Source: an uncultured Victivallales bacterium
Lineage (GTDB): Bacteria; Verrucomicrobiota; Kiritimatiellia; UBA8416; CAYSRM01
DNA length: 64,000 bases
Assembly: GCA_964475205.1 (NCBI GenBank)
Contig: CAYYVQ010000002.1
Location: forward strand, 9,965-73,964
Reading direction: 5' to 3'
In this document: piece after piece, positions 1-64,000 of the stretch
How positions within the stretch are numbered: the first letter of the stretch is position 1
Layout: each line of letters begins with the position of its first letter
The notes under the pieces: generated by a model
What the model was told of the DNA's origin: nothing
The model's input: the letters and a program-made list of their open reading frames with translations, nothing else
Databases searched by the model: none
Translations under genes and position numbers: made by a program

Positions 1-724
1 AATGCGTATAAAGATAGACACGACCCAATTCGTAGATAAGCCTGAAAAGCTGCCTTTCAACATTCATCCCCGAGCGAATAAAGAAAAAGGCGTTGCCGTT
101 CTCATTATCATAATAAGACCAACTCTCAACCCGTTCCAAAAATGAACAGAAAACAACCCTGAGCCCCGCATTCTCGAAAAGCTCAAGATAGTCAAAGACC
201 ACAGCCTGCCCTACCCCCAGCACCTGCCGTACCTGGGCGGCGAGCTGCTCAAAACCGGGTTCCTGGCAGAAAAAAGGAAGATCAAGAGGAATCATCGCCT
301 GCTTGTGCGCACCACAGATGTCCTCAAGCGCAAGATAGGCGTCCATAATACGGCCGCACATAACACGGTCATCTTCAGCCATTGCGTCTTCTTCGCATGA
401 CATCCTGGTGCTCACAGGTCCGACATACCGACGCGCCGGTCGGCCCTCCCTTACAGCATCAGTCCGATGACTCTCCTGAATAGAATCATAGCCGGGTTCG
501 TCAAAGAAAGCGTCGACGGGCACGTTAAGCACCTTTGCTAAAGCAAAGAGAACCCTGCCGGACGGAATGTTGCGCCCCTTCTCAATACCACTCATCGGCC
601 CCGGCTGTATGCCTACACGATGAGCAAGCTCAAATTGTTTCATGTGCTTGGCCCGGCGGATGCGCCTTATGTTCGACCCGACAACAACCGGATCAGCCTG
701 TGGAGTGTTATCACTTGTCTTCAT
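1..724 (-). CDS. XRE-family HTH transcriptional regulator with C-terminal ImmA/IrrE-like region, 3' end truncated by the window edge
   Basis: The reverse-strand translation starts MKTSDNTPQADPVVVGSNIRRIRRAKHMKQFELAHRVGIQPGPMSGIEKGRNIPSGRVLFALAKVLNVPVDAF, a typical HTH_XRE helix-turn-helix. The frame stays open to position 1, so the stop lies outside the window. The start ATG is the complement at 722-724. Confidence 0.75.
   Translation of the reverse strand, partial: MKTSDNTPQADPVVVGSNIRRIRRAKHMKQFELAHRVGIQPGPMSGIEKGRNIPSGRVLFALAKVLNVPVDAFFDEPGYDSIQESHRTDAVREGRPARRYVGPVSTRMSCEEDAMAEDDRVMCGRIMDAYLALEDICGAHKQAMIPLDLPFFCQEPGFEQLAAQVRQVLGVGQAVVFDYLELFENAGLRVVFCSFLERVESWSYYDNENGNAFFFIRSGMNVERQLFRLIYELGRVYLYTH
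61..97. repeat. 37-bp direct repeat, copy 1 (inside the XRE gene); copy 2 at 1564-1599
   Basis: cattcatccccgagcgaataaagaaaaaggcgttgcc at 61-97 matches cattcatgcccgagcgaataaagaaaaaggcgttgcc at 1564-1599 with one mismatch. Confidence 0.8.
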
Positions 725-876
725 CTTGATCTTAAGATGACATCCATCTATAGCCACAGTCAAGCGTTTTCTTTATTTTTTTATTAATTTTCAAGCCGCT
801 GATCCTTTTCCACTTATAAAATGCAGGAAACTCAGCGCGTGATCGGACAAACCGGTTTTGGCCTGCTATGGCTGTG

Positions 877-1242
877 CTATGGAACGTTTACGCCGGGAAG
901 ACTGGAGAAGTGATCATCCTGGGTCCACAGTGGCGCCCCATGTGCACGCGCGGTTGCATAAATCAAGCTGTCGGCCATCGGCAGCTTGTGCTTCAGGCTG
1001 ATCATAGCAGCGCTGAGAGCTACATCCTCGGTAATGTCAATAACAGAGCCCTGCTTCATCTGGGCAACAGCCTGGAGCGCGCGTGCTTCATCGGCTACAA
1101 GATTGACCTTCTTGAAGACCTCGTAAATACAGATAACCGGGACAATCAGATCATCCGTATTCTCGATCGGCGGCGTGAAATACGTGGCATTTTTCTCTCC
1201 AAAAAAATACTCAATCCAGCCGGACGTATCCACCAGATTCAT
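877..1242 (-). CDS. vapC: PIN-domain toxin VapC
   Basis: The N-terminus MNLVDTSGWIEYF and the acidic residues are typical of PIN/VapC. Length is 121 aa. It overlaps the upstream antitoxin gene by 4 bp. Confidence 0.8.
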   Translation of the reverse strand: MNLVDTSGWIEYFFGEKNATYFTPPIENTDDLIVPVICIYEVFKKVNLVADEARALQAVAQMKQGSVIDITEDVALSAAMISLKHKLPMADSLIYATARAHGAPLWTQDDHFSSLPGVNVP

Positions 1243-1448
1243 GCGCGATCCTCTTCATCACGAGTAAACGTTGCGTCTAGCCCACTCAGAAATCCACGCA
1301 TCTTTCGCATCGCATGGGTCCGGATAAGTTCGATTCGGCCATCAAAACTCAGGACTTGAAGTTTCTCCCCGGGCCTGATGTGCATTCTCTCTCTCACTTC
1401 CCTGGGAATAACCACTTGGTATTTCGGTGAAACAGTTACAGCAGTCAT
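1239..1448 (-). CDS. vapB: AbrB/SpoVT/MazE-type antitoxin VapB
   Basis: This 69-aa protein, MTAVTVSPKYQVVIPREVRERMHIRPGEKLQV, has the swapped-hairpin AbrB-like motif. It is translationally coupled to vapC. Confidence 0.75.
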   Translation of the reverse strand: MTAVTVSPKYQVVIPREVRERMHIRPGEKLQVLSFDGRIELIRTHAMRKMRGFLSGLDATFTRDEEDRA

Positions 1449-1563
1449 ATCGATCTCCTTTTGGGGATACGTTTAACAGATCGATAAACTGGCGTCAAGA
1501 ATTTCCTTTTTGCCCAAACATTGAACCAACCTTTTTCAAGACCAGCGTGAAACGGATATCCCC

Positions 1564-1599
1564 ATTCATGCCCGAGCGAATAAAGAAAAAGGCGTTGCC
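1564..1599. repeat. 37-bp direct repeat, copy 2 (intergenic, downstream of vapB)
   Basis: See copy 1. The flanks on both sides are only loosely similar, so only about 37 bp are duplicated. Confidence 0.8.
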
Positions 1600-1634
1600 A
1601 CGTTGACTGCGGCCGAAGTGAAAGGACAGCAATC

Positions 1635-2336
1635 TTGACTTCCGAGGTTGGTTTGGCTACATATCACGATCGAAACAGAGAATACGAACAAGGATCCTGC
1701 CATATTATGACCAGGGAACAATCTGCGATAGTTAAGCCTGAGAGCTGGACGGAAGCGCTAGATCTGAATTCAATTTTCAGAGCACGATCCGGCATGACCG
1801 GCTCTATGGAAAAAAACCGGCGCCTTGAAGTGGAAATAGGTTGCGGCAAAGGGACTTTCCTGCTTTCACGGGCAAATGCGCATCGAGATACGGATTTTAT
1901 TGCAATCGACAGGATGCTCAAGCGCCTCAGGCGGGCGGACAGCAAGGTTACAAGGCATGGCCTTGATAATGTTGCGCTACTTAGAATAGAGGCTGCATAT
2001 GCGATTGAATATCTGATCCCGGATAATTCCGTCGATGCCTGCTTTGTACTGTTCCCGGACCCATGGCCGAAGAAGAGACATCATCGCAGAAGATTATTCC
2101 AGGAGAGCTTCCTGAACTCGCTGGCTAAAACACTCAAACCTGGAGGCAAAGTCCACATAGCAACTGATCATACGGATTACTTTCAATGGATCAGTGAGCT
2201 GTTTGCGGCATCCGATTTTTTTGAGGAAACAGAACCTTACAAACCTGCGCCGGAAGAAAAGACAAACTTCGAAATTATCTTCCTGCAGAAGGATAAACAG
2301 ATTAACCGGTGTTCGTATAAACTGATTGATTCATAA
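1635..2336 (+). CDS. trmB: tRNA (guanine46-N7)-methyltransferase TrmB
   Basis: The SAM-binding EVEIGCGKG motif, LFPDPWPKKRHHRRR and the downstream conserved blocks are typical of TrmB. The true start may be the internal Met near 1707. Confidence 0.8.
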   Translation: MTSEVGLATYHDRNREYEQGSCHIMTREQSAIVKPESWTEALDLNSIFRARSGMTGSMEKNRRLEVEIGCGKGTFLLSRANAHRDTDFIAIDRMLKRLRRADSKVTRHGLDNVALLRIEAAYAIEYLIPDNSVDACFVLFPDPWPKKRHHRRRLFQESFLNSLAKTLKPGGKVHIATDHTDYFQWISELFAASDFFEETEPYKPAPEEKTNFEIIFLQKDKQINRCSYKLIDS

Positions 2337-2363
2337 GAAAAGACCAATAACCAACAATCCGCC

Positions 2364-3197
2364 TCATGCGCCTATGACCCTTCCCCTTCGAAGGATTTTT
2401 TTCAGAAATTTTCTGCGTGTTACGCCCCACTTCTTCTTGAAAAGCCGGCGCGGGTCTTCCAGTGTTTTGTCGTCAAACCGCGAAGTGGTGCTTCGGGAAA
2501 AATGATAGACGAGGCTTGTGCCCACGCCTATGAAATTCCTGCACCCGTGTTTGTGCATCCTCATTGCAAAATCCGGATCGCTTCCAAAACCGGGAAAATA
2601 GTCCTCGTCCAACCCTCCGACAGCGTCCCAGTCAGCCTTTCTGACAAGTGTAGGCGTCCACGTGCTGACAACATTGTACGGTCTCTTCAGTCCGCCATAC
2701 TCGGATAGCAACCGTTCTTCTTCGAATTCCGATGGAGAGCGCCCATAATCCTGGTATCCAATGTAACATTCGGCGGCTTTCCCCGGCTCAATGGCTGTTC
2801 CCGAAAGCCATATTTTTTCCGCCAGATCCGCATACTGCCATAACGCCGAATCCCACTGTGGCAATGGATACATGTCGTCGTTCATGAAACATATCCAATT
2901 GTTTTGCGCCATTTCAGCCGCACGGTTAACTGCATTGCATACACCCGTGTTCTCTTTGCTGTATGCGTATCGGACATTCCGCTCTTCAGCCCAGCTTATA
3001 CATTTGTCGTTATACTCATTAAAAAAAATGATGATCTCGTGGCGGTTGGCGCTGTTTCGAATGAGGCCCCTGTATGCCAGATCCAGGTAATCCATATTGT
3101 TCCATGTAGGAATCAGCACGGAAAATACCGGTGTTGCACCCGGCCTGCTATTTTGCGCTTTTTCCATCTCTGCCGTGCCTCTAATGTGATCCGTCAT
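2364..3197 (-). CDS. family 2 glycosyltransferase
   Basis: VFSVLIPTWNNMDYLDLAYRGL is the GT2 N-terminal motif and a DxD-like MNDDM follows. Length is 277 aa. Confidence 0.7.
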   Translation of the reverse strand: MTDHIRGTAEMEKAQNSRPGATPVFSVLIPTWNNMDYLDLAYRGLIRNSANRHEIIIFFNEYNDKCISWAEERNVRYAYSKENTGVCNAVNRAAEMAQNNWICFMNDDMYPLPQWDSALWQYADLAEKIWLSGTAIEPGKAAECYIGYQDYGRSPSEFEEERLLSEYGGLKRPYNVVSTWTPTLVRKADWDAVGGLDEDYFPGFGSDPDFAMRMHKHGCRNFIGVGTSLVYHFSRSTTSRFDDKTLEDPRRLFKKKWGVTRRKFLKKILRRGRVIGA

Positions 3198-3414
3198 CTC
3201 TGTGTCTCACGAATTACGATTGAATAAATGAACTATTCAAGAGTCCGTAAAATCGCCGCTCCAGTCAATTATATTCACGCGCCGAGTCTGCCGCAGTTGA
3301 TATCTGCCCGCCCTCCCTCTCGTCGGGAGCAGGCTGGGGCGCAGCAAGAAGAGCCGCGCAACCTGTTTTTTCTCTCTTGCATGAAGCATCAAAACGACTT
3401 ACTTTTGACCCAGA

Positions 3415-4236
3415 ATGAAAGCATTAAACTGCACAATAGCAGCGGCATATTTTCTGTTGGCTCAGCATGCCTTTTTGAGCCCGGCCCTCGCAGAGAGATG
3501 GTACGCATACGAAGAGTGCAAGCATCTGGACAAGCTTTACTTTGACGGCGACAGTTTTCATGTAAGAACAAAAAGCAACCACTATATTTTCAGACTGTAT
3601 TTTGTAGATGCACCTGAACTTGAAAAGACTGTTCCCGAACGGGTAGCCGAACAGGCCGAATACTGGGACATCAGCGAAGAACAGGTTATTGAGCTGGCCA
3701 GGAAGGCCAAGGCTTTCACAAAGAAATTTCTTTCCAAAGGCTTCACCGTTCATTCCAGACGTGAAGACGCCAAGGGGCGAAGCCACAGGCCAAGATTTTT
3801 CGGTTTCGTTGAGGCCGACGGACAATATCTTTCCGAGGAGCTGGTCAAAAACGGCCTGGCCCGCGTCTACGGAGCATGGGCCAAACTGCCCGACGGAACG
3901 CGCGCCAGTAAATTCCGCGCGCGTCTGAAAATTATTGAAAGACAGGCAAAAAGGGAAAAACGCGGCGGATGGGGGATGCCCTCCGTGACGCAAAGTTCCC
4001 ATGCGGCTGCCGGCATATCTAAGACAAACCTTGTGCTAAAATCAGCCCTTGATGTTTACAGCGCCAAGGGCCGGCGTCTATACCTTGGCGCCATACCAAG
4101 GGGACATGAAATAGAGGTGCTTGCCCCTGAAACCCGCCTTTATGTCCGGGTTCGTTTTGTATACAAGGGCAAGACAAACGAAGTTCTATGTTCACGCCGC
4201 GTGCTGAAAACTCATTATCCATATAGAAAGAAATAG
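3415..4236 (+). CDS. secreted thermonuclease (SNase-like) with extra C-terminal domain
   Basis: A signal peptide MKALNCTIAAAYFLLAQHAFLSPALA is followed by SNase-like blocks (YFVDAPE, SRREDAKGR, GLARVYG). About 90 aa lie beyond the nuclease fold. Confidence 0.65.
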   Translation: MKALNCTIAAAYFLLAQHAFLSPALAERWYAYEECKHLDKLYFDGDSFHVRTKSNHYIFRLYFVDAPELEKTVPERVAEQAEYWDISEEQVIELARKAKAFTKKFLSKGFTVHSRREDAKGRSHRPRFFGFVEADGQYLSEELVKNGLARVYGAWAKLPDGTRASKFRARLKIIERQAKREKRGGWGMPSVTQSSHAAAGISKTNLVLKSALDVYSAKGRRLYLGAIPRGHEIEVLAPETRLYVRVRFVYKGKTNEVLCSRRVLKTHYPYRKK

Positions 4237-4269
4237 CCTCCCCTTATCTTTTTTGAATAATATTCGCCA

Positions 4270-4854
4270 ATGATAAAACCTTTCCAGAACCAGTTCGCAA
4301 TAACCCTGCCTGATTGGCTCCAGTCCGATTTGCAGGCCGTGGAATCATACATTCCCGAACGCATTGAGCGAATGCGCTTTGTTATAGGCCTTTCCCGCAA
4401 GAACATGGAATTCAGCTCCGGCGGCCCATTTGCCGCGGCTGTTTTTGACAATACACATAACAGACTGATCAGTGCAGGGGTCAACGTCGTGGAGCCTTCC
4501 GCATGCTCTATAGCGCATGCGGAAGTCATGGCATTAACGCTTGCACAACAACGCGCAGGCACTCACAACCTTCGCAGCGTGGAAGGCATCCGGTTCGAAC
4601 TGGTCACCAGCACAGAGCCTTGCGCCATGTGCTTTGGTGCGGTCCAGTGGTCCGGAGTGCAATCCCTTGTGTGCGGGGCTACTGCCGAAGACGCCAGAAA
4701 CATCGGTTTCGACGAGGGCGCAAGACCCGCTGACTGGGCAGGAGAACTCCAGAACCGCGGCATTGAGGTTGTCATGGGAGTCTGTCGCCCGGAAGCCGCA
4801 GGCGTGTTGGCCGATTATGCTGAAAGGGGCGGGTCCATATACAATCCGGGCTGA
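4270..4854 (+). CDS. CMP/dCMP-type zinc deaminase family protein (nucleoside or tRNA-base deaminase)
   Basis: The zinc-ligand motifs HAEVMAL and PCAMCFGAV are present. Confidence 0.7.
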   Translation: MIKPFQNQFAITLPDWLQSDLQAVESYIPERIERMRFVIGLSRKNMEFSSGGPFAAAVFDNTHNRLISAGVNVVEPSACSIAHAEVMALTLAQQRAGTHNLRSVEGIRFELVTSTEPCAMCFGAVQWSGVQSLVCGATAEDARNIGFDEGARPADWAGELQNRGIEVVMGVCRPEAAGVLADYAERGGSIYNPG

Positions 4855-4882
4855 ATTGCGCCGACATTGTCCAGCCTGCACA

Positions 4883-6877
4883 TCAAACGGTTTCTTTCAG
4901 TTCCTTCAACTCGTCCCTTAGAACGGCGGCTCGTTCATACTCGAGAGCTTTGGCAGCCTCCAGCATTTCTTTCTCAAGATCCTGTATGACTTGATGGACA
5001 TCGTAGTCCTCGCCGGTTTCACGCACAATGTTCTCCTCGACTTTTCGAGCCTTGTCCATAGAAACGCCGGCCCAATCGCGCATTTCTTTACTGATGCCCA
5101 CAGGGGTTATGTTGTGGGCCTTATTGTATTGCTTCTGCCTGCTGCGCCGGTATTCAGTCACATCAATCATCCGCTGCATTGAGTCGGTAATCCTGTCAGC
5201 GTAAAGAATGACTTTGCCGTTAACATGCCTTGCAGCGCGCCCTGCAACCTGTATCAACGAAGTTTCCGAACGAAGAAAGCCTTCTTTGTCGGCGTCAAGT
5301 ATTGCAACCAGCGCCACCTCTGGGAGATCCAGTCCTTCTCTCAACAGGTTGATGCCGACCAGGCAATCGAATTCTTTCCTGCGCAGCCTGCCGAGGATCG
5401 CAACTCTTTCCAACGCGTCTATTTCGGAATGCAGATATTCAACCTTGAGACCAGCTTCTCGAAGATAAGCTGACAGGTCCTCGGCTGTCTTCTTGGTCAA
5501 AGTTGTAACAAGCGCTCTTTCATCCCGCAAGGCGTGGCTGCGCACCTCTTCCATGAGATCATCTATCTGTCCGCTCAAAGGTCTTACTTCAACTGGAGGA
5601 TCGATCAGCCCTGTCGGCCGGATCACCTGTTCAACAGGTTCGGGCGATACCTTCCTTTCAAAAGGACCGGGAGTAGCAGTAGTAAAGACCACTTTTCCTG
5701 TTTTCCCCAGGAATTCATCAAAATTAAGGGGACGGTTATCCATGGCGGATGGAAGCCGGAAGCCATGATCCACAAGCACGCTTTTCCGGGCCTGATCGCC
5801 GTTGTACATGGCCCTGACCTGCGGAAGCGTCACATGAGATTCGTCGATGATGGTCAGGAATTCCGAATTAAAGTAATCCAGCAACGTTGCAGGGGGTTCC
5901 CCTTCCGCCCGACCTGAAAGATGGCGAGAGTAATTTTCTATACCTGAGCAGTAGCCGATCTCCTGGAGCATTTCAACATCATACATGGTCCGCGATTTCA
6001 ACCGCTGAGCCTCAAGCAGTTTGCCTTCTCTTTCCAGCTCACGGAGTCTTACTTCCATCTCTGAGTTTATGCGCTCAACCGCCGGTTTAATCTTCGAATC
6101 CGGCATAACAAAATGCCGCGCCGGTGAAATAAGGGTTTCGTTCAGCCTGGCGACGGTTTTGCCGCTGACTGGATCGAACTGTCTTATTTCTTCCACCTCG
6201 TCCCCGAAAAAGTCTATCCGTATAGACTGTTGAGCATACGAAGGATACACATCTACAGAATCGCCCCTGACGCGGAAAGTCCCGGGTTCATGTTCGTAGT
6301 CGTTACGCGAGTACTGGATCTCGACAAGTTTTTCCAGCATTGAGTCGCGTTCCAGTTCTTCACCTTTTTTCACACGCACCAGCATTTCCTGGTAATCTTC
6401 AGGCGAACCCAGCCCGTAAATGCAGGAAACTGACGCAATGATTATCACATCGTTTCTGCATAAAAGTGAATTTGTTGCCGACAGCCGGAAGCGTTCAATC
6501 TCCTCGTTAATGGACGCGTCCTTTTCAATGAAAGTGTCTGTCTGCGGAATGTAAGCTTCGGGCTGATAATAATCGTAATAACTGATAAAATACTCGACCG
6601 CATTGTCCGGAAAAAAATACCGGAACTCTTCATAAAGCTGGGCCGCCAGCGTCTTGTTGTGGGAAATGATCAATGCGGGTCTGCCATATCCGGCAATCAC
6701 ATTGGCCATGGTAAAAGTCTTGCCCGAACCCGTGACTCCTTCAAGAATCTGGAACCTGCCCCCGCCCTGCAGGCCGGCCAGAAGCCGGGATATCGCCTTC
6801 GGCTGATCCCCCGTTGGCGAAAACGGAGCCTTCACTTCAAAACGGGCCTTCACTTCGATAACATCTTCTCCAGGCAC
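4883..6877 (-). CDS. uvrB: excinuclease ABC subunit B
   Basis: The N-terminal FSPTGDQPKAI, Walker A GVTGSGKTFT, helicase motifs and the C-terminal UvrB/UvrC interaction (UVR) domain YERAAVLRDELKELK are all present. Length is 664 aa. Confidence 0.95.
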   Translation of the reverse strand: MPGEDVIEVKARFEVKAPFSPTGDQPKAISRLLAGLQGGGRFQILEGVTGSGKTFTMANVIAGYGRPALIISHNKTLAAQLYEEFRYFFPDNAVEYFISYYDYYQPEAYIPQTDTFIEKDASINEEIERFRLSATNSLLCRNDVIIIASVSCIYGLGSPEDYQEMLVRVKKGEELERDSMLEKLVEIQYSRNDYEHEPGTFRVRGDSVDVYPSYAQQSIRIDFFGDEVEEIRQFDPVSGKTVARLNETLISPARHFVMPDSKIKPAVERINSEMEVRLRELEREGKLLEAQRLKSRTMYDVEMLQEIGYCSGIENYSRHLSGRAEGEPPATLLDYFNSEFLTIIDESHVTLPQVRAMYNGDQARKSVLVDHGFRLPSAMDNRPLNFDEFLGKTGKVVFTTATPGPFERKVSPEPVEQVIRPTGLIDPPVEVRPLSGQIDDLMEEVRSHALRDERALVTTLTKKTAEDLSAYLREAGLKVEYLHSEIDALERVAILGRLRRKEFDCLVGINLLREGLDLPEVALVAILDADKEGFLRSETSLIQVAGRAARHVNGKVILYADRITDSMQRMIDVTEYRRSRQKQYNKAHNITPVGISKEMRDWAGVSMDKARKVEENIVRETGEDYDVHQVIQDLEKEMLEAAKALEYERAAVLRDELKELKETV

Positions 6878-7872
6878 TTCCTGGCATTATGCGCAATACT
6901 GTCAGGAACACTCACACGGTGGGAATCCGGCCATTTTGTCAGGAGGTCCGCAAGTTTGTCCTCGTCTGTCAACGCCATATCCGTGCAGGTTGAATTTGCC
7001 AGAGGTCTTACATCAACCCGGCCGCCCTGTATCGAGGCCAGTCTTTCCACAAGATGGCGCTCGGTTCCGACAAAAACAGTCGAACCATCGGGAAGAGACT
7101 CAACATACCTGATAATCTGTGCAGTTGACCCAAGCTCATCAGCCTGTGACGCAACGGTGTATGGAACCTCGGGATGAACAATTATACGGGCATCCGCATA
7201 ATTCTCCCGTATAGCCCTTATGTACCTCAGGGTAAATGCGGTATGCACGTGGCAGAAGCCCCGCCAGATTATCATCGAAGCTTTTTCAACAGATTCCTGA
7301 CTAAGACCGCCGCAAGTCTCGGCGGGGTCACAGTATGCGATCCGCTCTCTCTCCAGCCCGAGCTTAACAGCAGTATTGGTTCCAAGATGTTCGTCAGGAA
7401 GAAACAGGACCCGGTTGCCCCTTTTCAGTTCACGGCTGGTTATCTCCAGGGCGTTGCTTGATGTGCACGCGCTGCCGCCCCTGGCCCCGCAAAACGATTT
7501 CACAGGCGCTGAGCTGTTCACATACACAATCGGGGTCCACTGTCCAGCGCTCTCGGTAAGAAACGACCATACTGTTTTCAATTTATCCACATCCGCCATG
7601 TCAGCCATGGGACAGCCCGCATCAGGATCGGGCATATACACAGATTGACTGCTCGTAGTAAGCACATCCGCGGATTCTGCCATAAACCTGACGCCACAGA
7701 ACACAATCCGTTCCGCGTCCCGCTGCTCAGAGGCAATCCTGGCAAGTTCAAGAGAATCCCCTACGCTGTCTGCATGTTTAAGAACAGATGAACGCTCATA
7801 ATGATGCCCCAGGATCAGAAGTTTAGAACCCCATTTCTGTTTCTGTTGCGCTATCGTATTAGTCGTATTCAC
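6850..7872 (-). CDS. nadA: quinolinate synthase A
   Basis: LLILGHHYERSSVLKHADSVGDSLELARIA and the NadA-type Cys-containing blocks are present. Length is 340 aa. Its 3' end overlaps the uvrB start by 28 bp. Confidence 0.85.
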   Translation of the reverse strand: MNTTNTIAQQKQKWGSKLLILGHHYERSSVLKHADSVGDSLELARIASEQRDAERIVFCGVRFMAESADVLTTSSQSVYMPDPDAGCPMADMADVDKLKTVWSFLTESAGQWTPIVYVNSSAPVKSFCGARGGSACTSSNALEITSRELKRGNRVLFLPDEHLGTNTAVKLGLERERIAYCDPAETCGGLSQESVEKASMIIWRGFCHVHTAFTLRYIRAIRENYADARIIVHPEVPYTVASQADELGSTAQIIRYVESLPDGSTVFVGTERHLVERLASIQGGRVDVRPLANSTCTDMALTDEDKLADLLTKWPDSHRVSVPDSIAHNARKCLEKMLSK

Positions 7873-7958
7873 TAAGTATGTATCTCCAAGCAGGCTGAAA
7901 AGTTATTCTTTACTTTTATAACTATACACGAATTTATGCAAGCGTGGCAAATCCTGAA

Positions 7959-8100
7959 CCCGCATTTCTCACGGGATTGACACTCACCCGCATATCTCAC
8001 AAAATTCTTACTGCGAGCGCGGATAGCACCCCCACAGGAGCGCTCTCCACGCTCTTCCGCCAGATGGCGGACAGGCTGCTACGAAATTCCGTGTAATACT
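7959..8100. repeat. degenerate copy of the CCCGCATATCTCA-TIR small repeat family (reverse orientation relative to the 30662-30838 copy)
   Basis: acccgcatttctca lies at 7959-7972 and cccgcatatctcacaaaattcttactgcgagcgcggatagc at 7987 onward matches the reverse complement of 30800-30838. gctacgaaattcc is shared at the far end, and the distal TIR is degraded. Confidence 0.6.
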
Positions 8101-8354
8101 TTCTGAAGCCACAGCTCAGGGGGCCCCTTATTGCTTTTTTCCATTCGGACAGCTAAATTTAATGTCGATGATAACAGACGCGCAATGCCTTCAACCGGAT
8201 TGCTTCAGCACAATAAACATAACTGCTGGAGCGATGCGAAAAAGAACAGGCAAAATCAACAGCAACATGACTTTGCTCGCTTTCAAGTTGAAAGCAATGC
8301 GCTCTTCAGGTTTCTTACAAAAATAGCAACAATAAAGATAAGGAGCACAATACG

Positions 8355-8918
8355 ATGGATATACCCCTTGAAATTTCTTTTCGCGACGTCGAAAGAACCC
8401 CGCAGATTGAACAGTTGATTCACAAAAGGGCGGCCGACCTTGAGCGCAAATGCAAAGCTCTCAAAAGCTGCCGCATAGCGGTTGAACAACCCCAGAAACA
8501 CCAGCGTACGGGAAATCCGTATAGAATAAGGCTGGATATGCATGTTCCGCCTGGCCACGAGCTGGTTGTAAAAAACAAACCCAGGCAGAAGCCGCAACAC
8601 GAAAGTCTTCACGCAGTGATTACCGATACTTTCGATTCAGCCGAACGTGTTCTTAAAAAAACTCTCGACAAGATGAGCGGCGAAACAAAGAGACATCCAG
8701 ACCAGGAAGCAACGGCTTTTGTTGACCGTGTGTTTCGTGACAAAGGTTACGGTTTTATAAGATCAATTGACGGCACGGAGCGTTACTTTCACCAGAACAG
8801 TGTTCTTAACAATGATTTTGAACGTCTCGAGCCCGGAACAGGTGTCACTTTTGTCCCTGAGGAAGGTGAAAAAGGCCCACAGGTCAGCTCAATGAAAATA
8901 GTCAATAAGCCCGGCTAA
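8355..8918 (+). CDS. hpf: ribosome hibernation promoting factor (RaiA/HPF, S30AE family) fused to a C-terminal cold-shock domain
   Basis: The N-terminal ~100 aa, MDIPLEISFRDVERTPQIEQLIHKRAADLERKCKALKSCRIAVEQ...LHAVITDTFDSAERVLKKTLDK, match the HPF/YfiA pattern. The C-terminus, DKGYGFIRSIDGTERYFHQNSV...GTGVTFVPEEGEKGPQVSSMKIV, is a CspA-like S1/OB cold-shock domain. Confidence 0.75.
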   Translation: MDIPLEISFRDVERTPQIEQLIHKRAADLERKCKALKSCRIAVEQPQKHQRTGNPYRIRLDMHVPPGHELVVKNKPRQKPQHESLHAVITDTFDSAERVLKKTLDKMSGETKRHPDQEATAFVDRVFRDKGYGFIRSIDGTERYFHQNSVLNNDFERLEPGTGVTFVPEEGEKGPQVSSMKIVNKPG

Positions 8919-8934
8919 CCCATTGTGTGTTCTT

Positions 8935-8979
8935 AGGGTCAGACCTTTACTTTATACTTTATATAGTAAAGCTGACCCT
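8935..8979 (+). terminator. long perfect hairpin downstream of hpf (putative intrinsic terminator without U-tract)
   Basis: The stem is agggtcag(ac)ctttact...agtaaagctgaccct with a 13-nt AT-rich loop, 11 bp after the stop codon. Confidence 0.45.
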
Positions 8980-9112
8980 AAAGAGCTTCAGACGCCAATG
9001 GCTTGGGGACTGTGAGATATGCGGGTCAGGATGTGCCAATGTTGAACTCAACTCGAACCATGCCTGAAACCCCGAAAATACAGGCCGGAACACACGTTCC
9101 GCTCTTCAAAAG

Positions 9113-9189
<77 letters not shown>

Positions 9190-9264
9190 TCAATGTTGAG
9201 AATTAATATACGACATGTCTTCGCCGTAATCAAGACAAAATTTACATATCGCTCAAACAGGCTC

Positions 9265-9341
9265 TGGCGTACCCGGCAGGAGTCGAACCTGCAACCTCCT
9301 GATCCGTAGTCAGGTGCTCTATCCAATTGAGCTACGGGTAC
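9265..9341 (-). tRNA. tRNA-Arg (anticodon ACG)
   Basis: The reverse complement GTACCCGTAGCTCAATTGGATAGAGCACCTGACTACGGATCAGGAGGTTGCAGGTTCGACTCCTGCCGGGTACGCCA has a 7-bp acceptor stem. The anticodon stem is CCTGA/TCAGG with loop CTACGGA, and CCA is encoded. Confidence 0.9.
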
Positions 9342-9424
9342 ACATTGAAACCGAAACAGGGCTGTAAGATACATTATCCAGCGCCGTTTTCAAGCATCTA
9401 TTATCACAGAATTTCCGCAACCCT

Positions 9425-9748
9425 TCAAGGGCGCCACAGAAAGCCCTTGTCCGCAATTTTTCCCCTGACGAAAACCACTCCTTCAGATTGAAGCATTTTC
9501 TTCTTATCCATCAGAGCTTTGCCTTTAATCCGCCCTCTGAATCCGCCAAGACTCAGGTCTGAGGCTATTACACGGTGACACGGAACCTGCGGCGAAAAAG
9601 GGTTTTCTTTCAAAGCCTGGCCAACGGCCCGCGCAGAACCACAGCCGACAATGGAGCCAATCCGGGTGTATGTGGCCACTTTCCCCCTTGGAACCAGCTT
9701 TACTGCTTCATAAACGCGCGTTTGAAACTCCGTCATCTTGCTTTCCAT
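9425..9748 (-). CDS. MGMT-family methylated-DNA--protein-cysteine methyltransferase (DNA-binding/active-site domain only)
   Basis: YEAVKLVPRGKVATYTRIGSIVG...PCHRVI contains the PCHR active-site motif. Length is ~104-108 aa from the internal Met. The ORF-track start at 9820 would overlap mscS more deeply. Confidence 0.7.
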   Translation of the reverse strand: MESKMTEFQTRVYEAVKLVPRGKVATYTRIGSIVGCGSARAVGQALKENPFSPQVPCHRVIASDLSLGGFRGRIKGKALMDKKKMLQSEGVVFVRGKIADKGFLWRP

Positions 9749-10631
9749 GGGCTTCGTCCTCTGCAATCGAATAGAACCGCGTGGTCGGGTATGCCAGCGA
9801 TATGTCGTTGTGCTTCGCAAAAGCAGACAGAACCGCTTCCCACACGCTCTGTTCAGAGCCCCGGCGTTCCCGCGGTTTCACTATATATCGCATAGTCAGC
9901 AGAACTCCGCTTTCTTTAACCGTGGTATATACTATTGGCGTCAGGTGCTCAAAGTAGATCAGGTACCTCATTGCCGCGCGTCTTATCTGCTTCTGCGCCC
10001 CCTTGGAGAGGTGTCCGGCTTTCTCGTTTACAATATCGACCAGAATCTGCTTAGCTTTCTCCCAGTTGCTTTCAAAGGTTATCAGCACAGGAATCTCATG
10101 CCATATGTATTCAAAACCGGTCTCGTAGTTGCATATCGGCTCACGCAAAACTTTGCTGTTGGGGACGTGAACAATGCGTCCGGTGCTCTGGTCGCTCGCA
10201 ACCCAGTTTCCGATTTCTATCACGCTGAACTGCAGCATCCGCGTGTCAATAACATCCCCGGTAACCGTGCCGATCTGGATCCGGTCGCCAACCTTGAAGG
10301 GACGCCGCCACATGATGAAACCCCATCCCGCCAGATTGGCAATTGTATCATGCATCGCCACCGCGAGACCGGCGCTGACAAGTCCCAGGAATTGTGCTAT
10401 CGAACCGAAACCCTTGATCCATATTCTGCCCACAAGAAGCACAGCAACAATTGCATAAAAATATCCTATTACACGGCGCAGATGGTATAACCTGGCAGAA
10501 TCGTCAACACGTTTCTTTACAATAGACATTGTCACTACTCGAAGCGCCCAGAAGACAACAATGATCAACGCTGTTATAACAAGCTTAATTGTCACCGGCT
10601 CGCTTAAGTATTCTGCAATTGCCCGGTTCAT
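9708..10631 (-). CDS. mscS: small-conductance mechanosensitive channel (MscS family)
   Basis: N-terminal TM helices are followed by the conserved MscS beta-domain, FKVGDRIQIGTVTGDVIDTRMLQFSVIEIGNW...VHVPNSKV. Confidence 0.8.
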   Translation of the reverse strand: MNRAIAEYLSEPVTIKLVITALIIVVFWALRVVTMSIVKKRVDDSARLYHLRRVIGYFYAIVAVLLVGRIWIKGFGSIAQFLGLVSAGLAVAMHDTIANLAGWGFIMWRRPFKVGDRIQIGTVTGDVIDTRMLQFSVIEIGNWVASDQSTGRIVHVPNSKVLREPICNYETGFEYIWHEIPVLITFESNWEKAKQILVDIVNEKAGHLSKGAQKQIRRAAMRYLIYFEHLTPIVYTTVKESGVLLTMRYIVKPRERRGSEQSVWEAVLSAFAKHNDISLAYPTTRFYSIAEDEAHGKQDDGVSNARL

Positions 10632-11977
10632 TTTGCGCCTCGATTCTTCTGTGCAGGCCCATTGGCTTGATCAGCCTTGACGTATCCCCACTGCCTGAGT
10701 CTGCCCAAGGCATACTCATACTGTTCACCCGAGGTCTGGTTCCTGCAGTATCTCGTATATTCCTGCGCAGCCATCTTCCGACGGCCCTGTTTTTCAAGGG
10801 AAAGCCCCTTGTAAAAAATTGTATTATCGTTACCCGGCAAAAGCCGTTCGTATTCCGAGAATCGCTGAAAAGCTTCACTGTATTCGCCCGATTTCAAGTT
10901 GGCTATGCCGCTTATATGATGTGCCTGGGGTTCTCCCGGATATGACTGCCGGGCAAGACCGGAGAACCTCACAGCATCTTTATATTGCTCCTTTGCAATC
11001 TGGCATTTGGCCATGAGCATCAACCCCGCGTAATCGTCCGGCTCCTGTTTGAGCGCCTCTTTAAAGCTTTCCTCGGCTTCATCATATTTACCCTTGCGCA
11101 TAAACGCCTCACCGTCCTGCAGTTTTCTGATTGCCCCTTCCCTGGCCCTGAGCCATGCAATGTTGTCCATATAACGTTCCCTCCCCCTGTTGAACTCCGA
11201 ACTTTTGGGATATACGGTCTTAGCCCTTTCCCGGGCCACCCGGTACCGTTCTTTGGACAGGGGATGCGTTGCAAAAAGCAGGTCTACAACCGATGGAGCC
11301 TTTCGCTTAAGACGCAGAAAAACCTCCATGAGTTCGGACATGCCCTGGGCAGGATAAGCTGAACTTACCATGTACCGTGTTCCCGTGCTGTCAGCCTCGC
11401 GTTCATGTTCACGGCTGTACCGTGACAACAACAGGTTGGCTCCTATCGCGCCGAGGCCGGCGCTCAATTCAGTGTACTCGCTTTCCTCATATTCAAGGTA
11501 CGCTGCCAGGGCAATAACCGTCCCGGCCGCGAGGAGCCCCTTTGTCTGCCTGGACGAAGAATGCCTGTGGTTGACATGCGCAAGTTCATGGCCCAATACT
11601 GCGGCAAGCTCGGCTTCGTTGTCCATGGATATCATCAATCCACGAGCCAACCCTACACTGCCGGCCGGAAATGTGTAGCCGTTGACAACTACGGTATTAA
11701 GGACTCTGAAATTATATGGCATCTGCGGGCGGTGCGTGAGCTTTGCCATTCGCATCCCTATTTCGGATACATATTGGTTAATGCCACTGTTCCGGACAGC
11801 CCCGTAGTCGGCGGAAAACTGATGCGGAGCCCATTTCTGATCCACGGCAATTTCATTCTGCTCAGAAATAAACATGAGCTGTTTTCGACCGGTAACAGGA
11901 TTTGTGGCGCATCCGGACGCAACAGCGCAAGCGGCCCCACCCGTCAGAAACAGGAAATTCCGTCTACTCAAATCCAT
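10628..11977 (-). CDS. M48-family zinc metalloprotease with C-terminal TPR repeats (BepA/YfgC-like), lipoprotein-type signal
   Basis: The HEXXH motif GHELAHVNHRH and the downstream E are present. The N-terminus LTGGAACAVASGC is lipobox-like. The C-terminal half has a TPR-like periodicity. Confidence 0.75.
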   Translation of the reverse strand: MDLSRRNFLFLTGGAACAVASGCATNPVTGRKQLMFISEQNEIAVDQKWAPHQFSADYGAVRNSGINQYVSEIGMRMAKLTHRPQMPYNFRVLNTVVVNGYTFPAGSVGLARGLMISMDNEAELAAVLGHELAHVNHRHSSSRQTKGLLAAGTVIALAAYLEYEESEYTELSAGLGAIGANLLLSRYSREHEREADSTGTRYMVSSAYPAQGMSELMEVFLRLKRKAPSVVDLLFATHPLSKERYRVARERAKTVYPKSSEFNRGRERYMDNIAWLRAREGAIRKLQDGEAFMRKGKYDEAEESFKEALKQEPDDYAGLMLMAKCQIAKEQYKDAVRFSGLARQSYPGEPQAHHISGIANLKSGEYSEAFQRFSEYERLLPGNDNTIFYKGLSLEKQGRRKMAAQEYTRYCRNQTSGEQYEYALGRLRQWGYVKADQANGPAQKNRGAK

Positions 11978-12126
11978 GCTGCGCTCCCTTTCAGAATGTG
12001 CCCGGTTAATCCGCGCATTACACTTGTCAATTTACTATGAAACCGATTGTCTGCTCCAGCATGAAAAAAATGATAATCGAAAACAAGCCAATAACCCGAA
12101 AAGCATTGAACCCGATATCTCATTCT

Positions 12127-13086
12127 CTATATCAGCGGTGTTTTTGATAACCGGCCGGGAACATCGCGGACAAAACGTGGACACGCAAGCCCCCCTACCG
12201 AATTCTGAACGAACAATGAAATATCCCTGGCTCTCGCCGGCGGGACCATAAAATGAGACGTACCCTTTACAGGGTCGCACTGGAAGACATAATACGGCCG
12301 TATAATGTTCTTCTGCAATGCGTTGCATAGTTCCACCATTAATTCAGCGCTATCATTAATCCCTCTGAGAAGAACGCTCTGGTTAGAAACAGGAATGCCC
12401 CGGCTGGTCAGCTTCCCGCATGCTTCAATGGCTGCGCCTGTCAGTTCGGCAGGATGGTTGAACTGAGTATTGACCCATACCGGACGTTTCCGCTTCAGTA
12501 GATCCGCCATGCTGTCGTCTATAAGACCTGGACAGACAACCGGAACACGAGTGCCCACCCTGATCACCTCCACATGCGGTATAAGCAATACCGACCCGAG
12601 CAACCAGTCCAGCAAACCGGCATCGATAAGCAAGGGATCGCCACCGGATATTATTACCTCGCGAATACCCGTATTTGCTCGCACATATGCAAGCGCAGGT
12701 TCGAAAAAGTTTTCCGACGGCATACCGGCAAGTTTTCTGACCGTATTCTTACGGGTACAATGCCTGCAATTCACAGCACAGTCCGACGTAGCCAGGATTA
12801 GAACGCGGTCGCTAAAGCGGTGAACCAGGCCCGGTGCAGGCGCATTTTCTTCAGCAAACGGATCGTCAACAAGCCCCTCAACATCTTCTATCTCTCTAAG
12901 ATCAGGCATGAACTGGCGATTCACAGCATCATTGCCCCTTAGACTGCATAAGCGCCCAAGCTCCGCATAATAAGCGCTGACCTTGAACGGATATTTCTTT
13001 TCAATGCCGGACAACAACTCGCATGTCTTTTTATCTGTCAATCTACCCAGTCCGGGTAATCCCTCGAATGTTGAATCCAGGTTCAT
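12127..13086 (-). CDS. KamA-family radical SAM enzyme (lysine 2,3-aminomutase / EpmB-like)
   Basis: CAVNCRHCTRK is the KamA-type CxxxCxxC motif and the GGDPL and PYYV blocks follow. The start is placed at the Met of MNLDSTFEGL, preceded by aaggagg. The ORF-track 5' extension of 75 codons lacks protein-like composition. Confidence 0.75.
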   Translation of the reverse strand: MNLDSTFEGLPGLGRLTDKKTCELLSGIEKKYPFKVSAYYAELGRLCSLRGNDAVNRQFMPDLREIEDVEGLVDDPFAEENAPAPGLVHRFSDRVLILATSDCAVNCRHCTRKNTVRKLAGMPSENFFEPALAYVRANTGIREVIISGGDPLLIDAGLLDWLLGSVLLIPHVEVIRVGTRVPVVCPGLIDDSMADLLKRKRPVWVNTQFNHPAELTGAAIEACGKLTSRGIPVSNQSVLLRGINDSAELMVELCNALQKNIIRPYYVFQCDPVKGTSHFMVPPARARDISLFVQNSVGGLACPRFVRDVPGRLSKTPLI

Positions 13087-13235
13087 TATCCTCCTTTGCC
13101 GGACAAGACGCAAATTTGCGCAGCCGCCATTGATTTCTCGACAAAAGATAATACACATTGTATCTAGTGTGCTAAAGGAGGAAACCCCATCTGGAATCAC
13201 CTTGAATTGAAAGGATAGATAAGCTGGAACATAAG

Positions 13236-14075
13236 ATGGATAAAGAAAACCAGGCGCTTGCAGGCGTAGAACACATACGGGAAACATTAGGCATAACATC
13301 TGCGCATGCATGCATTGTTATGGGCTCGGGCTGGAGCCAGGCTGCTCCGCTGGACCAATCGGAATCCTCAATAAAATACGCCGACATCCCCGGTCTTGGA
13401 AACCCTGAGACCCAGTCGCACCAGGGAGATCTCCATCTTCTGAAAACAAACGGGCGTAACATACTTCTTTTTGCGGGACGCCGACACCTCCACGAAGGCG
13501 CCGGATGGCTGCCTGTGTGCATGCCGGCAATAGCGGCAAAACAACTGTCCGCGCCATACCTGGCGCTGACCAACTCCGCGGGAAGCATAAACAGCAAGCT
13601 GCAACCAGGCCGTATCGCCATAATCGACGATCACATAAACATGATGGGAAGCAATCCGCTTCTCGACCCGGCTATACAATCCGCAGCTTCAACTTTTCCC
13701 GATCAATCGCAAATCTACGACCCGCAACTTAAAAATATAATGGCCGAAATCCTTTCCGGGCTCGGACATGACCCTTTCCGGGCAGTCTACCTGGCCACTA
13801 CAGGCCCCAACTACGAGACGCCCGCGGAAATCAGGGCGTTCCACACCATTGGCGCCGACCTGGTGGGCATGTCTACCGTGCCCGAGGCAATAGTGGCAAA
13901 CGCGGCGGGAATAAAGGTAGCTGCCGTATCCCTTGTGTCAAACCGGGCTGCCGGACTCTCGGACCATGCCATCTCACACCGGGAAGTGATGGAAACAGCG
14001 GAAAATACCCGCCCGGCAATGCGGCATTTACTGAAAGGCATTATAAAAGCCATAGCAGGATTATCCCATGAGTGA
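13236..14075 (+). CDS. purine nucleoside phosphorylase family I (PNP/MTAP-type)
   Basis: PNP_UDP_1 blocks are present: HACIVMGSGWS, LLFAGRRHLHEG, YLATTGPNYETPAEIRAFHTIGADLVGMSTVPE. Confidence 0.8.
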   Translation: MDKENQALAGVEHIRETLGITSAHACIVMGSGWSQAAPLDQSESSIKYADIPGLGNPETQSHQGDLHLLKTNGRNILLFAGRRHLHEGAGWLPVCMPAIAAKQLSAPYLALTNSAGSINSKLQPGRIAIIDDHINMMGSNPLLDPAIQSAASTFPDQSQIYDPQLKNIMAEILSGLGHDPFRAVYLATTGPNYETPAEIRAFHTIGADLVGMSTVPEAIVANAAGIKVAAVSLVSNRAAGLSDHAISHREVMETAENTRPAMRHLLKGIIKAIAGLSHE

Positions 14076-15405
14076 GCCGGGAACAGACCTGGAATTCTCA
14101 GCGCGCGAAGTGGTCCGGACTCTTCAGCAAAATGGATTCGCGGCGATGTACGCCGGCGGATGCGTTCGGGATATGCTTCGAGGCGTTGAGCCTAAAGATT
14201 ACGATATTGCCACAAGCGCCCTGCCTGAACAGGTGGAAAAGCTTTTCCAGCGAACCGTAGGCGTCGGAAAACAGTTCGGCGTAATAATCGTAAGAAACGG
14301 CAGTCATGATTTTGAAGTAGCCACGTTCCGCGAAGACAAGGGTTATACCGACGGAAGACGCCCCGACCAGGTCGCATTCACAGATGCGCGTAATGATGCC
14401 CGGCGCCGCGATTTTACTATCAATGCAATGTTCTACGACCCCGTAGCAGATCATACTTATGACTACACAGGCGGACAGAAAGACCTTACACGAGAGCTGA
14501 TAAGGTGCGTAGGCAGCCCCGGAGAACGCTTTAGCGAAGACCACCTGCGCATGATGCGCGCAGTTCGTTTCGCCGGTTCGCTGGGTTTCCGCATAGAACA
14601 GGAAACATCCAACGCTATCCGCGAGCACGCCCGACTGATTACTCGTGTAAGCCCTGAACGAATAGGTCAGGAACTCACACGCATGCTTCTCGAGTCTGAA
14701 AAGGCAGGTCAATCAATAGTTCAGATGCAGAATCTCGGCCTTCTGGAAGCAATATTGCCGGAGGTCAGCGCGACAATAGGCCAGGAACAGCCGCCGCAGT
14801 TCCATCCCGAGGGAGACGTCTTTACGCATACTGTAATAATGCTTGATATGATGGAAACATCTTCTCCCGTGCTGGCATATTCGGCGCTGCTCCATGACAT
14901 AGGCAAGCCCGGCACAGCGAGGCAGGGTCCCGACCGCATACGTTTCGACGGGCACGCGGGCCTGAGCGGAGAAATGGCGGAAAAAATATTGCGCAGGCTG
15001 AAGTTCTCCACAGAAACCATCGAAAATGTCTCCCGTTGCATCAGGAATCATATGCGATTCATGGATGTTCCCAGGATGAAACGCTCAACCCTTCGAAGAA
15101 TGACAGGTTCTCCAGTCTACAGAGAAGAACTGGAATTGCACCGCCTGGATTGCCTTGCAAGCCATGGAGACCTGAAGAATTATCATTACCTGAAAGACTT
15201 CGAGAAAACGCTTGAATCGGAACCTTCGCTTCCCGATCCATGGGTAACAGGACACGATATCATGGCACAGGGCATACCTGAAGGACCCTCCGTGGGATAC
15301 TGGCGAAGCATGGCCTATGAAGCCCAGCTTGAGGGTAAATTCTCCAACCGCCGCGATCTTCTGGAATGGCTGCGCCATAAAATCAACACAGATCCCGGCA
15401 GATAA
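14068..15405 (+). CDS. cca: CCA-adding tRNA nucleotidyltransferase with HD domain
   Basis: The pol-beta NTase motif GGCVRDMLRG...DYDIAT, RRRDFTINAM and the C-terminal HD motif (LLHDIGKP) are present. The start overlaps the PNP stop in ATGAGTGA. Confidence 0.85.
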   Translation: MSEPGTDLEFSAREVVRTLQQNGFAAMYAGGCVRDMLRGVEPKDYDIATSALPEQVEKLFQRTVGVGKQFGVIIVRNGSHDFEVATFREDKGYTDGRRPDQVAFTDARNDARRRDFTINAMFYDPVADHTYDYTGGQKDLTRELIRCVGSPGERFSEDHLRMMRAVRFAGSLGFRIEQETSNAIREHARLITRVSPERIGQELTRMLLESEKAGQSIVQMQNLGLLEAILPEVSATIGQEQPPQFHPEGDVFTHTVIMLDMMETSSPVLAYSALLHDIGKPGTARQGPDRIRFDGHAGLSGEMAEKILRRLKFSTETIENVSRCIRNHMRFMDVPRMKRSTLRRMTGSPVYREELELHRLDCLASHGDLKNYHYLKDFEKTLESEPSLPDPWVTGHDIMAQGIPEGPSVGYWRSMAYEAQLEGKFSNRRDLLEWLRHKINTDPGR

Positions 15406-15426
15406 TCCAGGCGGCCAATCTCAGGC

Positions 15427-16680
15427 TCACGCAATTTTGAGCGCCTTATGCGCGGCGCCTGCGTCAATTGCCATATCTGTGACCATGGGTTTTGTGATCC
15501 GGATCTCGCCGGGTTTGCCCATGCGCGGGGCTTCAAACATAACTTCAAGCATCAGTTTTTCAACTATTGCTCTCAACCCCCTGGCGCCGGTCTTTCTCTT
15601 TATGGCTGCGCGCGCCAGCTCGCGCAAAGCGCTTTGTGTAAACGAAAGCTCAAAACCTTCCATGGCCATCAATTTCTGGTATTGCTTAAGCATGCAGTTT
15701 TTTGGCTCCACGAGGATCCTCACAAGGTCGTCCTCCGTCAGGTCGGACAATGCCGAAACCACCGGAATCCTTCCGACCAGTTCGGGAATCAATCCGTACT
15801 TGGTCAGGTCCTCGGGCTCTACCTCGGCCATCGCTCCTTCTTTGGCAGTTCTGGCCGCGCCATCCTGTTCGGTGAATCCGAGAGCGTGCTTGCCGATTCT
15901 CCGACGCACAATCTCATCAAGCCCCACGAAGGCTCCGCCGCAGATAAAAAGGATATGCTCGGTATTGATCTGGATGTATTCCTGCTGGGGATGCTTTCGC
16001 CCGCCTTGAGGAGGGACATTTGCCACGTTGCCCTCTAGTATCTTCAACAAAGCCTGCTGTACGCCCTCTCCTGAAACATCACGGGTAATGGAGACGTTCT
16101 GGGTCTTGCGCCCGATCTTATCTATCTCATCTATATAGATGATTCCCCTTTCCGTTTTCTCAATATTGCCCGAGGCGTTCTGGTAGAGCTTGAGAAGTAT
16201 ATTCTCCACGTCTTCGCCAACGTACCCCGCTTCCGTCAGTGTAGTTGAATCCACAATCACAAATGGAACATCAAGCATCCTTGCCAGCGTCCGGGCAAGC
16301 AGCGTTTTTCCGCTGCCCGTCGGCCCTATGAGCATTATGTTGCTCTTCTCAATATCAACGCTGGAAAAGGGATCTTCATCGTCAAAATAGATGTGCTGTT
16401 TCAAGCGCTTGTAATGATTATGCACAGCCACGGCCAGAGTCTTCTTCGGCAGTTCGTGCCCGACAACATACTGGTCAAGGAATTCCTTGATTTCGTGTGG
16501 TTTCGGCACTTCGAGCAAGGATACATCCATTGCCTCGTCCTGCTTCACCTCCGACTCAAGCAATGAGTTGCACAAACCAATGCACTGGTCGCATATGTTG
16601 ACGCCAGGACCGGTTATCAATTTCTTCACTTCTGTCTGCCGCTTTCCGCAGAAAGAGCATACTGTTTTCTCAATAGCCAT
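15427..16680 (-). CDS. clpX: ATP-dependent Clp protease ATP-binding subunit ClpX
   Basis: The N-terminal C4 zinc finger CSFCGK...CDQC, Walker [12 protein letters not shown] and the ClpX sensor blocks are present. Confidence 0.95.
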
Positions 16681-16698
16681 TAGCTCCCGCCTGATCTT

Positions 16699-17337
16699 CT
16701 ACTGTTGCTTCTTTGAGTTTTTCTTGCCTTTTACAGTTTCTTTTTTGCTCTCCACCACCCTGTCCACGAGTCCATATTTTACAGAATCCTCCGCAGACAT
16801 AAAGAAATCCCTGTCGGTATCCCTGGCAATTTCTTCTACTGACTTTCCAGTGTGTTTTGCAAGTATCTGGTTGATCTTATCCCGTATCCTGAGGATCTCC
16901 TTAGCTTGAATGCTTATATCCGCCGCAACTCCCTGTACGCCGCCCCAAGGCTGATGGATCATTATCCTGGCATGAGGCAACGCATATCGTTTGCCCTCTG
17001 CGCCTGCGGCAAGAAGCACCGCTCCCATGCTGGCTGCCTGGCCCACACAATAGGTTGCAACATCACACTTAAGGAACTGCATGGTGTCGTACACCGCCAT
17101 TCCGGCAGTCACTGACCCACCCGGCGAATTGACATACATGCTGATGTCTTTCTCCGAATCCTCAGCCTGGAGAAAAAGCAGCTGCGCTATCAACAGGTTG
17201 CTTATACTGTCGTCAATTGCCGAACCGACAAAAACTATCCTGTCTTTCAGCAGCCTCGAAAAAATGTCATACGCTCGTTCGCCCCTTCCGGTCTGCTCGA
17301 CCACCATGGGCACCAATGCCTGGTTCATTTCAGTCAT
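16699..17337 (-). CDS. clpP: ATP-dependent Clp protease proteolytic subunit ClpP
   Basis: The ClpP catalytic region GQAASMGA, the HQP motif and a Lys-rich C-terminal tail are present. Confidence 0.95.
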
Positions 17338-17346
17338 AGATTTCTC

Positions 17347-18645
17347 CTATTTCTTGATTTTTGCCTGCCCGAGAAGAAAGTCCAGTGTCTTTTCCTGCCG
17401 AAGTTCAGACTTAATTCTATCTAGGGCATTCTGTTTCTCAAGTTCAGCTTTCATCCGCGCTGTTTCCATGCCGTAACCGCTCGCCATTGATTCAATCCGT
17501 TCATCAACTTCAGTTTCGGCAACTTCAATATTCTCTTCCTCGGCAATGCGCCCCAGTATGTACATCAGCTTAACCCTGTCCACCGAAGTTTTTTCCGCTT
17601 CGCTCAAAATCTGATCCTTTCTTTCCTCAAGCTGCTGCCTGCCCAGCCCCTGTTGAGCCATGCTCTGGATCATATTCCTGGCAATTGCGTTTTTCTCCTG
17701 CTCAAGTTGTGAAACCGGGACATCCAGGTCTGTCTTATCAAGCAAGTGCCGGGAAATCTCATTTTTTAGCCGGCGATTTTCGCTGTTTGTTTTTGCTGCG
17801 ACAAGCTCTTCTTTGACCTTTTCGCGAAATTCCGCCTCATTTGCGGCGCTTATGTTCTTGAAGAACTCCTCGTCCATTTCAGGAAGAACTTTCTTGCGAA
17901 TCCTCTTGACCGTCACATCATAAGAGGCATCTTTCCCTGCAACTTCCTTAACATGATAGTCTTCCGGAAAAGTTATTTTCAAGGTCTTGCTGTCCCCTGC
18001 CATGACGCCTTCCAACTGTTTTGACAAACCCGGCAGGAACTCCTGGCCGTTGAGGATGATCCAGAAATCAGAACCTTCTCCCATCCCCGTTATCTGCGGC
18101 GCCATTTCGCTTACCGGTTTGCCTTCTATCGCGCCTGAGTAATCCAACTGGAGCATGTCGCCTGGCCCGGCAGGCTGTCCGCTGTTTTCCTCATAGCGCG
18201 CCATGCTGTCCATGACACGGTGAACGGCTTCTTCTATTTCCTCATCGGTAACATCTGTCTTCTGGCCTTTAAGCGATATTTTTCCATACCGGGGAAGTTT
18301 GAATTCAGGCGCAACGTCCACGGTAAAATCAAAACTCAAGCCTTCATCCTTGCCAATGCGTTCATTGGAGACATCTATCACAGCCACAGGCGCTATATCT
18401 TCTTCTTCGACAGCCTCTTTGTAGATGCGCGGCAGAAGATTCTGTTTTGTATTTTCAAGGATATCCTTCAAAAATCTCTTTTCAACAACTTCGGACGGGG
18501 CGCGCCCTTTGCGAAATCCAGGTATCCTGGCAACCTTTCTGTACTCCTGAACCAATCGATCGTATTCTGGCTGTATCTTCTCGGCAGGCGCTTCGACATG
18601 AACACGTTTTCGACATTTTCCCTCATCTTCTACTTGAATTTTCAC
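17347..18645 (-). CDS. tig: trigger factor
   Basis: The ribosome-binding N-terminal motif GFRKGRAPSEVVEKRF is present. Length is 432 aa with the canonical tig-clpP-clpX order. Confidence 0.9.
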   Translation of the reverse strand: MKIQVEDEGKCRKRVHVEAPAEKIQPEYDRLVQEYRKVARIPGFRKGRAPSEVVEKRFLKDILENTKQNLLPRIYKEAVEEEDIAPVAVIDVSNERIGKDEGLSFDFTVDVAPEFKLPRYGKISLKGQKTDVTDEEIEEAVHRVMDSMARYEENSGQPAGPGDMLQLDYSGAIEGKPVSEMAPQITGMGEGSDFWIILNGQEFLPGLSKQLEGVMAGDSKTLKITFPEDYHVKEVAGKDASYDVTVKRIRKKVLPEMDEEFFKNISAANEAEFREKVKEELVAAKTNSENRRLKNEISRHLLDKTDLDVPVSQLEQEKNAIARNMIQSMAQQGLGRQQLEERKDQILSEAEKTSVDRVKLMYILGRIAEEENIEVAETEVDERIESMASGYGMETARMKAELEKQNALDRIKSELRQEKTLDFLLGQAKIKK

Positions 18646-18670
18646 CCTTTTCCCCTGTCTTATCTTTTAG

Positions 18671-18843
18671 CCTGATCTATTCATCAACTTCGTAATGAGA
18701 GTGTGCAGGTTGCTTTAGACCAATAACTTTGCGCAGATAGCCGGGTGAAGGCGTATAAACATACGTCAAGATCGGCTGGCCAGCAAAGTCGTTGAGATTA
18801 AGTGACATGCACACTCGCAATAGATTTTTATGAATAGATCAGG
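18671..18843. repeat. 173-bp small element bounded by 14-bp perfect inverted repeats, in the tig promoter region
   Basis: cctgatctattcat at 18671-18684 is matched by atgaatagatcagg at 18830-18843. Confidence 0.55.
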
Positions 18844-18887
18844 TTAGACACCTCTCGAACAGCGTTCCGGCCTCTCCTCTGACGTGT

Positions 18888-20318
18888 CTACTCCTTCATC
18901 GACATCAGAAATTCCGCATTGCTGTTGGTCTTCTTCAATTTGTTTACAATCATCTCCATAGCTTCAACTGGAGGAACACCGTTAATTGCTTTCCTGAGGA
19001 CCCATATCTTCCCTAATTCGTCCGGATGCAGCAACAATTCTTCTTTCCTAGTTCCCGACTTTTCAATATTGATAGCCGGAAATACGCGTTTGTCAACCAG
19101 CGAACGATCCAGGCAGAGCTCCATGTTTCCTGTTCCTTTGAATTCCTCAAAGATCACTTCATCCATCCTGCTGCCTGTATCAACCAGCGCTGTAGCCATG
19201 ATTGTCAGACTGCCGCCGTTTTCAATATTTCTGGCAGCCCCGAAAAATCTCTTGGGCTTATGCAGCGCATTCGCATCAACGCCTCCGGAAAGAATCTTGC
19301 CGCTGTGCGGCTGTATTGTGTTATAAGCCCTGGCAAGTCTTGTTATGCTGTCCAGGAGAATGACCACATCCTCGCCGCTTTCAACCATTCTCTTCGCCAT
19401 CTCGAGAACAACGCCGGAAAGTTGCACATGTCTTTCCGGCCCTTCATCAAATGTTGAACTTAACACGTGCGCGGAAGTGTTGTGGATCATATCAGTGACC
19501 TCTTCGGGCCGCTCGTCGATAAGCAGAATAATGAGATGAGCGTCGGGATGATTGCTGGATATGCTGTTTGCTATCTTCTGCAGCAACACCGTTTTTCCAG
19601 TCCTGGGAGCTGCTACTATCAAACCGCGCTGACCGAAACCGATCGGCGTAAAAATATCCATTATCCTCATAGATATCTCTCGAGGATCATGCTCCAGATT
19701 GATCCGCTGGTCGGGAAACAACGGTGTGAGGTTCTCAAATGGAATCTTGTTCCTGGCATCGTCGGGCTCAACATCATTGACCGATTCCACGCGCAGGAGC
19801 GCAAAAAATCTTTCTTTGTCTTTCGGCTGCCTTATCTGTCCGCCGACCTTATCTCCGGTCCTGAGCGCAAACCTGCGTATCTGTGAGGGTGAAACGTAAA
19901 TATCCTCCGGACAGGGCTGGTAATTGTTGTAAGCAGATCTCAGAAATCCGAAGCCGTCAGGCAATATTTCGAGCACACCCCTGCTGAAAATGGTTCCGCC
20001 TTCCGCAGCAACAGCCCTAAGGATTTCAAATGTCAGCTCATGCTTCCGAACGGCTCCCAGTTCTACAAGACCGAACTTGTCAGCCATCTCCCGCAATTCC
20101 GGCACTGCCATGTCCTGCAGATCATGAAGACTGAGTTTTTCGGGTATGTTGCCATTAACCGGTCTACGGGGGGAATCCTGATTCGACTCGGAGCCGTTCC
20201 CTGACTCTTCCGCGCTTTTTTCCCGCTTTCTGGGCCTGCGCCGGTTAGAACCGCGTCCGCCTTCTTTATGGGACACACCCTTCTTCCTGTCGTTGTTATT
20301 ATTACTTCTTTGACCCAT
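18888..20318 (-). CDS. rho: transcription termination factor Rho with ~60-aa basic N-terminal extension
   Basis: The CSD-like RNA-binding region and the ATPase [13 protein letters not shown] are present. Length is 476 aa. An Arg/Lys/Asn-rich leader precedes the canonical N-terminal helix bundle. Confidence 0.95.
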
Positions 20319-20916
20319 ATTTCTGCCTCCGGATATTCCTCATCACCCTGTTTATCTGCTTTCTAAGCGATTCCTTGTCGCCCTCATTGCGAATTACATA
20401 GTCCGACCTGACCGCCTTTTCTTCTACATCCATCTGCGCATCAATACGTCTGACTGCATCTTCATAACAAAGACCCCTCCCGGCTAAACGGCTAATCTGG
20501 CTGCTTCTCTCAGACGCGACACATATCACAGCATCCCAACCCCGGCCGCCTCCCGCCTCGTACAAAAGCGGCACAACGGCCACCGCACCCTCTACGCAAG
20601 TTGACATCTCCTCTGCTTGCAGCCATAAGTCGAGAGTATTCATAACCGCAGGATGCACAATCCTGTTCAACCTGGTCCGATCCTGCGAAGAGGAAAAAAT
20701 CACATCCGCAAGTTTTCGCCTGTCAATTTTCCCGTCTCCATCCGTCATCTCCAGACCAAATTCAGATATTACCTGCATGTATACATCGGCGCCGGGCCGC
20801 ATAAGTTCCCGAGCAATGTCATCTGCCTCCCGCACATCCATTCCAAGATCGGCCAGCATTGCCCCTGTAAGGCTCTTACCGCATGCTATTCCACCAGTAA
20901 CTGCAATCTTCAACAT
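20302..20916 (-). CDS. coaE: dephospho-CoA kinase
   Basis: [15 protein letters not shown] is a P-loop at the N-terminus and the CoaE fold length (204 aa) fits. Confidence 0.85.
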
Positions 20917-21110
20917 TGAACTCGGATAAGCGCCTCAAAATTAGTGACTCGAGCAGATAAGGATATTAACAGGACATTGGAAATTCTTGATATGTGCAGT
21001 TAAACTGCACCTACCAAGTCATTTATGCACTTCGGGACAAAACATGTCAACAGAAAATACCATTTTTTGAAAGTTTTTATAAACCTCTCGCCCACAATTA
21101 CCAACAACCG

Positions 21111-21980
21111 CTACAACAACTGCCCCTGTTCAAGCTCCCTTGCAATACTGTCGAATTCCCATTTGCGGCAGAAATCTATTAAAGCCCTGTTGTCGCCTCC
21201 GGTGACCTCCATTTCCTCCGGGCTGAACGGGCAATCCAGGTCATCCTTCAAGCTCACCATCTGAAGATTCTTCAAAACCAGGTCCCTGTCCTTCAGGATT
21301 CTGGATAGAACCTTTTCCTGCTCTCCGCCCGGGTTTCCGGCAAGAATCTGACGTAACGGGCCATGTTCATTCAACACCTTTGCCGCTGTCTTCCTCCCGA
21401 TCCCTTTTACTCCCGGAATATTGTCCGAAGCGTCCCCCACAAGCGCAAGCCAGTCAGGCACCATCTGCGGTTCAACCCCGGTTTTTGCCCTGACCCCGTC
21501 CGTATCCAGAAGGTCTTCTTTGCCGGCCACGGGTATAACCTTAACCTTACCGTCTACAAGCTGGAACATATCCTTGTCGCCGGTCGCAATCAGTATTTCG
21601 TCAAACCTCTCCCGGTATCGTGCCACAATCGAAGCTATAACATCATCAGCCTCTTCGCTGTCCACTATCGCCCGGCACAATCCCGCTGCATCGAGATATT
21701 CCTCTACTACGGGTTTCTGGGCGCGCAGATCGTCCGGCATATCAGGACGCTGTGCCTTGTACTCAGCATGCAGGTCCATACGCCGCTGTGGTAGTCCCCC
21801 GTCGAAAATGACCGCTTCATGAGTCGGCTTCCACCTGCTTTGCAGTTGCCGGACCATCCTGACAAAACCAAACACCGCGTTCGTAGGCTGCCCGCCGGAA
21901 GTTGAAATATTTCGTATGGCAAAAAAAGCCCTGTAGACAACGGCCATGCCATCAATCAGAAGCAATCTTTTCAGCGACAT
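21111..21980 (-). CDS. stand-alone 5'-3' exonuclease / flap endonuclease (Pol I N-terminal domain homologue)
   Basis: LLLIDGMAVVYRAFFA, FDGG, the acidic metal-binding clusters and the helix-hairpin-helix DNIPGVKGIGRKTA are present. Length is 289 aa with no polymerase domain. Confidence 0.8.
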   Translation of the reverse strand: MSLKRLLLIDGMAVVYRAFFAIRNISTSGGQPTNAVFGFVRMVRQLQSRWKPTHEAVIFDGGLPQRRMDLHAEYKAQRPDMPDDLRAQKPVVEEYLDAAGLCRAIVDSEEADDVIASIVARYRERFDEILIATGDKDMFQLVDGKVKVIPVAGKEDLLDTDGVRAKTGVEPQMVPDWLALVGDASDNIPGVKGIGRKTAAKVLNEHGPLRQILAGNPGGEQEKVLSRILKDRDLVLKNLQMVSLKDDLDCPFSPEEMEVTGGDNRALIDFCRKWEFDSIARELEQGQLL

Positions 21981-22037
21981 CAGGCAATCCTTACAGGGAA
22001 TCCGGCCCCGACAGTGATATCTGGCTCCATCTTTGCG

Positions 22038-25000
22038 TCAATCGCCCTGGCTTTCTGTCAGCCTCTGCTCAAGAATCGTTGTATCCTCAGAAGGCGAGAG
22101 AGGCTTTCCTGCAGGATCAACGAGTTTTGCAGTAACAAAGATCAACAGATTCCTTTTTTCGCTTCGATCATACTTGCTTCTGAAAAGACGGCCTATCACA
22201 GGAATATCGCCGAGCACGGGAACCTTGTCGTCAACGGTTTGCCTGTCCTCGGTAATCATGCCACCCATTACAACGGTGGCTCCGTTGTATATGGACAGCC
22301 GGGTCGCAACCGTTCTGGTATGGAAGAACGGCTGTTCCATATTCAAGACAACTTCGTTGCCCGCGCTGTCAATAAAGCTGCTTCCGTAGTTGCGCCACGT
22401 CGGCTCGGTAACTACCTCCGGGGTCATAGTCAGGTCAATCATCTGACCGTCGTCGCTTACTTCGGGAACGACACCGAGTATGACGCCGACCTCGCGGGTC
22501 TCAAAAGCGCTGGGTTCCACAATTCCCCCGATAATCACCTCAACATCTTCGTCGCCAGCGGTCACAGGGGTTACAGTGAAGTCCGTGGGGTAGATATATT
22601 CGGTAACAACCTTGATCTCAGCGTCATGTCCGGCCTGCGTGGTCACCTTCGGCGCGGAAAGCATGTCCGCAAAACCGCGCTGCTCCATGGCATGGAGAAT
22701 AAACTCCAATTCCGGATTGGTGAGCACACCGGCCACCCTCAACAGGCTGTCGGAAACCGACGCGTTGTCGAGCCCTTCGCGCACGAACCTGTTTCCCTGC
22801 GTAAAACCGCGTCCGCTGCCAACAGGCGTCTGGTCATTTGCCCGGACTACGATTCTCTCCTGGCTGGAAGGTAACATGCTTGATCCGCTGCCCGGGTCGG
22901 TCGCAACTTCCCAGTCATCCGTAAGCAGCCACTCGAAGCCAAGAGAACTGAGATCGCCTCTTCGAACCTCCACGAATCTTGCTTCAATCTCGATCTGGTA
23001 TGGAACCACGTTGATTACAGAGAGAATCTGTTCGAGCACGGCAAGGTTCTCGGCGGTATTGGCCACTATGAGCTTTCCAATCGACCCCACATATTTGATG
23101 GAAGAGCCCTCCGGCCAGTCAACGCCCATTTCTCTGAAACCATCTTTCCAGCCTCCTTCTTCCTCTGGCTGATCGTCAGCTCCGCCGTCAAAGCCGCCAA
23201 AACCACCCATGCCCCCGGCGTCGCGTCTTGTACCGCCGCCAACAAGCTCGCCCTTGATTCTGGCTATCTTTTGCTGCGCACTGGGAAGAACGCTGTACCA
23301 TCTGACTATAATATCGCCCCTTGGCTTATCGGAAGGAACCAGCTTGACTATGCTCTCCTCAACCTCGACCCTGAGGTCGGCGGCATCAGCAACAAGTTTC
23401 AATGACCGCCACAACGAAATGTAGCGCGCGCTGAACGTTATAAGTTCAATATCTTCGCCGGCGCCCTCTTCAGTCTCGGTATCAGGCTCCCCCCAGAGAC
23501 CGCCGCCTGCCTCCGCAGGCTCCTCTTCTTCCCTTGGGCCGCCTCGCCCTGCGCCAAGCTGCAGAATGATGTTCACTCCCTTTCGTTCGTCATCGCTCTT
23601 GTCAAATTCAATACTGGCGTCAGTCAGAAAATCGACCACGTCATAGATGTTGGCCTGCCTGAAGGTGATTTCCGGAATTTCGATGTTTTGCATCTTCTCA
23701 ATCAGTTTTGTTCTTGCAGAAACCCTCATCTCCGGCTCCGGCCGTGTGGTCGTTTCACCATCCTGGACTCCTGCCGGACTGACTTCGGCATAGTCCCTGG
23801 GGTTCCATGTCTCGACAAGACTGGCGATCATACTATCCCGGGTGGTTTCCCTTTCCATTACCGCCCTGTCTTCCCGTTCGCGCGCAACTTTTGCCAGCAA
23901 CCGAATTGACTCGGTATTGTCCGGATGGTTTCGAAGAATCTTCTCAAACTCGTATTGGGCCTTGTCATACTCTCCTGCGGCGAGGTATCGCTTGCCGACC
24001 CTTAACGACTTTTGCACATCTGCTTCCTTCTGCCGGAACTCCCTGGAATCAATATAGTCTGCTGGTCGCGACACGTCTATTTTTTGCGGTTCTTCGGCAA
24101 TAAGTCGCTTCAGTGTGCTCACAAGCCTTGCGGCCTTTTGGTGGCCAAGGTTTGCAGCCTTCTGTGCCCTGGCACGGGCTTTTTCATATTCCCTTTGCTC
24201 TCTCAGCAAAAGGGCTTCCTGGTAATAACAGTTTCTCAAGCCGTCCCGCGCCCTCTTCCGGACCCAGTCTGTTTCGGGCCGCCGCGGTATCCTTTTATCC
24301 AGGGCTGCGCTGAACAGTCTCACTGCCTTTTCAAAATTGTTCCTCTCCAGGGCAGCCTCGCCTTCAAGCATGGTTTCCCTGGCGTATTGCTCCAGCGCCA
24401 CGCGCCTGAGCTCTTCCTCTGTCATAACATTGCTGAGTTCGGGTGAAAGTTCAGGTTCTGCCCTGGAAACTTCTTCCTCTGCGGTAACCTGTTCTGCCGC
24501 TTGCACCCTGACATGTTCCTGCGCCGCCTGCCTAACCGGCGAGTCGTCTTCCTGTTCTGCTTCCTGAAGAATTTCATTCTCTATAGAGGCGGCAGCCTCG
24601 TCCACCATCCGGGCAGTCTCTGCCATCCGCTCGTCGCCAGCTTCAGTTGCAGCAGCATCCTGCATCTCGCCGGGTGTTTCGTCTTCAGCGGCTTCTTCCG
24701 AAGCCGCAGACTCTTCGGCCCCCTCTTCGGTCTCACCCAGCAAAGCTTCCAACCCCATATCTTCATCGCCGGCATCGGCCTCTTCATCGCCTTCTGTGTC
24801 GCCGGTTTCTTCATCATCGTCATCACTGTCTTCTGCTTCTGCAGGCTGGGTTTCAACGCCTTCATCGGCTGCGCCCTGATCACCGTCATCTTCATCTTCA
24901 TCTTCATCTTCTCCCTCGGCGGTTTCGTCCTGGCCTTCATCGAAACCCAGGAGGTCTTCCAGCGACGCCTCCCCACCGGCCGTTGCGCCCCCATCGTCAT

Positions 25001-25085
25001 CCTGGGCTGAAGATAGGTAGATCCCCAAAAAAAGCGTAATTGTAAGGGCGCAAAACAGCGCTGTGCCATATTTCCTTAATGTCAT
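22038..25085 (-). CDS. pilQ: secretin (PilQ/GspD family) with long acidic and TPR-like N-terminal region
   Basis: The C-terminal secretin domain is ...VATRLSIYNGATVVMGGMITEDRQTVDDKVPVLGDIPVIGRLFRSKYDRSEKRNLLIFVTAKLV. There is a signal peptide and a ~150-aa D/E-rich low-complexity tract after it. Length is 1015 aa. Confidence 0.85.
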   Translation of the reverse strand: MTLRKYGTALFCALTITLFLGIYLSSAQDDDGGATAGGEASLEDLLGFDEGQDETAEGEDEDEDEDDGDQGAADEGVETQPAEAEDSDDDDEETGDTEGDEEADAGDEDMGLEALLGETEEGAEESAASEEAAEDETPGEMQDAAATEAGDERMAETARMVDEAAASIENEILQEAEQEDDSPVRQAAQEHVRVQAAEQVTAEEEVSRAEPELSPELSNVMTEEELRRVALEQYARETMLEGEAALERNNFEKAVRLFSAALDKRIPRRPETDWVRKRARDGLRNCYYQEALLLREQREYEKARARAQKAANLGHQKAARLVSTLKRLIAEEPQKIDVSRPADYIDSREFRQKEADVQKSLRVGKRYLAAGEYDKAQYEFEKILRNHPDNTESIRLLAKVAREREDRAVMERETTRDSMIASLVETWNPRDYAEVSPAGVQDGETTTRPEPEMRVSARTKLIEKMQNIEIPEITFRQANIYDVVDFLTDASIEFDKSDDERKGVNIILQLGAGRGGPREEEEPAEAGGGLWGEPDTETEEGAGEDIELITFSARYISLWRSLKLVADAADLRVEVEESIVKLVPSDKPRGDIIVRWYSVLPSAQQKIARIKGELVGGGTRRDAGGMGGFGGFDGGADDQPEEEGGWKDGFREMGVDWPEGSSIKYVGSIGKLIVANTAENLAVLEQILSVINVVPYQIEIEARFVEVRRGDLSSLGFEWLLTDDWEVATDPGSGSSMLPSSQERIVVRANDQTPVGSGRGFTQGNRFVREGLDNASVSDSLLRVAGVLTNPELEFILHAMEQRGFADMLSAPKVTTQAGHDAEIKVVTEYIYPTDFTVTPVTAGDEDVEVIIGGIVEPSAFETREVGVILGVVPEVSDDGQMIDLTMTPEVVTEPTWRNYGSSFIDSAGNEVVLNMEQPFFHTRTVATRLSIYNGATVVMGGMITEDRQTVDDKVPVLGDIPVIGRLFRSKYDRSEKRNLLIFVTAKLVDPAGKPLSPSEDTTILEQRLTESQGD

Positions 25086-25196
25086 TTTATTTGTCCCCCA
25101 GAATTTGGAATTCCAATATCCACAATACTACATGTTCCGTTTAATCTGAACCAGCAAAGCCAATCCCTCATGCTTGCGGGTCCGGTTGCGCATCCC

Positions 25197-26264
25197 TCAG
25201 CGGGCAGCCATTCCGACTTTGATTCTATCCCCGGTTGGAAGCTTGGTAATTAAAACTTTTTTCTCGTCCGTGTCAATATCTATTACTTTATATTCTATTC
25301 CCTTGAGTGCAAACTGGTCGCCTTCCTTGACACGAAACTCTTTGTCTTCCCGGTGAAAGTTCAAAATCGCCGAATATTTTCTGAATATCCGTTCCCGATC
25401 CTTAACGAGTGTCACATCTTCACCATTTTTCGATAGTGTAATCTCGGAGACATCCTTTTTAACCTCCTGGCCAAGGGACTTTTTGAAAACCATATTGGTC
25501 TTGGCCTTATAGTCCGACACAACAAAAACCTCTTCCTCGCCGCCAAATCTGACTGTGATCTTATCGCCAAGTTTGACAAAGTAGGTCTGATCCAAAGTCG
25601 CTGAATTAATCCCAAACTGGAGCGAACCGTCCGGCATACGTGCCCTGCTGAAGAACTCAAGAGGAAACCTTTCGGCATCAAACCTGACAAGCCGCAAATC
25701 CTTTTCAGGCGGAGGAAAATCTTCCGGATCATTCGGATCCGTCCCTGCCTCGAACTCCTCGAGATTGCTGTAGCCGTCTCCGTCAGCGTCGGCCGCAGCA
25801 TCCGAAGGATCATTGGGATCCAGACCATGCTCCCGTTCCCACTCATCTTTCATGCCGTCCTTGTCCCAGTCTTTGCGTTCACCCTTTGGTTTGGGCTGCA
25901 CATGGCCACAGAAATCGCACACCCGGGCGTCAAACGGGATCGGCATCCTGCAGTCCACGCACCAGACACGCCGCTCGGGAACAGTAAGCGCATTTGTCCA
26001 TGCCTCATAATTCAAAGTGTCGGGCTGCTCCAGCATATTGACCGCCGCGCGATAAGGCCCGACATCAATCTTTGAAGCATACTCATGAGTGGGTCTGAGC
26101 GTTTCAAGCTCCCTCTCCAGTCTCTGTCGCATGGACTTGGCGCCGCCCACAAGCATTACCAGATACAGAAGAGAGCCAAGAAGCAGAACTAAAATCAGTC
26201 CCGCGATAAGGCGGTCGTAATGAGTCCTGACCCCTCGAATAATTCTAGACGTATTAAGCTTCAA
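25197..26264 (-). CDS. membrane-anchored protein with zinc-ribbon and TSP3-like Ca-binding motif (occupies PilP position)
   Basis: An N-terminal TM helix is followed by CVDCRMP...CDFCGH (C4 zinc ribbon) and DADGDGYSNLEEFEAGTDPNDPED. Translational overlap with neighbours on both sides indicates operon membership. Confidence 0.5.
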   Translation of the reverse strand: MKLNTSRIIRGVRTHYDRLIAGLILVLLLGSLLYLVMLVGGAKSMRQRLERELETLRPTHEYASKIDVGPYRAAVNMLEQPDTLNYEAWTNALTVPERRVWCVDCRMPIPFDARVCDFCGHVQPKPKGERKDWDKDGMKDEWEREHGLDPNDPSDAAADADGDGYSNLEEFEAGTDPNDPEDFPPPEKDLRLVRFDAERFPLEFFSRARMPDGSLQFGINSATLDQTYFVKLGDKITVRFGGEEEVFVVSDYKAKTNMVFKKSLGQEVKKDVSEITLSKNGEDVTLVKDRERIFRKYSAILNFHREDKEFRVKEGDQFALKGIEYKVIDIDTDEKKVLITKLPTGDRIKVGMAAR

Positions 26265-27171
26265 TATCTGTTACCTCTGCAAATTTATAGACATCCAGTT
26301 CCAGGCGGATGCTCATTGATTTTTCGAGTTGCAGACCGCTGACCAGCCTGTCCTCCCTCAAGGGCGGCTCGCCCTTGTCTTCGCCGGCATTCTTGCCCGC
26401 CGCTGCGATCTCCGCTGGATGTTTAACATCGCCTTTCTGCTTTTCCACGGAAAGGAAAACGACAACAGCAAAAAGATCATGGTCAGTTAGAGCATTGAGA
26501 GTCTTAAGCAATTCTTCCTCTTTCGCCTCAAAAGACAAAACAAAACGATATTTGCCGTAAAGACTGCCTTCCGGCACAAGTCCAGCGTCCGGGTTCCTCA
26601 GCTTAGCTGCACCGCGCCCGCGTGATCTACCTCTTCCCGCGCCTGCTGATTCAAATACTTCCCTTTCTATCTTGCCGACAGTTTTGACGCCGGCCCGGCT
26701 CAAAATCGAGGCAAGCTGCTCAATAATGGCAAGCTGTTCGGTCAATCGGGGGACCTCTGCGGGACGCGGCGTCCTCATATCTTCGGCAAGATACCTCTCA
26801 AATCCGATTGAGATGCTCTTGTTGCGTGAGAACATATCCACGATCTCTTGGTGTTTGTTCTGCAGATTCAGAATAAACACAGACGGACTTCTTTCATCGC
26901 CGGTTTCAATCTGCCGTTCCCGCAACGCAGCAAAAGTTCTTTCAAACCATTCCCTGGCGACAACAACATTCTCGCGCTCAATTTCCACATTTTCCGAAGA
27001 TGGAAAAGGTTTCTTCTCATAGTAGTTGTGAAGCTGTGTCTTCTTATTATTGACCCGGGCTTCTTCTCTCCTGAATTCGGTTATGCCGCGAAAAAGCAGA
27101 ATGGCCGAAACAATAAATAGAACCGCAAGCACGGCTGCTATAGCGAGAAAAAATATTTTCTTCCGGGTCAT
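26254..27171 (-). CDS. PilO-like bitopic membrane protein (TM + coiled coil)
   Basis: The N-terminal TM is FLAIAAVLAVLFIVSAILLF, followed by a coiled-coil region. Its operon position is between the pilM/N fusion and the secretin. The assignment is by architecture only. Confidence 0.45.
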   Translation of the reverse strand: MTRKKIFFLAIAAVLAVLFIVSAILLFRGITEFRREEARVNNKKTQLHNYYEKKPFPSSENVEIERENVVVAREWFERTFAALRERQIETGDERSPSVFILNLQNKHQEIVDMFSRNKSISIGFERYLAEDMRTPRPAEVPRLTEQLAIIEQLASILSRAGVKTVGKIEREVFESAGAGRGRSRGRGAAKLRNPDAGLVPEGSLYGKYRFVLSFEAKEEELLKTLNALTDHDLFAVVVFLSVEKQKGDVKHPAEIAAAGKNAGEDKGEPPLREDRLVSGLQLEKSMSIRLELDVYKFAEVTDIEA

Positions 27172-27181
27172 ATCTGGTTTC

Positions 27182-28834
27182 TCACCTTATCTGTATGCGC
27201 TCGGCAAGCTCCGCTTCAAGAGTAAATTCCTTGACTCCCGGCACTTTTGCAAGCGGCATCTTTGTAATACGTACATTGTCGCTGAAAACTTCGTGCGTTT
27301 TCAGTTGATCCCTGTAGATTTCCATGGCAGGCACCCCCGAGCCTTCGGAAACCAGTTCAATCATATCCTGAAAACCGGCGGCTTCGATCGTAATGCCTGT
27401 TATCTCTTTATTATTGCCTGTTGTCACAGGGGCAATCCTGCGAATCCACATTCCCTTGAATATTGAGTCCTGAACGGCCGCAATTATATCGAGCCACCGG
27501 GTCTTCTCCGAAATCAAGGAGGTTAAATTCCCTATCTCGCCTTCAATCTGACTTCGCTCTTCCAGTACCCTGTTCAGTTTTTCATGCGTTTCTTCCAGGC
27601 CTCCGATCTTGTTGTCTACAGTTTCGGCCAGCTTTGTCAGCATCTTCTGTGTCTCATGAAAGTATACCCACCAGCAGAGCATGATCAGAACAACTCCCAC
27701 CGCGGAAAGAATAAAAAACGGCTGCCGTCTCCTCATGGTCTTTTTTGCGACGAGTTCGGGAGGCATCAGGTTGATTTCAACAGGGCAGCTCAGAGCCCCG
27801 CGAAGAGCAAGTCCCGTGACTTCGCCCAGCACATGCATGTCGCCCTGCACCCTTTCAGAAGATAACGCTTCATTTACCGCAACCCTCTCAAACGGGTTGA
27901 TAAAAGCCACTTCAGCGTCCAGCTTCTCCCTGAAAAACGTCTCCAGGTGCGGAATAATCGAACTGCCGCCGGCAAGCAAAACCAGGTCCGGGGTCGAACC
28001 CCGCTGCTGGCTGCGGTAGAAGTTAATCGATCTGTTCACCTCGGCATGCAGACGGGTAACAACATTTCTTACAATTTTTGATACCTTTTCGCCAACTTCA
28101 TTGTCCGGTCCGGAATAAACGCCTCCAAAAGCAACAAAGCCGTGTTCCATTTTCAGATCTTCGGCTTCCGAATAGGAAACTTCAAATTCCTTCTCAATTT
28201 CACGAGTAAGCGTATTTCCCGCCACGGGAATGCTCCTGCTGAAAATACGGCTGCCTTCTAAAAAAATCAGGTTGGAAGATTTTGCCCCTATATCAAGAAG
28301 CATTGTGCAGCCCTGCAAGTCGGGGTTGTTGTAGCGAACCGCGTTATAAAGCGCCATGGGAGCCACATCAACTACTTCCGGCTCCATGCCGATTGCAACA
28401 AGGCTGTCTGTTATCTTCCTGACGCCTTCATTTTTGACGGCGACCAGCATAACGTTCTGTTCGCCTTCTTCGCCCTCGATAAGCTGATAGTCCCAGACGA
28501 CCTCTTCTATAGGGAAAGGCACGTTCTGTTCGGCCTCGTAGCGCACAATCTGCAGAACTTTATCGCTGGAAACGGGGGGCAGCTTGACAAAGCGAGGAAA
28601 AACCGCCTGCCCGGATATACTTATGAAGGTTCTGCCCTCACGTATACCCTGCTCCTTCATCACCCTTCTAAGGGTCTTCCTGATATGCGTAGCGGCGTCT
28701 TCCGTCTCAGAAACTTCAGCCTCGTAATACCCGATCCCGTAGTTCAGCAGTTCCGGCCCATCCGGGTCAAACGCTGCAACTACAAGTTTGCTGGCGCCGA
28801 TATCAACGGCAATGATGTTTTTCTTTCCGAACAT
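27182..28834 (-). CDS. pilM: type IV pilus assembly protein PilM (actin-like ATPase fold) fused to a PilN-like TM/coiled-coil domain
   Basis: The N-terminus IIAVDIGASKLVVAAF is followed by MLLDIGAKSSNLIFLE and LAGGSSIIPHLETF, the actin/FtsA/PilM fold. After ~aa 360 there is a single TM (FFILSAVGVVLIMLCWWVYF) plus coiled coil, as in PilN. The start is placed at MFGKK. The ORF-track start at 28870 is also possible. Confidence 0.75.
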   Translation of the reverse strand: MFGKKNIIAVDIGASKLVVAAFDPDGPELLNYGIGYYEAEVSETEDAATHIRKTLRRVMKEQGIREGRTFISISGQAVFPRFVKLPPVSSDKVLQIVRYEAEQNVPFPIEEVVWDYQLIEGEEGEQNVMLVAVKNEGVRKITDSLVAIGMEPEVVDVAPMALYNAVRYNNPDLQGCTMLLDIGAKSSNLIFLEGSRIFSRSIPVAGNTLTREIEKEFEVSYSEAEDLKMEHGFVAFGGVYSGPDNEVGEKVSKIVRNVVTRLHAEVNRSINFYRSQQRGSTPDLVLLAGGSSIIPHLETFFREKLDAEVAFINPFERVAVNEALSSERVQGDMHVLGEVTGLALRGALSCPVEINLMPPELVAKKTMRRRQPFFILSAVGVVLIMLCWWVYFHETQKMLTKLAETVDNKIGGLEETHEKLNRVLEERSQIEGEIGNLTSLISEKTRWLDIIAAVQDSIFKGMWIRRIAPVTTGNNKEITGITIEAAGFQDMIELVSEGSGVPAMEIYRDQLKTHEVFSDNVRITKMPLAKVPGVKEFTLEAELAERIQIR

Positions 28835-28876
28835 ATCCTGACACAACAGCCGAGACGGCAAACGCCGCACAGCAAC

Positions 28877-29518
28877 CTATTTCCTGATGTATTCGTAATC
28901 CTGCATGTTAATGTATTTGAATGGCGAACTGGCCCTGTCCATCAGATACCCGTCTCTTTCAGTCACTACATCGCTGTTCAGAACCCTTTTGTTCTCCCAC
29001 CAGTCCTCCGGAAGATCCCTGTCCTGTCTATCTGAGACATAAGCAATAAGGGTTCCCTCGAATCTTATTTCAACGGCAATGGCAACCAGTTGACCAAACC
29101 GCAACAGCGCATGCGGCCTGAGATATGCCGTGCTTATGTGTTCGCGCCCCTCCTGGATATCGCCATACGTGACATTTTCTTTATAAAGACTGTAAGCGGG
29201 CCGTCCGTCAACCTCGCCCCTGCTCATTGCGTAATACTGAAAAGTAAGCGAATCAATCCATTCGGGAGCCGTGTCGTAGGTCGTCTTGATCTCAACCCAT
29301 TCACGGGGACGTTTAACGCTGCGTCGCACATCGGCATCATAGCGCGGGGTTTCTATTAAAGCCCTGCGGCTCAAACCTTCCAGCGCCCTTATCTTCAGTA
29401 TCCCCGGATTATCACCGGTTTCCGCGCCCGGATAAACAGGCCTGCCCTGTCCAAAAGACCTGAACGTTAAGCCCGAAAAAAAAGCCAGAACAGTCAATAT
29501 GTATAGGATACGTTTCAT
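28877..29518 (-). CDS. secreted hypothetical protein
   Basis: A signal peptide MKRILYILTVLAFFSGLTFRSFGQG is present and no recognisable domain. It sits upstream in the same strand run as pilM. Confidence 0.5.
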   Translation of the reverse strand: MKRILYILTVLAFFSGLTFRSFGQGRPVYPGAETGDNPGILKIRALEGLSRRALIETPRYDADVRRSVKRPREWVEIKTTYDTAPEWIDSLTFQYYAMSRGEVDGRPAYSLYKENVTYGDIQEGREHISTAYLRPHALLRFGQLVAIAVEIRFEGTLIAYVSDRQDRDLPEDWWENKRVLNSDVVTERDGYLMDRASSPFKYINMQDYEYIRK

Positions 29519-29640
29519 AGCAAGCAGTTCCCTCCTAACCGTGGGGTTGAACTATACACTCCAGTTAATATAAAAATCAAATGAAAAAATCAGTCTTCTC
29601 CATTCAACCACGCATTAAGCTGATTTTACGGGTTACAGCC

Positions 29641-30450
29641 TCACCAGTTGCCTGAGCATGCATCCGTTGTTTCGTCCCATGTGATCTGTTCAACATGGCC
29701 GTCCATAAAAACCGCATTTGCCTTGCCGTTGTGATACGTGCCCACGGACTCCACGGGATATTCCCCGTCGCTGCTTTTCTGTCCTACCAGGCGACCGTCA
29801 TAAGACCTTCTATGTCTATCGCCCGAGTCATATTCCATAATATTCCGCTTAGCTATAGTGTTGCCCTTGTAAATATTGGTTATTCCCGCATCGGCAAACA
29901 GCAGTCTCCTGCTTGCCTGCACATCCCTTATATCTTTCCCGCCGGCATCCTGGCTCATAACATAACTTCTGACAATGGGATTATTGTCATTGATCGGGTT
30001 CCCCTCCGCATCTTTAAACACAACCCTTTTAAATTCAGGACACACATATACTTTGAGACTCTCGCCCGTATATTCCCACAGGGTTCCATTGGTAACAGAA
30101 AACACACCTTTTTCTCCCCACCACTTGGCCCCATCGTGCCTGATCTCGCTGCTGCTGTTACTTTTGTCAAAATCCGTCCAGTCTACCCAACCCCACGCAT
30201 CCTGATACCAATTGCGGGGTTTGACGCTTTTGGGTGGTCTTTTCCCAACGCTTTTTGACGGCGGCAGGTTGCCGCTATGGTCAAACGCATAGTTCATGGC
30301 AGCAACGTGGAGCTGTTTAAGATTGTTTTTGCACTGAATATCTCTGGCTCTAATGCGCATTTTGCCCAGCACTGGAAAAATCATGCCGACAAGAACGCCC
30401 AGTATAATCATGACGATAAGGAGCTCCAGCAGCGTGAAGCCCTTCTTCAT
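29641..30450 (-). CDS. DUF1559-type prepilin-like protein (N-terminal cleavage/methylation domain)
   Basis: KGFTLLELLIVMIILGVLVGMIFP is a class III signal plus hydrophobic helix. The C-terminus HNGKANAVFMDGHV is the H-x9-DG motif typical of DUF1559. The start is taken at MKKGF. Confidence 0.75.
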   Translation of the reverse strand: MKKGFTLLELLIVMIILGVLVGMIFPVLGKMRIRARDIQCKNNLKQLHVAAMNYAFDHSGNLPPSKSVGKRPPKSVKPRNWYQDAWGWVDWTDFDKSNSSSEIRHDGAKWWGEKGVFSVTNGTLWEYTGESLKVYVCPEFKRVVFKDAEGNPINDNNPIVRSYVMSQDAGGKDIRDVQASRRLLFADAGITNIYKGNTIAKRNIMEYDSGDRHRRSYDGRLVGQKSSDGEYPVESVGTYHNGKANAVFMDGHVEQITWDETTDACSGNW

Positions 30451-30661
30451 TCCAGGCTTCCCCTGCCCCGATCCGTTAAAACGTATGAATTTCATCCACC
30501 GCCTCCCTTTGAGAAAACCTTATCGCAATCCCGCAGAAGTGTCACAACAGGCTGCGCGCAAATCATTAATCTGCGTCTAATACATCTATACTTATAACAT
30601 CCCGCAGAATAATAGACAACTAAAAACTGTTCAATCCCCGAACCCTTATCCCGATCTTCAT

Positions 30662-30838
30662 CCCGCATATCTCATGGAATTTCGTAGCGAGAGCGTGGAG
30701 TGTGCTTCTGCGGGGGTGCAAATTGGTAATACTCCGGAGCAGCCGTTGTAGACATACTGCAATCTGAGGTTTTGCCAATTCGTGCCCTCGCAGTGGCGCT
30801 CTCCGCACTCGCAGCAGGAATTTTGTGAGATATGCGGG
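30662..30838. mobile_element. 177-bp MITE-like element with 13-bp perfect terminal inverted repeats (CCCGCATATCTCA family)
   Basis: cccgcatatctca at 30662-30674 is matched by tgagatatgcggg at 30826-30838. Related copies or fragments lie at 7959-8100, 9011-9025 and 33210-33222. Confidence 0.65.
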
Positions 30839-30874
30839 TTAAAAAACGGCGCCATACGCACTCTTTTTTTGCCG

Positions 30875-31068
30875 GCAATTCTCATTATGGCCATTTTGCC
30901 ACGTCTGGCGTGGCCAGAGTTCCGGCACGATATTGCAGCCACGCGCGAGTAGGCCCGGCTTCACCGAAGCCGAGGCCCCAAGAGCGCTGGGCTTCGGTGA
31001 AGCCCGCGCTACTACGCACATCGTTATACAAATAGGTTTTGGCGGAAAGAGGCCATAATGAGAATTGC
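30875..31068. mobile_element. 194-bp MITE-like element, copy A, 18-bp perfect terminal inverted repeats (GCAATTCTCATTATGGCC), internal palindrome
   Basis: The TIRs are gcaattctcattatggcc and ggccataatgagaattgc. The internal hairpin is cttcaccgaagccgaggccccaagagcgctgggcttcggtgaag. It is near-identical to 48207-48400. Confidence 0.8.
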
Positions 31069-31091
31069 TGTTTTTTGCATTTAAGCGTTGA

Positions 31092-31125
31092 CGGCACGAC
31101 GCAAATACGCTAATTTAACTTATAG
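31092..31125 (+). promoter_or_regulatory. putative sigma70-type promoter for the 648-aa secreted protein gene
   Basis: TTGACG, a 17-bp spacer and TAATTT are present, with RBS aaggaaaggaaaacag before the ATG at 31181. Confidence 0.35.
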
Positions 31126-31180
31126 AGTATAGAGCTAAGGAGTTATTTAGCAGTTTCCTATAACAAGGAAAGGAAAACAG

Positions 31181-33127
31181 ATGAAAACAATAAAACAAAG
31201 TGTGGCGCGAAAAAGTGTATTGTCAATTGCGGTTCTGGTAAGCGTGGCGATAACATCATACGCAAATACGACAAACCAGATTCCATACGTAAACGATTTT
31301 GAAAACATACCGTCGGGAACGCCCCTGGTGGGCTCCAGTGGCTGGTATGGAGCTTCCAACAGTTATGCGATTGTGACCAACAGAGATTACAGCGCTTTCT
31401 ACTCCAACTATCCGCTGCCGACAAGTACCCACTCAAATGTTATGCTGCTGCAGACCGAAGGCACAGTGGTTACCAACGAACTTGAAGACCTGACCGATGA
31501 TGAAACCAGGAGCAATGTAACCAACGTATGGTTTGACAGCGTGATCCGGTTTACCCACTGGTCCGAAGACTCTTATCCTGATGCTATAACCAGCAATGAC
31601 CAGGTTCAATGCGCGTTCTTCGCAAACACCAATGATCACCTTGTAGTGCATCATTATGACTTACTCGGAGAGTCAAACGCTTTCACCGTGATCACCAACA
31701 GCTCCATCACCAACGGTCAGTACACTCGTATAACAATCAAGTTGGACTACCTCTCAGACGAGGCATTCGGGACCATCGATCACACTTATTATCAGCTCTA
31801 CATTGACGGCAATTTGATGACCAATTCCGCTGCGTACCAGTCGCCCAGTGACACCAGCGGAAAACCGGGGACATGGTTTATGACCGCTAATGATGCGGTT
31901 GCAAAAAAATATTTGACAGGGCTGGAACTCTCCGGGAACGGAGTTTTTGACGATATGATCGTATCGACTAATGACACTATGGGCCCCACGCCTGACAGTT
32001 ACACGATCTTTACGGAAGTCAACGATCCGGCGCGAGGCGACATAAGCCCGGACAGCGACACGGTATTTGAAGGCAACGATAGCGATGACTTTGCCATTAC
32101 GGCAAGCAACGGCTATTACGTAGCCCAGCTTCTGACTAATTCCGTGCAGGTCTTCACTAACAGCGACGTGACCGTCACATCAACAAACTACACCTGGCCG
32201 AGCGTCATGGCCGACGGAACGATAACTGTGAACTTCGCAACATCTCCCACATACCTGGTGACCGGAGTAGTGGCAACGGGTCAGGGCACGATTGATCCGG
32301 CAACCACAAATGTGGTGGCTAACAATGATGCTTCCTTCCAGGTAGACGCAGACACAGGCTGGTACATACAATCCATAACAACGAACGAAACGGCGATACC
32401 CGGCAGCCCGTTCGATGTCAGTCTTACATCAACAAACTATACATGGCAGAACGTTGCGGCCGACGGAACAGTAACTGTGCATTTCGCGGAATGGCACCTT
32501 ATAACCGGCGTGGTCGCGACGGCAGGCGGATCAGTGAACCCGGCAAGTAGAATCGTGGCAGATGGACAGAATGCCTCGTTCGACCTTGTTGCAGACCCTC
32601 ATTACCATGTCGGCCTGCTTGAAACCAACGGCACTGCTACCGGCGGACCATGGGACAACAGCTCCACAAACGAAAATTACGTATGGACCTCCGTTGTAGC
32701 AGACGGGACGTTGACCGTTGCATTTACGGAGAATGTCTGGACCAACGGCACACCGGAAACATGGCTGGCAGACTATTACGGTTCCACAAATTATGAGCAG
32801 GCTGCATCGAGTGATACCGACGGAGACGGGCAGGAAGCATGGGCCGAGCACCTTGCTGGAACAGATCCGACCGACAGCAATTCGGTATTCCGGATAGATG
32901 ATACCTGGCATGAAAACGGGACAAACTACCTTAGGTGGGTCAGTCATCATGTCGGAGATCAGACATCACTGCCGCCGTATAACATCGTATACGCCACCAA
33001 TCTGCTCAACGCGGACTGGAACGTGGTAACAGATACGGTGGAAAGAACAGACGGGACACACACAAATGTCTGGTCCTGGGAAAGCGCAGAAGGAGCTTTC
33101 TACCGGATTGTAGTAACCAACCAGTAA
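31181..33127 (+). CDS. secreted protein with three internal ~80-aa repeats and a conserved C-terminal D-x-D-G-D-G / GTDP module
   Basis: The signal peptide is MKTIKQSVARKSVLSIAVLVSVAITSYA. The repeats are TNYTWPSVMADGTITVNFA..., TNYTWQNVAADGTVTVHFA... and ENYVWTSVVADGTLTVAFT.... The C-terminus is TPETWLADYYGSTNY...DTDGDGQEAWAEHLAGTDPTDSNSVF. Confidence 0.7.
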   Translation: MKTIKQSVARKSVLSIAVLVSVAITSYANTTNQIPYVNDFENIPSGTPLVGSSGWYGASNSYAIVTNRDYSAFYSNYPLPTSTHSNVMLLQTEGTVVTNELEDLTDDETRSNVTNVWFDSVIRFTHWSEDSYPDAITSNDQVQCAFFANTNDHLVVHHYDLLGESNAFTVITNSSITNGQYTRITIKLDYLSDEAFGTIDHTYYQLYIDGNLMTNSAAYQSPSDTSGKPGTWFMTANDAVAKKYLTGLELSGNGVFDDMIVSTNDTMGPTPDSYTIFTEVNDPARGDISPDSDTVFEGNDSDDFAITASNGYYVAQLLTNSVQVFTNSDVTVTSTNYTWPSVMADGTITVNFATSPTYLVTGVVATGQGTIDPATTNVVANNDASFQVDADTGWYIQSITTNETAIPGSPFDVSLTSTNYTWQNVAADGTVTVHFAEWHLITGVVATAGGSVNPASRIVADGQNASFDLVADPHYHVGLLETNGTATGGPWDNSSTNENYVWTSVVADGTLTVAFTENVWTNGTPETWLADYYGSTNYEQAASSDTDGDGQEAWAEHLAGTDPTDSNSVFRIDDTWHENGTNYLRWVSHHVGDQTSLPPYNIVYATNLLNADWNVVTDTVERTDGTHTNVWSWESAEGAFYRIVVTNQ

Positions 33128-33150
33128 AAGAATCACAGCAAAGAAAAAAA

Positions 33151-33179
33151 GGCGGCGCAAATTGCGCCGCCTTTTTTTA
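33151..33179 (+). terminator. rho-independent terminator
   Basis: The hairpin ggcggcgcaaattgcgccgcc is followed by ttttttt. It is preceded by an A-tract, so it is potentially bidirectional. Confidence 0.8.
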
Positions 33180-33375
33180 TGGCAAATTTCATGGATACCC
33201 CTTAAACTGACCCGCATTTCTCACTTTCAGTTCCTGCAACACGGAAATAACTCTGGCTTTTCGGTGGTTAATACCTTATTATAATAACCAGAAAGGAACG
33301 GCAGCATCGGGCAGTAAAATCGCTGTGCAGGGCACGGTTAAAACAGGAACGAAAATTGCTGTGTTATAAAGTCAA

Positions 33376-36300
33376 ATGAAAACAGTTAATGACAAATTGA
33401 CCCTGGCAAAAGCAAGTCTGGTCGCGCTAAGCTTCGTGCTGTACGCATCTTTGCCCTTAGCCGCACAGGCAGACATGTATCAGGATTTCGACCAATGGGA
33501 GACACCGCAGTCATTTGGGAATTATGAGAAAAACGGCTGGCAACTGAATGATGGCGCAGCTTACGTTGCCGAAGGCAACACAAACGGACTCCTTAACGAT
33601 ACCGGCGCCAATCTTCGCTCTCCCTACTCATCAAACGGCATCGGGCGGGTAACCTGGAAAACAAGGCTTTGGAGCAGCGGTTCCGTAACCTACGAGCTGC
33701 AGGCTTCCGCATCGCCCGACTTTACCAACCCGATACCCTTAGCTACATATACCTGCGACACGTCAAGCGCATGGCAGTATTTCACAAACGATCTGGCCCT
33801 TTACGACGGCTTGTATCTTCGCTGGAATAAAAACAGCTCCAGTCCATGGCTGAAATTCGACGATGTGCATGTGAGATTGCCCCCGTCCTATGTCAACATT
33901 ACAAACGTACAGACACATCCCGTTTCTCCGATTGTGGGAACAAACACTTTTATATCAGCTACGGTGGAACAGCAGGCAGGCGCAAGCAATATAACCGCAT
34001 CGCTGTTTTACCGCACTGACGCGGCATCCTCTTTTACGGAAATTTCAATGTCCTCCAACGGGGTTGATTCCTATATTACCGATACCGGGATACTAACGAC
34101 AACACCGAATCTGACAGTGGAATATTACATTAAAACAGATTTCGACGGTCGCTATACATCGTCAACACAATATTATCCCGCAGGCGGTTCATCAGATCCG
34201 TCTTCATTCGTGGTGAGAGCTTTATCGCCCTATACAAATATATCTGTCAAGGGCGCAGACGAAACCAATATGCACCTTGTGGACAATAATCAGTGGAAGG
34301 GCGTCCTGACTACCAACGGCCTTCTTTCCGACCCCGTGTTCTATTTTGAGAGCGGATCCGGCACATGGGGCGATGACAACCAGTCGGTATCCAATCTGCC
34401 CGTATATGGAACCGCACAGTCAGGCAGTTCCAATATTACTGTCGAAGGCACAGTCACAAGCCATCTTGCCTTCGCCTTTGATGACAACAGCCAGGATTAC
34501 AGCATCCAGCAATGCGAATATATTGATTTCGACAACTGGACCGTTGGAACCACAGGGAACTACGGCACATATACCAACAGTGAAGGCTGGGTTCTTGACG
34601 CAGGGCGCATAAACAAGAATTCCGACAACGAGTGGGACCGGGCGCTGCGCGGCCGCTATGCTATATTGAAACACGGATATACCAACCAGTTCGACAGGGA
34701 AATCCAGTACCTGCGCTCTCCCTATATGGATGATGGTGTTGGAACTATCTCGTTCTGGTACAGAAACTGGGAAAAAGACGGATCGCCTGAGGCCGGATAC
34801 CTGGTACAGAAATCAGCCACCGGCGCCGGCGATTGGATAACAGTCAGCGATTCATACAATACCAACATTACTTCTGCAGGATACCTCTGGACACAGATTG
34901 GAATCGCTGATCGCAACGCACATTATGTGCGCATAGTGAACACAAATGAAAGCAACGATTCCTGGCTATGCCTGGATGAGGTCGCAGTTTCTCATCCCGG
35001 CGCTACAGTCGGGCTTACCGACCCGTGGCGCAGCGCGGCATCTCCGCTCCTTGGCGAATCTGTAGATGTGTCAATTACAACGACCAATGTCGGGGGGGGC
35101 GCCACCAACCTGGAATGTTATGTCTGGTTTCGGCATGAAGATTCATCTGCTTTTTCTCAGATTACACTGAGCCGGAGCAACAGTGTCTTTTATGCGACTA
35201 TACCTGCAACTCCGGAAGGCGAAGTTGAGTACTACTTCGAGTGCACATACGAAGGATTCAATGCCGCAACAATATTCTATCCCGAAGGCGGCGCCGACGC
35301 CCCTTCCCTGCTGACATATACCAATCAGCAGTCGCACGGAAACACGCGTTATGAAGATTTCGAATCATGGAGCACACCGGACGTTTTCGACGACTACACC
35401 AATGCCGCAGGCTGGGTGATTCATCAAGGCGCAGTATACGACAACAGGGGACTGATAGGAGACTCGTCTGAAAGTGCGTCTCTGACAAGCCCTGAACTGA
35501 GCAATGGGGTAAGCTCAATATATTTTGACCTCGCCAATTGGCAATCTGGAGAAAATATTGCAGAAATTCAGACTTCTACCAACGGCACTACATTCCAGCC
35601 CATTGCCACAATAACGAACACTGAGGTACATGGCGCCAGAGAGTACTATCAGATTCAAGTGGATGACAACAAGGTCACCCACATACGAGTGCTCAAGACC
35701 GACGACAAAGGGTCGCATCTGTACATAGACAACGTCGTCATATCTTATCCTCCTGCCGACGTCGATATTACGGATCAGTTTTACGCCCCTGGTTATCCCA
35801 TGACTAATGACGAGGTTACAGTCTCATGCGTTATCACTTCAAGCAACGCCAGGCAGTCGGCGTATAATCTTGACCCGGAAATGCATTACAGGAGTGAGGA
35901 CTCGCAATGGACCAGCGTCGGGATGAATCACTCCGGGAGCAATGTATACACCGCCGTGATACCGGCAAATACACCCGGCACAATACAGTATTATATCGAA
36001 TGCGGCTTCGACGGTTATTATTATGGGCCGGAAAACCAGAGCCCGGCATTTCTGCCGGATGCTCCCGCGGCCAGCGAGCGGCCTGACACATTTTTCTCAT
36101 ATGATGTCAGGCATCACCACTCCGATTACTCGCACCTTAGCATAACCGGGTCTGTTGAAACCGCGTCAATGACTCTTATAGGCAACGATTACTGGCAGGG
36201 AGTTGTGGCTATAGACCAACCGACAAACGAAATACAGCTTGCTCTCAACGGCCATAACAAATGGCTGGGCAGCTCTTATTCTTCAGAAACCGACACATGG

Positions 36301-39300
36301 GGGGCAACAAACCAGATACGATACGAACCCCCCATCCAGACCGAGGCTAATCAGGCAGGCGATAGTATACTGGTAAGAGACAATTTCACCGGCACAAATC
36401 AGGTGGTTGTCCGGTACGACCTTGCAACGGGGACATACCTGATATTCAGGGCGGCATACCAGGATTTTAATGAATGGAACCTTGCGTCAACCGAGTATTT
36501 TGACCAGAGCCTGAGCGAAAGCACAATATCAAGCACGACCAACACCTTCGACCACTGGCCCGTAGACAGCGTCGATCCGGATCCGGAAAAGCCCGACACC
36601 ATGATTGAAGATATGGAAAGCTGGACAGTCGGCGCTTACTATGACGATTCCGGGCGCAGCGACATGAGCGCAAACGGCTGGTATTGCCAGGCTGCTGAAA
36701 TCATCGGAGATCCTTACGGTGGCGAGGATAAGGCTTTAAGGTTTGATCCGACCGATGAGCACATTTACACCCAGGGCAAAATATGGCCGCACCGGGCTAC
36801 CCTTACGAAAGGGCTTGATACATTCCAGTTCAAGTACTACTGGTCCCTCTCGAAGGACAATAACCCCGCCTATTACAACCTTGGCTCAAACCTGGACAAT
36901 TACCAAATCACTGCAAGCATCACAGGTCCCGAAACTTCGCCAAGGCCGTCCTACTCAGCTCTTGCCCGCTATCAGGACACGGATAATTACTACGAATTCA
37001 GGCTCAGGAGCAGAGACACCGACAATAGTGACACGATCCTTGAGCTGTACCGCCACAACAATGGAGCAGCAGAGCGCCTTGACGCAACGGCTGACAACAA
37101 CAACAACTTAAGAAACCGGACTCAGAACATTAAATTTTCGGTTTGCACCAACAACGGCGGACGCGCCTACATACGTTTTGAGTCAAACGGAGAAGCAAAA
37201 CTATTCCATGACACGGATACATCGTCAGTTTTGGCTTCTCCCGGTTCATTCGGATTCCTGTGCAACGGCGCGGATATACGTATAGACAACATAGAAGTGC
37301 GCCATCAGCATCGTCAGCATTTTGACAACTGGCTTGACGATCCAACAGGTTGGGTCGTTACCAATGGTTATGTGCATAGCAATTATGACGACTGTCGTCT
37401 TCCGGGCAACAACGACGCAAGACTTACAACCCCGTACCTTGGCTATGATGTTGGAACGCTCTCTTTCTATTACAAAAAATATAACAACGACGGAGCGTGC
37501 GAGGTATACGTATATGGGTCCAACAACGCCTCAGACTGGACTGTCATCACAAACTGGAGCACAACCTCCAGCGGCTCTTACAAAACACTTACCGACGGGC
37601 TTACAGGGTATAATTACTTTCAGATTAGAAACGAAACTACAAATTCGGCCGGTCTTGAGATTGATAACGTGGTTATTACCGAGGATGATGACTTCTACAC
37701 TAATCCCTTCGACACCGCCGCTTCAACATCTGACTGGACGGATGTGACAGGCGATATATGGTACTACGATTCGACCAACCAGACCTACAACCGCCCAGGC
37801 GAAGTGGGGCCGCCAATTGATTTTGTCGTGCAGAAAGGGTATACCAACGAAAGTTTTACCTACGCGCCCACAAGCTGGATAGACGTAGCCACAATAACCG
37901 CTACGAATATGAAGTACCAGACAGCAAACGTTGAATTTGAATACTGGGACGAGCTGTTTGTTCGAATCAAGCATGACGACGGCCAGGCAAGCCTGGTCCT
38001 GGACGATCTGAAACTGACAAAGTGGCGCGGAACTGATTCCTATACCGATACCAATAACTGGAAGGCAACCGGTATATGGGTTTCCGAGCATTCCCCGGAA
38101 GACAGATGCATCGAGCTTTGGAGATCAAAGATCAGCCCGGACAAGCCTCAATATGTGCGCTCCCCCCTCATGGAAGGCATAGGTTCTGTCACATTCCTGC
38201 AAAAGGTGGCCAACGGACCGGCCGAGTTCCAGATTGAAATTGCTTCTGAAGACGCTCCTGACACCTTTGTGCCCCAGGCGACGGTAACCGTGACAAATGA
38301 GGACTGGCAGACCTATACGTACATGATACAGACTAACGATAATTTCTATGCAAGAATCCGCCACACAACCACCAACCGTAATACTGTCCTTTACATAGAC
38401 GACATGGAAATTTCAGACTACGCCGAACGAGACAGCAGGACGTGGGAAGCATATAACGCTCTGATAACTCCAAACGAAGACTCGCGTGAATTCGAGCCGT
38501 ACTCGGGTTACAGAACAGCTTACCTTAACAACAACCCGACAAACGGAACGGCTTCCGGTGACAACTTCGATCGCGACAGGCCGTATATCCAGTCGCCGCG
38601 AATGCCAAACGGAATAGGCGAGATATCATTCTGGTACAGAAACTGGGAGACAGACGGTCTCCCGGCGGGAACATTCCACATAATGTCATCGCCAACCGAC
38701 GGCGGCACATTTGACGAATGGACGCAGATCACGACGGTTTCAAACCTCACGAATACGGATTACCGTTATTTCTCAACAAACCATTACAATGCCGACCACC
38801 GCTACGTGCGCGTATACAGTGAAACCAATTCGGGCTGCTCCCGGCTGGCCATTGATAACCTGCTTATCGGCCACCCCCTGGCTGCCGACTTCAGCGTGAC
38901 CAACCTCACGACTATTCCTGAAGTGCCCCTGTATTCATCATCTGTAGATTTGTCTGTAGATCTCTACAACTTCATCCTCCAACCTCAGAACATCCAGGTA
39001 AGGGCATACTATAACATCGGATCCAACAACTGGGCTCAGTGGGAGAACTGGAACACCAACAACTATATAGACCTTGACCTCACATCTTCCAGCCCTGCAC
39101 AGCGCACTTATCAGTCCTCAGGTGCATCGATTCCTCAGCTCCCAGTCAATACAGTGGTACAATACTACCTGGAATTCACTTTCGACGGACCTAATTCAGA
39201 CAAAACAAGTCCGAAAACCTATGCTGCGTTCTCAAACCCGGATTATTATGATCCCATCGATCTCAACGACGGCCACTCAGTCACAAACCCCTACTACTTC

Positions 39301-41646
39301 GTCCTCGGATCGAAGCCGGGAGAGGTATGGCTGAATGAGGTTAACTATGCCAACAATGGTTTTGAAACTACCAACGAATATATTGAGATCGTCGGCAGGG
39401 AGGGAATAGATGTTGACGACTGGGAAGTCGAGCTGGTTACTACTGCAGATATAACTTATGACAGCGCCGTACTCACAAACGGATCTCCTTTTGCCAACAC
39501 AACAAATGGCTTTGGCTTTATTGTCTATGGCGATCCCGGGGTCAACAATGTCGACCTGGTTTTCGAAACGCCTTCAAATCAGAATATTGAGAAAAACAGC
39601 GGCGCAAGACTCGTTAGAGGCATGGGGGCCCATGCAGATAAAATATGCTGGGGCGACCCTGATACTCTGGATACATTGACATCAAATGGCTACCGATATA
39701 TAGGAGAGAAGACTACTATTTACGCCTTCTCTCCGCTATATGCAACGGGAACCGGCATAGAAAAGTCTGATTTTACAGACTGGGACTTCAATACATCCAG
39801 CGGCTCATGGTACTCGCCGGGTAACGAAAACGAATCACAAACTATGATCGCCTATCAATCAACTCAGACTCTTACAGTGGCATCGGCTTTAGGCACGCCT
39901 TCCCCTGCGACAGGAACCAACGCTTATCCGAGGGGAACTACGTTGACCTGCGCCATGACCGACTCGCCCATAAACATCGGCGTCCTTTCCACCCAGTACC
40001 TGTGCACAGGATGGAGCGGCAGCGGCGATATCCCGACTTCAGGCTCCACCACCAACACCGGAGAGATAATGCTGCTTAGTGACTCGTCCATCACCTGGCA
40101 GTGGGTCACCAACGTCTACCTCGACGTGCAGACAAACGGGAACGGCTCGGTCGATAACACGGGCTGGTTCCAGCAGCATTCGGCCGTGACAGTAACGGCT
40201 ACGGCAGCCGAATATAACGCGTTCACCGGATGGACCGGAGACACCAACGGATGCAACATCTCGTCAAATGTCCTTACAATCGATCAGCTCTCGGAACCCC
40301 GGGGTCCGATTACCGCTAATTTCGAGTCCACTGACCGCACTCTCGACGTGACTTCAACCTATGCCGCGACCAACATCGCGCCACCCCCCGGATCACATGT
40401 CTACCATGACAATGATCCCCTTTCTTGCGTGGTGAGTAACCGTGCGATCTACAAGGGATCAATGGCGACACAGTACCTGGTTACCGGCTGGAGCCCCACC
40501 GGAAGTGTGCCTGAGATGCCAGCTATCGGAACAGAGACAAACTTTGTATGGGAATGCGATGCGGGAGTTGAAACATGGAACGGGAATGATGGCGATGACT
40601 GGGTTACAATCCTGGTTGCCGATGGGGACGAAAAAGGGCTTGGGAACTTCACTCGCGACAGTTTCGCCACCAACGGAATATCTGTTGGCGACGATCGAAT
40701 ACTTGACAATACAACAGTTATGGACTTTGGCGGCAATCTTTACTGGGATGCGTCTGTAGATATTCCGACCGGGCTGAGAGTATACACAGTGGTCTTCAAC
40801 AGCGCTGACATATCTACAGCCACCCATTATATCATCCCTACCAATGCGAACACGTTCTTTACTATTGACGGCAATGATTACGACTGCGGTACGGCCCTTG
40901 CAGGCGAATGGACGCCTCTTGTTGCTCCTGAGACAAACAATACCGCCATAAGCACAGGGCCATTCAATATAACATCGGATTCCAGCATAGACTGGCTCTG
41001 GCAGACAAATCATTACCTGGACATTTCAGTGAGCGGCAGCGGCATCGTAGATGTGGCAAGCGCCTGGTTCAAGTCAACCAGCAACGTAACAATAACAGCC
41101 TATCCTGAGTCAGGCTATACGCTTGATTCCTGGACGGGCAACACAAACGGATGCGTAATAAACAATCTGCAGATTGAAGCGCCAATGACTCTTGCCAGGA
41201 ACATCACGGCCTCTTTTGTTCCGGAATCAAATGACAGAACAGATCAAGGAACGCCGTATTCGTGGCTCGATGATTACTACACGTCCAACTACGATTACTG
41301 GGACACTAACGATTCGGACCTTGACGGAATGGCCGCGTGGATGGAATACGTAACCGGAACCGACCCTACAAATGAACAATCAACATTCCAAATACTGGAA
41401 ATAGGCTACGGCGACGGATCAAACTTTTTAAAGTGGTACGCAACCACCAACAGCGGCGTTTACACACCGTTTGGAATCTACAGGACAACCAATATACTTG
41501 AAGGATGGGGTTCGCCATACATCACAAACGTGGGTCCGCGCGATCCCGACGGGACCGGCACAAACACATGGTGGGATACAAATCCTCCGCCGGCCGATGT
41601 CCCGGTATACTATCGCCCGTACGTCATTTGGACCAACAGCCCATAA
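33376..41646 (+). CDS. giant secreted multi-repeat surface protein (2756 aa) with a lamin-tail-like domain, InlB-B-repeat-like modules and a C-terminal D-x-D-x-D-G / GTDP module
   Basis: The signal peptide is MKTVNDKLTLAKASLVALSFVLYASLPLAAQA. At least six modules carry [LI]xSPxxxxG[IV]G.[IV]SF[WY]Y[RK]NW. VWLNEVNYANNGFETTNEYIEIVGREGIDVDDWEVEL is LTD-like. Three YL[CV]TGWS....I.W modules follow. The C-terminus is GTPYSWLDDYYTSNYDYWDTNDSDLDGMAAWMEYVTGTDPTNEQSTF. Confidence 0.8.
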   Translation: MKTVNDKLTLAKASLVALSFVLYASLPLAAQADMYQDFDQWETPQSFGNYEKNGWQLNDGAAYVAEGNTNGLLNDTGANLRSPYSSNGIGRVTWKTRLWSSGSVTYELQASASPDFTNPIPLATYTCDTSSAWQYFTNDLALYDGLYLRWNKNSSSPWLKFDDVHVRLPPSYVNITNVQTHPVSPIVGTNTFISATVEQQAGASNITASLFYRTDAASSFTEISMSSNGVDSYITDTGILTTTPNLTVEYYIKTDFDGRYTSSTQYYPAGGSSDPSSFVVRALSPYTNISVKGADETNMHLVDNNQWKGVLTTNGLLSDPVFYFESGSGTWGDDNQSVSNLPVYGTAQSGSSNITVEGTVTSHLAFAFDDNSQDYSIQQCEYIDFDNWTVGTTGNYGTYTNSEGWVLDAGRINKNSDNEWDRALRGRYAILKHGYTNQFDREIQYLRSPYMDDGVGTISFWYRNWEKDGSPEAGYLVQKSATGAGDWITVSDSYNTNITSAGYLWTQIGIADRNAHYVRIVNTNESNDSWLCLDEVAVSHPGATVGLTDPWRSAASPLLGESVDVSITTTNVGGGATNLECYVWFRHEDSSAFSQITLSRSNSVFYATIPATPEGEVEYYFECTYEGFNAATIFYPEGGADAPSLLTYTNQQSHGNTRYEDFESWSTPDVFDDYTNAAGWVIHQGAVYDNRGLIGDSSESASLTSPELSNGVSSIYFDLANWQSGENIAEIQTSTNGTTFQPIATITNTEVHGAREYYQIQVDDNKVTHIRVLKTDDKGSHLYIDNVVISYPPADVDITDQFYAPGYPMTNDEVTVSCVITSSNARQSAYNLDPEMHYRSEDSQWTSVGMNHSGSNVYTAVIPANTPGTIQYYIECGFDGYYYGPENQSPAFLPDAPAASERPDTFFSYDVRHHHSDYSHLSITGSVETASMTLIGNDYWQGVVAIDQPTNEIQLALNGHNKWLGSSYSSETDTWGATNQIRYEPPIQTEANQAGDSILVRDNFTGTNQVVVRYDLATGTYLIFRAAYQDFNEWNLASTEYFDQSLSESTISSTTNTFDHWPVDSVDPDPEKPDTMIEDMESWTVGAYYDDSGRSDMSANGWYCQAAEIIGDPYGGEDKALRFDPTDEHIYTQGKIWPHRATLTKGLDTFQFKYYWSLSKDNNPAYYNLGSNLDNYQITASITGPETSPRPSYSALARYQDTDNYYEFRLRSRDTDNSDTILELYRHNNGAAERLDATADNNNNLRNRTQNIKFSVCTNNGGRAYIRFESNGEAKLFHDTDTSSVLASPGSFGFLCNGADIRIDNIEVRHQHRQHFDNWLDDPTGWVVTNGYVHSNYDDCRLPGNNDARLTTPYLGYDVGTLSFYYKKYNNDGACEVYVYGSNNASDWTVITNWSTTSSGSYKTLTDGLTGYNYFQIRNETTNSAGLEIDNVVITEDDDFYTNPFDTAASTSDWTDVTGDIWYYDSTNQTYNRPGEVGPPIDFVVQKGYTNESFTYAPTSWIDVATITATNMKYQTANVEFEYWDELFVRIKHDDGQASLVLDDLKLTKWRGTDSYTDTNNWKATGIWVSEHSPEDRCIELWRSKISPDKPQYVRSPLMEGIGSVTFLQKVANGPAEFQIEIASEDAPDTFVPQATVTVTNEDWQTYTYMIQTNDNFYARIRHTTTNRNTVLYIDDMEISDYAERDSRTWEAYNALITPNEDSREFEPYSGYRTAYLNNNPTNGTASGDNFDRDRPYIQSPRMPNGIGEISFWYRNWETDGLPAGTFHIMSSPTDGGTFDEWTQITTVSNLTNTDYRYFSTNHYNADHRYVRVYSETNSGCSRLAIDNLLIGHPLAADFSVTNLTTIPEVPLYSSSVDLSVDLYNFILQPQNIQVRAYYNIGSNNWAQWENWNTNNYIDLDLTSSSPAQRTYQSSGASIPQLPVNTVVQYYLEFTFDGPNSDKTSPKTYAAFSNPDYYDPIDLNDGHSVTNPYYFVLGSKPGEVWLNEVNYANNGFETTNEYIEIVGREGIDVDDWEVELVTTADITYDSAVLTNGSPFANTTNGFGFIVYGDPGVNNVDLVFETPSNQNIEKNSGARLVRGMGAHADKICWGDPDTLDTLTSNGYRYIGEKTTIYAFSPLYATGTGIEKSDFTDWDFNTSSGSWYSPGNENESQTMIAYQSTQTLTVASALGTPSPATGTNAYPRGTTLTCAMTDSPINIGVLSTQYLCTGWSGSGDIPTSGSTTNTGEIMLLSDSSITWQWVTNVYLDVQTNGNGSVDNTGWFQQHSAVTVTATAAEYNAFTGWTGDTNGCNISSNVLTIDQLSEPRGPITANFESTDRTLDVTSTYAATNIAPPPGSHVYHDNDPLSCVVSNRAIYKGSMATQYLVTGWSPTGSVPEMPAIGTETNFVWECDAGVETWNGNDGDDWVTILVADGDEKGLGNFTRDSFATNGISVGDDRILDNTTVMDFGGNLYWDASVDIPTGLRVYTVVFNSADISTATHYIIPTNANTFFTIDGNDYDCGTALAGEWTPLVAPETNNTAISTGPFNITSDSSIDWLWQTNHYLDISVSGSGIVDVASAWFKSTSNVTITAYPESGYTLDSWTGNTNGCVINNLQIEAPMTLARNITASFVPESNDRTDQGTPYSWLDDYYTSNYDYWDTNDSDLDGMAAWMEYVTGTDPTNEQSTFQILEIGYGDGSNFLKWYATTNSGVYTPFGIYRTTNILEGWGSPYITNVGPRDPDGTGTNTWWDTNPPPADVPVYYRPYVIWTNSP

Positions 41647-41718
41647 AAAGGTATTGTGGAGGCACAAGCTCCACGAGTCCGCAATCTAAAGAAACAAACT
41701 GCCGCCCCAGACGCACCC

Positions 41719-43887
41719 CTACTCTCTGAGCACATCAAAATACCTGAGGAAATATCGATGCTTGCCCCCGGCATCAGGCCATGGATCGCGCCATACAACC
41801 GCAACTGCCCGGGCCCTGGCGCGCACACTTCCGTAATGACCTTCTCGCAGCCCGCCCACAGGTTCGGCATAAGAATCAGCGGCAAGTATTATGGTAAAGA
41901 TATTCTGACGTGTAGTCAGCAGCTCCACAGAATTCCTGATCGGAGCTTCTCTGTCAATTTCGTCTCCGCTTACCGAGTCGCCCCAATCTAAACGGCCAAG
42001 TTCAGACACATTTGTGTACGGGCCATTGCTCCAGATTTCATTCGCAATTTCTTCTGCGACCCCCTGATCAATCTGTCGGTCAGGCAGTGGAAATACGGGA
42101 TCGTACTCCTTAAGCGGAACATACGTGAAAACCGCCGCAAGCGCGTTAGTATTGAAAGAGTTAATGTTGACCAGGCCTTTTTGAAAGCCTTTTTCCCTCG
42201 TTGTGAACCAGTCAAGCACGTGGTCGTAATCCGACCATTCGGCATGCTTGTATAACCCAATGGTATGCCATGGCCTGTCAAGGCATATATATCCCAGTTC
42301 ACCAACGGTCTGCAGGTTCGTGTTCGCAATATGCAACGCAGTGTCACCATCAGCCTTCGGGTCATAAGCCGCCTCGTCGGAATCAAAAACCGCTAAGGTA
42401 ACGGTATTGTCTTTACCTATTGTCGGCTTATCCACGCCATAAAACATCTTAATGGTCTTACCCGGAATCCAACTTGCAACATTGTCCGCGCTACCGTTAA
42501 AGCGCGGATCCACACACTCAAACCAGTTGGTTATTGTGAAATGATCTCCAGCGGAAACTTCTCTATCCACTTCAAAAACAAAACCCGCACTCCCTGAAAA
42601 GTCCGGATATGGCACCTGGTCAACAAGGTTTGATGAAGAAGTACTCTCTTTTAACCTTATTTTCAGTTCCGCGGTAAAATTCAGATCAAAATCGTTTGTG
42701 TCCACGTTTCCATTCTTGTCTTCCCCGTAAATATCCCTTCTATTGTATTGTTCGCTGGCGCCAAACGTCTCGGCGCCGCTCATGTCGTCAGGAATCAATT
42801 CGTCATGCGTATTGGCGTCTTTTTTTTCAAAACTCAATTCATACTCAAGACTATACGACTCCCCCGAGAATTCCCTGAAAGGATACATACACTCAAGTTG
42901 CATAACGGGCTCAAACCCGTGTGGCATTGAATATTGCCCGTTGGTTTCTACATGTAGCGTATAGCAGAAAACCACTTCATTGAGCATTGGAGCCATGTCA
43001 ACGTGTCCATCGGCAAGATTAGTAGGAACCAGATCTTCATCTATGTAGTCAAGTAAATTTGAATACGCAAGGCCCGCGTCATAGTCAGCCCTCATGGTAC
43101 ATTCCTCAAAGGCGCTGAGTATATCCTCCTCCGACCATTCGCTCCTGTTTGTGCCTATATAAACCTGAGAACGAAGATTCGTCCCATTGTGCAGAAACTC
43201 GCCGACCGGACTCAGCGAAAACGTGAATAAATCCTTAACGTTGGTGGCGCTAAGAAAACCTTCGGCATCGCCAAAGGCGGTAAGCTCTCTGAAAGTCTCG
43301 AACGGGTAGTTGTCACGCTCGTTAAGCAGGGCAGCAGCATCCCTCACCCCGTCAATTCCGTCAATCTGTATTTCCGCCGGAGACACCCCCCTTAGCCTGT
43401 CGAGGCCTCCAGCATGGTTGATGTCGATCCATCCTGAACAATCCGCGGCCACAAAAGAGTAGCGTCCCACAATAGTCCCTTCAGAATTTTCAATTGTGTG
43501 CCAGTAGGCCGGCGTCGACATGACATTATCCGCAAGATCGTCCGGCAGAAACTCAAGGGCTTTTCTGGTCAGCAGCCTGGCCCTAGTGTCTTCGTTCGTA
43601 AAGACGCCCTCTCCGCGCGATCCAAGAACTGCATCAGGCGGAAATATTTTAAAAGAATTAGACGTCACCATCTGCCCGTTAATGTCTTCCATTGCGCGCC
43701 CAAGCGCGGCAAACAACATGTGCCTGGATTGCATCGAGTTCCTGAAGCTCGCGGCGCCCTGCCGTTCGACCCGCATTGAGATCGAGAACGCCATAGCCGC
43801 GATCATCAATACCGCAAGCAGCCCCAGCACCATGATTATGGCTACTCCACGTCTGTCATTAATCCAGATTGTTCTTTCTTTTTCCAT
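41719..43887 (-). CDS. gspK: GspK-like minor pseudopilin, unusually large (~720 aa)
   Basis: The N-terminus RRGVAIIMVLGLLAVLMIAAMAFS is the GspK-type uncleaved hydrophobic leader. It is the last gene of the pseudopilin operon. The start is taken at MEKERTIW. Confidence 0.6.
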   Translation of the reverse strand: MEKERTIWINDRRGVAIIMVLGLLAVLMIAAMAFSISMRVERQGAASFRNSMQSRHMLFAALGRAMEDINGQMVTSNSFKIFPPDAVLGSRGEGVFTNEDTRARLLTRKALEFLPDDLADNVMSTPAYWHTIENSEGTIVGRYSFVAADCSGWIDINHAGGLDRLRGVSPAEIQIDGIDGVRDAAALLNERDNYPFETFRELTAFGDAEGFLSATNVKDLFTFSLSPVGEFLHNGTNLRSQVYIGTNRSEWSEEDILSAFEECTMRADYDAGLAYSNLLDYIDEDLVPTNLADGHVDMAPMLNEVVFCYTLHVETNGQYSMPHGFEPVMQLECMYPFREFSGESYSLEYELSFEKKDANTHDELIPDDMSGAETFGASEQYNRRDIYGEDKNGNVDTNDFDLNFTAELKIRLKESTSSSNLVDQVPYPDFSGSAGFVFEVDREVSAGDHFTITNWFECVDPRFNGSADNVASWIPGKTIKMFYGVDKPTIGKDNTVTLAVFDSDEAAYDPKADGDTALHIANTNLQTVGELGYICLDRPWHTIGLYKHAEWSDYDHVLDWFTTREKGFQKGLVNINSFNTNALAAVFTYVPLKEYDPVFPLPDRQIDQGVAEEIANEIWSNGPYTNVSELGRLDWGDSVSGDEIDREAPIRNSVELLTTRQNIFTIILAADSYAEPVGGLREGHYGSVRARARAVAVVWRDPWPDAGGKHRYFLRYFDVLRE

Positions 43888-44169
43888 CTCATTTACGTCT
43901 TTCAAAACGTTTCTCGAGCCGATCCAATCAGCCCGCCTCGCCTTTCCACACAAACTGATGTGTTTCCTGCTATATCTCCGTCATCCGTGTCAATTAGCGT
44001 CTATTAGCGGTTCCTCTTTCCAGGGCGGCAGCAGGTTGACACAACCTGCTGTACTCCAACGTACAGCGGGTTATCACGTAACCTGCTGCCCAACCATAAC
44101 CCGCGTTACCCAGCATATAACCCATACCCCGACGTCCAACTTGTCACAACGCAGGCCCGCCAAAGCGCA

Positions 44170-44652
44170 TCAGTCATATTTGTACCGGTTCCTGTTAGGA
44201 AACCAGACAGTCGTCTCAAAATATTCAGGCTCCGGCGCATCCGGCGCATCCGGCTCGGCAAATCTAACCCGATAAACATTTCCCCAGGGATCCTTGTAGC
44301 CGTCTTCCCATTTCGGTGTGTCAATATCAAGAAATTTCAGTTCCCTTGGATTCTCCGATGTGTCATCCCCCTGCAGGATAGCCATTCTCTGCTCGGTCAT
44401 GGCATAATACTGGTCTCCGGAAACAAAAGAAGGCCACTTTTCGTAAGTAATCCGATACGCTTTCCAGGCCTTCGCCAACTCTCGAACTTCCGATTTGGCG
44501 CTGTCTATGTGCGCCCTCTGCCTGGCGGATCTGGCGGCAACAAACATAAGGCCGGATAATATCATGATAATCGCCAGCACCGCCAGCATCTCAAGCAGCG
44601 TAAAGCCATGTCGCCGGGTTTCTGTGCCGGCAAAATCCGGATCTGAATACAT
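44170..44652 (-). CDS. GspG-family pseudopilin paralogue
   Basis: HGFTLLEMLAVLAIIMILSGL is the prepilin motif and DPWGNVYRV is GspG-type. The start is taken at MYSDPDFAG. Confidence 0.65.
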   Translation of the reverse strand: MYSDPDFAGTETRRHGFTLLEMLAVLAIIMILSGLMFVAARSARQRAHIDSAKSEVRELAKAWKAYRITYEKWPSFVSGDQYYAMTEQRMAILQGDDTSENPRELKFLDIDTPKWEDGYKDPWGNVYRVRFAEPDAPDAPEPEYFETTVWFPNRNRYKYD

Positions 44653-44656
44653 ATTT

Positions 44657-45229
44657 TTACCATGACCTGATGTCATCATCTTCTCCATCGTCGTCCTCGC
44701 CGTCCGGCCCATACGAAAGAACCCCGAGCCCTGAAATCGTGTCTTCACGCTCAAGTTCAAGGCGCACATTCAGATATTCCGGCAGTGCATCGGAAGCGCC
44801 ATCGCTTCTTATGAACTTCAAGGCCCTTATGCCTTCAACAAGCGTCGAGTGGCCAGAACCGGGCAAATTCATAGTCACCGTATCACCGCTCTGTTCAATG
44901 CTTACCACCTGCGCGGCCCTGTTGCTTCCCTCCATATCCAGAACCACAAACTCTACTGAACTGCCGTTATCCGGAATGGATGTCTCACCATGCCCCTCAT
45001 AACCGTCAGGCGGATTTACCGCCCTCGACATCCACGTGGAAATGATGCCGAGCGCGGCACGGGCGGCCATGGCAGACTCCGATTTCCTGCTTCCCGCGTC
45101 CCAGGCAATCGTGGACTGGTGAAAAACAGCGCTGATAATCATAACGATAAGCACAAGGATTACAGTTGCGCTCATCACTTCGATAAGCGTGAAACCGCTC
45201 TTTTGTCTGTCCGGCATTGCAATTTTCAC
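44657..45229 (-). CDS. gspJ: GspJ-like minor pseudopilin
   Basis: SGFTLIEVMSATVILVLIVMIISAVF is the prepilin motif. The position after the gspI-like gene fits, and the C-terminus is acidic. Confidence 0.55.
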   Translation of the reverse strand: MKIAMPDRQKSGFTLIEVMSATVILVLIVMIISAVFHQSTIAWDAGSRKSESAMAARAALGIISTWMSRAVNPPDGYEGHGETSIPDNGSSVEFVVLDMEGSNRAAQVVSIEQSGDTVTMNLPGSGHSTLVEGIRALKFIRSDGASDALPEYLNVRLELEREDTISGLGVLSYGPDGEDDDGEDDDIRSW

Positions 45230-45244
45230 AAATGGTTCTCCACG

Positions 45245-45727
45245 TCACATTCCCACGAAGGTCATCTCCGTCAAATACTCCTCCACAGCTTCTTCAAAGT
45301 CGCCAAGCTGCCCCCTCGCCACACGGACCCGGCACTGCTTTCTGCTCTCGTCTTCAGTGGAACTGATGGTTATCTCGTACCTGATCCAGTTATCTGCGGC
45401 GTCCTCGGGAAAATTCACCCCTCCTCCGACTGCGGTGTTAGTCCAACCCTCGGTTTCAAGGGGATAAAGGTCTTTGTCCAGCATTGCTTTAAACCCAGCG
45501 CTGTCAACCCAGTCGCTCCAGTTACTGACCGTCGACGCTTTGCCCTGGAATGAATTGAGTATATGATCGGCGAACATAGCCTCGTAAGTGTCGGAAACAT
45601 TCTGTTTTGATTCCTGCAGTCCCAGGGGAAAAAGAGACATAAGCCCGAACAGGCCTACCGCCAGAAGCAGAATGGCAAGATTCACTTCTATTAAACTAAA
45701 CGCGGATTTTTGCAAACCTGATTTCAT
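45245..45727 (-). CDS. gspI: GspI-like minor pseudopilin
   Basis: KSAFSLIEVNLAILLLAVGLFGLMSLF is the prepilin motif. The protein is short and sits between the H-like and J-like genes. The start is taken at MKSGLQ. Confidence 0.5.
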   Translation of the reverse strand: MKSGLQKSAFSLIEVNLAILLLAVGLFGLMSLFPLGLQESKQNVSDTYEAMFADHILNSFQGKASTVSNWSDWVDSAGFKAMLDKDLYPLETEGWTNTAVGGGVNFPEDAADNWIRYEITISSTEDESRKQCRVRVARGQLGDFEEAVEEYLTEMTFVGM

Positions 45728-45746
45728 TTGTCTATTGCCGTCCATT

Positions 45747-46430
45747 TTACGGATCCATAACGATTTTCGCGAACCCCTGAGCATCTACTTCAACCTCGAA
45801 CAGATCTATCTCGGAAGCCCCGCGGGTATCTTTAACAACAACACTGCCGCGCGTAGCCGTGCCGTCGCTATAAAACTCAAAACGATCATTATCCGGTGTC
45901 TCAGACCACTGAAGACCTTCCGGCAACCTGTTGACCGGTCTGACTTCCCACCCGTACTCGTTGTGGCTGCCGCTCCATATATTGTCGCTTGTTTCCATTA
46001 CTATCTCGAAATTATCGTTTGTGTAGGTTCTCGTTACGATAGTAGACTCGCCGTTCTCCAGGTTATAAATCTTTGCAGTCTGTCCGGAGTTAAGCTCCAG
46101 GCTGCCGAACCTGTCACTGAGCCCTCCGGCCTCGGCCTTTCCGACGCCCTCACTCGAACATGTAACATAAAAACATGTATTTGATTCCTCTTTCAACAAA
46201 ACCACTGTTTTACGTCCTTCAAGCATGGCGGCCTGCCGCGCAAAACGCAGGGTCGACCGCAGGTGATGGGCAGAGCTGCTCCCACGGATTCCTTTTGTCA
46301 AACTGAAATACGATGCCATGCCGATCCCCGCCATAATGATAACTATGCCCATTACGGTCAGCAGCTCGATTAAAGTAAATCCGCTGCCCGCCTTTATCGG
46401 CCTGCATGAATCAACTTGAAACTTCATCAA
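45747..46430 (-). CDS. gspH: GspH/FimT-like minor pseudopilin
   Basis: GSGFTLIELLTVMGIVIIMAGIG...LRFARQAAMLEGR is the prepilin motif plus the GspH-type Arg/Ala helix. Confidence 0.55.
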   Translation of the reverse strand: MMKFQVDSCRPIKAGSGFTLIELLTVMGIVIIMAGIGMASYFSLTKGIRGSSSAHHLRSTLRFARQAAMLEGRKTVVLLKEESNTCFYVTCSSEGVGKAEAGGLSDRFGSLELNSGQTAKIYNLENGESTIVTRTYTNDNFEIVMETSDNIWSGSHNEYGWEVRPVNRLPEGLQWSETPDNDRFEFYSDGTATRGSVVVKDTRGASEIDLFEVEVDAQGFAKIVMDP

Positions 46431-46915
46431 TAAGTCTGGCCTTTTTCAACAGTGGAGTTTGTGACAGTAACACTGTCATTTTCGCAGTTTATGATTATGG
46501 TGTACGCATCGCCCCATGGATCGACAATAGCGTCGTCTTCAAGCCTGTATTCGTCCCAGTTAACAAAACGCACCTTCCGCGGATTATAACCACCGCTATC
46601 CGATGACAGGTCGTCAATGATCTCCTTATGCCCTGTATCGCCGTCATTTGTATGCACACCCGTGAATTGATCCGTTTGCAGCCCGGGCCACCTGTCATAT
46701 TCATGGCGATAGTTATATATTGCCAGAGCAAGCGTATGCACGTCTGCCTGGGCTTTACGGCGTTGCGCGGCTCTGCGCGATCTGCTGAAAGCAACCGTCA
46801 GCAAACCGAACAGCATGCCGATGATAACAACAACCATCAACAACTCGATCAGCGTAAAGCCCTTTCGAGCCGACCGCGATTCGGGATTTATCATGCCTGT
46901 ACAACCGGTTTTCAT
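46427..46915 (-). CDS. gspG: GspG-family major pseudopilin
   Basis: KGFTLIELLMVVVIIGMLFGL...LALAIYNYRHEYDRWPG...DPWGDAY are the GspG hallmarks. Confidence 0.7.
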   Translation of the reverse strand: MKTGCTGMINPESRSARKGFTLIELLMVVVIIGMLFGLLTVAFSRSRRAAQRRKAQADVHTLALAIYNYRHEYDRWPGLQTDQFTGVHTNDGDTGHKEIIDDLSSDSGGYNPRKVRFVNWDEYRLEDDAIVDPWGDAYTIIINCENDSVTVTNSTVEKGQTY

Positions 46916-47437
46916 CTATTTATCCCAGCTCTTTATGTCGTCCCCTGTGTTTTCAGTCCGGTCAGGGCCCTTTGACCATATTGCAACATACTTATCCACG
47001 TCCCCGTGCGGAGCGCTTACCTCTCCATCAAGATCCGTATCAAGCCTTATTGACAAGAGTTCGCCCCACGGATCGCGCAGTCCTGATGTAGCGGAGTTTG
47101 TTCCCTGCTCCTCGATAGTGAAATCCACATATTCCTCTATGTATCCAATCGCATTGGTGTCCATCTCGGTTAATGTTTCAGAGGGAAACTCCTGGTTCTC
47201 CGTCAGGTAATAATTCCACGCTGTATCAAGCTGGCTTATCATCTGCCTGCACGCCACTTTTTTGCCCTGCTCAGGCGTTTTGCGGATCGCGCCAAGCAAC
47301 AGCCCGGCCAGGGTGGCGATAATTGCGATAACAACAAGAAGCTCTATCAGCGTAAAACCAAACCCTTTCAAGGGAGCAGTCCTCCGCCTTTCTTCCAGTC
47401 CTTTTTTTTCACGCATAAAAATATTGTCCTTGAACAC
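46916..47437 (-). CDS. GspG-family pseudopilin paralogue
   Basis: GFGFTLIELLVVIAIIATLAGLL and DPWGELL are present. Confidence 0.65.
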   Translation of the reverse strand: MFKDNIFMREKKGLEERRRTAPLKGFGFTLIELLVVIAIIATLAGLLLGAIRKTPEQGKKVACRQMISQLDTAWNYYLTENQEFPSETLTEMDTNAIGYIEEYVDFTIEEQGTNSATSGLRDPWGELLSIRLDTDLDGEVSAPHGDVDKYVAIWSKGPDRTENTGDDIKSWDK

Positions 47438-48160
47438 CTACATACTGTCTCTGTGTATATCATTTGCAGCAGGGTTGTCATCATCCTCTGTTTCAGGATC
47501 GCCCTTCGACCATAGCTCATAACTCAGGTAAGGCGGATCAGATTCATATTTTATGACCCGGTCCCACCCATCCAATATAGTGTCTACGTTATTCGTAAAA
47601 GGCTTTCCATCTTTGGTGTAATGCGTGGGGCCTTCCTTTGTGGTAATCACGCCGGTCATAAATTGGCTCCATCTTCCCTTGGCGCGCTTGTCCCGTGAAT
47701 TATCCCCTATCCATGCGCTGTCACTATTGTCCGGATTAACAAGATGAAGCGGATTCATGGTGTCTCTCTTCCTCGTATCCAGGAAGGCTACAAGTCCGTA
47801 CTCGAAGTTCAGCTCCTCGACATTCTCCTCCTCCGTAAAGTAATTATTATTCTCCCAATATGCCATGTAAGCCTCATTGGTATTCTCATACTGGTAGCAG
47901 ATCCGGCAGTCGTCGCCATGAAACGTGCACACACCCGGCTTAACCGGCGGATAAACGCCATACTCGCTTTTAAACTCTTCAAGCGCCCCGGCAACCCTGG
48001 TCAAGACTTCAACTGTTTTAGCCTTTTCCTCGCTCTTACCCGAAAGTCCAGAAAGCCTGAAAACAATTCCAGCCAGAATCGCAATCACCACCATGACAAC
48101 GAGCACTTCAATTAATGTAAAAGAACTGCGCCTCTCAGCTTTCATGCCACTCACCTCCAT
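47438..48160 (-). CDS. GspG-family pseudopilin paralogue (extended C-terminal)
   Basis: SSFTLIEVLVVMVVIAILAGIV...LEEFKSEYGVYP is the prepilin motif. Length is 240 aa. Confidence 0.6.
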   Translation of the reverse strand: MEVSGMKAERRSSFTLIEVLVVMVVIAILAGIVFRLSGLSGKSEEKAKTVEVLTRVAGALEEFKSEYGVYPPVKPGVCTFHGDDCRICYQYENTNEAYMAYWENNNYFTEEENVEELNFEYGLVAFLDTRKRDTMNPLHLVNPDNSDSAWIGDNSRDKRAKGRWSQFMTGVITTKEGPTHYTKDGKPFTNNVDTILDGWDRVIKYESDPPYLSYELWSKGDPETEDDDNPAANDIHRDSM

Positions 48161-48206
48161 GTAAATATTACCACTTATTCACTTTTGTGAAAAGGGAAAA
48201 CACTCA

Positions 48207-48400
48207 GCAATTCTCATTATAGCCATTTTGCCACGTTTGGCGTGGCCAGAGTTCCGGCACGATATTGCAGCCACGCGCGAGTAGGCCCGGCTTCACCGAA
48301 GCCGAGGCCCCAAGAGCGCTGGGCTTCGGTGAAGCCCGCGCTACTACGCACATCGTTATACAAATAGGTTTTGGCGGAAAGAGGCCGTAATGAGAATTGC
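48207..48400. mobile_element. 194-bp MITE-like element, copy B (intergenic between gspF and the first gspG paralogue)
   Basis: It is near-identical to 30875-31068, with a few substitutions inside the TIRs (atagcc versus atggcc, ggccgt versus ggccat). The spurious ORFs 30839-31021 and 48204-48410 encode the same peptide. Confidence 0.8.
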
Positions 48401-48409
48401 TGGAAAACA

Positions 48410-49693
48410 CTACCCCGCCATTGTGCTTACAACGTGAATCAGCGGAACAAACATGGCTATCACAATCGTGCCGACTATTCCAGCCAGCAGCACAATCATT
48501 ATTGGCTCAATAATTGATGTCAGCCCCTCAACGGCAGTGTCAACTTCATCTTCGTAGGTATCGGCAATTTTCAACAGCATTTCCGGCAAAGCGCCTGTTT
48601 CCTCGCCTACATCCACCATGCTGATGACCATCCCGGGGAAAACCCTGGAATGCTCCAGCGGTGTGGACATGTCTTCGCCTTCCTTGACATTGTCATGAAC
48701 AGCCTGTATTGCATCTGACAGTACCCGGTTGCCCGAAGTGTCTCTCACAATGTTCAGCGCCTGCAGGACAGGAACTCCGGAGGTCATCAACGTCCCCAGT
48801 GTGCGCGAAAATCGAGCCACCGCGCTTTTGGTGAAAAGCTGCCCGAACAGGGGCATTTTAAGCTTTATCTTGTCCACAATAAAACGTCCCCTGTCCGTAC
48901 GCGCAAGTATCTTGTATAAAAAGATAAAACCAACTATAAACCCTAGAAACACGTACCACTGCCGCGCAATAAAGTTGCTGATGGCAATTACAACCTCAGT
49001 CAGAATAGGCAGTCCCTCGTCACCCAGCAGATCATTGAATATTTCCTTGAACCTTGGGATGACATAAATCATAAGAAATGTCAGAATGCCTACAGCGGCA
49101 ACAAGAACCACTACGGGGTAAATCATTGCGCTCTTGATCTTGTTCTTGATCCTCTCAGCCTTTTCCATGAATTCGGCAAGCCTGTTAAGCACAACTTCAA
49201 GAACACCGCCGGCTTCTCCGGCCCTGACCATGTTGATAAACAGGTTGTCAAAAATCCTGGGATGCTGCTCCAGCGCCTCGGAAAAAGTGCTGCCGCCTTC
49301 AACCGACTCGCCCATTTCAGTCAGGGCCTTCCTCAAGGCGGAATTCTTTTCCTGCTTGAGAAGAATTCTAATTCCCCTTAACAACGGCAGTCCCGCATCA
49401 ACCAGGGTTGCCAGTTGCCGGGTAAAAATCATAAGCTGCTTGGCCTTCACCCTGGGACCAAGAAAACCCGGCAACTTGATCTCCATCTTCAGGCCTTGCC
49501 CCTGCTGCGCCGCAGCCTGACTCCCTCGACCGGAAGCAGCCTGTTTTCTTCTGCCCCCGATTTCACTTACCTTTGTCGGAAACAACCCCTTCGCGCGGAT
49601 CATGGCCACCGCCTGCGACTGATTATCCGCCTCAAGAACACCCTCGGTCTCATTGCCGCCCGAGTCCATTGCAAAAAACTTGAATCTAGCCAT
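48410..49693 (-). CDS. gspF: type II secretion / type IV pilus platform protein GspF/PilC family
   Basis: The N-terminus FKFFAMDSGGNETEGVLEADNQSQAVAMIRAKGLFP is followed by two T2SSF repeats with three TM segments. Length is 427 aa. Confidence 0.85.
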   Translation of the reverse strand: MARFKFFAMDSGGNETEGVLEADNQSQAVAMIRAKGLFPTKVSEIGGRRKQAASGRGSQAAAQQGQGLKMEIKLPGFLGPRVKAKQLMIFTRQLATLVDAGLPLLRGIRILLKQEKNSALRKALTEMGESVEGGSTFSEALEQHPRIFDNLFINMVRAGEAGGVLEVVLNRLAEFMEKAERIKNKIKSAMIYPVVVLVAAVGILTFLMIYVIPRFKEIFNDLLGDEGLPILTEVVIAISNFIARQWYVFLGFIVGFIFLYKILARTDRGRFIVDKIKLKMPLFGQLFTKSAVARFSRTLGTLMTSGVPVLQALNIVRDTSGNRVLSDAIQAVHDNVKEGEDMSTPLEHSRVFPGMVISMVDVGEETGALPEMLLKIADTYEDEVDTAVEGLTSIIEPIMIVLLAGIVGTIVIAMFVPLIHVVSTMAG

Positions 49694-49767
49694 TATAAAT
49701 CCCCCTTATGCTCATAAGTAATTTATCAATGGCAAACAGAAAAGGCAAACTGCAAATGCATCAGAGC

Positions 49768-49919
49768 TAGCCCGGAATGGCACTTAGATAAGCCCTTTTC
49801 AAAGCGTATAGTTTCACCGCGCGTCCTGTGTGTGAGTGTGTGAGTTTGTCAGGATGAGAGAGATCAATGCCCATCGTCAAATTCAATCCCAAACAGCGTT
49901 ATCTAAGCGCCATTCCGGG
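49768..49919. repeat. 152-bp element bounded by 22-bp inverted repeats in the gspF upstream region
   Basis: gcccggaatggcacttagataa at 49768-49790 pairs with ttatctaagcgccattccgggc at 49898-49919 with one mismatch. The interior contains gtgtgtgagtgtgtgag. Confidence 0.55.
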
Positions 49920-50092
49920 CCCGTGTCCTGTCCCATTATGAGCCTGGCGAAGCAGCAATTCTATGAGGTGTGCGGGCCAAAGACGAACAGTGAACACGCG
50001 CAGAGAACACGCTGATAATCATATGCTGGATCAATGAGAACCCTGGTCAAGGCGCCCCTGAACTTATATCTCTGGCTCAGGCATCCGCAGAT

Positions 50093-50497
50093 TTATTTGC
50101 CGCTCTCCAAAGGGGCTGTAGATGAGGGCTCTGAAAGAGGCGCCGACTCCGTCCATTCAAGAAGAACCATCTCGGAACCGTCGCTCATGCGCGAACCAAG
50201 TTTTAGAATTCTAGTGTATCCGCCGTTCCTTTCAGCGAAACGCGGAGCAATCTCATCCACAAGCTTTGCGGAACACCCTTTGTCTCTCAGCCGCGAAACG
50301 AGTAAACGCCTGGCATGAATGTTTCCCTTACGGGCTATGGTAACCATTTTCTCTGCCATGCTCCGGGCCTGCCTGGCCTTGCTTATAGTGGTCTTAACCC
50401 GGCCCCGTTTCACAAGATTGCATACAGTGGCGGATATCGCCATATCTCTATGCGCCGAACTTCTACCCAGTTTCTTGTCTCTGGTTCTATGCCGCAT
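50093..50497 (-). CDS. rplQ: 50S ribosomal protein L17
   Basis: MRHRTRDKKLGRSSAHRDMAI...RKGNIHARRL is present. Confidence 0.95.
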   Translation of the reverse strand: MRHRTRDKKLGRSSAHRDMAISATVCNLVKRGRVKTTISKARQARSMAEKMVTIARKGNIHARRLLVSRLRDKGCSAKLVDEIAPRFAERNGGYTRILKLGSRMSDGSEMVLLEWTESAPLSEPSSTAPLESGK

Positions 50498-50535
50498 TTT
50501 TCAGACTCCCTTGAAATCCTGTCCCTGTTAAAAGC

Positions 50536-51540
50536 CTATTCCGACTCAGGTTCCTGTTCGAGCAGCGAACTGTCAAGCTGCATGCCAAGCGAAAGCCCGA
50601 GGTCGGTAAGTTTAGCTTTGATCTCATTGAGCGATTTCTTACCAAAATTGCGGTATTTCAGCATTTCGGGCTCGCTCTTCTGCGCAAGCTCGCCGACAGT
50701 TGTTATATTCGCGTTATTCAGGCAGTTGGCAGCTCTCACGCTGAGTTCTATCTCGTTGACGCTCATATTGAGCTTCTTCCTGAGTTCTTCCCGTTCTGCG
50801 TCAACCTTCTTTTCTGTCTCCTCAAACTGTACGACCTGCCTGTCATAATCCACAAAAACGTCCAGATGACGCCTCAGGATTGCAGAACCCATCATCAAAG
50901 CATCGCCGGGGTCTATCCGCCCGTCGGTCCATACTTCAAGAATAAGTTTGTCGTAATCTGTTCTCTGCCCCACCCGGGTGTTCTCTGTTCTGAAATTGAC
51001 ACGCCTCACTGGTGAAAAAATCGCGTCAATTGGTATCCTTCCGATTTCCTGGTCTGGCTCCTTGTTCCACTCCGCAGGGCAGAATCCCCGGCCGGTCTTC
51101 ACTTCCAGATCCATCTCCAGCTTCCCATCAGCCGCAAGCGTCGCAATGTGGAGATCCGGATTCAGCACTTCCACGCCTCCACCCGATTCAATATCTCCGG
51201 CGGTAACCTCTCCAGGCCCCTTGACTTTCAAGCTCAGAATCTGGGGCTCGCGCACGTATGTCTTGAGAAGAACACCCTTAAGATTCAACACAATATCAGT
51301 TACATCTTCAACAACGCCGTCCAGTGAACAGAACTCGTGCTCCGCGCCTTCCATCCGCACCGACGTTATGGCAGCTCCTTCAATAGAAGACAAAAGCACT
51401 CTCCGCAGCGAATTGCCGATAGTTCTCCCGTAACCCACTTCAAAGGGCTCTGCGCTGAACATTGCGTATTTGTCCGTCGAATTCTCATCATCTTTTACAA
51501 CCCGCTTGGGCATCTCGAATCTGCTTAATCTTATAGGCAT
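50536..51540 (-). CDS. rpoA: DNA-directed RNA polymerase subunit alpha
   Basis: The N-terminal-domain motifs GYGRTIGNSLRRVLLSS and the alpha-CTD SVRAANCL are present. Length is 334 aa. Confidence 0.95.
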   Translation of the reverse strand: MPIRLSRFEMPKRVVKDDENSTDKYAMFSAEPFEVGYGRTIGNSLRRVLLSSIEGAAITSVRMEGAEHEFCSLDGVVEDVTDIVLNLKGVLLKTYVREPQILSLKVKGPGEVTAGDIESGGGVEVLNPDLHIATLAADGKLEMDLEVKTGRGFCPAEWNKEPDQEIGRIPIDAIFSPVRRVNFRTENTRVGQRTDYDKLILEVWTDGRIDPGDALMMGSAILRRHLDVFVDYDRQVVQFEETEKKVDAEREELRKKLNMSVNEIELSVRAANCLNNANITTVGELAQKSEPEMLKYRNFGKKSLNEIKAKLTDLGLSLGMQLDSSLLEQEPESE

Positions 51541-51595
51541 AGTTCCTATCCTTCCGTAATCACGAATGAACGGGATTAATCAATTCCAAAACCGC

Positions 51596-52225
51596 TTACT
51601 TGGAATAAAGTTCAACAACAAGCTGCTCATCAACAATCGGAGCTATTTCTTCCCGGTCCGGTATGCGCTCCACTTTTCCCGCGAGTGTTTTAGGATCCCT
51701 CAACAACCACGCCGGAACATCCCGCCCTTCAGCTGCTTCCAACCCCCTCTTTGCCATTTCTTTGCTCGAGGTTCTCTCCTTGATGGACACATTCGATCCT
51801 TCTTTCAGTATCATGGAAGGTATGTCGGTTTTGCGTCCGTCTACAAGAACATGGCCGTGCCGAACAAGCTGCCTTGCCGTGGCCCGCGAGGGGGCAAATC
51901 CCAGCCGGTACACAACATTGTCCAGGCGTGTTTCCAGCATCTGCAGCAACATCAGACCGGTTATGCCCTTCCGCTTCGCAACGCGCCTGAAGAATAACCT
52001 GAACTGGTTTTCCTGCAATCCGTAAAATCTCCGCAAGCGCTGTTTTTCTCTCAACTGCACACCGTAATCAGACGGCTTTCGCGAACGGCGCTGTCCGTGC
52101 ATGCCCGGCGCGGGCCTGCCCCTCTCTATCGGGCACTTGGCCATGCTGCACCGCGAACCCTTGAGAAAAAGCTTCATTCCTTCACGCCTGCACAGTCTGC
52201 AAGACGGTCCCGTGTATCTGCCCAT
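51596..52225 (-). CDS. rpsD: 30S ribosomal protein S4
   Basis: MGRYTGPSCRLCRREGMKLFLKG and the S4 domain are present. Confidence 0.95.
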   Translation of the reverse strand: MGRYTGPSCRLCRREGMKLFLKGSRCSMAKCPIERGRPAPGMHGQRRSRKPSDYGVQLREKQRLRRFYGLQENQFRLFFRRVAKRKGITGLMLLQMLETRLDNVVYRLGFAPSRATARQLVRHGHVLVDGRKTDIPSMILKEGSNVSIKERTSSKEMAKRGLEAAEGRDVPAWLLRDPKTLAGKVERIPDREEIAPIVDEQLVVELYSK

Positions 52226-52732
52226 TTATACTCTCCTGCGCTTTCTCGGCCTGCAGCCGTTATGTGGAATTCCAGTCACATCCTTAATTGAACTCACGTT
52301 CATCCCCACGCTCTGTAAAGCGCGTATCGCCGATTCCCGGCCTGATCCGGCGCCCTGGACTTTTACCTCCACCTCACGCATGCCCTTGGCCGCCGCTGCT
52401 CGCGCGGCATCCTGGCATACAATCGTCGCAGCGAATGCAGTGCTTTTTCTCGAACCCTTGAAACCAACCTTTCCGCCGCTGCTCCACGCCACCACATTGC
52501 CCTTTGTATCAGCAATGCTGACCTGCGTGTTGTTGAACGTGGCCTTGATATGCACAACGCCCGAGGAAGGCGCCATTCGCCGCTTCTTGCCTTTCCCTGC
52601 CTTTGCGGGCTCTTCAACGCTGACTTCGGCTTCAGCCACGTCCTCAGCGCTACCCTGCCCAGACTCTTCAGCAACCTTTTTTTCTTCAGCAACCTCGGCC
52701 GAACTCTGCTCGTTCTTTTCTTCGTCCGCCAT
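52226..52732 (-). CDS. rpsK: 30S ribosomal protein S11 with ~35-aa acidic N-terminal extension
   Basis: [20 protein letters not shown]...[14 protein letters not shown] is present, preceded by [24 protein letters not shown].... Confidence 0.9.
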
Positions 52733-52755
52733 TAAGTTAATCTCCTCCCGGATCT

Positions 52756-53157
52756 CTACTTGCCCTGCTTAACCGCAGCGCGCGCTTCCTTGCCCCTGAC
52801 CGCGCCCACAGTTCTCTTAGGACCCTTCCTGGTTCTGGCATTCGTACTTGTTCTCTGCCCGCGCACCGGAAGACCGCGCCTGTGACGCAAGCCGCGGTAG
52901 CTCCCTATGCTTATCAAACGCCTTATATTCTGGCTGACCTCGCGCCTCAGGTCGCCTTCAACCCTGTAATTGGTCTGCACCACACCCATGAGCTTCCTTA
53001 GCTCTTCTGAACTCAGTTCATCGGACTTCTTCTCAGGATCCACGCCTGCCTCTCGAAGTATTTTTTGAGCCCTGGCCGGCCCCACACCGTGTATAGCGCG
53101 CAGACCATATTTCACTTTCTTGTTTCCTGCTATATCAACACCCAGAATTCTCGGCAT
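52756..53157 (-). CDS. rpsM: 30S ribosomal protein S13
   Basis: [26 protein letters not shown] is present. Confidence 0.95.
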
Positions 53158-53184
53158 AGGTTACCTCTTTCCTTCCGGCATTCT

Positions 53185-53298
53185 TCAGCCCTGCCGCTGC
53201 TTATGACGGGGATTGGTGCAAATTACACGCACAACTCCCTTGCGACGGATGACTTTACAACTCTCACACATTCTTCTTACTGATGTCCGCACTTTCAT
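53185..53298 (-). CDS. rpmJ: 50S ribosomal protein L36
   Basis: The reverse-strand translation is [37 protein letters not shown]. It is absent from the supplied ORF track because it is shorter than 60 aa. Confidence 0.9.
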
Positions 53299-53432
53299 AC
53301 ATAATCACCATTAATTCACAAAAAGCGGTAAGTATACCGCCCACAAAATACATTGTCCATATAAAAAGTGTCCACATTTGTTTTTTTTACGTGAAATCGA
53401 CACAACCTTACCAATTTCACAATCGCCCGCCT

Positions 53433-54194
53433 TCAGCGACTTCCAGTCAATATCTCTGCTTCTCCGTCTCCTACAGCTATTGTATGCTCAAAATGAGCCG
53501 ATGGCTTCCTGTCCCTGGTCAGCACCGTCCATCCATCCGAGAGCACTTCGACAGCGCCTTCACCCGCATTCAGCATAGGCTCCAGGGCCAGGGTCATCCC
53601 CTTTTTTAATTTCGGCCCTCTTCCCGGAGCGCCGAAATTCGGAATCTGCGGCTCCTCGTGCATCTTCCGGCCGATTCCATGACCCACAAAATCCTTTACA
53701 ACGGAAAAACCTCCGCCCAGCGCTACCTTCTCAATAGCATTCGAAATGTCTGACAGCCGCCCGCCGGCCTTCGCCTTACTGATCCCCGCATATAGGGCCT
53801 CCTCGGTTGTCCTCACCAGCCGTATAACTTCGCTGTCGATTACACCGACCATTACGGTCCTTGCTGTATCCCCTATGTAACCCCCGTATTCAACGCCTAC
53901 ATCCAGACTTACAATATCTCCGGCGGCAATGCGCTTACTCCCGGGAATTCCATGAACAACCGCTTCGTTAACCGAAACACATATATGTCCCGGATAGCCC
54001 ATGTATCCCAGAAACGCGCTTACTGCGCCAAAACCCCTGATAAGCTCATCGGCATATTCAGCAAGCTCTCCGGTGCTTACCCCCGGCGCAACCGCATCGG
54101 CAACCCTATCACGCACGGTGGCCGCAAGACGGCAGCTTTCCCTAATGCCTTTCAGCGCCCGCTCATCCTTTATAACTATTCCTCTTCTACTCAC
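53433..54194 (-). CDS. map: type I methionine aminopeptidase
   Basis: The MAP blocks CVSVNEAVVHGIP, GDIVSLDVG, GYIGDTARTV, FVGHGIG and LEPM are present. Confidence 0.9.
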   Translation of the reverse strand: MSRRGIVIKDERALKGIRESCRLAATVRDRVADAVAPGVSTGELAEYADELIRGFGAVSAFLGYMGYPGHICVSVNEAVVHGIPGSKRIAAGDIVSLDVGVEYGGYIGDTARTVMVGVIDSEVIRLVRTTEEALYAGISKAKAGGRLSDISNAIEKVALGGGFSVVKDFVGHGIGRKMHEEPQIPNFGAPGRGPKLKKGMTLALEPMLNAGEGAVEVLSDGWTVLTRDRKPSAHFEHTIAVGDGEAEILTGSR

Positions 54195-54218
54195 TCCTCT
54201 GACTCAACATCAGTCCAT

Positions 54219-54878
54219 TTATTCTTCCCGGCTCATTGAATCCACTATCTGACCGGCAGCCGCATCCGGATCCTGATCGGAATTAACACGATCGAGTTTG
54301 CCCTCAGACTCGTACCGGGAAATCAACCCTTTGGTCTGTTCATCGTAGACATCAAGACGATTTTCAATGGTCTCTTTCTTGTCATCGGGCCGCTGGTACA
54401 ATTCGCCGCCACATTCATCGCATATCCCTTCATGCTGTGGCGGACGGTTGACTACATGGTAATTACGCCCGCATTGCCGGCAAATCCGGCGTCCGGTTAA
54501 TCTTGATATCAACGTTTCCCGCGAAACCTCGAGCAGAAATACCCTGGAAATTTTACCGTCTCTTTCACCAACGCTCTTATCAAGCAGTTCAGCCTGCTGC
54601 GCAGTCCTTGGATAACCATCAAAAAGAAAGCGCCCGCTGCCGCTGCCTGAATCCAGGCGATCCTCCACAAGTTCAGCAATAACAGAATCAGGAACCAGTT
54701 CCCCGCTCTTCATGTAGCCTTCGGCCTTTTTGCCGGTCTCTGTCCCCCTCTTCACAGCATCGCGCAACATGTCGCCTGTAGCGACATGTTCATACCCGGT
54801 CTTATCCCTTACAATCTCCGCAAGCGTCCCTTTTCCCGCGCCCGGCGGACCAAGTAAAATCACAATATCCATATACAA
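54219..54878 (-). CDS. adk: adenylate kinase (zinc-binding LID)
   Basis: ILLGPPGAGKGT and the LID CRQCGRNYH...CDECGGEL are present. Confidence 0.95.
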   Translation of the reverse strand: MYMDIVILLGPPGAGKGTLAEIVRDKTGYEHVATGDMLRDAVKRGTETGKKAEGYMKSGELVPDSVIAELVEDRLDSGSGSGRFLFDGYPRTAQQAELLDKSVGERDGKISRVFLLEVSRETLISRLTGRRICRQCGRNYHVVNRPPQHEGICDECGGELYQRPDDKKETIENRLDVYDEQTKGLISRYESEGKLDRVNSDQDPDAAAGQIVDSMSREE

Positions 54879-54917
54879 TAGCTCCCCTCGATTTTTTGCC
54901 CTGAATCGGCAGTCCGC

Positions 54918-56270
54918 CTAACGACGGCGCCCCCGCAATTTGCCCTTCCTCAGAAACCCGTCATAATGCCGCATCAACAGGTGCGATTCGATCTGCCTCA
55001 TTGTGTCAAGCATAACACCTACAATGATCAGGAGACTGGTGCCGCCAAAGAAAGAAGCAACCAGCCATGGTATTCCAAACTGCTTGGCCACTATAGATGG
55101 CAGCACTGCAATAATGGTAAGAGATATGGCGCCTACCAGGGTGATTCGGGTCATCGTCTTGTCAAGAAACTCGGCTGTGGGGCGTCCCGGCCTTATCCCC
55201 GGAATATATCCTCCGTTTTTCTTCAGGTCGTCGGCAATTTGTATAGGGTTAAACTGTGTGGCAACCCAGAAATACGAGAAAAACAAAATCATCGCGGCGT
55301 ATAGCACAAGATAAAGCGGCTCGCCCATCATAAGCGCTTCACCAAGACCCTTGGTGAGAGGTATCTTCTCCAGGATCTTGGATGGAAACTGAAGCATGAC
55401 GCTTGCAAAGATAATCGGCATAACACCGGAATAATTTACGCGCAAAGGCATGTACGTGCTTTGCCCACCGTATACTTTCCTGCCCACGACCCGTTTTGTA
55501 GTATGAATAGGAACCCTGCGCTGCCCCTGCGTCAGCATCACCGTACCGGCAATCACAACCAGCATCATTGCCGCCATCAGGATAAGATCAAAAATGTTCA
55601 GCGTAGCGGTCAATCCCTCTCCACCGGTTACAAGACCGGCGGTAACAAAAAGGGCTTCAGGCAACCTGCTTACAATGTTTATGGTAATAACCAGAGAAAT
55701 CCCGTTGCCTATGCCCCTGTCGGTTATCTGCTCGCCCAGCCACATCATCATCATGGTTCCAGTGGTCATTGCCAGGACCGTCATAAGCCGAAAACCAAGA
55801 CCGGGGTTGGCTACCAGCGGCTCCGTTATGCTTGCGTCAATGTTATGCAGGTTCTCTACCAGGGTAGCGAGCACATAGCCCTGAATAATGCAGATGCCGA
55901 GAGTTAAGTATCGTGTATACTGACCCAGTTTCTGCCTCCCGGTATCGCCCTCTCGCGCCAGGCGTTCCAATGCAGGCACCACCGCTGTCAGCAACTGCAG
56001 GATGATAGAAGCGCTGATATACGGCATGATCCCGAGAGCTCCGACCGCACACTGACTCAACGCGCCGCCACTGAAAAGCTCCAGAAATCCAAGAAACCCG
56101 CCTCCGACCTGGCTTTCAATCTCACTGATGATCCTCTGTAACGCCGCTGTATCAATCCCCGGAGCCGGAACCGTCGCTACAAGGCGGCATAAGAAAATCA
56201 TACCCAGCGTGAACATTATTTTGCGCCGAAGTTCAGGTATTTTTAAAGAATTTGCAAAGGCAGAAAACAT
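54918..56270 (-). CDS. secY: preprotein translocase subunit SecY
   Basis: A 450-aa polytopic membrane protein in the canonical position between rplO and adk. The SecY blocks GIMPYISASIILQLL are present. Confidence 0.95.
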   Translation of the reverse strand: MFSAFANSLKIPELRRKIMFTLGMIFLCRLVATVPAPGIDTAALQRIISEIESQVGGGFLGFLELFSGGALSQCAVGALGIMPYISASIILQLLTAVVPALERLAREGDTGRQKLGQYTRYLTLGICIIQGYVLATLVENLHNIDASITEPLVANPGLGFRLMTVLAMTTGTMMMMWLGEQITDRGIGNGISLVITINIVSRLPEALFVTAGLVTGGEGLTATLNIFDLILMAAMMLVVIAGTVMLTQGQRRVPIHTTKRVVGRKVYGGQSTYMPLRVNYSGVMPIIFASVMLQFPSKILEKIPLTKGLGEALMMGEPLYLVLYAAMILFFSYFWVATQFNPIQIADDLKKNGGYIPGIRPGRPTAEFLDKTMTRITLVGAISLTIIAVLPSIVAKQFGIPWLVASFFGGTSLLIIVGVMLDTMRQIESHLLMRHYDGFLRKGKLRGRRR

Positions 56271-56272
56271 GG

Positions 56273-56719
56273 CTAATTCTTCACAACTTCCGCTGATCCA
56301 CCCGCGTCTTCAATCTTCGCTTTTGCAGCAGCGCTGAACTGCTGCGCCCTTACCATGAGCTTCTTATCCAGGCTCCCGCGTCCAAGGATTTTGATCCCGT
56401 CGGCATTGCCTTTCGCCAGCCCCAGATCCCGAAGGTCCTTAACAGAAACTTCAGCGCCTTCATCAAAAACGGTAAGATCCCCTACATTCACTGCAATGTA
56501 GCTGTGTTGAGGTTTGTTGTGCGAGCCCCGCTTGGGAATTCGCCTCATCAAAGGCATCTGGCCGCCTTCAAACCCGGGTTTGTGCTTGTGGCCTTTCCTT
56601 GACATCTGGCCTTTTTGTCCGCGGCCGCAAGTCTTCCCTTTCCCTGAGGCTCTGCCCTTGCCGACACGTTTGCGCCGTGTCCTGGAACCCTTTGATTTCT
56701 CAAGAGAATACAATTCCAT
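56273..56719 (-). CDS. rplO: 50S ribosomal protein L15
   Basis: RKRVGKGRASGKGKTCGRGQKGQ is present. Confidence 0.95.
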   Translation of the reverse strand: MELYSLEKSKGSRTRRKRVGKGRASGKGKTCGRGQKGQMSRKGHKHKPGFEGGQMPLMRRIPKRGSHNKPQHSYIAVNVGDLTVFDEGAEVSVKDLRDLGLAKGNADGIKILGRGSLDKKLMVRAQQFSAAAKAKIEDAGGSAEVVKN

Positions 56720-56760
56720 CCTGATATCCCTCTCTCAAACTGTCGGTTATTGAAAAATCC

Positions 56761-57246
56761 CTAGCTTTTGCGAATAGCGTCAATTTCCTCTTTGGATCGA
56801 AGACTCTGCAAAGCTTTTATAGTTGCCTTGACCACATTAAGCTTGTTGTTGCTGCCAAGGGACTTTGCAAGAATGTCCCTGACTCCCGAAACCTCCAGGA
56901 CTGCCCTGGCGGCGCCGCCGGCAATCACACCGGTACCCGAAGCAGCAGGACGCAGCAAAACCTTGCCACCATCACAAACTCCTGTAACAGCATGCGGAAT
57001 CGTCCGGCCTCTGAGCGTAACCGGAAACATCGACTTCCTGGCAATCTCGCTGCCTTTTCTAATTGCGTCAACTACCTCGTTGGCTTTGCCAAGTCCGAAT
57101 CCCATCGAACCTGCCTTATCTCCAACAACAACCACAGCGCTGAAGCTGAAGCGCCGCCCGCCCTTGACAACCTTCGAACACCGGTTGATAAAAACTACGC
57201 GTTCTTCCAGTTCCTGGACTTCGTCTGTATAGGGTTCGGACCTCAC
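56761..57246 (-). CDS. rpsE: 30S ribosomal protein S5
   Basis: [30 protein letters not shown] is present. Confidence 0.95.
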
Positions 57247-57659
57247 TGCTCCTCCTTATCGTTGCCGCCTTCTACCGCAGCGGGCGTCTCGCTTTTCCCG
57301 GCCTTAAGTCCGTTCTCAAGCGCGCCACGTACTATTTCCTTTACTCTTCCGTGAAACTTCCTTCCGGCCCGGTCGATCACTACTTCTTCTAAGCCGCAGG
57401 CCTTAGCCTTTTCAGCCCCGGCCTTCCCAAGCTCATAGGCTGCAGACATATTCAATCTGCCATTCGTCTTGCCCACTGTCCCGACACCGGCCACTGTTAT
57501 CCCCTTATCATCATCAATGAATTGAACTTCACCGTTCCTGTTGCTGATATTTATGTTCATACGCGGGCGATCACCGGTCCCGAAAACTCTCCGCCTGACC
57601 CTCTCATGCCTTATTCTTCGTCTCTGTTTCCGACTGGTTGCTTTCATTACTCTTCCCAA
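57243..57659 (-). CDS. rplR: 50S ribosomal protein L18
   Basis: [16 protein letters not shown]...[15 protein letters not shown] is present. The start may be the Met of MKATSRK. Confidence 0.9.
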
Positions 57660-57724
57660 TTCACAGACTTGTTAAGCCGTTTACAAATTCAAATGCCGAT
57701 TGCCGGTGCAGCCGGTAGCCATCA

Positions 57725-58261
57725 TCATGCCACCGTCTTTCCGACCTTTCGACGTATTATCTCGTCCTTGTATCTCAGACCCTTGCCCTTGTAAGGTTCA
57801 GCCGGACAAAATCCCCTGATCGTCGCCGCAACATCGCCGACTTTCTGCTTGTCTGTCCCGCTGACAGTGATTTCAACATTGTTGTTGACCTCGATCTTTA
57901 CACCCTCAGGCGCCGTGTACTCTTTAGGCGAAGAAAAACCGGCGTTAAGCTTGAGCTTCTGCCCCTGCACTTCTGCGCGGAAGCCTACGCCCTCCAGGAC
58001 CAACTCCTTGCGAAAACCCCTGCTGACCCCTTCAATCATATTCACAATCAGACTCCGGACAAGTCCAAGCATTCGTTTGCTGTCCTTTGACTCATCAGGA
58101 GCTTTTACCATAAGCTGATCGTCGTCTATCTCGCATGAAAGATTGCCCGAAAGCGGAAGATGCAGTTCACCCATGGAACCCTTTACCCGAACGCCGGATT
58201 CGTCCGGCTCCACAGTAACACCTTTTGGAATAGTTACCGGCTTTTTCCCTAGTCTCGACAT
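57725..58261 (-). CDS. rplF: 50S ribosomal protein L6
   Basis: MSRLGKKPVTIPKGVTV is present with a two-domain L6 fold. Confidence 0.95.
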   Translation of the reverse strand: MSRLGKKPVTIPKGVTVEPDESGVRVKGSMGELHLPLSGNLSCEIDDDQLMVKAPDESKDSKRMLGLVRSLIVNMIEGVSRGFRKELVLEGVGFRAEVQGQKLKLNAGFSSPKEYTAPEGVKIEVNNNVEITVSGTDKQKVGDVAATIRGFCPAEPYKGKGLRYKDEIIRRKVGKTVA

Positions 58262-58275
58262 TTACAATACCCTTC

Positions 58276-58671
58276 CTACCACATTGAACACAGTATTTCG
58301 CCCCCTACGCCCGAAGCCTTTGCTTCCCTGCAGGTCATCACCCCTGACGAAGTGCTTATCACGGCAACCCCCATCCCGCCAAGGACCCTGGGCAAATCAT
58401 CGGAACTCGCGTAACTGCGAAGCCCCGGCTTGCTTTCCCTTTTTATCTCTGATAAAGCAGGTTCGCCCTTCTCGGTATACTTCAGATACGCTCTAATAAG
58501 TCTCTTTGCTCCGCTTTCCACCGCGTAGTCCTTAATGAAACCTTCCTTCTTCATTACCCGCACAATTTCAGCCTTGAGCTTTGAATGCGGTATCTCGACC
58601 ACCTCATGCCCGGCCCCGTACGCATTACGAATTCTTGTCAACAAATCGGCAACTGGATCAGCTAAAGTCAT
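58276..58671 (-). CDS. rpsH: 30S ribosomal protein S8
   Basis: [13 protein letters not shown] is present. Confidence 0.95.
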
Positions 58672-58680
58672 ATTATCTCC

Positions 58681-58869
58681 CTACCAACTGGACCTGGTAA
58701 CACCCGGGATCTCACCGTTAGACGCCAACTCACGGAAACATATGCGGCACAACCTGAACCTCCGCATATATGCCCGAGCACGACCGCATTTTTCACACCG
58801 GTTGTAATTCCTCACACGAAACTGCGAGCCTCTTTTAGTTTTTTCTACAAGCGACTTCTTAGCCAACAT
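58681..58869 (-). CDS. rpsN: 30S ribosomal protein S14 type Z (zinc-binding short form)
   Basis: This 62-aa protein has CEKCGR...CRIC. Confidence 0.95.
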
Positions 58870-58877
58870 TTACCTCC

Positions 58878-59417
58878 TCAGTTCTTGGAAAACGGCATCC
58901 CGAGCATTGTCAACAACTCACGCGCAGAATCGTCATCAGAAGCCGAGGTCACAACGGTGATATCCATCCCCTGAGTGACCTTGACATCATTGGGGTCTAT
59001 CTCCGGAAAAATCGACTGGTCATTGAGCCCCAGCGTATAATTTCCTCTTCCGTCAAACCCCCCGGCAGATACGCCCCTGAAATCCCTGATTCGCGGAAGC
59101 CCCGCGCCTATAAGCCTCTCAAGAAATTCGTACATCCTTCCCCTGCGCAACGTCACCTTGGCTCCCACCGGCATTCCCTCTCTGACCTTGAAATTGGAGA
59201 TGCTCTTACGAGCGCGCGTGACTACCGGTTTCTGACCACTCAACCTGGCCAGGTCCCCAACGACTTCCTGGATCTGATCTTTGTCTATGGCATTGCCAAA
59301 CCCGAGATTAATAACTACCTTCTCAACTCGAGGAACCTGCCAGAAGTTCCTGCACGAAAGCTCTTCTTTCAACCTGGGAGCTATTTCCTTGATGTATCTT
59401 TCTTTCAAATCCGACAT
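58878..59417 (-). CDS. rplE: 50S ribosomal protein L5
   Basis: VVINLGFGNA...GMPVGAKVTLRRGRMYEFLERL is present. Confidence 0.95.
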   Translation of the reverse strand: MSDLKERYIKEIAPRLKEELSCRNFWQVPRVEKVVINLGFGNAIDKDQIQEVVGDLARLSGQKPVVTRARKSISNFKVREGMPVGAKVTLRRGRMYEFLERLIGAGLPRIRDFRGVSAGGFDGRGNYTLGLNDQSIFPEIDPNDVKVTQGMDITVVTSASDDDSARELLTMLGMPFSKN

Positions 59418-59425
59418 CGCCCCAC

Positions 59426-59746
59426 CTATTTGTCAAATGAATGGCCGCACTTTACGCATTTTCTCTGCGCGCCATCCTCTGTTCTTTCTTTTTTCACCCT
59501 GACGCCCTTTTTGCAATCCGGACAATATATCTGCAGATTCGAGATATGAACCGGAGCTTCCTTCTGAGTAATCCCTCCCTTCGGAGAATCCTCTGTTTTC
59601 CTCAGCGTCTTTTTTACCAGCCTGACACCTTCGACGAGCGCCCGGTCCTTGTCAGGCGTCACTTCGAGAACACGGGCGGTCTTGCCGCGGTCTACGCCTG
59701 CAATGACCGTCACGTTATCATTTTTCTTTATTGTCGCTCTGCTCAT
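59426..59746 (-). CDS. rplX: 50S ribosomal protein L24
   Basis: The KOW motif IKKNDNVTVIAGVDRGKTARVL is present. Confidence 0.9.
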   Translation of the reverse strand: MSRATIKKNDNVTVIAGVDRGKTARVLEVTPDKDRALVEGVRLVKKTLRKTEDSPKGGITQKEAPVHISNLQIYCPDCKKGVRVKKERTEDGAQRKCVKCGHSFDK

Positions 59747-59768
59747 TCCAAGTTTGTCCTTCTATCCT

Positions 59769-60134
59769 CTACAAGACCTCCGGGGCAAGAGAAATTACCT
59801 TCATGAATTTCCTGTCCCGCAGTTCTCTGGCAACCGGTCCGAAAATTCTCGAACCAATCGGATTCAATGTATCATCAACCAATACCGCCGCATTCTCGCC
59901 AAATTTTACATAGGAGCCATCCGGCCTGCCTACTCTTGCCTTCGTTCTGACAATAAGCGCCTTGCACACTTCGCCTTTTTTTACAACTCCGCCAGGCTGC
60001 GCCTCTTTTACCGAAACCTGGACAATATCCCCCAACCTTGCATACCTTTTTCTCTGCCCCAGAACACGGAAACATCGCACCCGTTTCGCGCCGGTATTAT
60101 CTGCAACAACCATATCAGTTTCTTCGGATATCAT
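59769..60134 (-). CDS. rplN: 50S ribosomal protein L14
   Basis: [26 protein letters not shown] is present. Confidence 0.95.
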
Positions 60135-60154
60135 CTTCTTATTCCCTCAGCCGC

Positions 60155-60457
60155 TCAAGACTTTGATATTATTTCGGCAACGCGCCAACGCTTTGTCCGG
60201 CTCAATGGCCGGGTCTCCACAATCCTGACCTGGTCTCCCTCCGAACACTCATTGTTTTCGTCGTGGACGTGGTACCTCTTGCGCCGCGTAATTGTTTTGC
60301 CGTACAGCGGATGCTGCGTGCGGCGCTGAACGAGCACCACAACAGTCTTATCGCCGCTTTTTCCAACTACCTCCCCGTCCCTGTCTTTCCTGACAGCTTC
60401 GGTACGTTTATCCGCCTCTTTTTCAGCCATCATACAAACACCGTCTCTTCCAAGCAT
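60155..60457 (-). CDS. rpsQ: 30S ribosomal protein S17
   Basis: [25 protein letters not shown] is present. Confidence 0.9.
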
Positions 60458-60465
60458 TGCTATTG

Positions 60466-60672
60466 TTACTGCGGCTCCATGCCGCTTTTGCGATCCCTTA
60501 AAACTGTCTTAACCCGGGCAATGTCCTTCCTGATCTGCCGTATCTTCAACGGCTGAATGGAAGTGTCTCCCATCTTGTTCTTAAGCCGGAGATCAAACAA
60601 CTCGTTTCCAAGTTGCTCCAAAACCCCAAAAAGCTCCTCGTCGCTCTGTTCTCTCAATGTTTCTGCTTTCAT
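60466..60672 (-). CDS. rpmC: 50S ribosomal protein L29
   Basis: This 68-aa protein has [24 protein letters not shown]. Confidence 0.9.
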
Positions 60673-60693
60673 CCGCTCCAGTCCCTTTTCCCG

Positions 60694-61104
60694 TCAATGC
60701 CTTTCGATGTACTTTGTATCTATCCCGAGTTTAGCCGAAGCCAGCCTTAAAGCCTGCCTCGCAATAGGTTCAGTCACACCGCCAAGCTCAAAGAGAACCA
60801 TGCCCGGCTTCACTACGGCAACCCAGTGCTCAGGGTTTCCCTTCCCTTTACCCTGCCGCGTTTCAATCGGCTTCTTGGAAATCGGCTTGTCAGGAAAAAT
60901 TCTTATCCACACCCGGCCTTTTCTTTTCATATGCCGGCCCATCGCGACCCTGCATGCCTCAATCTGCTCGCTCTTGATCCAGCCCCGGCCAAGAGCTTTG
61001 AGCCCGTATTCACCAAAAGCAAGACTTGTTCCGGATACAGCTTTGCCGCGTCTGCTTCCTCTCTGCACCTTGCGGTGCTTCACTCTTTTAGGCATCAAAG
61101 GCAT
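60694..61104 (-). CDS. rplP: 50S ribosomal protein L16
   Basis: [19 protein letters not shown]...[19 protein letters not shown] is present. Confidence 0.95.
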
Positions 61105-61144
61105 TGTTTTTCAGTCCCCTCTTATATTTTTGGCTATGCCAGGC

Positions 61145-61780
61145 TTATGCCTGCGCCTCTTCCTTTTCCTTGCATATCCATACCTTAATTCCGATTCTTC
61201 CAGCCGTTGTCGCGGCTTCAGCGAACCCGTAATCTATGTTGGCCCTCAAGGTATGCAACGGTATTTTCCCTTCTTTGTACCACTCAACCCTGGCCAGTTC
61301 CGATCCGCCAAGACGCCCGCCTGCGCGGATCTTGATGCCGTTTGCGCCAAGGTCCATGGCAAGCTTGATGGCCCGTTTCATTGCCCTCCTGAAGGACACT
61401 CTGCGCGAAAGCTGCAATGCTATGCTTTCAGCTACCAGCTGAGAGTCAAGGTCCGGAGATTTAACCTCCTTGATCTCGATGTAAACCTCCTTGGCCGTTA
61501 TTTTGGAAAGCTCCTCACGAACACGTTCGATATCCTGACCTTTCCTTCCAATAACCATTCCCGGCCTTGCGGTGAAAATCGTCACACGCATCCGGTTGGC
61601 ATAACGTTCAATGGTAACTTTTGATACCGCGGCATGTTCCAGACGCTTCTTCACCAGGTCCTTGACTTTCTGGTCTTCCACCAGGCATGTTCCAAACCCT
61701 TTCTTCCGACTGAACCACCGTGAACGCCAGTTCTTGTCCACCGCGACCCGCATTCCAATTGGATTAACTTTCTGTCCCAA
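61145..61780 (-). CDS. rpsC: 30S ribosomal protein S3
   Basis: MGQKVNPIGMRVAVDKNWRSRWF and a KH domain are present. Confidence 0.95.
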   Translation of the reverse strand: MGQKVNPIGMRVAVDKNWRSRWFSRKKGFGTCLVEDQKVKDLVKKRLEHAAVSKVTIERYANRMRVTIFTARPGMVIGRKGQDIERVREELSKITAKEVYIEIKEVKSPDLDSQLVAESIALQLSRRVSFRRAMKRAIKLAMDLGANGIKIRAGGRLGGSELARVEWYKEGKIPLHTLRANIDYGFAEAATTAGRIGIKVWICKEKEEAQA

Positions 61781-61782
61781 AA

Positions 61783-62172
61783 TTACTTCTCCCCGGCGCT
61801 TTGTGCCGTTTTGGAAGGCTCGCCCAAGGCTTCCGGCTTCTTGTCATCATCCAGAATAACCGTAATATGGCTTGTCCTTCTGCGTATTACACTCACCATT
61901 CCCCTGGCCCTGGGCCAGTACCTTGTAAAAAAAGGTCCCGCATCAACTATCACATTCTTCACCCTGAGGCTCGAAAGCGATAGCTGCGCATTATTCTCTG
62001 CGTTGGCAATCGCAGACCTCAATGTCTTGCCGATCAATTTAGCGGCCTTCCTTTTGTTAAAGTCTGTCAGCTTTAACGCGTCCGAAACCGAACAACCCTT
62101 CAGTTTTCTGGACAGATCCCGAGCCTTGCTCGGCGACATCCTTACATGCCTGGATTTTGCTGTTACTTCCAT
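61783..62172 (-). CDS. rplV: 50S ribosomal protein L22
   Basis: AKSRHVRMSPSKARDLSRKLKG is present. Confidence 0.95.
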   Translation of the reverse strand: MEVTAKSRHVRMSPSKARDLSRKLKGCSVSDALKLTDFNKRKAAKLIGKTLRSAIANAENNAQLSLSSLRVKNVIVDAGPFFTRYWPRARGMVSVIRRRTSHITVILDDDKKPEALGEPSKTAQSAGEK

Positions 62173-62184
62173 AATTCCCCAATA

Positions 62185-62469
62185 CTACTTAAGCGACACA
62201 GTCTTATCCGTATGCGTACCGTGTTTACGAAATGTGCGCGTCGGGGCAAATTCGCCAAGGCGGTGCCCCACCATATTCTCCGTTACAAAAATCGAAATAT
62301 GCTGTCTTCCGTTATGAATCGCAAAGGTGTGCCCGACAAATTCCGGCGCTATCATCGACCGCCGGGACCACGTCTTAATGGGACGTTTTGCTCCCGACCG
62401 CTCCATCTTCTCAACCTTCTTCAACAATTTTTCGTCAACAAAAGGTCCTTTCTTTATTGAGCGCGCCAT
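62185..62469 (-). CDS. rpsS: 30S ribosomal protein S19
   Basis: [12 protein letters not shown]...[13 protein letters not shown] is present. Confidence 0.95.
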
Positions 62470-62471
62470 AT

Positions 62472-63296
62472 CTACTTTCTCCTCTTAACAATAAACTTGT
62501 TCGACGTCTTGCTTCTCTTCCGGGTCTTCCCGCTCTTGGCCAGCTTGCCCCAGGGCGATACAGGATGTCCTCCGCCTGAGCTCCGCCCTTCGCCGCCGCC
62601 CATCGGATGGTCCACCGGATTCATCACTACCCCCCTGACAGTGGGCCTGACTCCCCTCCATCTCTTCCTGCCTGCCTTGCCGTCGCTTAATGTGCCGTGC
62701 TCGGGATTGCCAACCCGTCCGATGGTTGCAAAACACTTTGTGTTTATAAGCCTAACCTCGCCGGAAGGCAACTTGAGATTTGCAAAATTTCCTTCCCGGG
62801 ACATAAGTTGCGCAGATCCCCCTGCCCCGCGAGCCAGCTTTCCGCCCTTGCCGGGCACAAGCTCAATATTATGCACAAACGTTCCCATCGGAATATTCGC
62901 CAGCGCAAGGGCATTGCCACGCCTGGGTTCAGCTTTCTCGCCTGACATTACTTCCTCGCCAACTTTTATTCCCAGGGGAGCAAGTATATACCGCTTCTCT
63001 CCATCAGCATACTGTAGCAGGGCAATATTTGCGGACCGCCCCGGATCATATTCAATGGAAGCAACTTTTGCCGGTATGTCAGCCTTGTCTCTCCTGAAAT
63101 CTATAATCCTGTACTTTTTCTTGTGCCCGCCGCCCCGATGCCTCGTGCTGATCCGGCCGGATGAACTCCTGCCTGCATGATTTCCAGAGCTCTCCACAAG
63201 CGACCTTTCCGGTTCAGTCCGCGTTATCTCGGTAAACTCGGACACCGTCGCAAATCTACGCCCTGGGCTTGTCGGTTTGTATTTCTTTATAGCCAT
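62472..63296 (-). CDS. rplB: 50S ribosomal protein L2
   Basis: [15 protein letters not shown]...[15 protein letters not shown]...[18 protein letters not shown] is present. The start is taken at MAIKKY. The ORF-track 5' extension would overlap rplW. Confidence 0.95.
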
Positions 63297-63304
63297 AATT
63301 TCAC

Positions 63305-63589
63305 CTACGTTAAATCTATTGTGTCGCCTTCCTTGAGGGTTACAATTGCGCGCTTCCAATCGGATCTCTTTCCATACTTGGCCGTTCGCTCCCTCTTCCT
63401 CTTGCCGCTGTAATTGCACGTGTTGACCGACAGAACAGACACTCCAAACTGCCGCTCAATAGCACTGCGAATCTCAACCTTGTTCGCCTGCGGCGCCACC
63501 CTCAGCATATACTTGTTGCCGTGCTCAGCGAGTACCGCGCCTTTTTCGGTTACCTGCAAACTCAATATCACAGAGAGCGGATCCTTCAT
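63305..63589 (-). CDS. rplW: 50S ribosomal protein L23
   Basis: The 94-aa L23 fold [25 protein letters not shown] is present. Confidence 0.9.
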
Positions 63590-64000
63590 TTCTTCTCCCC
63601 CTCGGCTCCTGTTTCGCCGCCAGCCCGTCTTTTCAGAATATCCATTGCTTCCTGCGTGGCAATCAGCAAAGGACTTTCAATAATATCAAAAGTGCTGACA
63701 TCATCGGCACTTGCCAGGCGCACTCCGCGCAGGTTGCCTACGGCCTTCTTTAATCCATGATTCCCGCCGGTTGCCACAATTAAAGCCTTCTCGCCTACCT
63801 GGAGGGTTTTTAGCAGACCGGTGATGTTTCGCGTTTTCATTTCCAGTCCGCTGAGCTTGTCAATAATTTTGACCCGGTCTGAAGATATCCTTTCGCTCAA
63901 TATCCGCCTGAAAGCAAGAGCCGCAACCTTCTTGTTGACCTTCAGCTTCCGGATTCCAGGCTTCGGGCCGAACGCAACCGCGCCGCCGCGCCACAGCGGA
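63586..64000 (-). CDS. rplD: 50S ribosomal protein L4 (5' end beyond window)
   Basis: The frame is open to the window end. The upstream translation ...PLWRGGAVAFGPKPGIRKLKVNKKVAALAFRRI continues into MSERISSDRVKII... and matches the L4 core. The ORF-track Met at 63900 is internal. Confidence 0.85.
   Translation of the reverse strand, partial: PLWRGGAVAFGPKPGIRKLKVNKKVAALAFRRILSERISSDRVKIIDKLSGLEMKTRNITGLLKTLQVGEKALIVATGGNHGLKKAVGNLRGVRLASADDVSTFDIIESPLLIATQEAMDILKRRAGGETGAEGEKK

What the first reader, a model, noticed from the sequence alone, without database searches (positions are those of the whole stretch)
8355..8918. Hibernation-promoting factor fused to a cold-shock domain
A single 187-aa ORF joins a short HPF/RaiA (S30AE) domain to a CspA-like OB-fold (GYGFIRSIDGTERYFH...KGPQVSSMKI). 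Long HPFs normally carry a different C-terminal dimerisation domain. A CSD fusion would couple ribosome hibernation to RNA-chaperone or cold-response function. It is followed by a strong 45-nt hairpin.
Basis: seen in the sequence. Interest (0 to 1): 0.5.

Follow-up and report, generated by a model that had tools for sequence, protein, structure and literature searches.

The report
HPFcold-type ribosome hibernation factor gene
This gene really does encode a ribosome-silencing (hibernation) domain fused to a cold-shock domain. The fusion is a widespread family, named HPFcold and solved on the Coxiella ribosome in 2025-26, so this is an ordinary new member, not a new kind of protein.

Summary
Window 8355-8918 (+) is one uninterrupted 187-aa ORF. 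It scores above Pfam's curated cut-offs for Ribosomal_S30AE (residues 6-107) and CSD (residues 123-176). A strong stem-loop follows at 8929-8986.

The fusion is not an assembly artefact. A separately assembled public contig (possibly from the same reads) is 100% identical. Every listed homologue carries both domains, and at least 589 species-representative genomes encode a relative.

The protein matches PDB 9T0Z/9TZE over its full length (36% identity, E = 3e-30). That entry is Coxiella burnetii CBU_0020, "HPFcold". In that cryo-EM structure the S30AE domain plugs the 30S decoding centre. The cold-shock domain sits in the mRNA exit channel and clamps the anti-Shine-Dalgarno 3' end of 16S rRNA, giving protected 70S monomers.

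Three of the four named rRNA-contact residues are kept here (R125, F134, Y144). The family-specific loop insertion and an RLEPG variant of the KLEVG motif are also present. The long-HPF dimerisation domain is absent.

The host is an uncultured PVC-superphylum bacterium, probably close to Kiritimatiellia or Lentisphaerae.

Verdict: new member of a known kind, low interest.

The parts
8340..8345 (+). Shine-Dalgarno sequence AAGGAG, 9 nt upstream of the ATG
   Evidence: Read directly from the sequence.
8355..8918 (+). Complete CDS, 187 codons plus TAA stop, of an HPFcold-type hibernation factor
   Evidence: ORF list. Both Pfam domains score above their gathering cut-offs. Full-length match to PDB 9t0z_9 / 9tze, E = 3.3e-30, 36% identity. 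A 100% identical protein (P0001) is in NCBI and Logan.
8370..8675 (+). N-terminal S30AE (HPF/RaiA/YfiA) domain, residues 6-107. It includes the family-specific beta2-beta3 loop insertion (residues 45-56, QPQKHQRTGNPY).
   Evidence: PF02482, 40.9 bits. AF2 secondary structure: E6-10, H16-32, E38-44, E57-64, E68-74, H85-109. Foldseek hits to RaiA 8rd8_D, HPF 2rql/6h4n and YfiA 4y4o/4v8i. Gapless alignment to CBU_0020 through the loop.
8676..8708 (+). Inter-domain linker, residues 108-118. Low model confidence at 111-116.
   Evidence: AF2 pLDDT below 50 at residues 111-116. The linker is variable in the family alignment A1 apart from K112 and H114.
8709..8906 (+). C-terminal cold-shock domain (five-strand OB barrel), residues 119-184. 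RNP1-like KGYGFI at 130-135 and RNP2-like YFH at 144-146. RLEPG motif at 157-161.
   Evidence: PF00313 on residues 123-176, 37.4 bits. AF2 strands 119-127, 132-136, 142-146, 163-170 and 175-184. Foldseek hits to Csp structures at rmsd about 1.7 A. G133, F134, F145 and H146 are invariant, and Y132 and Y144 are kept in 31 of 32 sequences.
8929..8986 (+). Strong stem-loop 11 nt after the stop codon (core 8933-8981). Probably a U-tract-less terminator or a 3'-end stabiliser of the monocistronic mRNA.
   Evidence: MFE -28.1 kcal/mol, z = -5.4. Not flagged as a canonical terminator. It is unique in the window and absent in the 82% relative, where another gene follows. In 15 of 83 family loci the 90 nt after the stop fold with z < -3, and several of those have T-runs.

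Best explanation
The gene encodes an HPFcold-class ribosome hibernation factor.

Mechanism, inferred by homology to the cryo-EM structure of Coxiella burnetii CBU_0020: when translation shuts down, the N-terminal S30AE domain binds the 30S subunit at the decoding centre. There it overlaps the A-site (and mRNA path), so tRNA and mRNA cannot bind. The short linker lets the C-terminal cold-shock domain reach the mRNA exit channel of the same ribosome. Its RNP1/RNP2 aromatic face (here F134 and Y144, plus R125) stacks on and hydrogen-bonds the single-stranded anti-Shine-Dalgarno 3' tail of 16S rRNA.

This blocks initiation and shields the exposed 16S 3' end from exoribonucleases. The ribosome is stored as an inactive 70S monomer. 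No 100S dimer is expected, because the dimerisation domain of long HPF is absent.

Shown here: the ORF, both domains, the fold, full-length homology to the solved protein, conservation of most contact residues, and the breadth of the family. Inferred: ribosome binding, anti-SD clamping, RNase protection and stationary-phase use in this organism.

The gene looks monocistronic. It is divergent from nadA/uvrB and convergent with tRNA-Met and tRNA-Arg. It has its own strong SD and a 3' stem-loop.
For: - Both Pfam domains score above their curated cut-offs.
- The only strong PDB sequence match is 9t0z_9/9tze, 'Ribosome hibernation promoting factor'. It covers residues 1-178, E = 3.3e-30, 36% identity and 57% positives.
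- The N domain alone finds only that chain in the PDB (E = 3.9e-14) and no canonical HPF, so it belongs to the HPFcold clade.
- PMC13392368 describes CBU_0020 as PF02482 + PF00313 with a six-residue linker. It is bound at the 30S decoding centre, with the CSD on the anti-SD sequence, pincered by bS21 and contacted by uS7.
- The named contacts are Y142, F132, R123 and R177. They map to Y144, F134, R125 and S179 here. F134 is invariant, Y144 is kept in 31 of 32 sequences, and position 125 is R or K in 28 of 32.
- The beta2-beta3 loop insertion that separates CBU_0020 from short HPF is present and aligns without gaps.
- The KLEVG motif of the Coxiella and Legionella CSDs appears as RLEPG at 157-161. 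The family consensus is [DE]RLExG.
- No long-HPF dimerisation domain is detected.
- The family is large. There are 292 word-index hits, and all 120 listed have both domains. At least 589 species genomes encode a relative. At the 50% identity cluster level, 93 clusters match at E <= 1e-30 and 1105 at E <= 1e-10.
- Chan et al. independently list HPF-Csp chimeras as hibernation-factor isoforms.
- cbu0020 is induced 10.5-fold on entry into the stationary small-cell variant.
Against: - All functional steps are transferred from one homologue at only 36% identity. Nothing was measured for this protein or organism.
- One of the four named rRNA contacts (R177, the phosphate bridge) is Ser179 here and Ser/Thr across most of the family. 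The binding geometry may therefore differ in detail.
- The 16S rRNA 3' end of this genome is not in the window, so the target sequence could not be checked.
- A crude count finds SD-like motifs upstream of only about 26% of long ORFs, against 10% background. The importance of SD/anti-SD pairing in this lineage is therefore unclear.
- The 3' hairpin lacks a U-tract, so its role as a terminator is a guess.
Confidence: 0.88

Rival explanations
1. The cold-shock domain works mainly as a ribosome-tethered RNA chaperone or cold-response module. It would bind mRNA, or melt structure at low temperature, and the gene would be cold-induced. It would not clamp the 16S 3' end.
For: The CSD keeps the canonical RNP1/RNP2 nucleic-acid-binding residues. 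It also resembles CspA/CspE-type chaperones: NCBIfam CspE 31.6 bits and CspA 29.8 bits, and Foldseek rmsd about 1.7 A to Csp structures. Off the ribosome, such a surface could bind any single-stranded RNA.
Against: The solved homologue shows the CSD on the anti-SD sequence of the same ribosome, and surface conservation clusters on that interface. The NCBIfam Csp scores are far below the equivalog cut-offs (31.6 against 120). No cspA thermoregulator or other cis-RNA lies upstream. The Coxiella gene responds to stationary phase.
Confidence: 0.07
2. The fusion is an artefact. Two adjacent genes (a short hpf and a csp) would have been joined by a sequencing or assembly error that removed a stop codon or shifted the frame near 8650-8720.
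For: None found. The linker region is the least conserved and lowest-confidence part of the model.
Against: A separately assembled contig (possibly from the same reads) is 100% identical over the whole gene. Relatives at 82%, 64% and down to about 33% identity, from hundreds of genomes and many phyla, have the same single-ORF architecture and similar length. The homologous fusion protein has been seen as one chain in cryo-EM density.
Confidence: 0.01
3. It is a canonical long-HPF-like factor that still dimerises ribosomes into 100S particles, with the CSD acting as a substitute dimerisation module.
For: Chan et al. frame the chimeras as replacements for a lost long-HPF C-terminal domain. OB folds can dimerise, and CspD does (from general knowledge).
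Against: The Coxiella structures are 30S and 70S monomers, with the CSD buried in the mRNA exit channel between bS21, uS7 and 16S rRNA. The authors describe 70S hibernation. No PF16321-like domain is present.
Confidence: 0.04

Closest known systems
HPFcold: Coxiella burnetii CBU_0020 (PDB 9T0Z, 9TZE; Stuart et al., Nat Commun 2026, PMC13392368) and its Legionella pneumophila orthologue Q5ZW81
   Same: Same two-domain order (PF02482 then PF00313) and similar length (187 against 183 aa), with a short linker. It shares the beta2-beta3 loop insertion, conserved R/F/Y anti-SD contact residues and a [KR]LExG motif. It has no dimerisation domain. The alignment is full-length, E = 3e-30.
   Different: Only 36% identical. 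R177 of CBU_0020 is Ser179 here. There are six extra residues in the beta4-alpha2 loop (KPRQKPQ). RNP2 is YFH here against YFN in Coxiella. The host is an uncultured PVC-superphylum bacterium, not a gammaproteobacterial pathogen. Nothing is known about its expression.
HPF-Csp chimeric isoforms in the pan-genome survey of Chan et al. (bioRxiv 10.1101/2025.11.04.686544)
   Same: An S30AE domain fused to a Csp-derived domain in place of the long-HPF C-terminal domain. The phylogenetic distribution is scattered and the gene sits outside the conserved hpf operon. Here the gene lies between nadA/uvrB and tRNA genes, not near rpoN.
   Different: That survey reports that chimeras always coexist with a canonical HPF and often lie next to Balon. 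No second HPF was found in this 64-kb window. Balon was not searched for, and the rest of the genome could not be examined.
Long HPF (HPFlong; e.g. S. aureus, L. lactis, B. subtilis YvyD)
   Same: Homologous N-terminal S30AE domain that occupies the decoding centre, and a two-domain layout of about 190 aa.
   Different: Long HPF carries the Ribosom_S30AE_C dimerisation domain and makes 100S dimers. That domain is absent here and is replaced by an OB-fold CSD.
Short HPF / RaiA (YfiA) and RMF of Escherichia coli
   Same: The N domain has the RaiA/HPF fold (TM-score on target 0.81-0.86). Like RaiA, the predicted outcome is an inactive 70S monomer. Like RMF, the second module targets the anti-SD region at the mRNA exit (RMF role per Polikanov et al. 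2012, as cited in PMC13392368).
   Different: It scores below the TIGR00741 (16.3 against 40.9 bits) and RaiA (13.3 against 158 bits) cut-offs. The anti-SD-binding function sits in the same polypeptide, not in a separate small protein.
Stand-alone cold-shock proteins (CspA/CspB/CspE)
   Same: Five-strand OB barrel with RNP1 (K-G-[FY]-G-F-I) and RNP2 aromatic residues.
   Different: It is not a free 70-aa protein. It scores far below the Csp equivalog cut-offs, carries the family-specific RLExG motif, and its predicted ligand is the 16S rRNA 3' tail.

Membership tests
HPFcold (PF02482-PF00313 hibernation factors) | N-terminal S30AE / sigma-54-modulation (HPF) domain | tested here: met
   PF02482 on residues 6-107, 40.9 bits against cut-off 23.7. 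The fold matches RaiA/HPF/YfiA.
HPFcold (PF02482-PF00313 hibernation factors) | C-terminal cold-shock domain in the same polypeptide, joined by a short linker | tested here: met
   PF00313 on residues 123-176, 37.4 bits against cut-off 27. It is a single ORF and a separately assembled contig is identical. The AF2 linker spans about residues 108-118.
HPFcold (PF02482-PF00313 hibernation factors) | Full-length sequence homology to the structurally characterised member CBU_0020 | tested here: met
   phmmer E = 3.3e-30 over residues 1-178. BLASTP gives 36% identity, E = 2e-37.
HPFcold (PF02482-PF00313 hibernation factors) | Loop insertion between strands beta2 and beta3 of the N domain, absent from short HPF CBU_0745 | tested here: met
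   A 12-residue loop (45-56) lies between E38-44 and E57-64 in the model. It aligns without gaps to CBU_0020 ELPKRHQHQGKLY. The Pfam match spans 102 residues over 86 profile positions. No direct alignment to a short HPF was made.
HPFcold (PF02482-PF00313 hibernation factors) | Anti-SD contact residues R123, F132 and Y142 of CBU_0020 | tested here: met
   They map to R125, F134 and Y144. In the 32-sequence alignment, position 125 is R or K in 28, F134 is kept in all 32 and Y144 in 31.
HPFcold (PF02482-PF00313 hibernation factors) | R177 phosphate bridge of CBU_0020 | tested here: not met
   The aligned residue is Ser179, and the position is Thr/Ser in 31 of 32 family members. This looks like a Coxiella-specific contact, not a family-defining one.
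HPFcold (PF02482-PF00313 hibernation factors) | KLEVG-type motif in the CSD, absent from free Csps | tested here: met
   RLEPG at 157-161. The family consensus is [DE]RLExGTGV.
HPFcold (PF02482-PF00313 hibernation factors) | Binds the 30S decoding centre and the 16S 3' end, and stores ribosomes as 70S monomers | not testable with these tools
   Known only from the cryo-EM of the Coxiella protein.
Long HPF (HPFlong) | C-terminal Ribosom_S30AE_C dimerisation domain | tested here: not met
   No such Pfam hit even at E <= 1. The C-terminal half is an OB barrel.
Short HPF / RaiA (TIGR00741, PRK10324) | Score above the NCBIfam equivalog cut-off, in a single-domain protein of about 95-113 aa | tested here: not met
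   TIGR00741 scores 16.3 bits against 40.9. RaiA scores 13.3 against 158. The protein is 187 aa with a second domain.
Stand-alone CspA-family cold-shock proteins | Single-domain protein of about 70 aa that scores above the Csp equivalog or subfamily cut-offs | tested here: not met
   The best score is CspE, 31.6 bits against 120. The CSD is the C-terminal third of a larger protein.

The most novel reading that the evidence does not exclude
The most novel reading not excluded concerns the wider HPFcold family, including this PVC member, where the R177 phosphate bridge is replaced by Ser/Thr. In these proteins the cold-shock domain might engage the ribosome or RNA differently from the Coxiella protein. 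It might, for example, capture mRNA 5' leaders or act off the ribosome. The gene might also travel as a small cassette: it is bracketed by a 19-nt inverted pair of a dispersed repeat at 7983-8001 and 9011-9029.
Probability: 0.06. Interest if true: 0.5.

Novelty: new member of a known kind. Interest (0 to 1): 0.2.

Why it matters
The finding adds one more uncultured PVC-lineage example to a hibernation-factor class that is already named, surveyed and structurally solved. Its value is for annotation. Genes like this are variously named 'cold shock CspA family protein', 'HPF/RaiA family ribosome-associated protein', 'RaiA' or 'factor Y', and they should be read as HPFcold. The survey made here also shows that the class is far more widespread than Proteobacteria and Cyanobacteria. 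It reaches at least 589 species genomes, including Desulfobacterota, Ignavibacteria, Planctomycetota, Lentisphaeria, Fibrobacteres, Spirochaetes and Chloroflexi. One published rRNA contact (R177) is not conserved across it. None of this changes current understanding.

Tried and rejected
- **Second hibernation factor or Csp in the window.** HMMs of the N and C domains were run against all 597 six-frame ORFs of at least 50 aa. Only the gene itself was found.
- **Regulatory RNA upstream or downstream.** Rfam at E <= 1 on 7000-10000, and at gathering thresholds on the whole window, found only the two tRNAs. No cspA thermoregulator was found.
- **Conserved 5' or 3' flanks.** Alignment with the 82%-identical relative (L082/L083) shows no conserved leader or hairpin. 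The only shared piece is a copy of a dispersed repeat.
- **Promoter.** The only sigma-70-like site on the + strand (7977-8005) lies inside that repeat, 350 nt upstream. It is not trusted.
- **Cassette or mobile-element idea.** The bracketing 19-nt inverted repeat belongs to a motif found six times in the window. The downstream copy is absent from the relative. Rejected as a probable coincidence.
- **Compositional anomaly.** GC is about 46% over the gene and its intergenic flanks, against 50-54% nearby. This is too weak to argue for transfer.
- **Conserved operon partners.** A phosphoribosyltransferase lies directly upstream in 23 of 83 loci, with DUF2267-like, PRC-barrel-like and RRM proteins in fewer. 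None is present next to the window's gene.
- **SD usage as a proxy for the anti-SD target.** The count was crude and inconclusive.
- **AFDB fold search.** The library was unavailable.
- **Source genome.** The genome-collection scan did not return it. The best hit was 59% identical. Taxonomy was therefore inferred from UvrB relatives, 70-73% identical to Kiritimatiellae, Lentisphaerae and Verrucomicrobiota MAGs.

Full report
**1. The observation**

An AAGGAG Shine-Dalgarno lies at 8340-8345, 9 nt before the ATG.

A Pfam scan gives two non-overlapping domains above the curated cut-offs:
- Ribosomal_S30AE (PF02482), residues 6-107, 40.9 bits against 23.7.
- CSD (PF00313), residues 123-176, 37.4 bits against 27.

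No long-HPF C-terminal domain is detected even at E <= 1. NCBIfam models for free Csps, short HPF and RaiA hit only far below their cut-offs.

An AlphaFold2 model was built on a 32-sequence family alignment. It has mean pLDDT 83.5 and pTM 0.66. It shows a beta-alpha-beta-beta-beta-alpha domain, a poorly defined linker (111-116) and a five-strand barrel (119-184). Foldseek against the PDB matches the N half to RaiA, HPF and YfiA (TM-score on target 0.81-0.86). It matches the C half to CspA, CspB and CspE (rmsd about 1.7 A).

The stem-loop after the stop codon is real. Its core is 8933-8981 and the extended stem is 8929-8986. Folding 8915-8995 gives -28.1 kcal/mol, z = -5.4, with no shuffle folding as well. 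It has no U-tract and is not a textbook terminator.

**2. Not an artefact**

A public contig assembled separately from run SRR11308339 is 100% identical over 1105 bp covering the whole gene, though it may derive from the same reads. The word-index protein search returned 292 relatives. All 120 listed carry both Pfam domains in one protein of about 185-210 aa.

These include Desulfobacterales, Syntrophobacteria, Ignavibacteria, Calditrichaceae, Pirellulales, Phycisphaerae, Sedimentisphaerales, Lentisphaeria, Fibrobacter, Spirochaetes, many Nostocales, Chloroflexi, Kuenenia and Thiohalocapsa.

An exhaustive HMMER scan of 1.84 billion cluster representatives (50% identity) found 93 at E <= 1e-30 and 1105 at E <= 1e-10. 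Most of the 150 best hits listed are full-length matches.

**3. What it is**

The only strong sequence match among solved structures is chain 9 of PDB 9T0Z/9TZE, 'Ribosome hibernation promoting factor'. It aligns over residues 1-178 with E = 3.3e-30 and 36% identity. The N domain alone finds only this chain (E = 3.9e-14) and no canonical HPF.

That entry is Coxiella burnetii CBU_0020, named HPFcold by Stuart et al. (bioRxiv 10.1101/2025.11.08.686982; Nat Commun 2026, PMC13392368). They describe it as follows:
- It binds in the 30S tRNA cleft and decoding centre.
- The CSD sits in the mRNA exit channel, wrapped by the anti-Shine-Dalgarno sequence of 16S rRNA. It is pincered by bS21 and contacted by uS7.
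- The authors propose 70S (monomer) hibernation with protection of the 16S 3' end from RNases.

Their supplement names the contacts. U1534 stacks on Y142. C1535 stacks on F132 and pairs with R123. R177 bridges phosphates.

Mapping through the phmmer alignment gives R125, F134, Y144 and S179 in the window protein. In the family alignment F134 is invariant and Y144 is kept in 31 of 32 sequences. Position 125 is R or K in 28 of 32. Position 179 is Thr or Ser in 31 of 32. Three contacts are therefore family-wide, and the fourth looks specific to Coxiella.

Two further family marks are present. The first is the beta2-beta3 loop insertion that separates CBU_0020 from the short HPF CBU_0745. Here it is residues 45-56, aligned without gaps. 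The second is the KLEVG motif of the Coxiella and Legionella CSDs, which appears here as RLEPG at 157-161.

A separate pan-genome study (Chan et al., bioRxiv 10.1101/2025.11.04.686544) also lists HPF fused to Csp as a non-canonical hibernation-factor isoform. It describes these isoforms as spread by horizontal transfer, located outside the hpf operon and coexisting with a canonical HPF. cbu0020 is induced 10.5-fold as Coxiella enters its stationary small-cell form (PMC4766238).

**4. Likely mechanism here**

By homology, the S30AE domain blocks the decoding centre and the tethered CSD clamps the 16S 3' tail through F134, Y144 and R125. This silences the ribosome and protects it as a 70S monomer.

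The sequence, the fold and the conservation are shown here. Ribosome binding, RNase protection and the conditions of expression are inferred.

The 16S gene is not in the window, so the target sequence could not be read. The gene's own AAGGAG shows that at least some genes in this organism use SD pairing. A crude window-wide count was inconclusive.

**5. Context**

UvrB (4883-6877, -) is 70-73% identical to proteins of Kiritimatiellae, Lentisphaerae and Verrucomicrobiota MAGs. The window therefore comes from an uncultured PVC-superphylum bacterium.

The neighbours are housekeeping genes:
- Upstream and divergent: nadA and uvrB.
- Downstream and convergent: tRNA-Met(CAT) at 9113-9189 and tRNA-Arg(ACG) at 9265-9341.
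- Further downstream: an Ogt-like DNA-binding protein, an MscS-like channel and an M48/TPR peptidase.

The gene appears monocistronic. The 82%-identical relative (L082) keeps uvrB upstream and the same tRNAs downstream. It lacks nadA at this position and has three extra genes between hpf and the tRNAs: 23S_rRNA_IVP, a nucleotidyltransferase and a HEPN protein. Leader and trailer DNA are not conserved.

No second S30AE or CSD gene lies in the 64 kb. In 23 of 83 loci from other genomes a phosphoribosyltransferase sits directly upstream, but not here.

**6. Rivals**

- The RNA-chaperone or cold-response reading has no positive support beyond the generic Csp fold.
- The two-genes artefact is excluded.
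- A 100S-dimer role is unlikely, given the monomeric Coxiella particles and the buried position of the CSD.

**7. Verdict**

It would have been a notable find before late 2025. It is now a named, solved and surveyed class. This gene is a new, uncharacterised member at 36% identity to the reference protein, in a lineage not named among those the paper highlights. Interest is low. The only small additions are the breadth of the family and the non-conservation of the R177 contact.

Noticed in passing
window 7959-7973, 7987-8001, 9011-9025, 30662-30676, 30824-30838, 33211-33225; full copy 30661-30839; decayed copy 7986-8093: A dispersed intergenic repeat with the terminal motif CCCGCATATCTCACA. 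It has 6 hits at up to 2 mismatches, against 0.08 expected. One complete MITE/REP-like copy of 179 bp has terminal inverted repeats. The same element occurs twice in the related contig L082, at 2137-2323 and 5814-5865.
   Followed up: partly
window 7983-8001 and 9011-9029: The HPFcold gene is bracketed by a 19-nt inverted pair of that repeat motif, 95% complementary and 1009 nt apart. The downstream copy is missing in the 82% relative, so this is probably a coincidence and not a cassette.
   Followed up: partly
window 8191-8268 (-): A 25-codon hydrophobic ORF (MLLLILPVLFRIAPAVMFIVLKQSG) lies in the 482-bp nadA-hpf intergenic region. It has no support beyond the open frame. The relative L082 has a different called 34-aa ORF in the equivalent spacer.
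   Followed up: no
L082 6707-7825, compared with window 8919-9112: In the closest relative, three genes are inserted between hpf and the tRNA-Met/tRNA-Arg pair: 23S_rRNA_IVP four-helix protein, an NTP_transf_2 nucleotidyltransferase and a HEPN protein. The last two form a likely toxin-antitoxin pair. The window has only the hairpin and a repeat copy at this position.
   Followed up: no
loci L003, L018, L025-L030, L038, L044, L047, L055, L060-L063, L068, L070, L071, L079, L085 and others: In 23 of 83 HPFcold loci a PF00156-type phosphoribosyltransferase lies next to the gene, in most directly upstream on the same strand. DUF2267-like proteins occur in 10 loci, and PRC-barrel-like and RRM-type RNA-binding proteins in 7 each. 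This may be a dormancy or stress gene neighbourhood.
   Followed up: partly
window 33376-41646 (+): A very long ORF of 2756 aa appeared in the ORF list. It was not examined.
   Followed up: no
window 9086-9101 (-): A canonical terminator-like hairpin with a T-run lies immediately after tRNA-Met on the minus strand. The tRNA operon therefore has its own terminator, and the big 8929-8986 stem-loop probably serves the hpf transcript.
   Followed up: no

Follow-up and report, generated by a model that had tools for sequence, protein, structure and literature searches.

A homologue of the Akkermansia MUL2 pilus-like system beside a pseudopilin operon and two large signal-peptide proteins in a Victivallales bacterium

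Our sequence comparisons indicate that five genes of an uncultured Victivallales bacterium (viz. those for p213, a PilM-N fusion, p305, p355, and a TPR-secretin) constitute the homologue of Amuc_1102 to Amuc_1098 of Akkermansia muciniphila, the MUL2 "pilus-like system". The genes lie in a window of 64,000 nucleotides (the whole stretch of DNA that was analysed), in which a stretch of 28 kb places this MUL2 counterpart beside a probable platform protein, seven pilin-like subunits, an oversized tip subunit, and two large proteins predicted to be secreted (Table 1). Since the block is a homologue of MUL2 and the giant gene also sits beside the tip gene in other species, we regard the locus as a known kind of machine that is here unusually complete. 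The gene arrangement goes beyond chance: all 80 of the related species or loci examined keep the five genes of the block colinear, and in five of six independent contigs the giant gene again accompanies the GspK-like gene. All of the gene classes named in an earlier sequence-only reading of this DNA were found, at the positions given there.

Table 1. Features of the locus, with positions counted from the first letter of the window.
Feature	Position	Strand	Match or motif
Secretin, acidic low-complexity N-terminus and TPR region, outer membrane, Amuc_1098 family	22038..25085	-	Pfam, NCBIfam
355-aa membrane-anchored protein (p355): CxxC...CxxC zinc ribbon, TSP3 repeat, C-terminal domain; Amuc_1099 family	25197..26264	-	NCBIfam
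305-aa Amuc_1100-family protein (p305; "PilO-like" in the sequence-only reading)	26254..27171	-	NCBIfam, PDB profile
PilM-N fusion: PilM actin-like ATPase-fold domain, TM helix, periplasmic tail; Amuc_1101/MUL2B family	27182..28834	-	Pfam, NCBIfam
p213, 213-aa signal-peptide protein, Amuc_1102/MUL2A family	28877..29518	-	NCBIfam, PDB profile
DUF1559 / H-X9-DG prepilin-like protein	29641..30495	-	N_methyl, SBP_bac_10
648-aa Sec-signal protein	31181..33127	+	Signal peptide read from sequence
Hairpin resembling a bidirectional terminator, separating the two large genes	33144..33178	.	16-bp stem, 8 GC pairs, A and T runs flanking
2756-aa Sec-signal giant	33376..41646	+	Sec signal peptide; module HMM
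722-aa GspK-fold minor pseudopilin, inserted beta-sandwich domains, presumed tip subunit	41719..43887	-	
GspG-like pseudopilin (pp199)	44170..44769	-	N_methyl E 3.7e-7; TIGR01710 GspG E 1.6e-10, below cut-off; DPWGNVY motif
GspJ-position minor pseudopilin	44657..45229	-	N_methyl E 2.4e-4; G/FTLIE motif
GspI/PilV-position minor pseudopilin	45245..45784	-	TIGR02523 PilV E 1.7e-6, below cut-off; A/FSLIE motif
GspH-position minor pseudopilin	45747..46430	-	Pfam GspH 17.7 bits (cut-off 21); TIGR01708 GspH E 4.3e-7
GspG-like pseudopilin	46427..46915	-	N_methyl E 3.4e-7; TIGR01710 E 2.8e-13, below cut-off; DPWGDAY motif
GspG-like pseudopilin	46916..47437	-	N_methyl E 7.7e-6; TIGR01710 E 3.1e-9; DPWGELL motif
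Long GspG-like pseudopilin	47438..48160	-	N_methyl E 4.5e-7; TIGR01710 E 1e-9; degenerate DGWD motif
GspF/PilC inner-membrane platform protein	48410..49693	-	T2SSF

The PVC affiliation that had been proposed agrees with the nearest genomes, all of them MAGs that carry the label Victivallales, Kiritimatiellae, Lentisphaerae, or Verrucomicrobiota. The locus had also been called an island; however, GC is uniform, housekeeping genes flank the locus (on one side those for a 5'-3' exonuclease, CoaE, and Rho; on the other, rplQ together with rpoA), and the coaE-rho neighbours match those reported for the same block even in Akkermansiaceae MUL2, which argues against that description. Both operons are on the minus strand and only the two large genes are on the plus strand, where they face the pseudopilin operon convergently and diverge from the DUF1559 gene; the "convergent" layout described earlier thus applies to the large genes and the pseudopilin operon but not to the two operons.

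All five of the block proteins have an Amuc model as their best NCBIfam match (E 3.7e-10 to 2.7e-145), with four of the five scores under the NCBI equivalog cut-offs, and each gene is present in every locus in which it could be assessed (57–78 of 57–78). The novelty implied for the secretin operon therefore falls away, since the operon corresponds to the Amuc_1098–1102/MUL2 system, for which curated NCBI models and experimental literature exist. The secretin (57 of 57 assessable related loci) carries a Pfam Secretin domain at residues 799–990 (E 1.7e-35) as well as TPR_14, and scores 433 bits against Amuc_1098_fam (E 2e-129; cut-off 750) versus 149 for GspD and 124 for PilQ among the NCBIfam models. 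The 355-aa protein (62 of 62) exceeds its family cut-off (Amuc_1099_fam 91.9 bits; cut-off 50), matches TSP3_bac (E 5.3e-9), and has four Cys that are invariant across 35 orthologues. For the 305-aa protein (69 of 69), the match to Amuc_1100_fam (E 1.9e-18; 67 bits, cut-off 180) is accompanied by a nearly full-length match of a 36-orthologue profile to the Amuc_1100 entries of the PDB (6KNY, 6LAD, and 6LAF; E 4e-7). The PilM-N fusion, whose ORF of 562 aa (27182–28870) has its likely true start at Met13 (28834), consists of a PilM_2 domain (E 4.7e-40), a TM helix that we read from the sequence at residues 381–405, and a tail of roughly 160 aa; it scores 485.6 bits against Amuc_1101_fam (cut-off 650) and 165 bits against TIGR01175 pilM, over the cut-off of 133, and has more than 3700 full-length homologues of ~550 aa. 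The p213 protein (78 of 78) matches Amuc_1102_rel (E 3.7e-10; 39.7 bits, cut-off 55), and a 35-orthologue profile of it matches the Amuc_1102 structure 7DSZ (E 1e-16). This conserved gene went unmentioned in the sequence-only reading. The DUF1559 protein matches N_methyl (E 5.1e-7), SBP_bac_10 (DUF1559; E 6.6e-12), and TIGR04294 H-X9-DG (E 7.5e-6), and has the motif G/FTLLE.

In the second operon, the gspF product matches T2SSF in two domains (E 1.1e-68) and scores 412.9 bits against the GspF model TIGR02120 (cut-off 424), with PilC models scoring about equal. The pseudopilin genes follow in the order G,G,G,H,I,J,G,K, so that three GspG-like genes, and not four as had been counted, precede the GspH-like gene; seven prepilins each carry [GAS]F[TS]L[IL]E. 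The GspJ-position protein has weak matches to GspJ PRK08808 and Verru_Chthon C in its N-terminus only. The true start of pp199 is probably ~120 nt downstream of the ORF start (its orthologues have 139–151 aa), and that of the GspK-like gene is likely Met23 (43887). No GspE/PilB/PilT/PilD-like ORF was found in the 64-kb window, and the earlier description of the machine as split is thus upheld: the window encodes neither ATPase nor prepilin peptidase.

The giant protein has a conserved core of ~2160 aa with seven copies of a module; InlB-B-like repeats and then a C-terminal module come after this core, and the protein gives a Flg_new_2 match (E 9.4e-10). The core module, delimited by an HMM, is roughly 140 aa and CBM/discoidin-like: its profile weakly matches CBM4 1GUI (E 0.0014), the CBMs of GH98 and glucanase proteins, and, in 4 of 20 members, F5_F8_type_C_2, which amounts to a weak resemblance to CBM4, CBM32, and discoidin domains. 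The lamin-tail (LTD) domain that had been suggested was looked for in the 2756-aa protein and not detected. The 648-aa protein comprises an N-terminal domain, three internal repeats, and a C-terminal module made up of a TSP3 repeat and a beta-sandwich, and its AF2 model is confident for residues 520–648 only. The N-terminal domain is possibly ConA/LamG-like, with weak Laminin_G_3 matches in 3 of 19 members (best E 0.0011) and a match to the glucuronan lyase 2ZZJ (E 0.022). These carbohydrate-binding assignments, at marginal E-values of 0.001–0.02, weakly suggest that the two large proteins may be carbohydrate binders. The C-terminal module noted earlier is indeed shared between them (BLASTP E 1e-15, 38% identity, residues 523–631 versus 2625–2732), but it is missing from giant orthologues elsewhere, in which orthology ends near residue 2160; this rules it out as a recognition signal of general use. 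A TSP3 stretch is common to the Amuc_1099-like protein and both large proteins.

In searches anchored independently on the GspK-like gene, giant orthologues (32–38% identity, aligned from about query residue 18, 173, or 202 to 2161) are convergent to that gene in five of the six assessable contigs (L084, L086, L087, L090, and L091). The upstream flank is visible in three of the five, of which L086 and L087 differ from the window and L090 starts inside the pseudopilin operon. An HMM of the N-terminal domain places relatives of the 648-aa protein in 22 of the 80 loci; in every case the gene diverges from that for p213 or from the DUF1559 gene ahead of it. Conserved synteny from two independent anchors points to the two large proteins as conserved partners of the machine, and the dedicated link proposed earlier is to this extent sustained.

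Our favoured reading, held tentatively and at somewhat short of even probability, is that a single type-IV-filament machine of PVC type, chromosomal and inherited vertically, is encoded across the interval along with its clients, with T2SS-like delivery. The MUL2 homologue, with its TPR-secretin, its Amuc_1099-, Amuc_1100-, and Amuc_1102-like proteins, and its PilM fusion, would form an envelope-spanning scaffold. The second operon would provide what this scaffold lacks, viz. the platform (GspF/PilC), four pseudopilins of GspG type, and a tip set of H-I-J-K type in which the 722-aa GspK-fold protein, with its additional beta-sandwich domains, would be the K subunit; genes for the ATPase and prepilin peptidase would lie elsewhere. 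In support of a single machine, the two modules complement each other: the MUL2-like block is devoid of a platform protein and of every pseudopilin-operon gene, while around the gspF-pseudopilin-GspK module of L086, L087, and L089 there is neither secretin nor PilM within 10 kb. The 2756-aa and 648-aa proteins, predicted to be exported by Sec and to bear CBM/lectin-like modules, would be dedicated clients that a short pseudopilus brings to or through the secretin, and at the cell surface they may serve to capture polysaccharide. The comparisons themselves establish the homologies, the folds, and the conserved linkage of the genes; the union of both operons in one machine, the passage of the large proteins through it, and their binding of glycans are inferences. 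A protein of 300 kDa is unusually large for a T2SS substrate, which counts against this reading.

The same parts could instead build a true surface fibre like a type IV pilus, on whose oversized GspK-like tip the two large lectin-like proteins ride or dock as adhesins; they would then not be released, but would bind polysaccharide and assist its transfer to or through the secretin, as a device for glycan capture or uptake similar to the one proposed for Akkermansia MUL2. We consider this rather unlikely, though the most probable of the alternatives. In its favour, the PilM protein passes the type IV pilus PilM model, it is specifically with the gene of the tip subunit that the giant gene is associated, and the extra beta-sandwich domains of the GspK-like protein could be docking sites. 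The Akkermansia literature likewise favours a pilus for attachment or uptake over secretion: pili-like structures and a highly abundant secretin have been reported for the homologue, MUL genes for pili and periplasmic complexes are reportedly needed for intracellular accumulation of mucin products, and labelled fucoidan is taken up by marine Akkermansiaceae. Against a fibre, the major-subunit candidates are GspG-like (DPWG motif, without the C-terminal disulfide pair), unlike T4a pilins, and the 64-kb window holds no PilT-like retraction ATPase. PilY1 is encoded within the minor-pilin operon; the giant gene, in contrast, is outside it and on the opposite strand.

Two separate machines that are neighbours by chance, with the MUL2-like block making its own Amuc_1102-based structure and the pseudopilin operon and giant using another secretin and alignment complex encoded elsewhere, seem to us improbable. 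In favour of this view, most of the 80 loci have neither gspF nor pseudopilin genes within 10 kb of the MUL2-like block, so that the two operons are physically linked only exceptionally. The gspF-pseudopilin-GspK module conversely occurs in unrelated contexts in L086, L087, and L089; a pilin-like structure has been described for Amuc_1102, which has also been modelled as a homotrimer; and L010 and L057 have gspF paralogues with an adjacent GspE-like ATPase, so that such genomes carry more than one such system. However, neither module is complete alone in any examined locus, in L015, L038, and L040 gspF heads the MUL2-like operon, immediately upstream of the p213 gene and on its strand, and the TSP3 stretch spans both sides, as does the 648-aa family, whose gene in the rearranged L029 runs in the same direction as five prepilin genes and a GspK-like gene. 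Least probable in our estimate is that the large proteins are ordinary surface or secreted glycan binders functionally unconnected to the machine and placed by inherited gene order, as the full gspF-pseudopilin-GspK operon of L089 with no giant gene after it, the absence of the 648-aa family from about two thirds of MUL2-like loci, the strong terminator dividing the two large genes, and the lack of any domain tying these proteins biochemically to pilins might suggest. Against it, an adjacency of giant and GspK-like genes that is kept at 32–38% identity, with an upstream context differing from the window in L086 and L087, is unlikely without selection, and L029 retains the 648-aa family beside pseudopilin genes.

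Under the favoured reading of one machine with its clients, the scaffold can be set against known systems part by part. The TPR and secretin architecture described for Amuc_1098 is common to the secretin of this locus, the Amuc_1099-like protein is in the PilP/GspC position and the Amuc_1100-like protein in the PilO/GspM position, and the PilM fusion, with its TM helix and periplasmic tail, has a topology like that of GspL.

Our analyses identify the secretin operon of the window, judged by its sequence, as a distant member of the known Amuc_1098–Amuc_1102 system of Akkermansia muciniphila, on the evidence of homology to the Amuc families, profile matches and colinearity. In the available portions of the literature, the A. 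muciniphila cluster is described as the MUL2 locus, which is involved in mucin utilisation. The five proteins of the window block (the TPR-secretin, the 355-aa protein, the 305-aa protein, the PilM fusion and the 213-aa protein) have as their best NCBIfam matches the Amuc_1098, 1099, 1100, 1101 and 1102 family models, in the same order. The model Amuc_1099_fam is the sole one of the five whose cut-off is passed (91.9 vs 50), and the other scores are under the NCBIfam equivalog cut-offs (433 vs 750 for 1098, 67 vs 180 for 1100, 485.6 vs 650 for 1101 and 39.7 vs 55 for 1102). Because four of the five scores are below the curated cut-offs, the window genes are regarded as distant homologues and not as equivalogs. 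A profile built from orthologues of the 305-aa protein matches the solved Amuc_1100 structure (6KNY/6LAD/6LAF) over nearly the full length (E 4e-7), and that of the 213-aa orthologues matches solved Amuc_1102 (7DSZ; E 1e-16). A single-sequence phmmer search of the 305-aa protein against the PDB returned nothing, and its relationship emerged via the family profile.

Thousands of full-length relatives of the PilM fusion (~550 aa) are present in MAGs labelled Kiritimatiellae, Lentisphaerae, Victivallales or Verrucomicrobiota. A genome scan provided 80 species-level loci, the closest of which (96% identity) comes from an uncultured Victivallales MAG. The MUL2-like block was recovered by tblastn of window proteins in every assessable locus (78/78, 69/69, 62/62 and 57/57). 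The comparison of synteny with PVC relatives that was proposed in the sequence-only reading shows the five-gene block to be colinear in all 80 related loci, where it is usually followed by genes for the exonuclease, coaE, rho and tig. Two further characteristics of the block concern individual proteins. Residues ~28–215 of the window secretin (24440–25000) form an acidic low-complexity stretch of ~190 aa (D/E/G/A) before the TPR region; ORFs in the orthologous position vary in length between about 800 and 1403 aa, with contig ends truncating some of them, and from this range the N-terminal part of the secretin appears hypervariable. The Amuc_1099-like family contains four invariant cysteines (CxxC-x10-CxxC; residues 101–118 in the window) after a single N-terminal TM helix, a position which apparently places them on the periplasmic side, an odd place for a zinc ribbon.

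All of the gene classes named in the sequence-only reading are present according to the ORF listing and profile searches, and their positions are summarized in the table. The HMM searches suggested there matched Secretin, PilM_2 and DUF1559 and gave no match to Pfam PilN or PilO in the MUL2-like block. The pseudopilin genes run in the order G, G, G, H, I, J, G, K; one GspG-like gene too many had been counted before the H-position. The two operons, which had been described as convergent, share a strand, and convergence with the pseudopilin operon is confined to the two large genes. The machine was also correctly read as split, since GspE, PilB, PilT and PilD-like ORFs are absent from the 64-kb window.

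Positions (window coordinates), strands and supporting evidence for the features of the interval
Feature	Position	Strand	Evidence or remark
1015-aa secretin	downstream end 22038	(-)	Secretin E 1.7e-35; TPRs
355-aa protein	25197-26264	(-)	TSP3 repeat; CxxC...CxxC motif
305-aa protein	between PilM fusion and 355-aa gene	(-)	
562-aa PilM fusion		(-)	PilM_2 E 4.7e-40, then TM helix and ~160-aa tail
213-aa signal-peptide protein	between DUF1559 gene and PilM fusion	(-)	
DUF1559/N_methyl prepilin	upstream end 30495	(-)	profile search
648-aa protein	31181-33127	(+)	classic Sec signal peptide
2756-aa protein (giant)	33376-41646	(+)	classic Sec signal peptide
GspK-like ORF, 744 aa	ends 41719	(-)	probably 722 aa in reality
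Seven prepilins	downstream of gspF	(-)	[GAS]F[TS]L[IL]E motif in all
gspF	from 49693	(-)	T2SSF E 1.1e-68

The starts of three ORFs, which were called mechanically, are probably placed too far 5' (44170–44769, 41719–43953 and 27182–28870). The first of these, the ORF of a 199-aa prepilin, extends 113 nt into its neighbour and has orthologues of 139–151 aa; in database entries the GspK-like protein is 722 aa and the PilM fusion 550 aa long.

The description of this interval as an island is ruled out. The GC content is uniform (0.48–0.55) and is the same in the interval as in the rest of the window, the synteny of the MUL2-like block is universal, and both flanks consist of housekeeping genes (viz. 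5'-3' exonuclease, coaE, rho, tig, clpP and clpX on the left; rplQ, rpoA, rpsD, rpsK, map, adk and secY on the right); a horizontally acquired island was rejected on these grounds. In the window (49693–51540), gspF comes directly after rpoA-rplQ, where the ribosomal-protein cluster ends, and it does so too in three loci anchored on the MUL2-like block (L015, L038 and L040) and in two contigs found independently via the GspK-like gene (L085 and L089); for the platform gene of a secretion or pilus system, such a fixed address is unusual. The sole Rfam matches in the window are a tRNA-Met (CAT) and a tRNA-Arg (ACG) at 9113–9341 (-).

Within the pseudopilin operon, the GspG signature DPWGxxY is found in three prepilins (173, 162 and ~150 aa) and is degenerate in a fourth (240 aa). 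TIGR01710 is the best match for all four of these GspG-like proteins (37–50 bits vs a cut-off of 88.85), and inspection of their sequences revealed the C-terminal Cys pair of T4a pilins in none of them. The H, I and J assignments are based on gene order and weak matches confined to the N-terminus. The GspK-like protein, which starts G|VAIIM, shares with GspK the absence of Glu5 and a pilin fold with an alpha-domain insertion. Its family comprises 1303 representative clusters (E <= 1e-3), and members among the 150 matches listed are mostly 700–760 aa long and align over their full length. Sequence profiles of this family did not reach GspK in the PDB or Pfam, a single-sequence phmmer search of the 744-aa protein against the PDB returned nothing, and the NCBIfam model T2SS_GspK was matched weakly by 32 of 40 family members; the GspK relationship came out via a structure model.

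The best-supported reading of these genes is that they would belong to a single PVC-type type-IV-filament machine, in which a MUL2-type scaffold and a GspF platform would be combined with a GspG-type pseudopilus bearing an H-I-J-K tip with an enlarged K subunit. The ATPase and the peptidase would be encoded elsewhere in the genome, and the giant and, in the window lineage, the 648-aa protein would serve as dedicated Sec-exported, glycan-binding clients. We tentatively favour a version of this machine that functions in secretion or surface display. A capture pilus, where the clients are held on the fibre as adhesins or capture devices, is what the accessible part of the Akkermansia literature suggests for MUL2, and we consider it possible but unlikely here. 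A T2SS is indicated by the GspG-like nature of the subunits, the GspK fold and a PilM fusion whose topology is GspL-like, and a type IV pilus by the PilM match, the operon order and the Akkermansia reports.

The relationship between the two operons was assessed from related genomes. In L015, L038 and L040 the gene order is rpsK, rpsD, rpoA, gspF, the 213-aa gene and PilM-N onwards, which puts gspF directly at the start of the MUL2-like operon; these two ends recur in the window, where they flank an insertion that comprises the pseudopilin genes, both large genes and the gene for the DUF1559 protein. The GspK-like-anchored contigs L085 and L089 have the order rpoA, rplQ, gspF, seven prepilins and GspK-like, and the same nine-gene operon is present in unrelated contexts in two others (L086 and L087); no secretin or PilM gene lies within 10 kb in any of these four. 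Apart from those few cases, the MUL2-like loci lack both a gspF orthologue and genes of the pseudopilin operon. As the two gene sets are complementary, we infer, short of proof, that they form one machine, and we judge it rather improbable that sets found apart in this manner represent two separate machines.

A GspE-like ATPase gene is almost never adjacent in the related loci. Two genomes, and only these, carry a gspF paralogue (36–40% identity) together with a gene for a GspE-like ATPase of ~580 aa (GPTGSGKT) 6–8 kb upstream of the MUL2-like block (L010:198–3101 and L057:358–3273), indicating that relatives carry more than one type-IV-filament system. In L086 a sigma-54 activator gene (3291–5549), for which the window has no equivalent, separates gspF from the pseudopilin genes and is read in the opposite direction, which hints at sigma-54 control of the pseudopilin operon in that genome. 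In another locus anchored on the MUL2-like block (L029:250–8977), a gene of the 648-aa type has a 281-aa ORF, genes for five prepilins and a gene for an 845-aa GspK-like protein downstream of it in the same orientation; this whole set is divergent from the MUL2-like block and is thus rearranged, yet its parts stay together.

The single-machine reading includes the two large proteins, and a dedicated link between them and the machine, as had been proposed from the sequence, is upheld by their distribution. Orthologues of the giant (2084–2350 aa, 32–38% identical, with fuller alignments extending from ~18–202 to ~2160) are encoded convergently and immediately after the GspK-like gene in L084, L086, L087/L088, L090 and L091, contigs that were found through GspK-like homologues of only 33–38% identity. 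The orthologue is absent from this position in L089, and the pairing thus occurs in 5 of the 6 assessable contexts, a count from which L085 is excluded because its contig ends too early to judge; the surroundings are unlike the window in both contexts with an upstream flank (L086 and L087). The 648-aa family is immediately divergent from the 213-aa gene, or from the DUF1559 gene before it, in 22 of the 80 loci, and in 7 loci the 648-aa-family gene is followed by a giant with 4–7 copies of the same ~140-aa module. That the large proteins are unrelated neighbours, to which the lone L089 arrangement would conform, is in view of these associations very improbable.

The domain composition of the large proteins provides weak but consistent signals of a glycan-related function. 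A profile of the repeat module matches CBM4 (1GUI, E 0.0014) as well as GH98 and glucanase CBMs, with discoidin-type Pfam families matched in 4 of 20 copies, and the N-domain of the 648-aa protein weakly matches Laminin_G_3 and a jelly-roll lyase. For the core of the giant, a profile built from five orthologues found no PDB relative, and the lamin-tail domain that the sequence-only reading had asked to be checked was not detected in separate segments of the giant, even at E 1. The 648-aa family consists of a ~270-aa N-domain and a C-terminal module, and its members in other species are usually 400–530 aa. A full-length search with the 648-aa protein found only 4 close relatives, and its AF2 model was consequently poor (pLDDT 50), with confidence confined to a beta-sandwich, and was left out of the fold search; a metagenome scan with the N-domain found one short contig. 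The C-terminal module of ~110 aa, which is common to the 648-aa protein and the giant (BLASTP E 1e-15), is composed of this small beta-sandwich and a TSP3-type stretch that recurs in the Amuc_1099-like protein. Orthology of the giant always stops near residue 2160, and hence the InlB-B-like repeats and the module common with the 648-aa protein are lineage-specific additions. The idea that this module is a widespread sorting tag was not borne out: a profile search returned only 34 short fragments, and orthologous giants elsewhere do not have it. Between the two large genes, 17 nt past the 648-aa stop, there is a perfect 16-bp GC-rich hairpin with A7 and T7 flanks (33144–33178), which looks like a bidirectional intrinsic terminator; the large genes may therefore be transcribed separately or by attenuated read-through.

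The core described here is a known system. Its contiguity with the platform, pseudopilins and tip, and above all the GspK-like/giant pairing, were not found in the literature within the limited coverage of our search. MUL2 is defined as four or five genes in the sections of the published work at our disposal, which name no filament subunits, platform protein or clients, and the window is a distant MUL2 homologue with those missing parts side by side. We advance as a testable prediction that machines of this class are accompanied by a conserved pair, seen in 5 of 6 independent contexts and made up of a ~720-aa GspK-fold tip protein and a >2000-aa giant in which CBM-like modules may be abundant. 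If the pair holds, it provides concrete genes to seek in marine polysaccharide degraders and in Akkermansia, where the MUL2/Amuc_1100 cluster is of medical prominence, and it would help to decide whether such machines secrete, adhere or import. The role of MUL2 in host-glycan or polysaccharide acquisition comes from the Akkermansia literature, as represented in its available parts. It is conceivable, as a long shot, that the PVC MUL2-type machine is a GspG/GspK-type pseudopilus whose oversized tip handles a >2000-aa giant with many CBM-like modules, the pair being the missing glycan-capture part of MUL2 'selfish' polysaccharide/mucin uptake; if true, acquisition would be a function of this T2SS-like machine, either in place of export or in addition to it. 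The main value of these results is that they supply concrete candidates, open to testing, for parts and clients still missing from MUL2-type machines.

Canonical T2SSs may have a dedicated substrate encoded adjacently (viz. pulA beside pulC-O in Klebsiella and sslE/yghJ beside gspC-M in E. coli), and the window likewise encodes a large Sec-exported glycan-related protein beside its machine. It also resembles them in encoding a secretin-domain protein, a GspF-like platform and GspG-like candidate major pseudopilins with the DPWG motif, and it shares with them an H-I-J-K tip set whose K subunit has the GspK fold and no Glu5. It differs in that GspC, L and M cannot be recognised in the window (the one Pfam or NCBIfam match being GspL at E 0.033 for the PilM fusion), their places being taken by the PilM-TM fusion and the Amuc_1100-like and Amuc_1099-like proteins; GspE and GspO are absent from the window ORFs. 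Moreover, GspG is represented by four paralogues, the K subunit exceeds its usual size more than twofold, TPRs are present in the secretin, and every Gsp equivalog score of the window proteins is below its cut-off. The secretin has a Secretin domain and scores 149 bits against TIGR02517 (cut-off 351) and GspF scores 412.9 bits against TIGR02120 (cut-off 424), with PilC models scoring about equally.

The likenesses to type IVa pili are a PilM that passes TIGR01175 (165.3 bits vs 133), the order PilM, (N), O-position, P-position and secretin, a platform protein that is as PilC-like as it is GspF-like, a minor-pilin set homologous in position to FimU-PilVWX, and a large protein, not itself a pilin, whose gene is linked to those of the minor pilins, as is that of the PilY1 adhesin. 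Unlike in these pili, the PilN-position is fused to PilM, the window proteins have no Pfam or NCBIfam matches to PilN, PilO or PilP, a T4a-type major pilin and PilB, PilT and PilD are absent from the window, and the large partner, which does not match PilY1, is encoded convergently and outside the operon. The Verru_Chthon cassette (TIGR02596, TIGR02598, TIGR02599 and TIGR02600) is a PVC pseudopilin set ending in a very large GspK-like 'protein A', and the window H-, I-, J- and K-position genes weakly match its D, B, C and A models in corresponding order. Membership in this cassette was rejected on score (20–26 bits vs cut-offs of 51–332, confined to the N-terminal helix); the protein A model is matched at 22 bits vs 332, and the window GspK-like protein belongs to a separate ~720-aa family.

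The closest comparison is with MUL2 itself, where five genes are present in the same order on one strand, both systems have a TPR+secretin fusion, and the PilM-like MUL2B resembles the window PilM fusion. MUL2 is conserved in Akkermansiaceae according to the portions of the reports available, which list as its neighbours 'secretion system channel protein, dephospho-CoA kinase, rho', and dephospho-CoA kinase and rho are also downstream in the window. The window differs in having a 5'-3' exonuclease gene between the secretin and coaE, and in a host that is not labelled Akkermansiaceae, its nearest genomes being labelled Victivallales, Kiritimatiellae, Lentisphaerae or Verrucomicrobiota. Lastly, the genes contiguous with the window block, namely gspF and those encoding the seven pseudopilins, the GspK-fold protein, the DUF1559 prepilin and both of the large CBM/lectin-like proteins, are not counted as MUL2 in the accessible parts of the published descriptions.

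Follow-up and report, generated by a model that had tools for sequence, protein, structure and literature searches.

A remote homologue of Akkermansia Amuc_1100 in a secretin operon syntenic with the Amuc_1098–1102 locus

Few single proteins of a gut commensal have been studied as intensively as Amuc_1100. It belongs to Amuc_1098–1102, a gene cluster of Akkermansia described as type IV pilus-like (PMC5332112, PMC10688800), and the experiments on TLR2 activation, immunomodulation and outer-membrane or surface location were performed with the Akkermansia protein (PMC5332112). A recent preprint likens the structure of Amuc_1100 to PilO/PilN and refers to the cluster as MUL2, with importance for mucin acquisition (bioRxiv 10.64898/2025.12.30.696933); for MUL loci, PMC13174399 and PMC12418764 cite Davey et al. 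2023. Synteny of MUL2 with genes for a secretin, dephospho-CoA kinase and Rho extends across the Akkermansiaceae (PMC13174399). The 64-kb stretch of DNA analyzed here (referred to as the window) contains a secretin operon with two unusual genes in its middle, for which a first-pass annotation had suggested a relationship with this very cluster. Are these genes the pilO and pilP of an ordinary pilus operon, or are they counterparts of Amuc_1100 and its neighbor?

Both open reading frames were recovered exactly where they had been placed. The first (26254..27171, minus strand) starts with ATG and encodes 305 amino acids, and the second (25197..26264, minus strand) starts with TTG and encodes 355. 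The ATG of the 305-aa gene lies 10 nt 3′ of the stop codon of the preceding pilM-pilN fusion gene and is preceded by AGGTGA, while the end of the same gene shares 11 nt with the beginning of the 355-aa gene, with a GAGG located 9 nt 5′ of the TTG. A spacer of 111 nt follows before the secretin gene. An exhaustive search for relatives of the 305-aa protein returned 2,357 cluster representatives (50%-identity clusters) at E ≤ 1e-3, and 258 word-indexed homologues were found for the 355-aa protein. The two reading frames are conserved and represent genuine genes, not fortuitous ones.

The operon is tightly packed on the minus strand and runs from a prepilin gene via genes for an Amuc_1102-like protein, a PilM-PilN fusion, the 305-aa protein and the 355-aa protein to a TPR-containing secretin; the proposed order of PilM(N), 305-aa protein, 355-aa protein and secretin was borne out by an open reading frame scan, Pfam and NCBIfam. 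The prepilin-type protein (284 aa, 29641..30495, minus strand) combines an N-terminal methylation motif with a DUF1559/SBP_bac_10 region and an H-X9-DG C-terminus (Pfam N_methyl and SBP_bac_10, NCBIfam IV_pilin_GFxxxE and pre_pil_HX9DG), and a homologue with 37% identity is present at the equivalent position in a Kiritimatiellae MAG (L007). After 122 nt it is followed by the gene for the Amuc_1102-like protein (213 aa, 28877..29518, minus strand), which has an N-terminal signal-like segment, matches NCBIfam Amuc_1102_rel with E 3.7e-10 and 39.7 bits (the cut-off of 55 is not reached) and shares 26.5% identity over 215 aa with Akkermansia Amuc_1102 (BLASTP, E 4e-11). Its positional homologue in L007 bears the Pfam domain PF28178, ‘Amuc_1102’. 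The PilM-PilN fusion, a protein of the Amuc_1101 family, comprises 562 aa when read from a GTG (27182..28870, minus strand); the ATG at 28834, yielding 550 aa, is likely to be the true start, and a 100% identical 550-aa version is on record (P0133). The fusion protein matches Pfam PilM_2 (E 4.7e-40) and NCBIfam Amuc_1101_fam (485.6 bits, short of the cut-off of 650), and a profile of its family detects both PilM (3jc8_Ma, E 1.3e-54, positions 1–350) and PilN (3jc8_Na, E 1e-6, positions 356–486) among PDB sequences; a hydropathy scan places a transmembrane segment at about residues 382–406. The secretin of the Amuc_1098 family (1015 aa, 22038..25085, minus strand) has a signal peptide, a low-complexity acidic stretch in its N-terminal part, TPRs and, at the C-terminus, the secretin domain (Pfam Secretin, E 1.7e-35). 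It reaches 433 bits on NCBIfam Amuc_1098_fam, where the cut-off is 750, and is 26.8% identical to Akkermansia Amuc_1098 over 848 aa (BLASTP, E 5e-74). In the downstream flank (18888..21980, minus strand), Pfam identified genes for a 5′-3′ exonuclease (21111–21980), coaE (20302–20916) and rho (18888–20318).

Homology of the 305-aa protein with Amuc_1100, which had been put forward conditionally, was confirmed by several approaches. The protein scores 67 bits (E 1.9e-18) on NCBIfam Amuc_1100_fam (NF038287), with its residues 7–259 aligned to profile positions 9–262 of 326. This does not attain the equivalog cut-off of 180; authentic Amuc_1100 obtains 300.6 bits on the same model, and a Lentisphaerae protein that NCBI names as an Amuc_1100 family member obtains just 88.6. 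The Pfam family PF28028.1 (‘Amuc_1100’) is listed for an identical protein (P0001) and for all 11 homologues, as read from precomputed annotation that gives no score. Profile-profile alignment with hhalign, using 56 sequences of the 305-aa family and six Akkermansia Amuc_1100 sequences, gave 97.4% probability (E 1.4e-11, 225 columns), compared to 90.7% with a family profile of 12 sequences. When the 56-sequence profile was run against all PDB sequences with hmmsearch, Amuc_1100 chains were the only matches (E 2.6e-9). The PDB sequence searches reached Amuc_1100 exclusively with this larger profile from the exhaustive search: phmmer with the 305-aa protein alone found nothing, the 12-sequence profile missed Amuc_1100, and pairwise BLASTP between the 305-aa protein and Amuc_1100 gave no significant match. 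With a copy of Pfam lacking PF28028 and PF28178, nothing but noise was obtained for the 213-aa and 305-aa proteins. The probe was an Amuc_1100 sequence that is identical to PDB 6KNY/6LAD over residues 31–317 and whose residues 1–30 match the locus of an Akkermansia MAG (L001). Taken together, these data establish remote homology of the 305-aa protein with Amuc_1100. As this protein scores below the equivalog cut-off, as do the 562-, 1015- and 213-aa proteins, these four are distant relatives of their Akkermansia counterparts for which equal function is not guaranteed.

The fold agrees with this assignment. An AF2/AlphaFold model of the 305-aa protein, whose pLDDT is only 74.8 and which includes two disordered loops, consists of an unbroken N-terminal helix (residues 3–52), additional helices and a core of the alpha/beta type (approximately residues 96–297, 26281..26886, minus strand, as delimited by AF2 secondary structure and pLDDT) that is interrupted by low-confidence loops at 177–189 and 247–278. 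In a Foldseek search with this model against the PDB, the best ten matches were all chains of Amuc_1100 (6LAD, 6LAF, 6KNY; E 4e-8 to 3.4e-7, target TM-score 0.64–0.75), and the alignments with the Amuc_1100 crystal structures fall on the core (residues ~96–297). PilO chains follow as a second tier (3jc8_Oa with E 1.2e-3, 2rjz_A with E 1e-2, and 5uvr), and the transmembrane-like N-terminal segment and continuous helix of the model suggest a PilO-type topology.

With PilO-like and PilP-like folds and generic Pfam domains for PilM and secretin, one might see here an ordinary pilMNOPQ operon that merely shares a general type IV pilus resemblance with Akkermansia. We consider this extremely improbable. 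Amuc_1100 structures outdo PilO by four to five orders of magnitude in Foldseek E-value, and the 305-aa profile retrieves Amuc_1100 and no PilO from the PDB; PilO chains are absent from PDB sequence searches with the 305-aa protein or its profiles at E ≤ 10. Pfam matches to PilO, PilN or PilP are completely lacking even at E ≤ 1, the same holds for PilO models in NCBIfam with respect to the 305-aa protein, and Pfam models for PilO, PilP and GspC match neither the 305-aa nor the 355-aa protein. In addition, all five genes match five Amuc-specific NCBIfam models in order. Akkermansia also has the PilM-PilN fusion, an HR protein with TSP3, the Amuc_1102-like gene and coaE-rho in the flank. A standard operon unrelated to Akkermansia was rejected on these Amuc-specific family, fold and synteny matches. 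The first-pass annotation had named the absence of any Amuc_1100 similarity together with clear PilO HMM matches as the outcome that would speak for such an operon; what was found is similarity to Amuc_1100 and no PilO HMM match.

A second question concerns the cellular location of the protein. Ottman et al. found the Amuc_1098–1102 proteins enriched in the outer-membrane/cell-envelope fraction and, by immunofluorescence, Amuc_1100 at the cell surface (PMC5332112), a location at odds with an inner-membrane PilO-like role. Since the 305-aa protein is a true homologue, it might equally be a surface-exposed, pilus-like or adhesin-type outer-membrane protein that is exported through the machine and does not serve as its inner-membrane scaffold, and the small residues V-S-A at positions 21–23 within its hydrophobic segment might conceivably be a site for signal peptidase. 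We regard this as improbable. The single, very hydrophobic segment revealed by a Kyte-Doolittle scan (residues ~6–27, 27091..27156, minus strand) is about 22 residues long, and the modelled helix continues without a break to residue 52. The protein has no cysteine at all and consequently no lipobox, the closest folds after Amuc_1100 are PilO chains, including PilO in the Myxococcus machine model, and its gene occupies the PilO/GspM slot between those for the PilM-PilN fusion and the HR-domain protein. Moreover, PDB entry 6KNY of Amuc_1100 is itself titled ‘without transmembrane region’. A lipoprotein was ruled out for both the 305-aa and the 355-aa protein by a scan for cysteines and lipoboxes, one of the checks that had been proposed; the 355-aa protein has no cysteine before residue 102.

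Several features can be distinguished along the 355-aa protein. A single transmembrane anchor predicted by hydropathy (residues ~19–41, 26142..26210, minus strand) is preceded by Y16 and D17, which are nearly invariant in the family alignment; Akkermansia Amuc_1099 begins with MSEKQNYDKIL. The only cysteines of the protein form a C4 zinc-ribbon-like motif, C102-x2-C105-x10-C116-x2-C119 (25908..25961, minus strand; CxxC-x10-CxxC), and all four are kept in 49 of 56 aligned homologues. Pfam zinc-ribbon matches stay below threshold (UPF0547 18.1 versus 29, DZR 12.9 versus 27.3), and the model is of high confidence in the blocks covering residues 101–120 (pLDDT 91–93). The ribbon is predicted to be periplasmic, and its cysteines could form two disulfides as an alternative to binding zinc. 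Next come two bacterial TSP3 repeats (residues ~132–180, 25725..25871, minus strand), detected as two stretches by Pfam TSP3_bac (PF18884) with 36.2 bits (cut-off 25). D159, D161, D163 and E170 do not vary across 56 sequences, and D132, D136 and G137 hardly do; judging from these motifs, the repeats would be of the Ca-binding type. The C-terminal region (residues ~190–352, 25209..25697, minus strand) is all-beta with 16 strands at pLDDT >90, probably arranged as two tandem beta domains, and its predicted fold corresponds to the HR-type domain of PilP/GspC. A PDZ domain was not found by Pfam at E ≤ 1, and the all-beta C-terminus ends at the HR-like region. At the family level, the protein matches NCBIfam Amuc_1099 (NF042425) over residues 135–339 with 91.9 bits (E 5.3e-26), thereby passing the curated cut-off of 50, and NCBI names an identical partial copy (P0016) ‘Amuc_1099 family pilus-like system protein’.

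These results refine two of the original claims. The motifs of a C4 ribbon and an acidic Ca-binding stretch are present, and metal binding by them is a prediction. The description of the middle components as non-canonical and of the 355-aa protein as unlike PilP applies to their sequences and to the added zinc ribbon and TSP3 repeats; it does not apply to the folds, which in the predicted structures underlying the PilO/PilP assignment appear PilO-like and PilP/GspC-HR-like, such that a PilP/GspC-type domain would have been retained and not replaced.

Comparison with other genomes places the operon alongside that of Akkermansia. Five collinear NCBIfam matches (Amuc_1102, 1101, 1100, 1099 and 1098) were obtained, with only Amuc_1099 above its curated cut-off. 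Alignment with the real Akkermansia locus L001 revealed the same operon order and the same secretin-coaE-rho arrangement; all operon genes have positional counterparts there, as do the flanking coaE and rho, each protein matches best the one in the equivalent position, and these are reciprocal positional BLASTP matches save for the 305-aa protein, where the pairwise comparison is not significant. Amuc_1100 homology and gene-for-gene synteny therefore support the locus as the counterpart of Amuc_1098–1102 (MUL2), as had been surmised. What does not stand is the notion of a ‘second lineage’, be it as a novelty or as a rarity. PF28028, PF28178 and the NCBIfam Amuc_1098–1102 models pre-exist, the 305-aa family comprises ~2,350 clusters (50% identity), and the arrangement is identical in MAGs of Kiritimatiellae (L007) and Lentisphaerae (L009), in which both the operon and its flank of exonuclease, coaE, rho, tig, clpP and clpX genes recur. 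Rho is 80% identical to that of the Kiritimatiellae MAG, 71% to that of the Lentisphaerae MAG and 44.5% to that of Akkermansia. The arrangement is widespread and already catalogued by protein-family databases, and the find is a correct but ordinary one.

The locus probably encodes a divergent envelope-spanning complex of the PilM(N)-O-P-Q/GspL-M-C-D type that is orthologous to Akkermansia Amuc_1098–1102. In such a complex, both proteins would be middle components of the ‘alignment’ complex of a type IV filament machine (type IV pilus/type II secretion class), in the version found in Verrucomicrobiota and relatives. The 305-aa protein would be the equivalent of PilO/GspM and may have as its periplasmic partner the PilN-like half at the C-terminus of the PilM-PilN fusion encoded upstream. 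The 355-aa protein would take the place of PilP/GspC, probably anchored, as GspC is, by a transmembrane helix, in contrast to the lipid anchor of PilP, with a helical stalk, the putative C4 zinc ribbon, the two Ca-binding-type TSP3 repeats and the HR-type beta domain following one another. We infer that this HR domain docks onto the N-terminal, periplasmic domain of the TPR-secretin encoded downstream, so that inner-membrane platform and outer-membrane channel would be connected. The biological output may be a pilus, pseudopilus-driven secretion or the substrate capture proposed for MUL2. Counting against such a machine, the 64-kb window revealed neither an assembly ATPase (GspE/PilB/PilT) nor a prepilin peptidase.

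One variant of this explanation, which leaves the roles of both proteins unchanged, is that the machine functions like a type II secretion system (GspL-M-C-D logic) and exports giant proteins encoded nearby instead of building an adhesive pilus. The PilM-PilN fusion has the architecture of GspL and a weak GspL match (E 0.033), albeit its best sequence match is PilM (165 bits, TIGR01175), and the secretin scores higher on the NCBIfam model for GspD than on that for PilQ (149 versus 124 bits). A gene for GspF/PilC, seven for GspG/H-like pseudopilins and one GspK-like gene lie at 41719–49693, and the genes between the two modules include two for large proteins with signal peptides, which have a TSP3-containing module in common at their C-termini (38% identity, E 1.4e-15). 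On the other hand, the HR protein has no PDZ domain according to Pfam, no GspE was found within the window, and the literature on Akkermansia takes the locus as pilus-like, serving attachment or uptake (PMC13174399). We see the variant as possible but doubtful. A bolder extension, which is rather unlikely, would unite the entire 22–50 kb region into one type II secretion-like machine of a Kiritimatiellae/Lentisphaerae-type branch; the zinc-ribbon/double-TSP3 insert would then act as a metal-dependent periplasmic module that recognizes or gates cargo, namely the two giant proteins with their TSP3 tail as a sorting signal. If this were true, Amuc_1100-family proteins would be inner-membrane scaffolds of the GspM/PilO type and not surface pilus proteins.

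For the envelope-spanning complex as the preferred explanation, the significance lies less in annotation, where the gain is small (a 305-aa ‘hypothetical protein’ becomes an Amuc_1100-family PilO-like protein), than in what the locus tells about Amuc_1100. The Amuc_1098–1102 module and its coaE-rho neighborhood recur in a bacterium with a Rho just 44.5% identical to that of Akkermansia, and within the module no subunit diverges faster than Amuc_1100. The Amuc_1100 family would hold the PilO/GspM slot beside a secretin adaptor of the GspC/PilP type in an envelope-spanning machine. The locus supports the view that Amuc_1100 is a subunit of a machine and that its immunological activity is incidental, and thousands of homologues provide comparative material for conserved surfaces.

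Compared with known systems, the 305-aa protein resembles Amuc_1100 (6KNY, 6LAD, 6LAF; PF28028; NF038287) in its slot between a PilM-PilN fusion and an Amuc_1099-type gene, in length (305 versus 317 aa), in the succession of hydrophobic N-terminal anchor, helical stalk and alpha/beta core, in structural match (the best of all) and profile homology, and in the secretin-coaE-rho flank. It differs in that identity is only ~15–17%, which pairwise BLASTP does not pick up, and in the absence of the Pro/Ala-rich insert of Amuc_1100, in place of which it has a Gly/Arg-rich loop. Its host is environmental and Kiritimatiellae-like, whereas Akkermansia is a gut mucin specialist. With PilO (Pseudomonas aeruginosa 2RJZ/5UVR, Myxococcus xanthus 3JC8 chain O) and GspM it appears to share a bitopic topology, a coiled-coil stalk and a ferredoxin-like core, as well as a gene position directly after pilN and ahead of the gene for the HR-domain protein; unlike PilO, it is bigger (~300 aa, with Foldseek covering 130–189 residues of the PilO structures), contains additional helices and a pair of long disordered loops and matches no PilO model in Pfam or NCBIfam. 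PilP is a lipoprotein, whereas the 355-aa protein has a transmembrane-like segment at residues ~19–41 and no lipobox. GspC carries a PDZ or coiled-coil C-terminal domain, neither of which was detected by Pfam in the 355-aa protein, and it differs from both GspC and PilP in having a zinc-ribbon motif and TSP3 repeats inserted between its anchor and HR region. With Amuc_1099 (NF042425) it has in common the operon slot, an N-terminal YD(K/R)(I/L) motif followed by a transmembrane segment, and one TSP3 repeat that precedes ‘PP’ and a beta-rich C-terminus. Akkermansia Amuc_1099, however, contains no cysteine and its first TSP3 repeat is degenerate, while the 355-aa protein and 49 of 56 of its closer relatives have the CxxC-x10-CxxC motif and an intact second repeat. 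The conserved C4 zinc-ribbon motif and the second TSP3 repeat, both missing in Akkermansia, are the sole branch-specific feature of the locus.

The 305-aa and 355-aa proteins are encoded in a compact minus-strand operon of six genes (22038-30495), in which a prepilin-type gene (29641-30495) is followed by genes for a 213-aa protein (28877-29518), a 562-aa protein (27182-28870), the 305-aa protein (26254-27171), the 355-aa protein (25197-26264) and a 1015-aa secretin (22038-25085). The ATG of the 305-aa gene lies 10 nt past the upstream stop codon and is preceded by AGGTGA; the 355-aa gene starts with TTG, has GAGG 9 nt upstream of it and overlaps the stop of the 305-aa gene by 11 nt. The coordinates of both reading frames match those of the first-pass annotation exactly, and every feature described there (hydrophobic segments, cysteine pattern, TSP3) was found.

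It had been proposed from sequence inspection that the 305-aa protein is homologous to Amuc_1100, the pili-associated protein of Akkermansia muciniphila. This was a non-trivial inference, because pairwise similarity is undetectable: BLASTP against Amuc_1100 was not significant (E 0.03), and neither phmmer with the protein itself nor a 12-sequence profile of its family retrieved anything significant from the PDB sequences. Tests at the level of family profiles, Pfam and fold proved the proposal right. The NCBIfam model Amuc_1100_fam matches residues 7-259 (E 1.9e-18) with 67 bits, far under the equivalog cut-off of 180 bits; our Amuc_1100 probe sequence, identical to PDB 6KNY/6LAD over residues 31-317, reaches 300.6 bits on the NCBIfam Amuc_1100 model. 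Every word-indexed homologue carries a precomputed match to Pfam PF28028, labelled 'Amuc_1100' in the context tables of relatives' loci, and so does the identical MFW6152566.1, a 'hypothetical protein' at NCBI from a Verrucomicrobiota MAG. An exhaustive HMMER search collected 2,357 cluster representatives with E<=1e-3, of which 1,365 reach E<=1e-10 and 506 reach E<=1e-30. With hhalign, the 12-sequence profile matched Amuc_1100 at 90.7% probability; a 56-sequence profile drawn from this search aligned with six Akkermansia Amuc_1100 sequences at 97.4% (E 1.4e-11) over 225 columns, spanning the membrane anchor into the core, and retrieved Amuc_1100 chains only from all PDB sequences (E 2.6e-9). 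The AlphaFold model (pLDDT 74.8) begins with an unbroken helix up to residue 52, and the protein, which lacks cysteines, has a single strongly hydrophobic N-terminal segment. The ten best Foldseek matches of the model are all Amuc_1100 chains (E 4e-8 to 3e-7, target TM-score 0.64-0.75), followed by PilO of the Myxococcus machine model and of Pseudomonas. Taken together, the NCBIfam, PF28028, profile and Foldseek matches place the 305-aa protein in the Amuc_1100 family as a distant member. A PilO-like fold characterises the whole family, and a preprint already points out this similarity for Amuc_1100 (bioRxiv 10.64898/2025.12.30.696933).

On NCBIfam Amuc_1099_fam the 355-aa protein scores 91.9 bits, above the curated cut-off of 50, and an identical partial copy is named 'Amuc_1099 family pilus-like system protein' by NCBI. 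It contains one TM-like segment, exactly four cysteines (CxxC-x10-CxxC) and two TSP3_bac repeats that pass the Pfam threshold. Foldseek with the whole model gave nothing useful; the model itself is confident (pLDDT 88.9) and comprises, besides the TM helix and a helical stalk, a small knuckle of the zinc-ribbon type, the TSP3 segment and a beta region of 16 strands. This model marks the protein as the system's secretin adaptor, of the PilP/GspC type, with an anchor that the sequence predicts to be a TM helix rather than lipid and with additional inserts of a putative metal-binding type. All four cysteines are retained together in 49 of 56 aligned homologues. The seven exceptions retain none (P0071, P0076, P0083, P0104), one (P0075, P0077) or three (P0080) of them, so that the putative zinc ribbon is dispensable in part of the family; the TSP3 aspartates are retained in all seven. 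Unlike the 355-aa protein, Akkermansia Amuc_1099 has no cysteines at all; the second TSP3 repeat and the subsequent 'PP' are common to both.

Among the neighbours, the 213-aa protein is Amuc_1102-like (NCBIfam). The 562-aa protein is PilM fused to PilN: positions 1-350 of its family profile match Myxococcus PilM (E 1.3e-54) and positions 356-486 match PilN (E 1e-6), the halves being separated by a TM segment, a layout identical to that of Akkermansia Amuc_1101. As listed, its reading frame begins at GTG (28832-28870 region); since the database version comprises 550 aa, the true start is likely the ATG at 28834 (MFGKKNIIAVDIG...). TPRs are present in the secretin, whose score on Amuc_1098_fam is 433 bits. 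Its signal peptide is followed by a long stretch of low complexity that is extremely acidic (D/E-rich; residues ~28-190; 24500-25000) and lies outside the Amuc_1098 match, which begins at residue 213; the Akkermansia secretin is ~100 aa shorter.

The suggested parallel with the Akkermansia gene order was borne out. We retrieved six Akkermansia loci with Amuc_1100 as probe; the order in L001, the Akkermansia locus used for comparison, is Amuc_1102, 1101, 1100, 1099, 1098, coaE, rho, and the best BLASTP match of every window protein is its positional counterpart (E 4e-11 for Amuc_1102, 4.5e-69 for Amuc_1101, the non-significant value for Amuc_1100, 5.5e-6 for Amuc_1099, 5e-74 for Amuc_1098, 8.8e-28 for CoaE and 2.6e-130 for Rho). 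Operons of identical arrangement occur in two MAGs, L007 (Kiritimatiellae) and L009 (Lentisphaerae), which share with the window a housekeeping flank downstream of the secretin with genes for a 5'-3' exonuclease, coaE, rho, trigger factor (tig), clpP and clpX (window 15427-21980; L007 14409-20804; L009 7413-12777); in Akkermansia, coaE-rho directly follows the secretin gene (L001 12885-14907), a linkage already published for Akkermansiaceae (PMC13174399). The subunits of this one operon (22038-29518) diverge very unevenly. Identities to Kiritimatiellae, Lentisphaerae and Akkermansia counterparts are 80, 71 and 44.5% for Rho, 55, 53 and 29% for PilMN, 45, 49 and 27% for the secretin, and 37, 40 and 26% for the Amuc_1099-like protein; the Amuc_1100-like protein reaches 32 and 35%, with no significant value for Akkermansia, and the Amuc_1102-like protein is 26.5% identical to its Akkermansia counterpart. 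By these identities, the window derives from a Kiritimatiellae-like member of the Verrucomicrobiota sensu lato. The locus appears to have been inherited vertically, and its fastest-evolving subunit is the Amuc_1100-type protein.

From what homology, the folds and the order of the genes show, the best-supported reading is a divergent complex of the PilM(N)-PilO-PilP-PilQ or, equally, the GspL-GspM-GspC-GspD type. The cytoplasmic actin-like PilM domain would be tethered via the fused PilN-like half, which in turn would pair with the 305-aa PilO-like protein in the periplasm. The main rival reading places the Amuc_1100-type protein at the outer membrane or cell surface, where Amuc_1100 has been reported (PMC5332112), in conflict with a PilO-like role at the inner membrane. 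In the preferred PilO-like arrangement, whose topology, contacts and metal binding are predictions, the HR domain of the 355-aa protein would contact the secretin and bridge to it from the inner membrane.

A second type IV filament module is present on the minus strand (41719-49693). It consists of PilC/GspF (48410-49693; GspF 412.9 bits, PilC 420 bits), seven prepilin-type genes (47438-48160, 46916-47437, 46427-46915, 45747-46430, 45245-45784, 44657-45229, 44170-44769) and a gene for a protein of 744 aa whose N-terminus resembles GspK (41719-43953), and it probably provides the other half of the operon's machine, with the inner-membrane part and the pseudopilins. No assembly ATPase or prepilin peptidase was found within the window. 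The GspF gene is directly adjoined by a ribosomal-protein/rpoA/secY/map cluster (50093-64000; rplQ, rpoA, methionine aminopeptidase, SecY, L2). Between the two pilus-type modules, large signal-peptide proteins of 648 aa (31181-33127) and 2756 aa (33376-41646) are encoded on the plus strand. They have a C-terminal module of ~110 aa in common (38% identity, E 1.4e-15) with a TSP3-like DxDxDG...GTDP motif resembling that of the 355-aa protein, and outside it almost no Pfam matches; in L007, a giant 3169-aa Laminin_G_3 protein is encoded upstream of the operon. The large proteins may be cargo or pilus-associated adhesins. The system could serve to build a pilus, to drive secretion by a pseudopilus or, as proposed for MUL2 (the Amuc_1098-1102 locus), to capture substrates.

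Two traits recall a T2SS, namely the PilM-PilN fusion and the anchoring of the HR protein by a TM helix. The best sequence matches of the fusion are PilM. The locus type is very common and already catalogued (Pfam PF28028 and PF28178, NCBIfam models Amuc_1098-1102), protein-family databases already cover the Kiritimatiellae and Lentisphaerae lineages, and the Amuc_1099-like protein of the source MAG itself has already been named by NCBI; in the library searched, none of the ten papers ranked highest for Amuc_1100 with Kiritimatiellae or Lentisphaerae mentions Amuc_1100. Modestly new are the putative branch-specific zinc ribbon, the model-based placement of Amuc_1099-type proteins in the GspC/PilP HR class at the fold level, and the finding that complete synteny of the MUL2 type, coaE-rho flank included, reaches into a Kiritimatiellae-like lineage.

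Follow-up and report, generated by a model that had tools for sequence, protein, structure and literature searches.

A 177-bp repeat unit on a Victivallales chromosome is probably a copy of a non-coding MITE family shared with Opitutales

The defining properties of MITEs have been reviewed (PMC10969869) and match those seen here. Among the closest described systems, Correia elements are small and non-coding, carry terminal inverted repeats (TIRs) and are present in many intergenic copies with internally deleted size classes; they give rise to hairpin transcripts and have no known transposase partner (PMC10969869). Repeats of the ERIC/IRU type are imperfect palindromes of 100-200 nt, which are located in intergenic regions, often 3'-proximal, and show strand-dependent RNA folding (PMC10969869). 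With regard to target sites and enzymes, the motif duplicated by IS5 is YTAR (PMC10359306), and IS1380 transposases have been used as the prokaryotic outgroup of piggyBac (PMC10813416).

The unit described here is located in a window of 64,000 nucleotides, the whole stretch of DNA that was analysed, from an uncultured Victivallales bacterium. It is very probably a copy of a family of non-coding MITEs of about 175 nt, which encodes no enzyme and occurs in Victivallales and Opitutales, and the stray 13-mers in the window are probably relics of this family. With a length of 177 bp, the unit lies below the limit of about 500 bp for MITEs, and the reading frames crossing it are short and unconserved. 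Its TIRs are perfect over 13 bp in the window, and termini of 14-15 nt are conserved across the families. A mobile MITE family with solo relics had been suggested by the initial annotation, and this suggestion is supported by the many copies of conserved length, a 4-bp duplication, the intergenic location and insertions that differ between relatives. The family is apparently undescribed; a literature search found the exact sequence of the element in no paper and no reports of MITEs in these orders.

The features of the family in the window are collected in Table 1. The annotated unit and its perfect TIRs were confirmed. The exact 13-mer is present at four window sites, 7987(+), 9013-9025(-), 30662(+) and 30826-30838(-), and copies with one mismatch are found at 7959-7971 and 33211-33223. 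According to the gene map, these six good sites are all intergenic, with non-coding DNA accounting for about 12% of the window as the sum of the gaps. The claim of an exact 13-mer at six or more sites therefore stands for the six intergenic sites, but only four of them are exact. Likewise, the solo site placed at 33210-33222 upstream of the giant gene is present but was off by one, and the TIR-like site at 9011-9025 beside the tRNA genes contains the exact 13-mer. With up to two mismatches allowed, the window has nine matches compared with 1.70 expected, a number reached in none of 100 shuffles, and the 13-mer is thus well above chance in the window.

Table 1. Copies, ends and solo ends of the MITE family in the window
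Feature	Position	Strand	Remarks
Full-length MITE copy, Victivallales type, 177 bp	30662..30838	+	Better-folding strand is +
Left terminal inverted repeat CCCGCATATCTCA	30662..30674	+
Right terminal inverted repeat, TGAGATATGCGGG on the + strand	30826..30838	-	Exact reverse complement of CCCGCATATCTCA
Truncated copy of the 197-nt variant	~7987..8103	-	From BLAST segments and alignment with the 197-nt copies L012 and L080
Solo end CCCGCATTTCTCA, one mismatch	7959..7971	+	Lies outside the truncated copy, 15 nt from its intact end
Solo end, TGTGAGATATGCGGG on the + strand	9011..9025	-	Between the hpf 3' end and tRNA-Met; flank TCAG
Solo end CCCGCATTTCTCA	33211..33223	+	Flank CTGA

The truncated copy is flanked by the genes for NadA and an HPF-like protein. 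A reverse-oriented homologue of the unit had been noted in this intergenic region, and it was recovered as two matching segments, one of 38 nt (92%) and one of 30 nt (87%). The copy retains an intact TIR (7987-7999) and a 22-nt insert specific to the variant (AGCCTGTCCGCCATCTGGCGGA). Alignment with its longer relatives shows that about 75 apical nt are missing and that the far end is degraded, in agreement with the degraded end described before. Its predicted fold reaches -52.2 kcal/mol on the - strand compared with -36.1 on the + strand. A sigma-70-like site (TTGACA-17-CAAAAT, 10/12) at 7977-8005 reads towards hpf, with its first hexamer in flanking DNA and its second inside the end of the truncated copy. 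This hybrid site carries little weight as a promoter, since sites of its kind are about as numerous in the region as expected by chance. The HPF-like protein itself (8355-8918) combines its Ribosomal_S30AE domain with a cold-shock domain at the C-terminus (CSD, E 2.3e-9), an arrangement that looks like an unusual fusion.

All three solo ends in the window are flanked by CTGA/TCAG and not by YTAR, and direct reading shows inverted repeats of only 5-6 bp around two of them. These flanks may be due to chance. The solo ends in other genomes mostly have a YTAR-like flank and often lie beside truncated element halves. One window solo end precedes the giant gene by 165 nt, and another precedes nadA by 87 nt. 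The former lies between the terminator-like hairpin of the gene at 31181-33127 and the start of the gene for a 2756-aa protein, and it is identical in the Logan contig L001. The tRNA genes encode tRNA-Met and tRNA-Arg, and the other neighbours are a DUF1559 prepilin-like protein, a 648-aa protein without a Pfam match and the 2756-aa protein. The rest of the window is core chromosome, with UvrB, ClpX, trigger factor, Rho, SecY and RpoA among its genes.

Two further repeats were observed close to the unit. A second, different MITE-like unit with the inverted ends GGCAATTCTCATTATGGCC is located at 30874-31070, 36 bp from the 177-bp unit. The only public contig of the window's organism, Logan L001, begins inside this second unit, at window position 31042, which suggests that it, too, is an assembly-breaking repeat. 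In addition, TCCCGCAGAA is found twice on the + strand, at 30529-30538 and 30600-30609, 71 nt apart, with both copies in the intergenic DNA that separates the prepilin-like gene from the MITE.

To find relatives, the 21-mer GAATTTTGTGAGAWATGCGGG, which is common to both window copies, was searched in one genome per GTDB species. More than 103 stretches were matched, in at least 10 species-level MAGs. The hosts among the matches listed are three MAGs of Victivallales/Victivallaceae, seven of Opitutales/Opitutia and one Desulfobulbia contig, the last with a solo end only. At least 20 tiles with matches came from one Opitutales MAG alone. Many matches lie 30-50 nt from contig ends, as expected because repeats break short-read assemblies. 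Plasmids were searched for both families and viral contigs were searched as well, with no match in either. Matches in JGI metagenome contigs were limited to three stretches (L106, L107 and L108). One of these, L106 at 1851-1871, has the 21-mer within the reading frame of a coding region on an AT-rich contig (30% GC), where it is translated as CEFCEICG, and is probably a chance match.

Complete elements, defined by both ends within two mismatches and taken from the matches listed, have modal lengths of 173 nt (24 elements), 197 nt (12) and 176 nt (11); internally deleted derivatives of 50-153 nt are also present. Full copies of conserved length with TIRs thus recur in related genomes. Copies of the Victivallales type are found in the Victivallales/Victivallaceae MAGs and measure 176 and 197 nt, with additional 71-nt deletion derivatives. 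The Opitutales type, from the Opitutales/Opitutia MAGs, measures 173 nt and has longer variants with nested inserts. Same-length copies within one MAG are approximately 89-93% identical, and the 176-nt copies in Victivallales MAGs align end to end with the window unit at 87-92% identity. In homologous orientation, about 45 nt at one end are common to both types (Victivallales CCCGCATATCTCACAGAATTTCGTAGCGAGAGCGTGGAGA, Opitutales CCCGCATATCTCACAAAATTCGTAGCGAGCGAACGGAGA) and about 30 nt at the other end, with unrelated interiors.

A third family with an unrelated palindromic interior of its own and a length of 154 nt was found in two JGI metagenome contigs (Ga0209536, WOR8) as identical elements (L107 ~612-765 and L108 ~6816-6969). 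Three families with unrelated interiors therefore have the same termini. The combination of the same termini with different interiors in two PVC phyla points to a transposase that would be shared or have moved horizontally. The window itself is syntenic with locus L074 at 85-90% identity and with L101 at 76.5%, which places it in Victivallales. Two other kinds of repeats were seen around the relatives. Tandem heptamer runs of the AATTAGG or GATTACG types lie beside several MITE copies in Opitutales and Victivallales MAGs (L056, in the gap beside the copy ending at 3350; L095 5228-5245; L009; L017; L074 3410-3500). One Victivallales MAG has a one-ended unit of about 75 nt, in which the same 14-nt end is followed by ACTTCTCCGGCAGAAACCATTCATAGCGCCATTATCGCAAGCC without a second end (L097 ~2780-2856, L062 ~550-625 and L097 1-72).

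The flanks of the elements show how they were inserted. Identical 4-bp direct flanks are present in 57 of 84 complete elements among the matches listed, and intact duplications are found in 41 of 53 copies of the Opitutales type and 16 of 31 of the Victivallales type. The most frequent sequences are TTAA (18), TTAG (16), CTAG (10) and CTAA (7), with TGAA, TCAA and CCAG being rarer, and both flanks read Y-T-A-R. These flanks are a true target-site duplication at YTAR, a feature characteristic of IS5-type DDE transposition. That they are a mere extension of the inverted repeat is excluded, as the non-palindromic flanks are direct (TTAG/TTAG in 16 and CTAA/CTAA in 7 elements), with only one inverted case. 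A TA duplication combined with an inverted repeat longer by one base was rejected for the same kind of reason, since flank positions 1 and 4 co-vary in the direct and not in the inverted sense. The window unit has differing flanks, TCAT vs TTAA, which is consistent with a decayed target-site duplication of its own. Such decay of duplications has been reported for older MITEs (PMC10969869).

Most elements lie outside genes, as 62 of 78 have no overlap with an ORF of at least 120 aa. By our own count, about 19 of the 78 abut the stop codon of such an ORF, and convergent gene pairs (22) outnumber divergent ones (10) around the elements. As YTAR includes TAA or TAG, the position of many copies coincides exactly with the stop codon that ends a gene. 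At L004 (2450-2452) and some 18 further loci, the YTAR duplication includes the stop codon (TAA/TAG) of the neighbouring gene, whose coding sequence is thus directly followed by the element without loss of the stop. Insertions also differ between related loci. L074 carries a copy in an intergenic gap that holds none in the window, which is 85-90% identical over 2346-5503, and the syntenic loci L056 and L085 have copies in different intergenic gaps. A precise empty-site allele was recovered neither from L074 and the window nor from L056 and L085, as the compared intergenic DNA is too diverged.

Every element is predicted to fold into a near-perfect long hairpin with the better fold on one strand. 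The window unit folds end to end, with -106.2 kcal/mol (z -13) on the + strand and -76.0 on the - strand, and the sRNA-like fold proposed in the initial annotation is accordingly real as a structure. The same strand folds better in 28 of 28 copies of the Victivallales type and, in homologous orientation, in 40 of 40 of the Opitutales type. For the Victivallales-type consensus, the values are -127.6 kcal/mol on the better and -96.2 on the other strand, with 10 vs 2 G-U pairs; for the Opitutales-type consensus, they are -96.2 and -76.9 kcal/mol, with 10 vs 5 G-U pairs. The third family leans the same way, weakly (-75.2 vs -68.1). In the Opitutales-type alignment, compensatory changes are found at six pairs (e.g. 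GC 9/AU 6, CG 7/UA 6 and CG 13/GC 8). Double changes affect 32 cells of this alignment (15 +/- 4 in shuffles), and the proportion of paired cells is 96.6%, compared with 31-48% with slid partners, both values being inflated by the kinship of the copies. Counted by pair, double changes do not exceed the shuffled level (6 vs 5.1).

The strand asymmetry raises the question of whether mobility is the primary property of the element or whether it could be primarily a structured RNA, either a long-hairpin sRNA or a hairpin embedded in mRNAs, under selection on one strand and with mobility as a secondary trait. The constancy of the better strand and its G-U pairs, the homology of the favoured strand in both main families and weakly in the third, and the surplus of compensatory cells together with the high degree of pairing would agree with such an RNA, as would the processing of Correia and ERIC hairpins by RNase III and RNase E (PMC10969869). 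However, the compensatory changes keep pairing on both strands and therefore do not distinguish RNA from DNA, and when counted by pairs they do not exceed the shuffles. In our own tally, low-frequency substitutions are also close to the neutral 1:1, producing G-U at some 15 sites and A-C at some 10. Furthermore, 11 elements in co-directional gene pairs are in sense and 15 in antisense orientation, and preferential transcription of the better-folding strand was rejected for this lack of orientation bias. The window unit has neither a promoter-like nor a terminator-like site on its flanks. The Rfam scan of the window at gathering thresholds returned only the two tRNAs, and a permissive scan of 30500-31150 (E up to 1) gave nothing credible over the unit, the best match being mir-266 with an E-value of 0.94 and 18.5 bits vs a threshold of 80 bits. 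An element that is RNA in the first place is thus distinctly improbable. In our reading, complementarity is kept in the propagating master copies and single insertions then drift. A broader idea is that the hairpin is a selected, strand-specific structure across three families and two phyla, serving either the delivery of RNA hairpins or a transposition like that of piggyBac/IS1380, which we consider unlikely. If it were true, the first branch would imply a functional RNA hairpin placed at stop codons as a nuclease target or expression modulator, and the second an undescribed prokaryotic piggyBac/IS1380-like enzyme whose substrate must have CCC ends and a hairpin-forming body, with TTAA/YTAR as the target.

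Two other explanations concern the termini rather than the transcript. The 13-mer could chiefly be the site of a host DNA-binding protein, with two sites carried by the unit and the solo sites acting as functional operators. The intergenic position of all six window sites, the distances of the solo ends to the giant gene and nadA, the invariance of the 13-mer between phyla and the extended flank shared by the solo sites, CTGA-CCCGCAT(A/T)TCTCAC, are in line with this. A static operator, however, is not expected to show a 4-bp direct duplication or variation in insertion sites, and the YTAR flanks and truncated element bodies beside the solo ends elsewhere also argue against it. Moreover, the flanking genes are functionally unrelated, the 13-mer is no palindrome, and the analysis turned up no candidate regulator. 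Of all these points, only the CTGA/TCAG flanks of the window solo ends keep a protein-binding site alive, at a low probability, and we regard it as very improbable. It is still harder to credit that the element is a REP/BIME-like or IS200/IS605-type palindrome that a Y1 (HUH) transposase or RAYT moves in single-stranded form. A hairpin spanning the whole element and the tolerance of G-T on one strand would suit single-stranded DNA recognition. However, IS200/IS605 and REP/RAYT elements are not known to make target duplications or to have TIRs, and their target is conserved on one flank only. The elements found here have the same 4 bp directly repeated on both flanks, and their termini are true inverted repeats.

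A transposase partner of this MITE family was sought in several ways. Pfam searches of 20 proteins revealed no transposase in the window, and tblastn with E. coli IS5 InsH against the window and about 0.7 Mb of loci detected no InsH-like ORF. An all-against-all BLASTP across the loci gave no multi-copy ORFs. No partner was found among the ORFs beside atypical ends, neither at L097, L062, L089, L104, L071, L007, L004, L020, L059 and L054 nor at L043, L046, L055, L068 and L078, and none was present on the three metagenome contigs. TIR pairs 0.6-3.5 kb apart with equal flanks were also searched in about 0.7 Mb of loci, and none of them encloses a transposase. The distant TIR pairs at L035 and L095 were dismissed as coincidences, one of which encloses a 386-aa ORF that is not a transposase.

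Under the proposed mechanism, a DDE transposase encoded elsewhere would recognise the termini, CCCGCAT[A/T]TCTCACA with about 10-30 subterminal nt, and move the element. Insertion would take place at YTAR tetranucleotides, where a 4-bp staggered cut would duplicate the target. Inserted copies would then decay neutrally, and the solo ends at 7959, 9011 and 33211, like the truncated copy at 7987-8103, would be products of this decay. The element folds into a long hairpin over its full length, and its complementarity probably matters for the propagation of master copies because it is kept between subfamilies. Based on the YTAR duplication, the mobilising enzyme most likely belongs to the IS5 group.

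For genome annotation, these results provide a simple rule, YTAR + CCCGCAT[A/T]TCTCACA ... TGTGAGA[A/T]ATGCGGG + YTAR, with a total of about 173-197 nt. The rule names a repeat that fragments the MAG assemblies of Victivallales and Opitutales. It also explains intergenic 13-mers, so that there is no need to interpret these as regulatory motifs or small RNAs. The elements may affect neighbouring genes, and by its tendency to insert at stop codons the family could modify transcript 3' ends. The current understanding of MITEs is unchanged by this family, which is an element of an ordinary kind.

Compared with the known systems, the family resembles the ERIC/IRU-type repeats in being palindromic, 100-200 nt long, intergenic and often 3'-proximal, and in its strand-dependent fold, but these repeats have no sequence similarity to it. 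ERIC is not known to make clear target duplications, and its known hosts are limited to enterobacteria and vibrios. The likeness to the Correia elements of Neisseria (CREE/NEMIS) covers the length of about 100-200 bp, the TIRs, the intergenic copies, the deleted size classes, the hairpin and the fact that no partner was found. Correia elements, however, have a TA duplication and 26-bp repeats, whereas the family described here has a 4-bp YTAR duplication and exact repeats of 13-15 bp, is hosted by PVC bacteria and is unrelated in sequence. The 4-bp YTAR duplication is shared with the MITEs of the IS5 group. In contrast, the ends of E. coli IS5 (GGAAGGTGCGAA...), the one reference IS compared, are unrelated to the termini of the family, and the ends of IS5-group elements begin with GG or GA in the ISfinder tables, whereas those found here begin with CCC. 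IS1380 and piggyBac elements have CC(C) ends, short repeats (13 bp in piggyBac) and a 4-bp duplication, with TTAA as the piggyBac target. CCC ends, short repeats and a 4-bp duplication are also found here, and TTAA is the most common duplication (18 of 57), but the target is YTAR and not strictly TTAA. Set beside the known features of these elements, the resemblance to IS1380 and piggyBac may serve as a lead.
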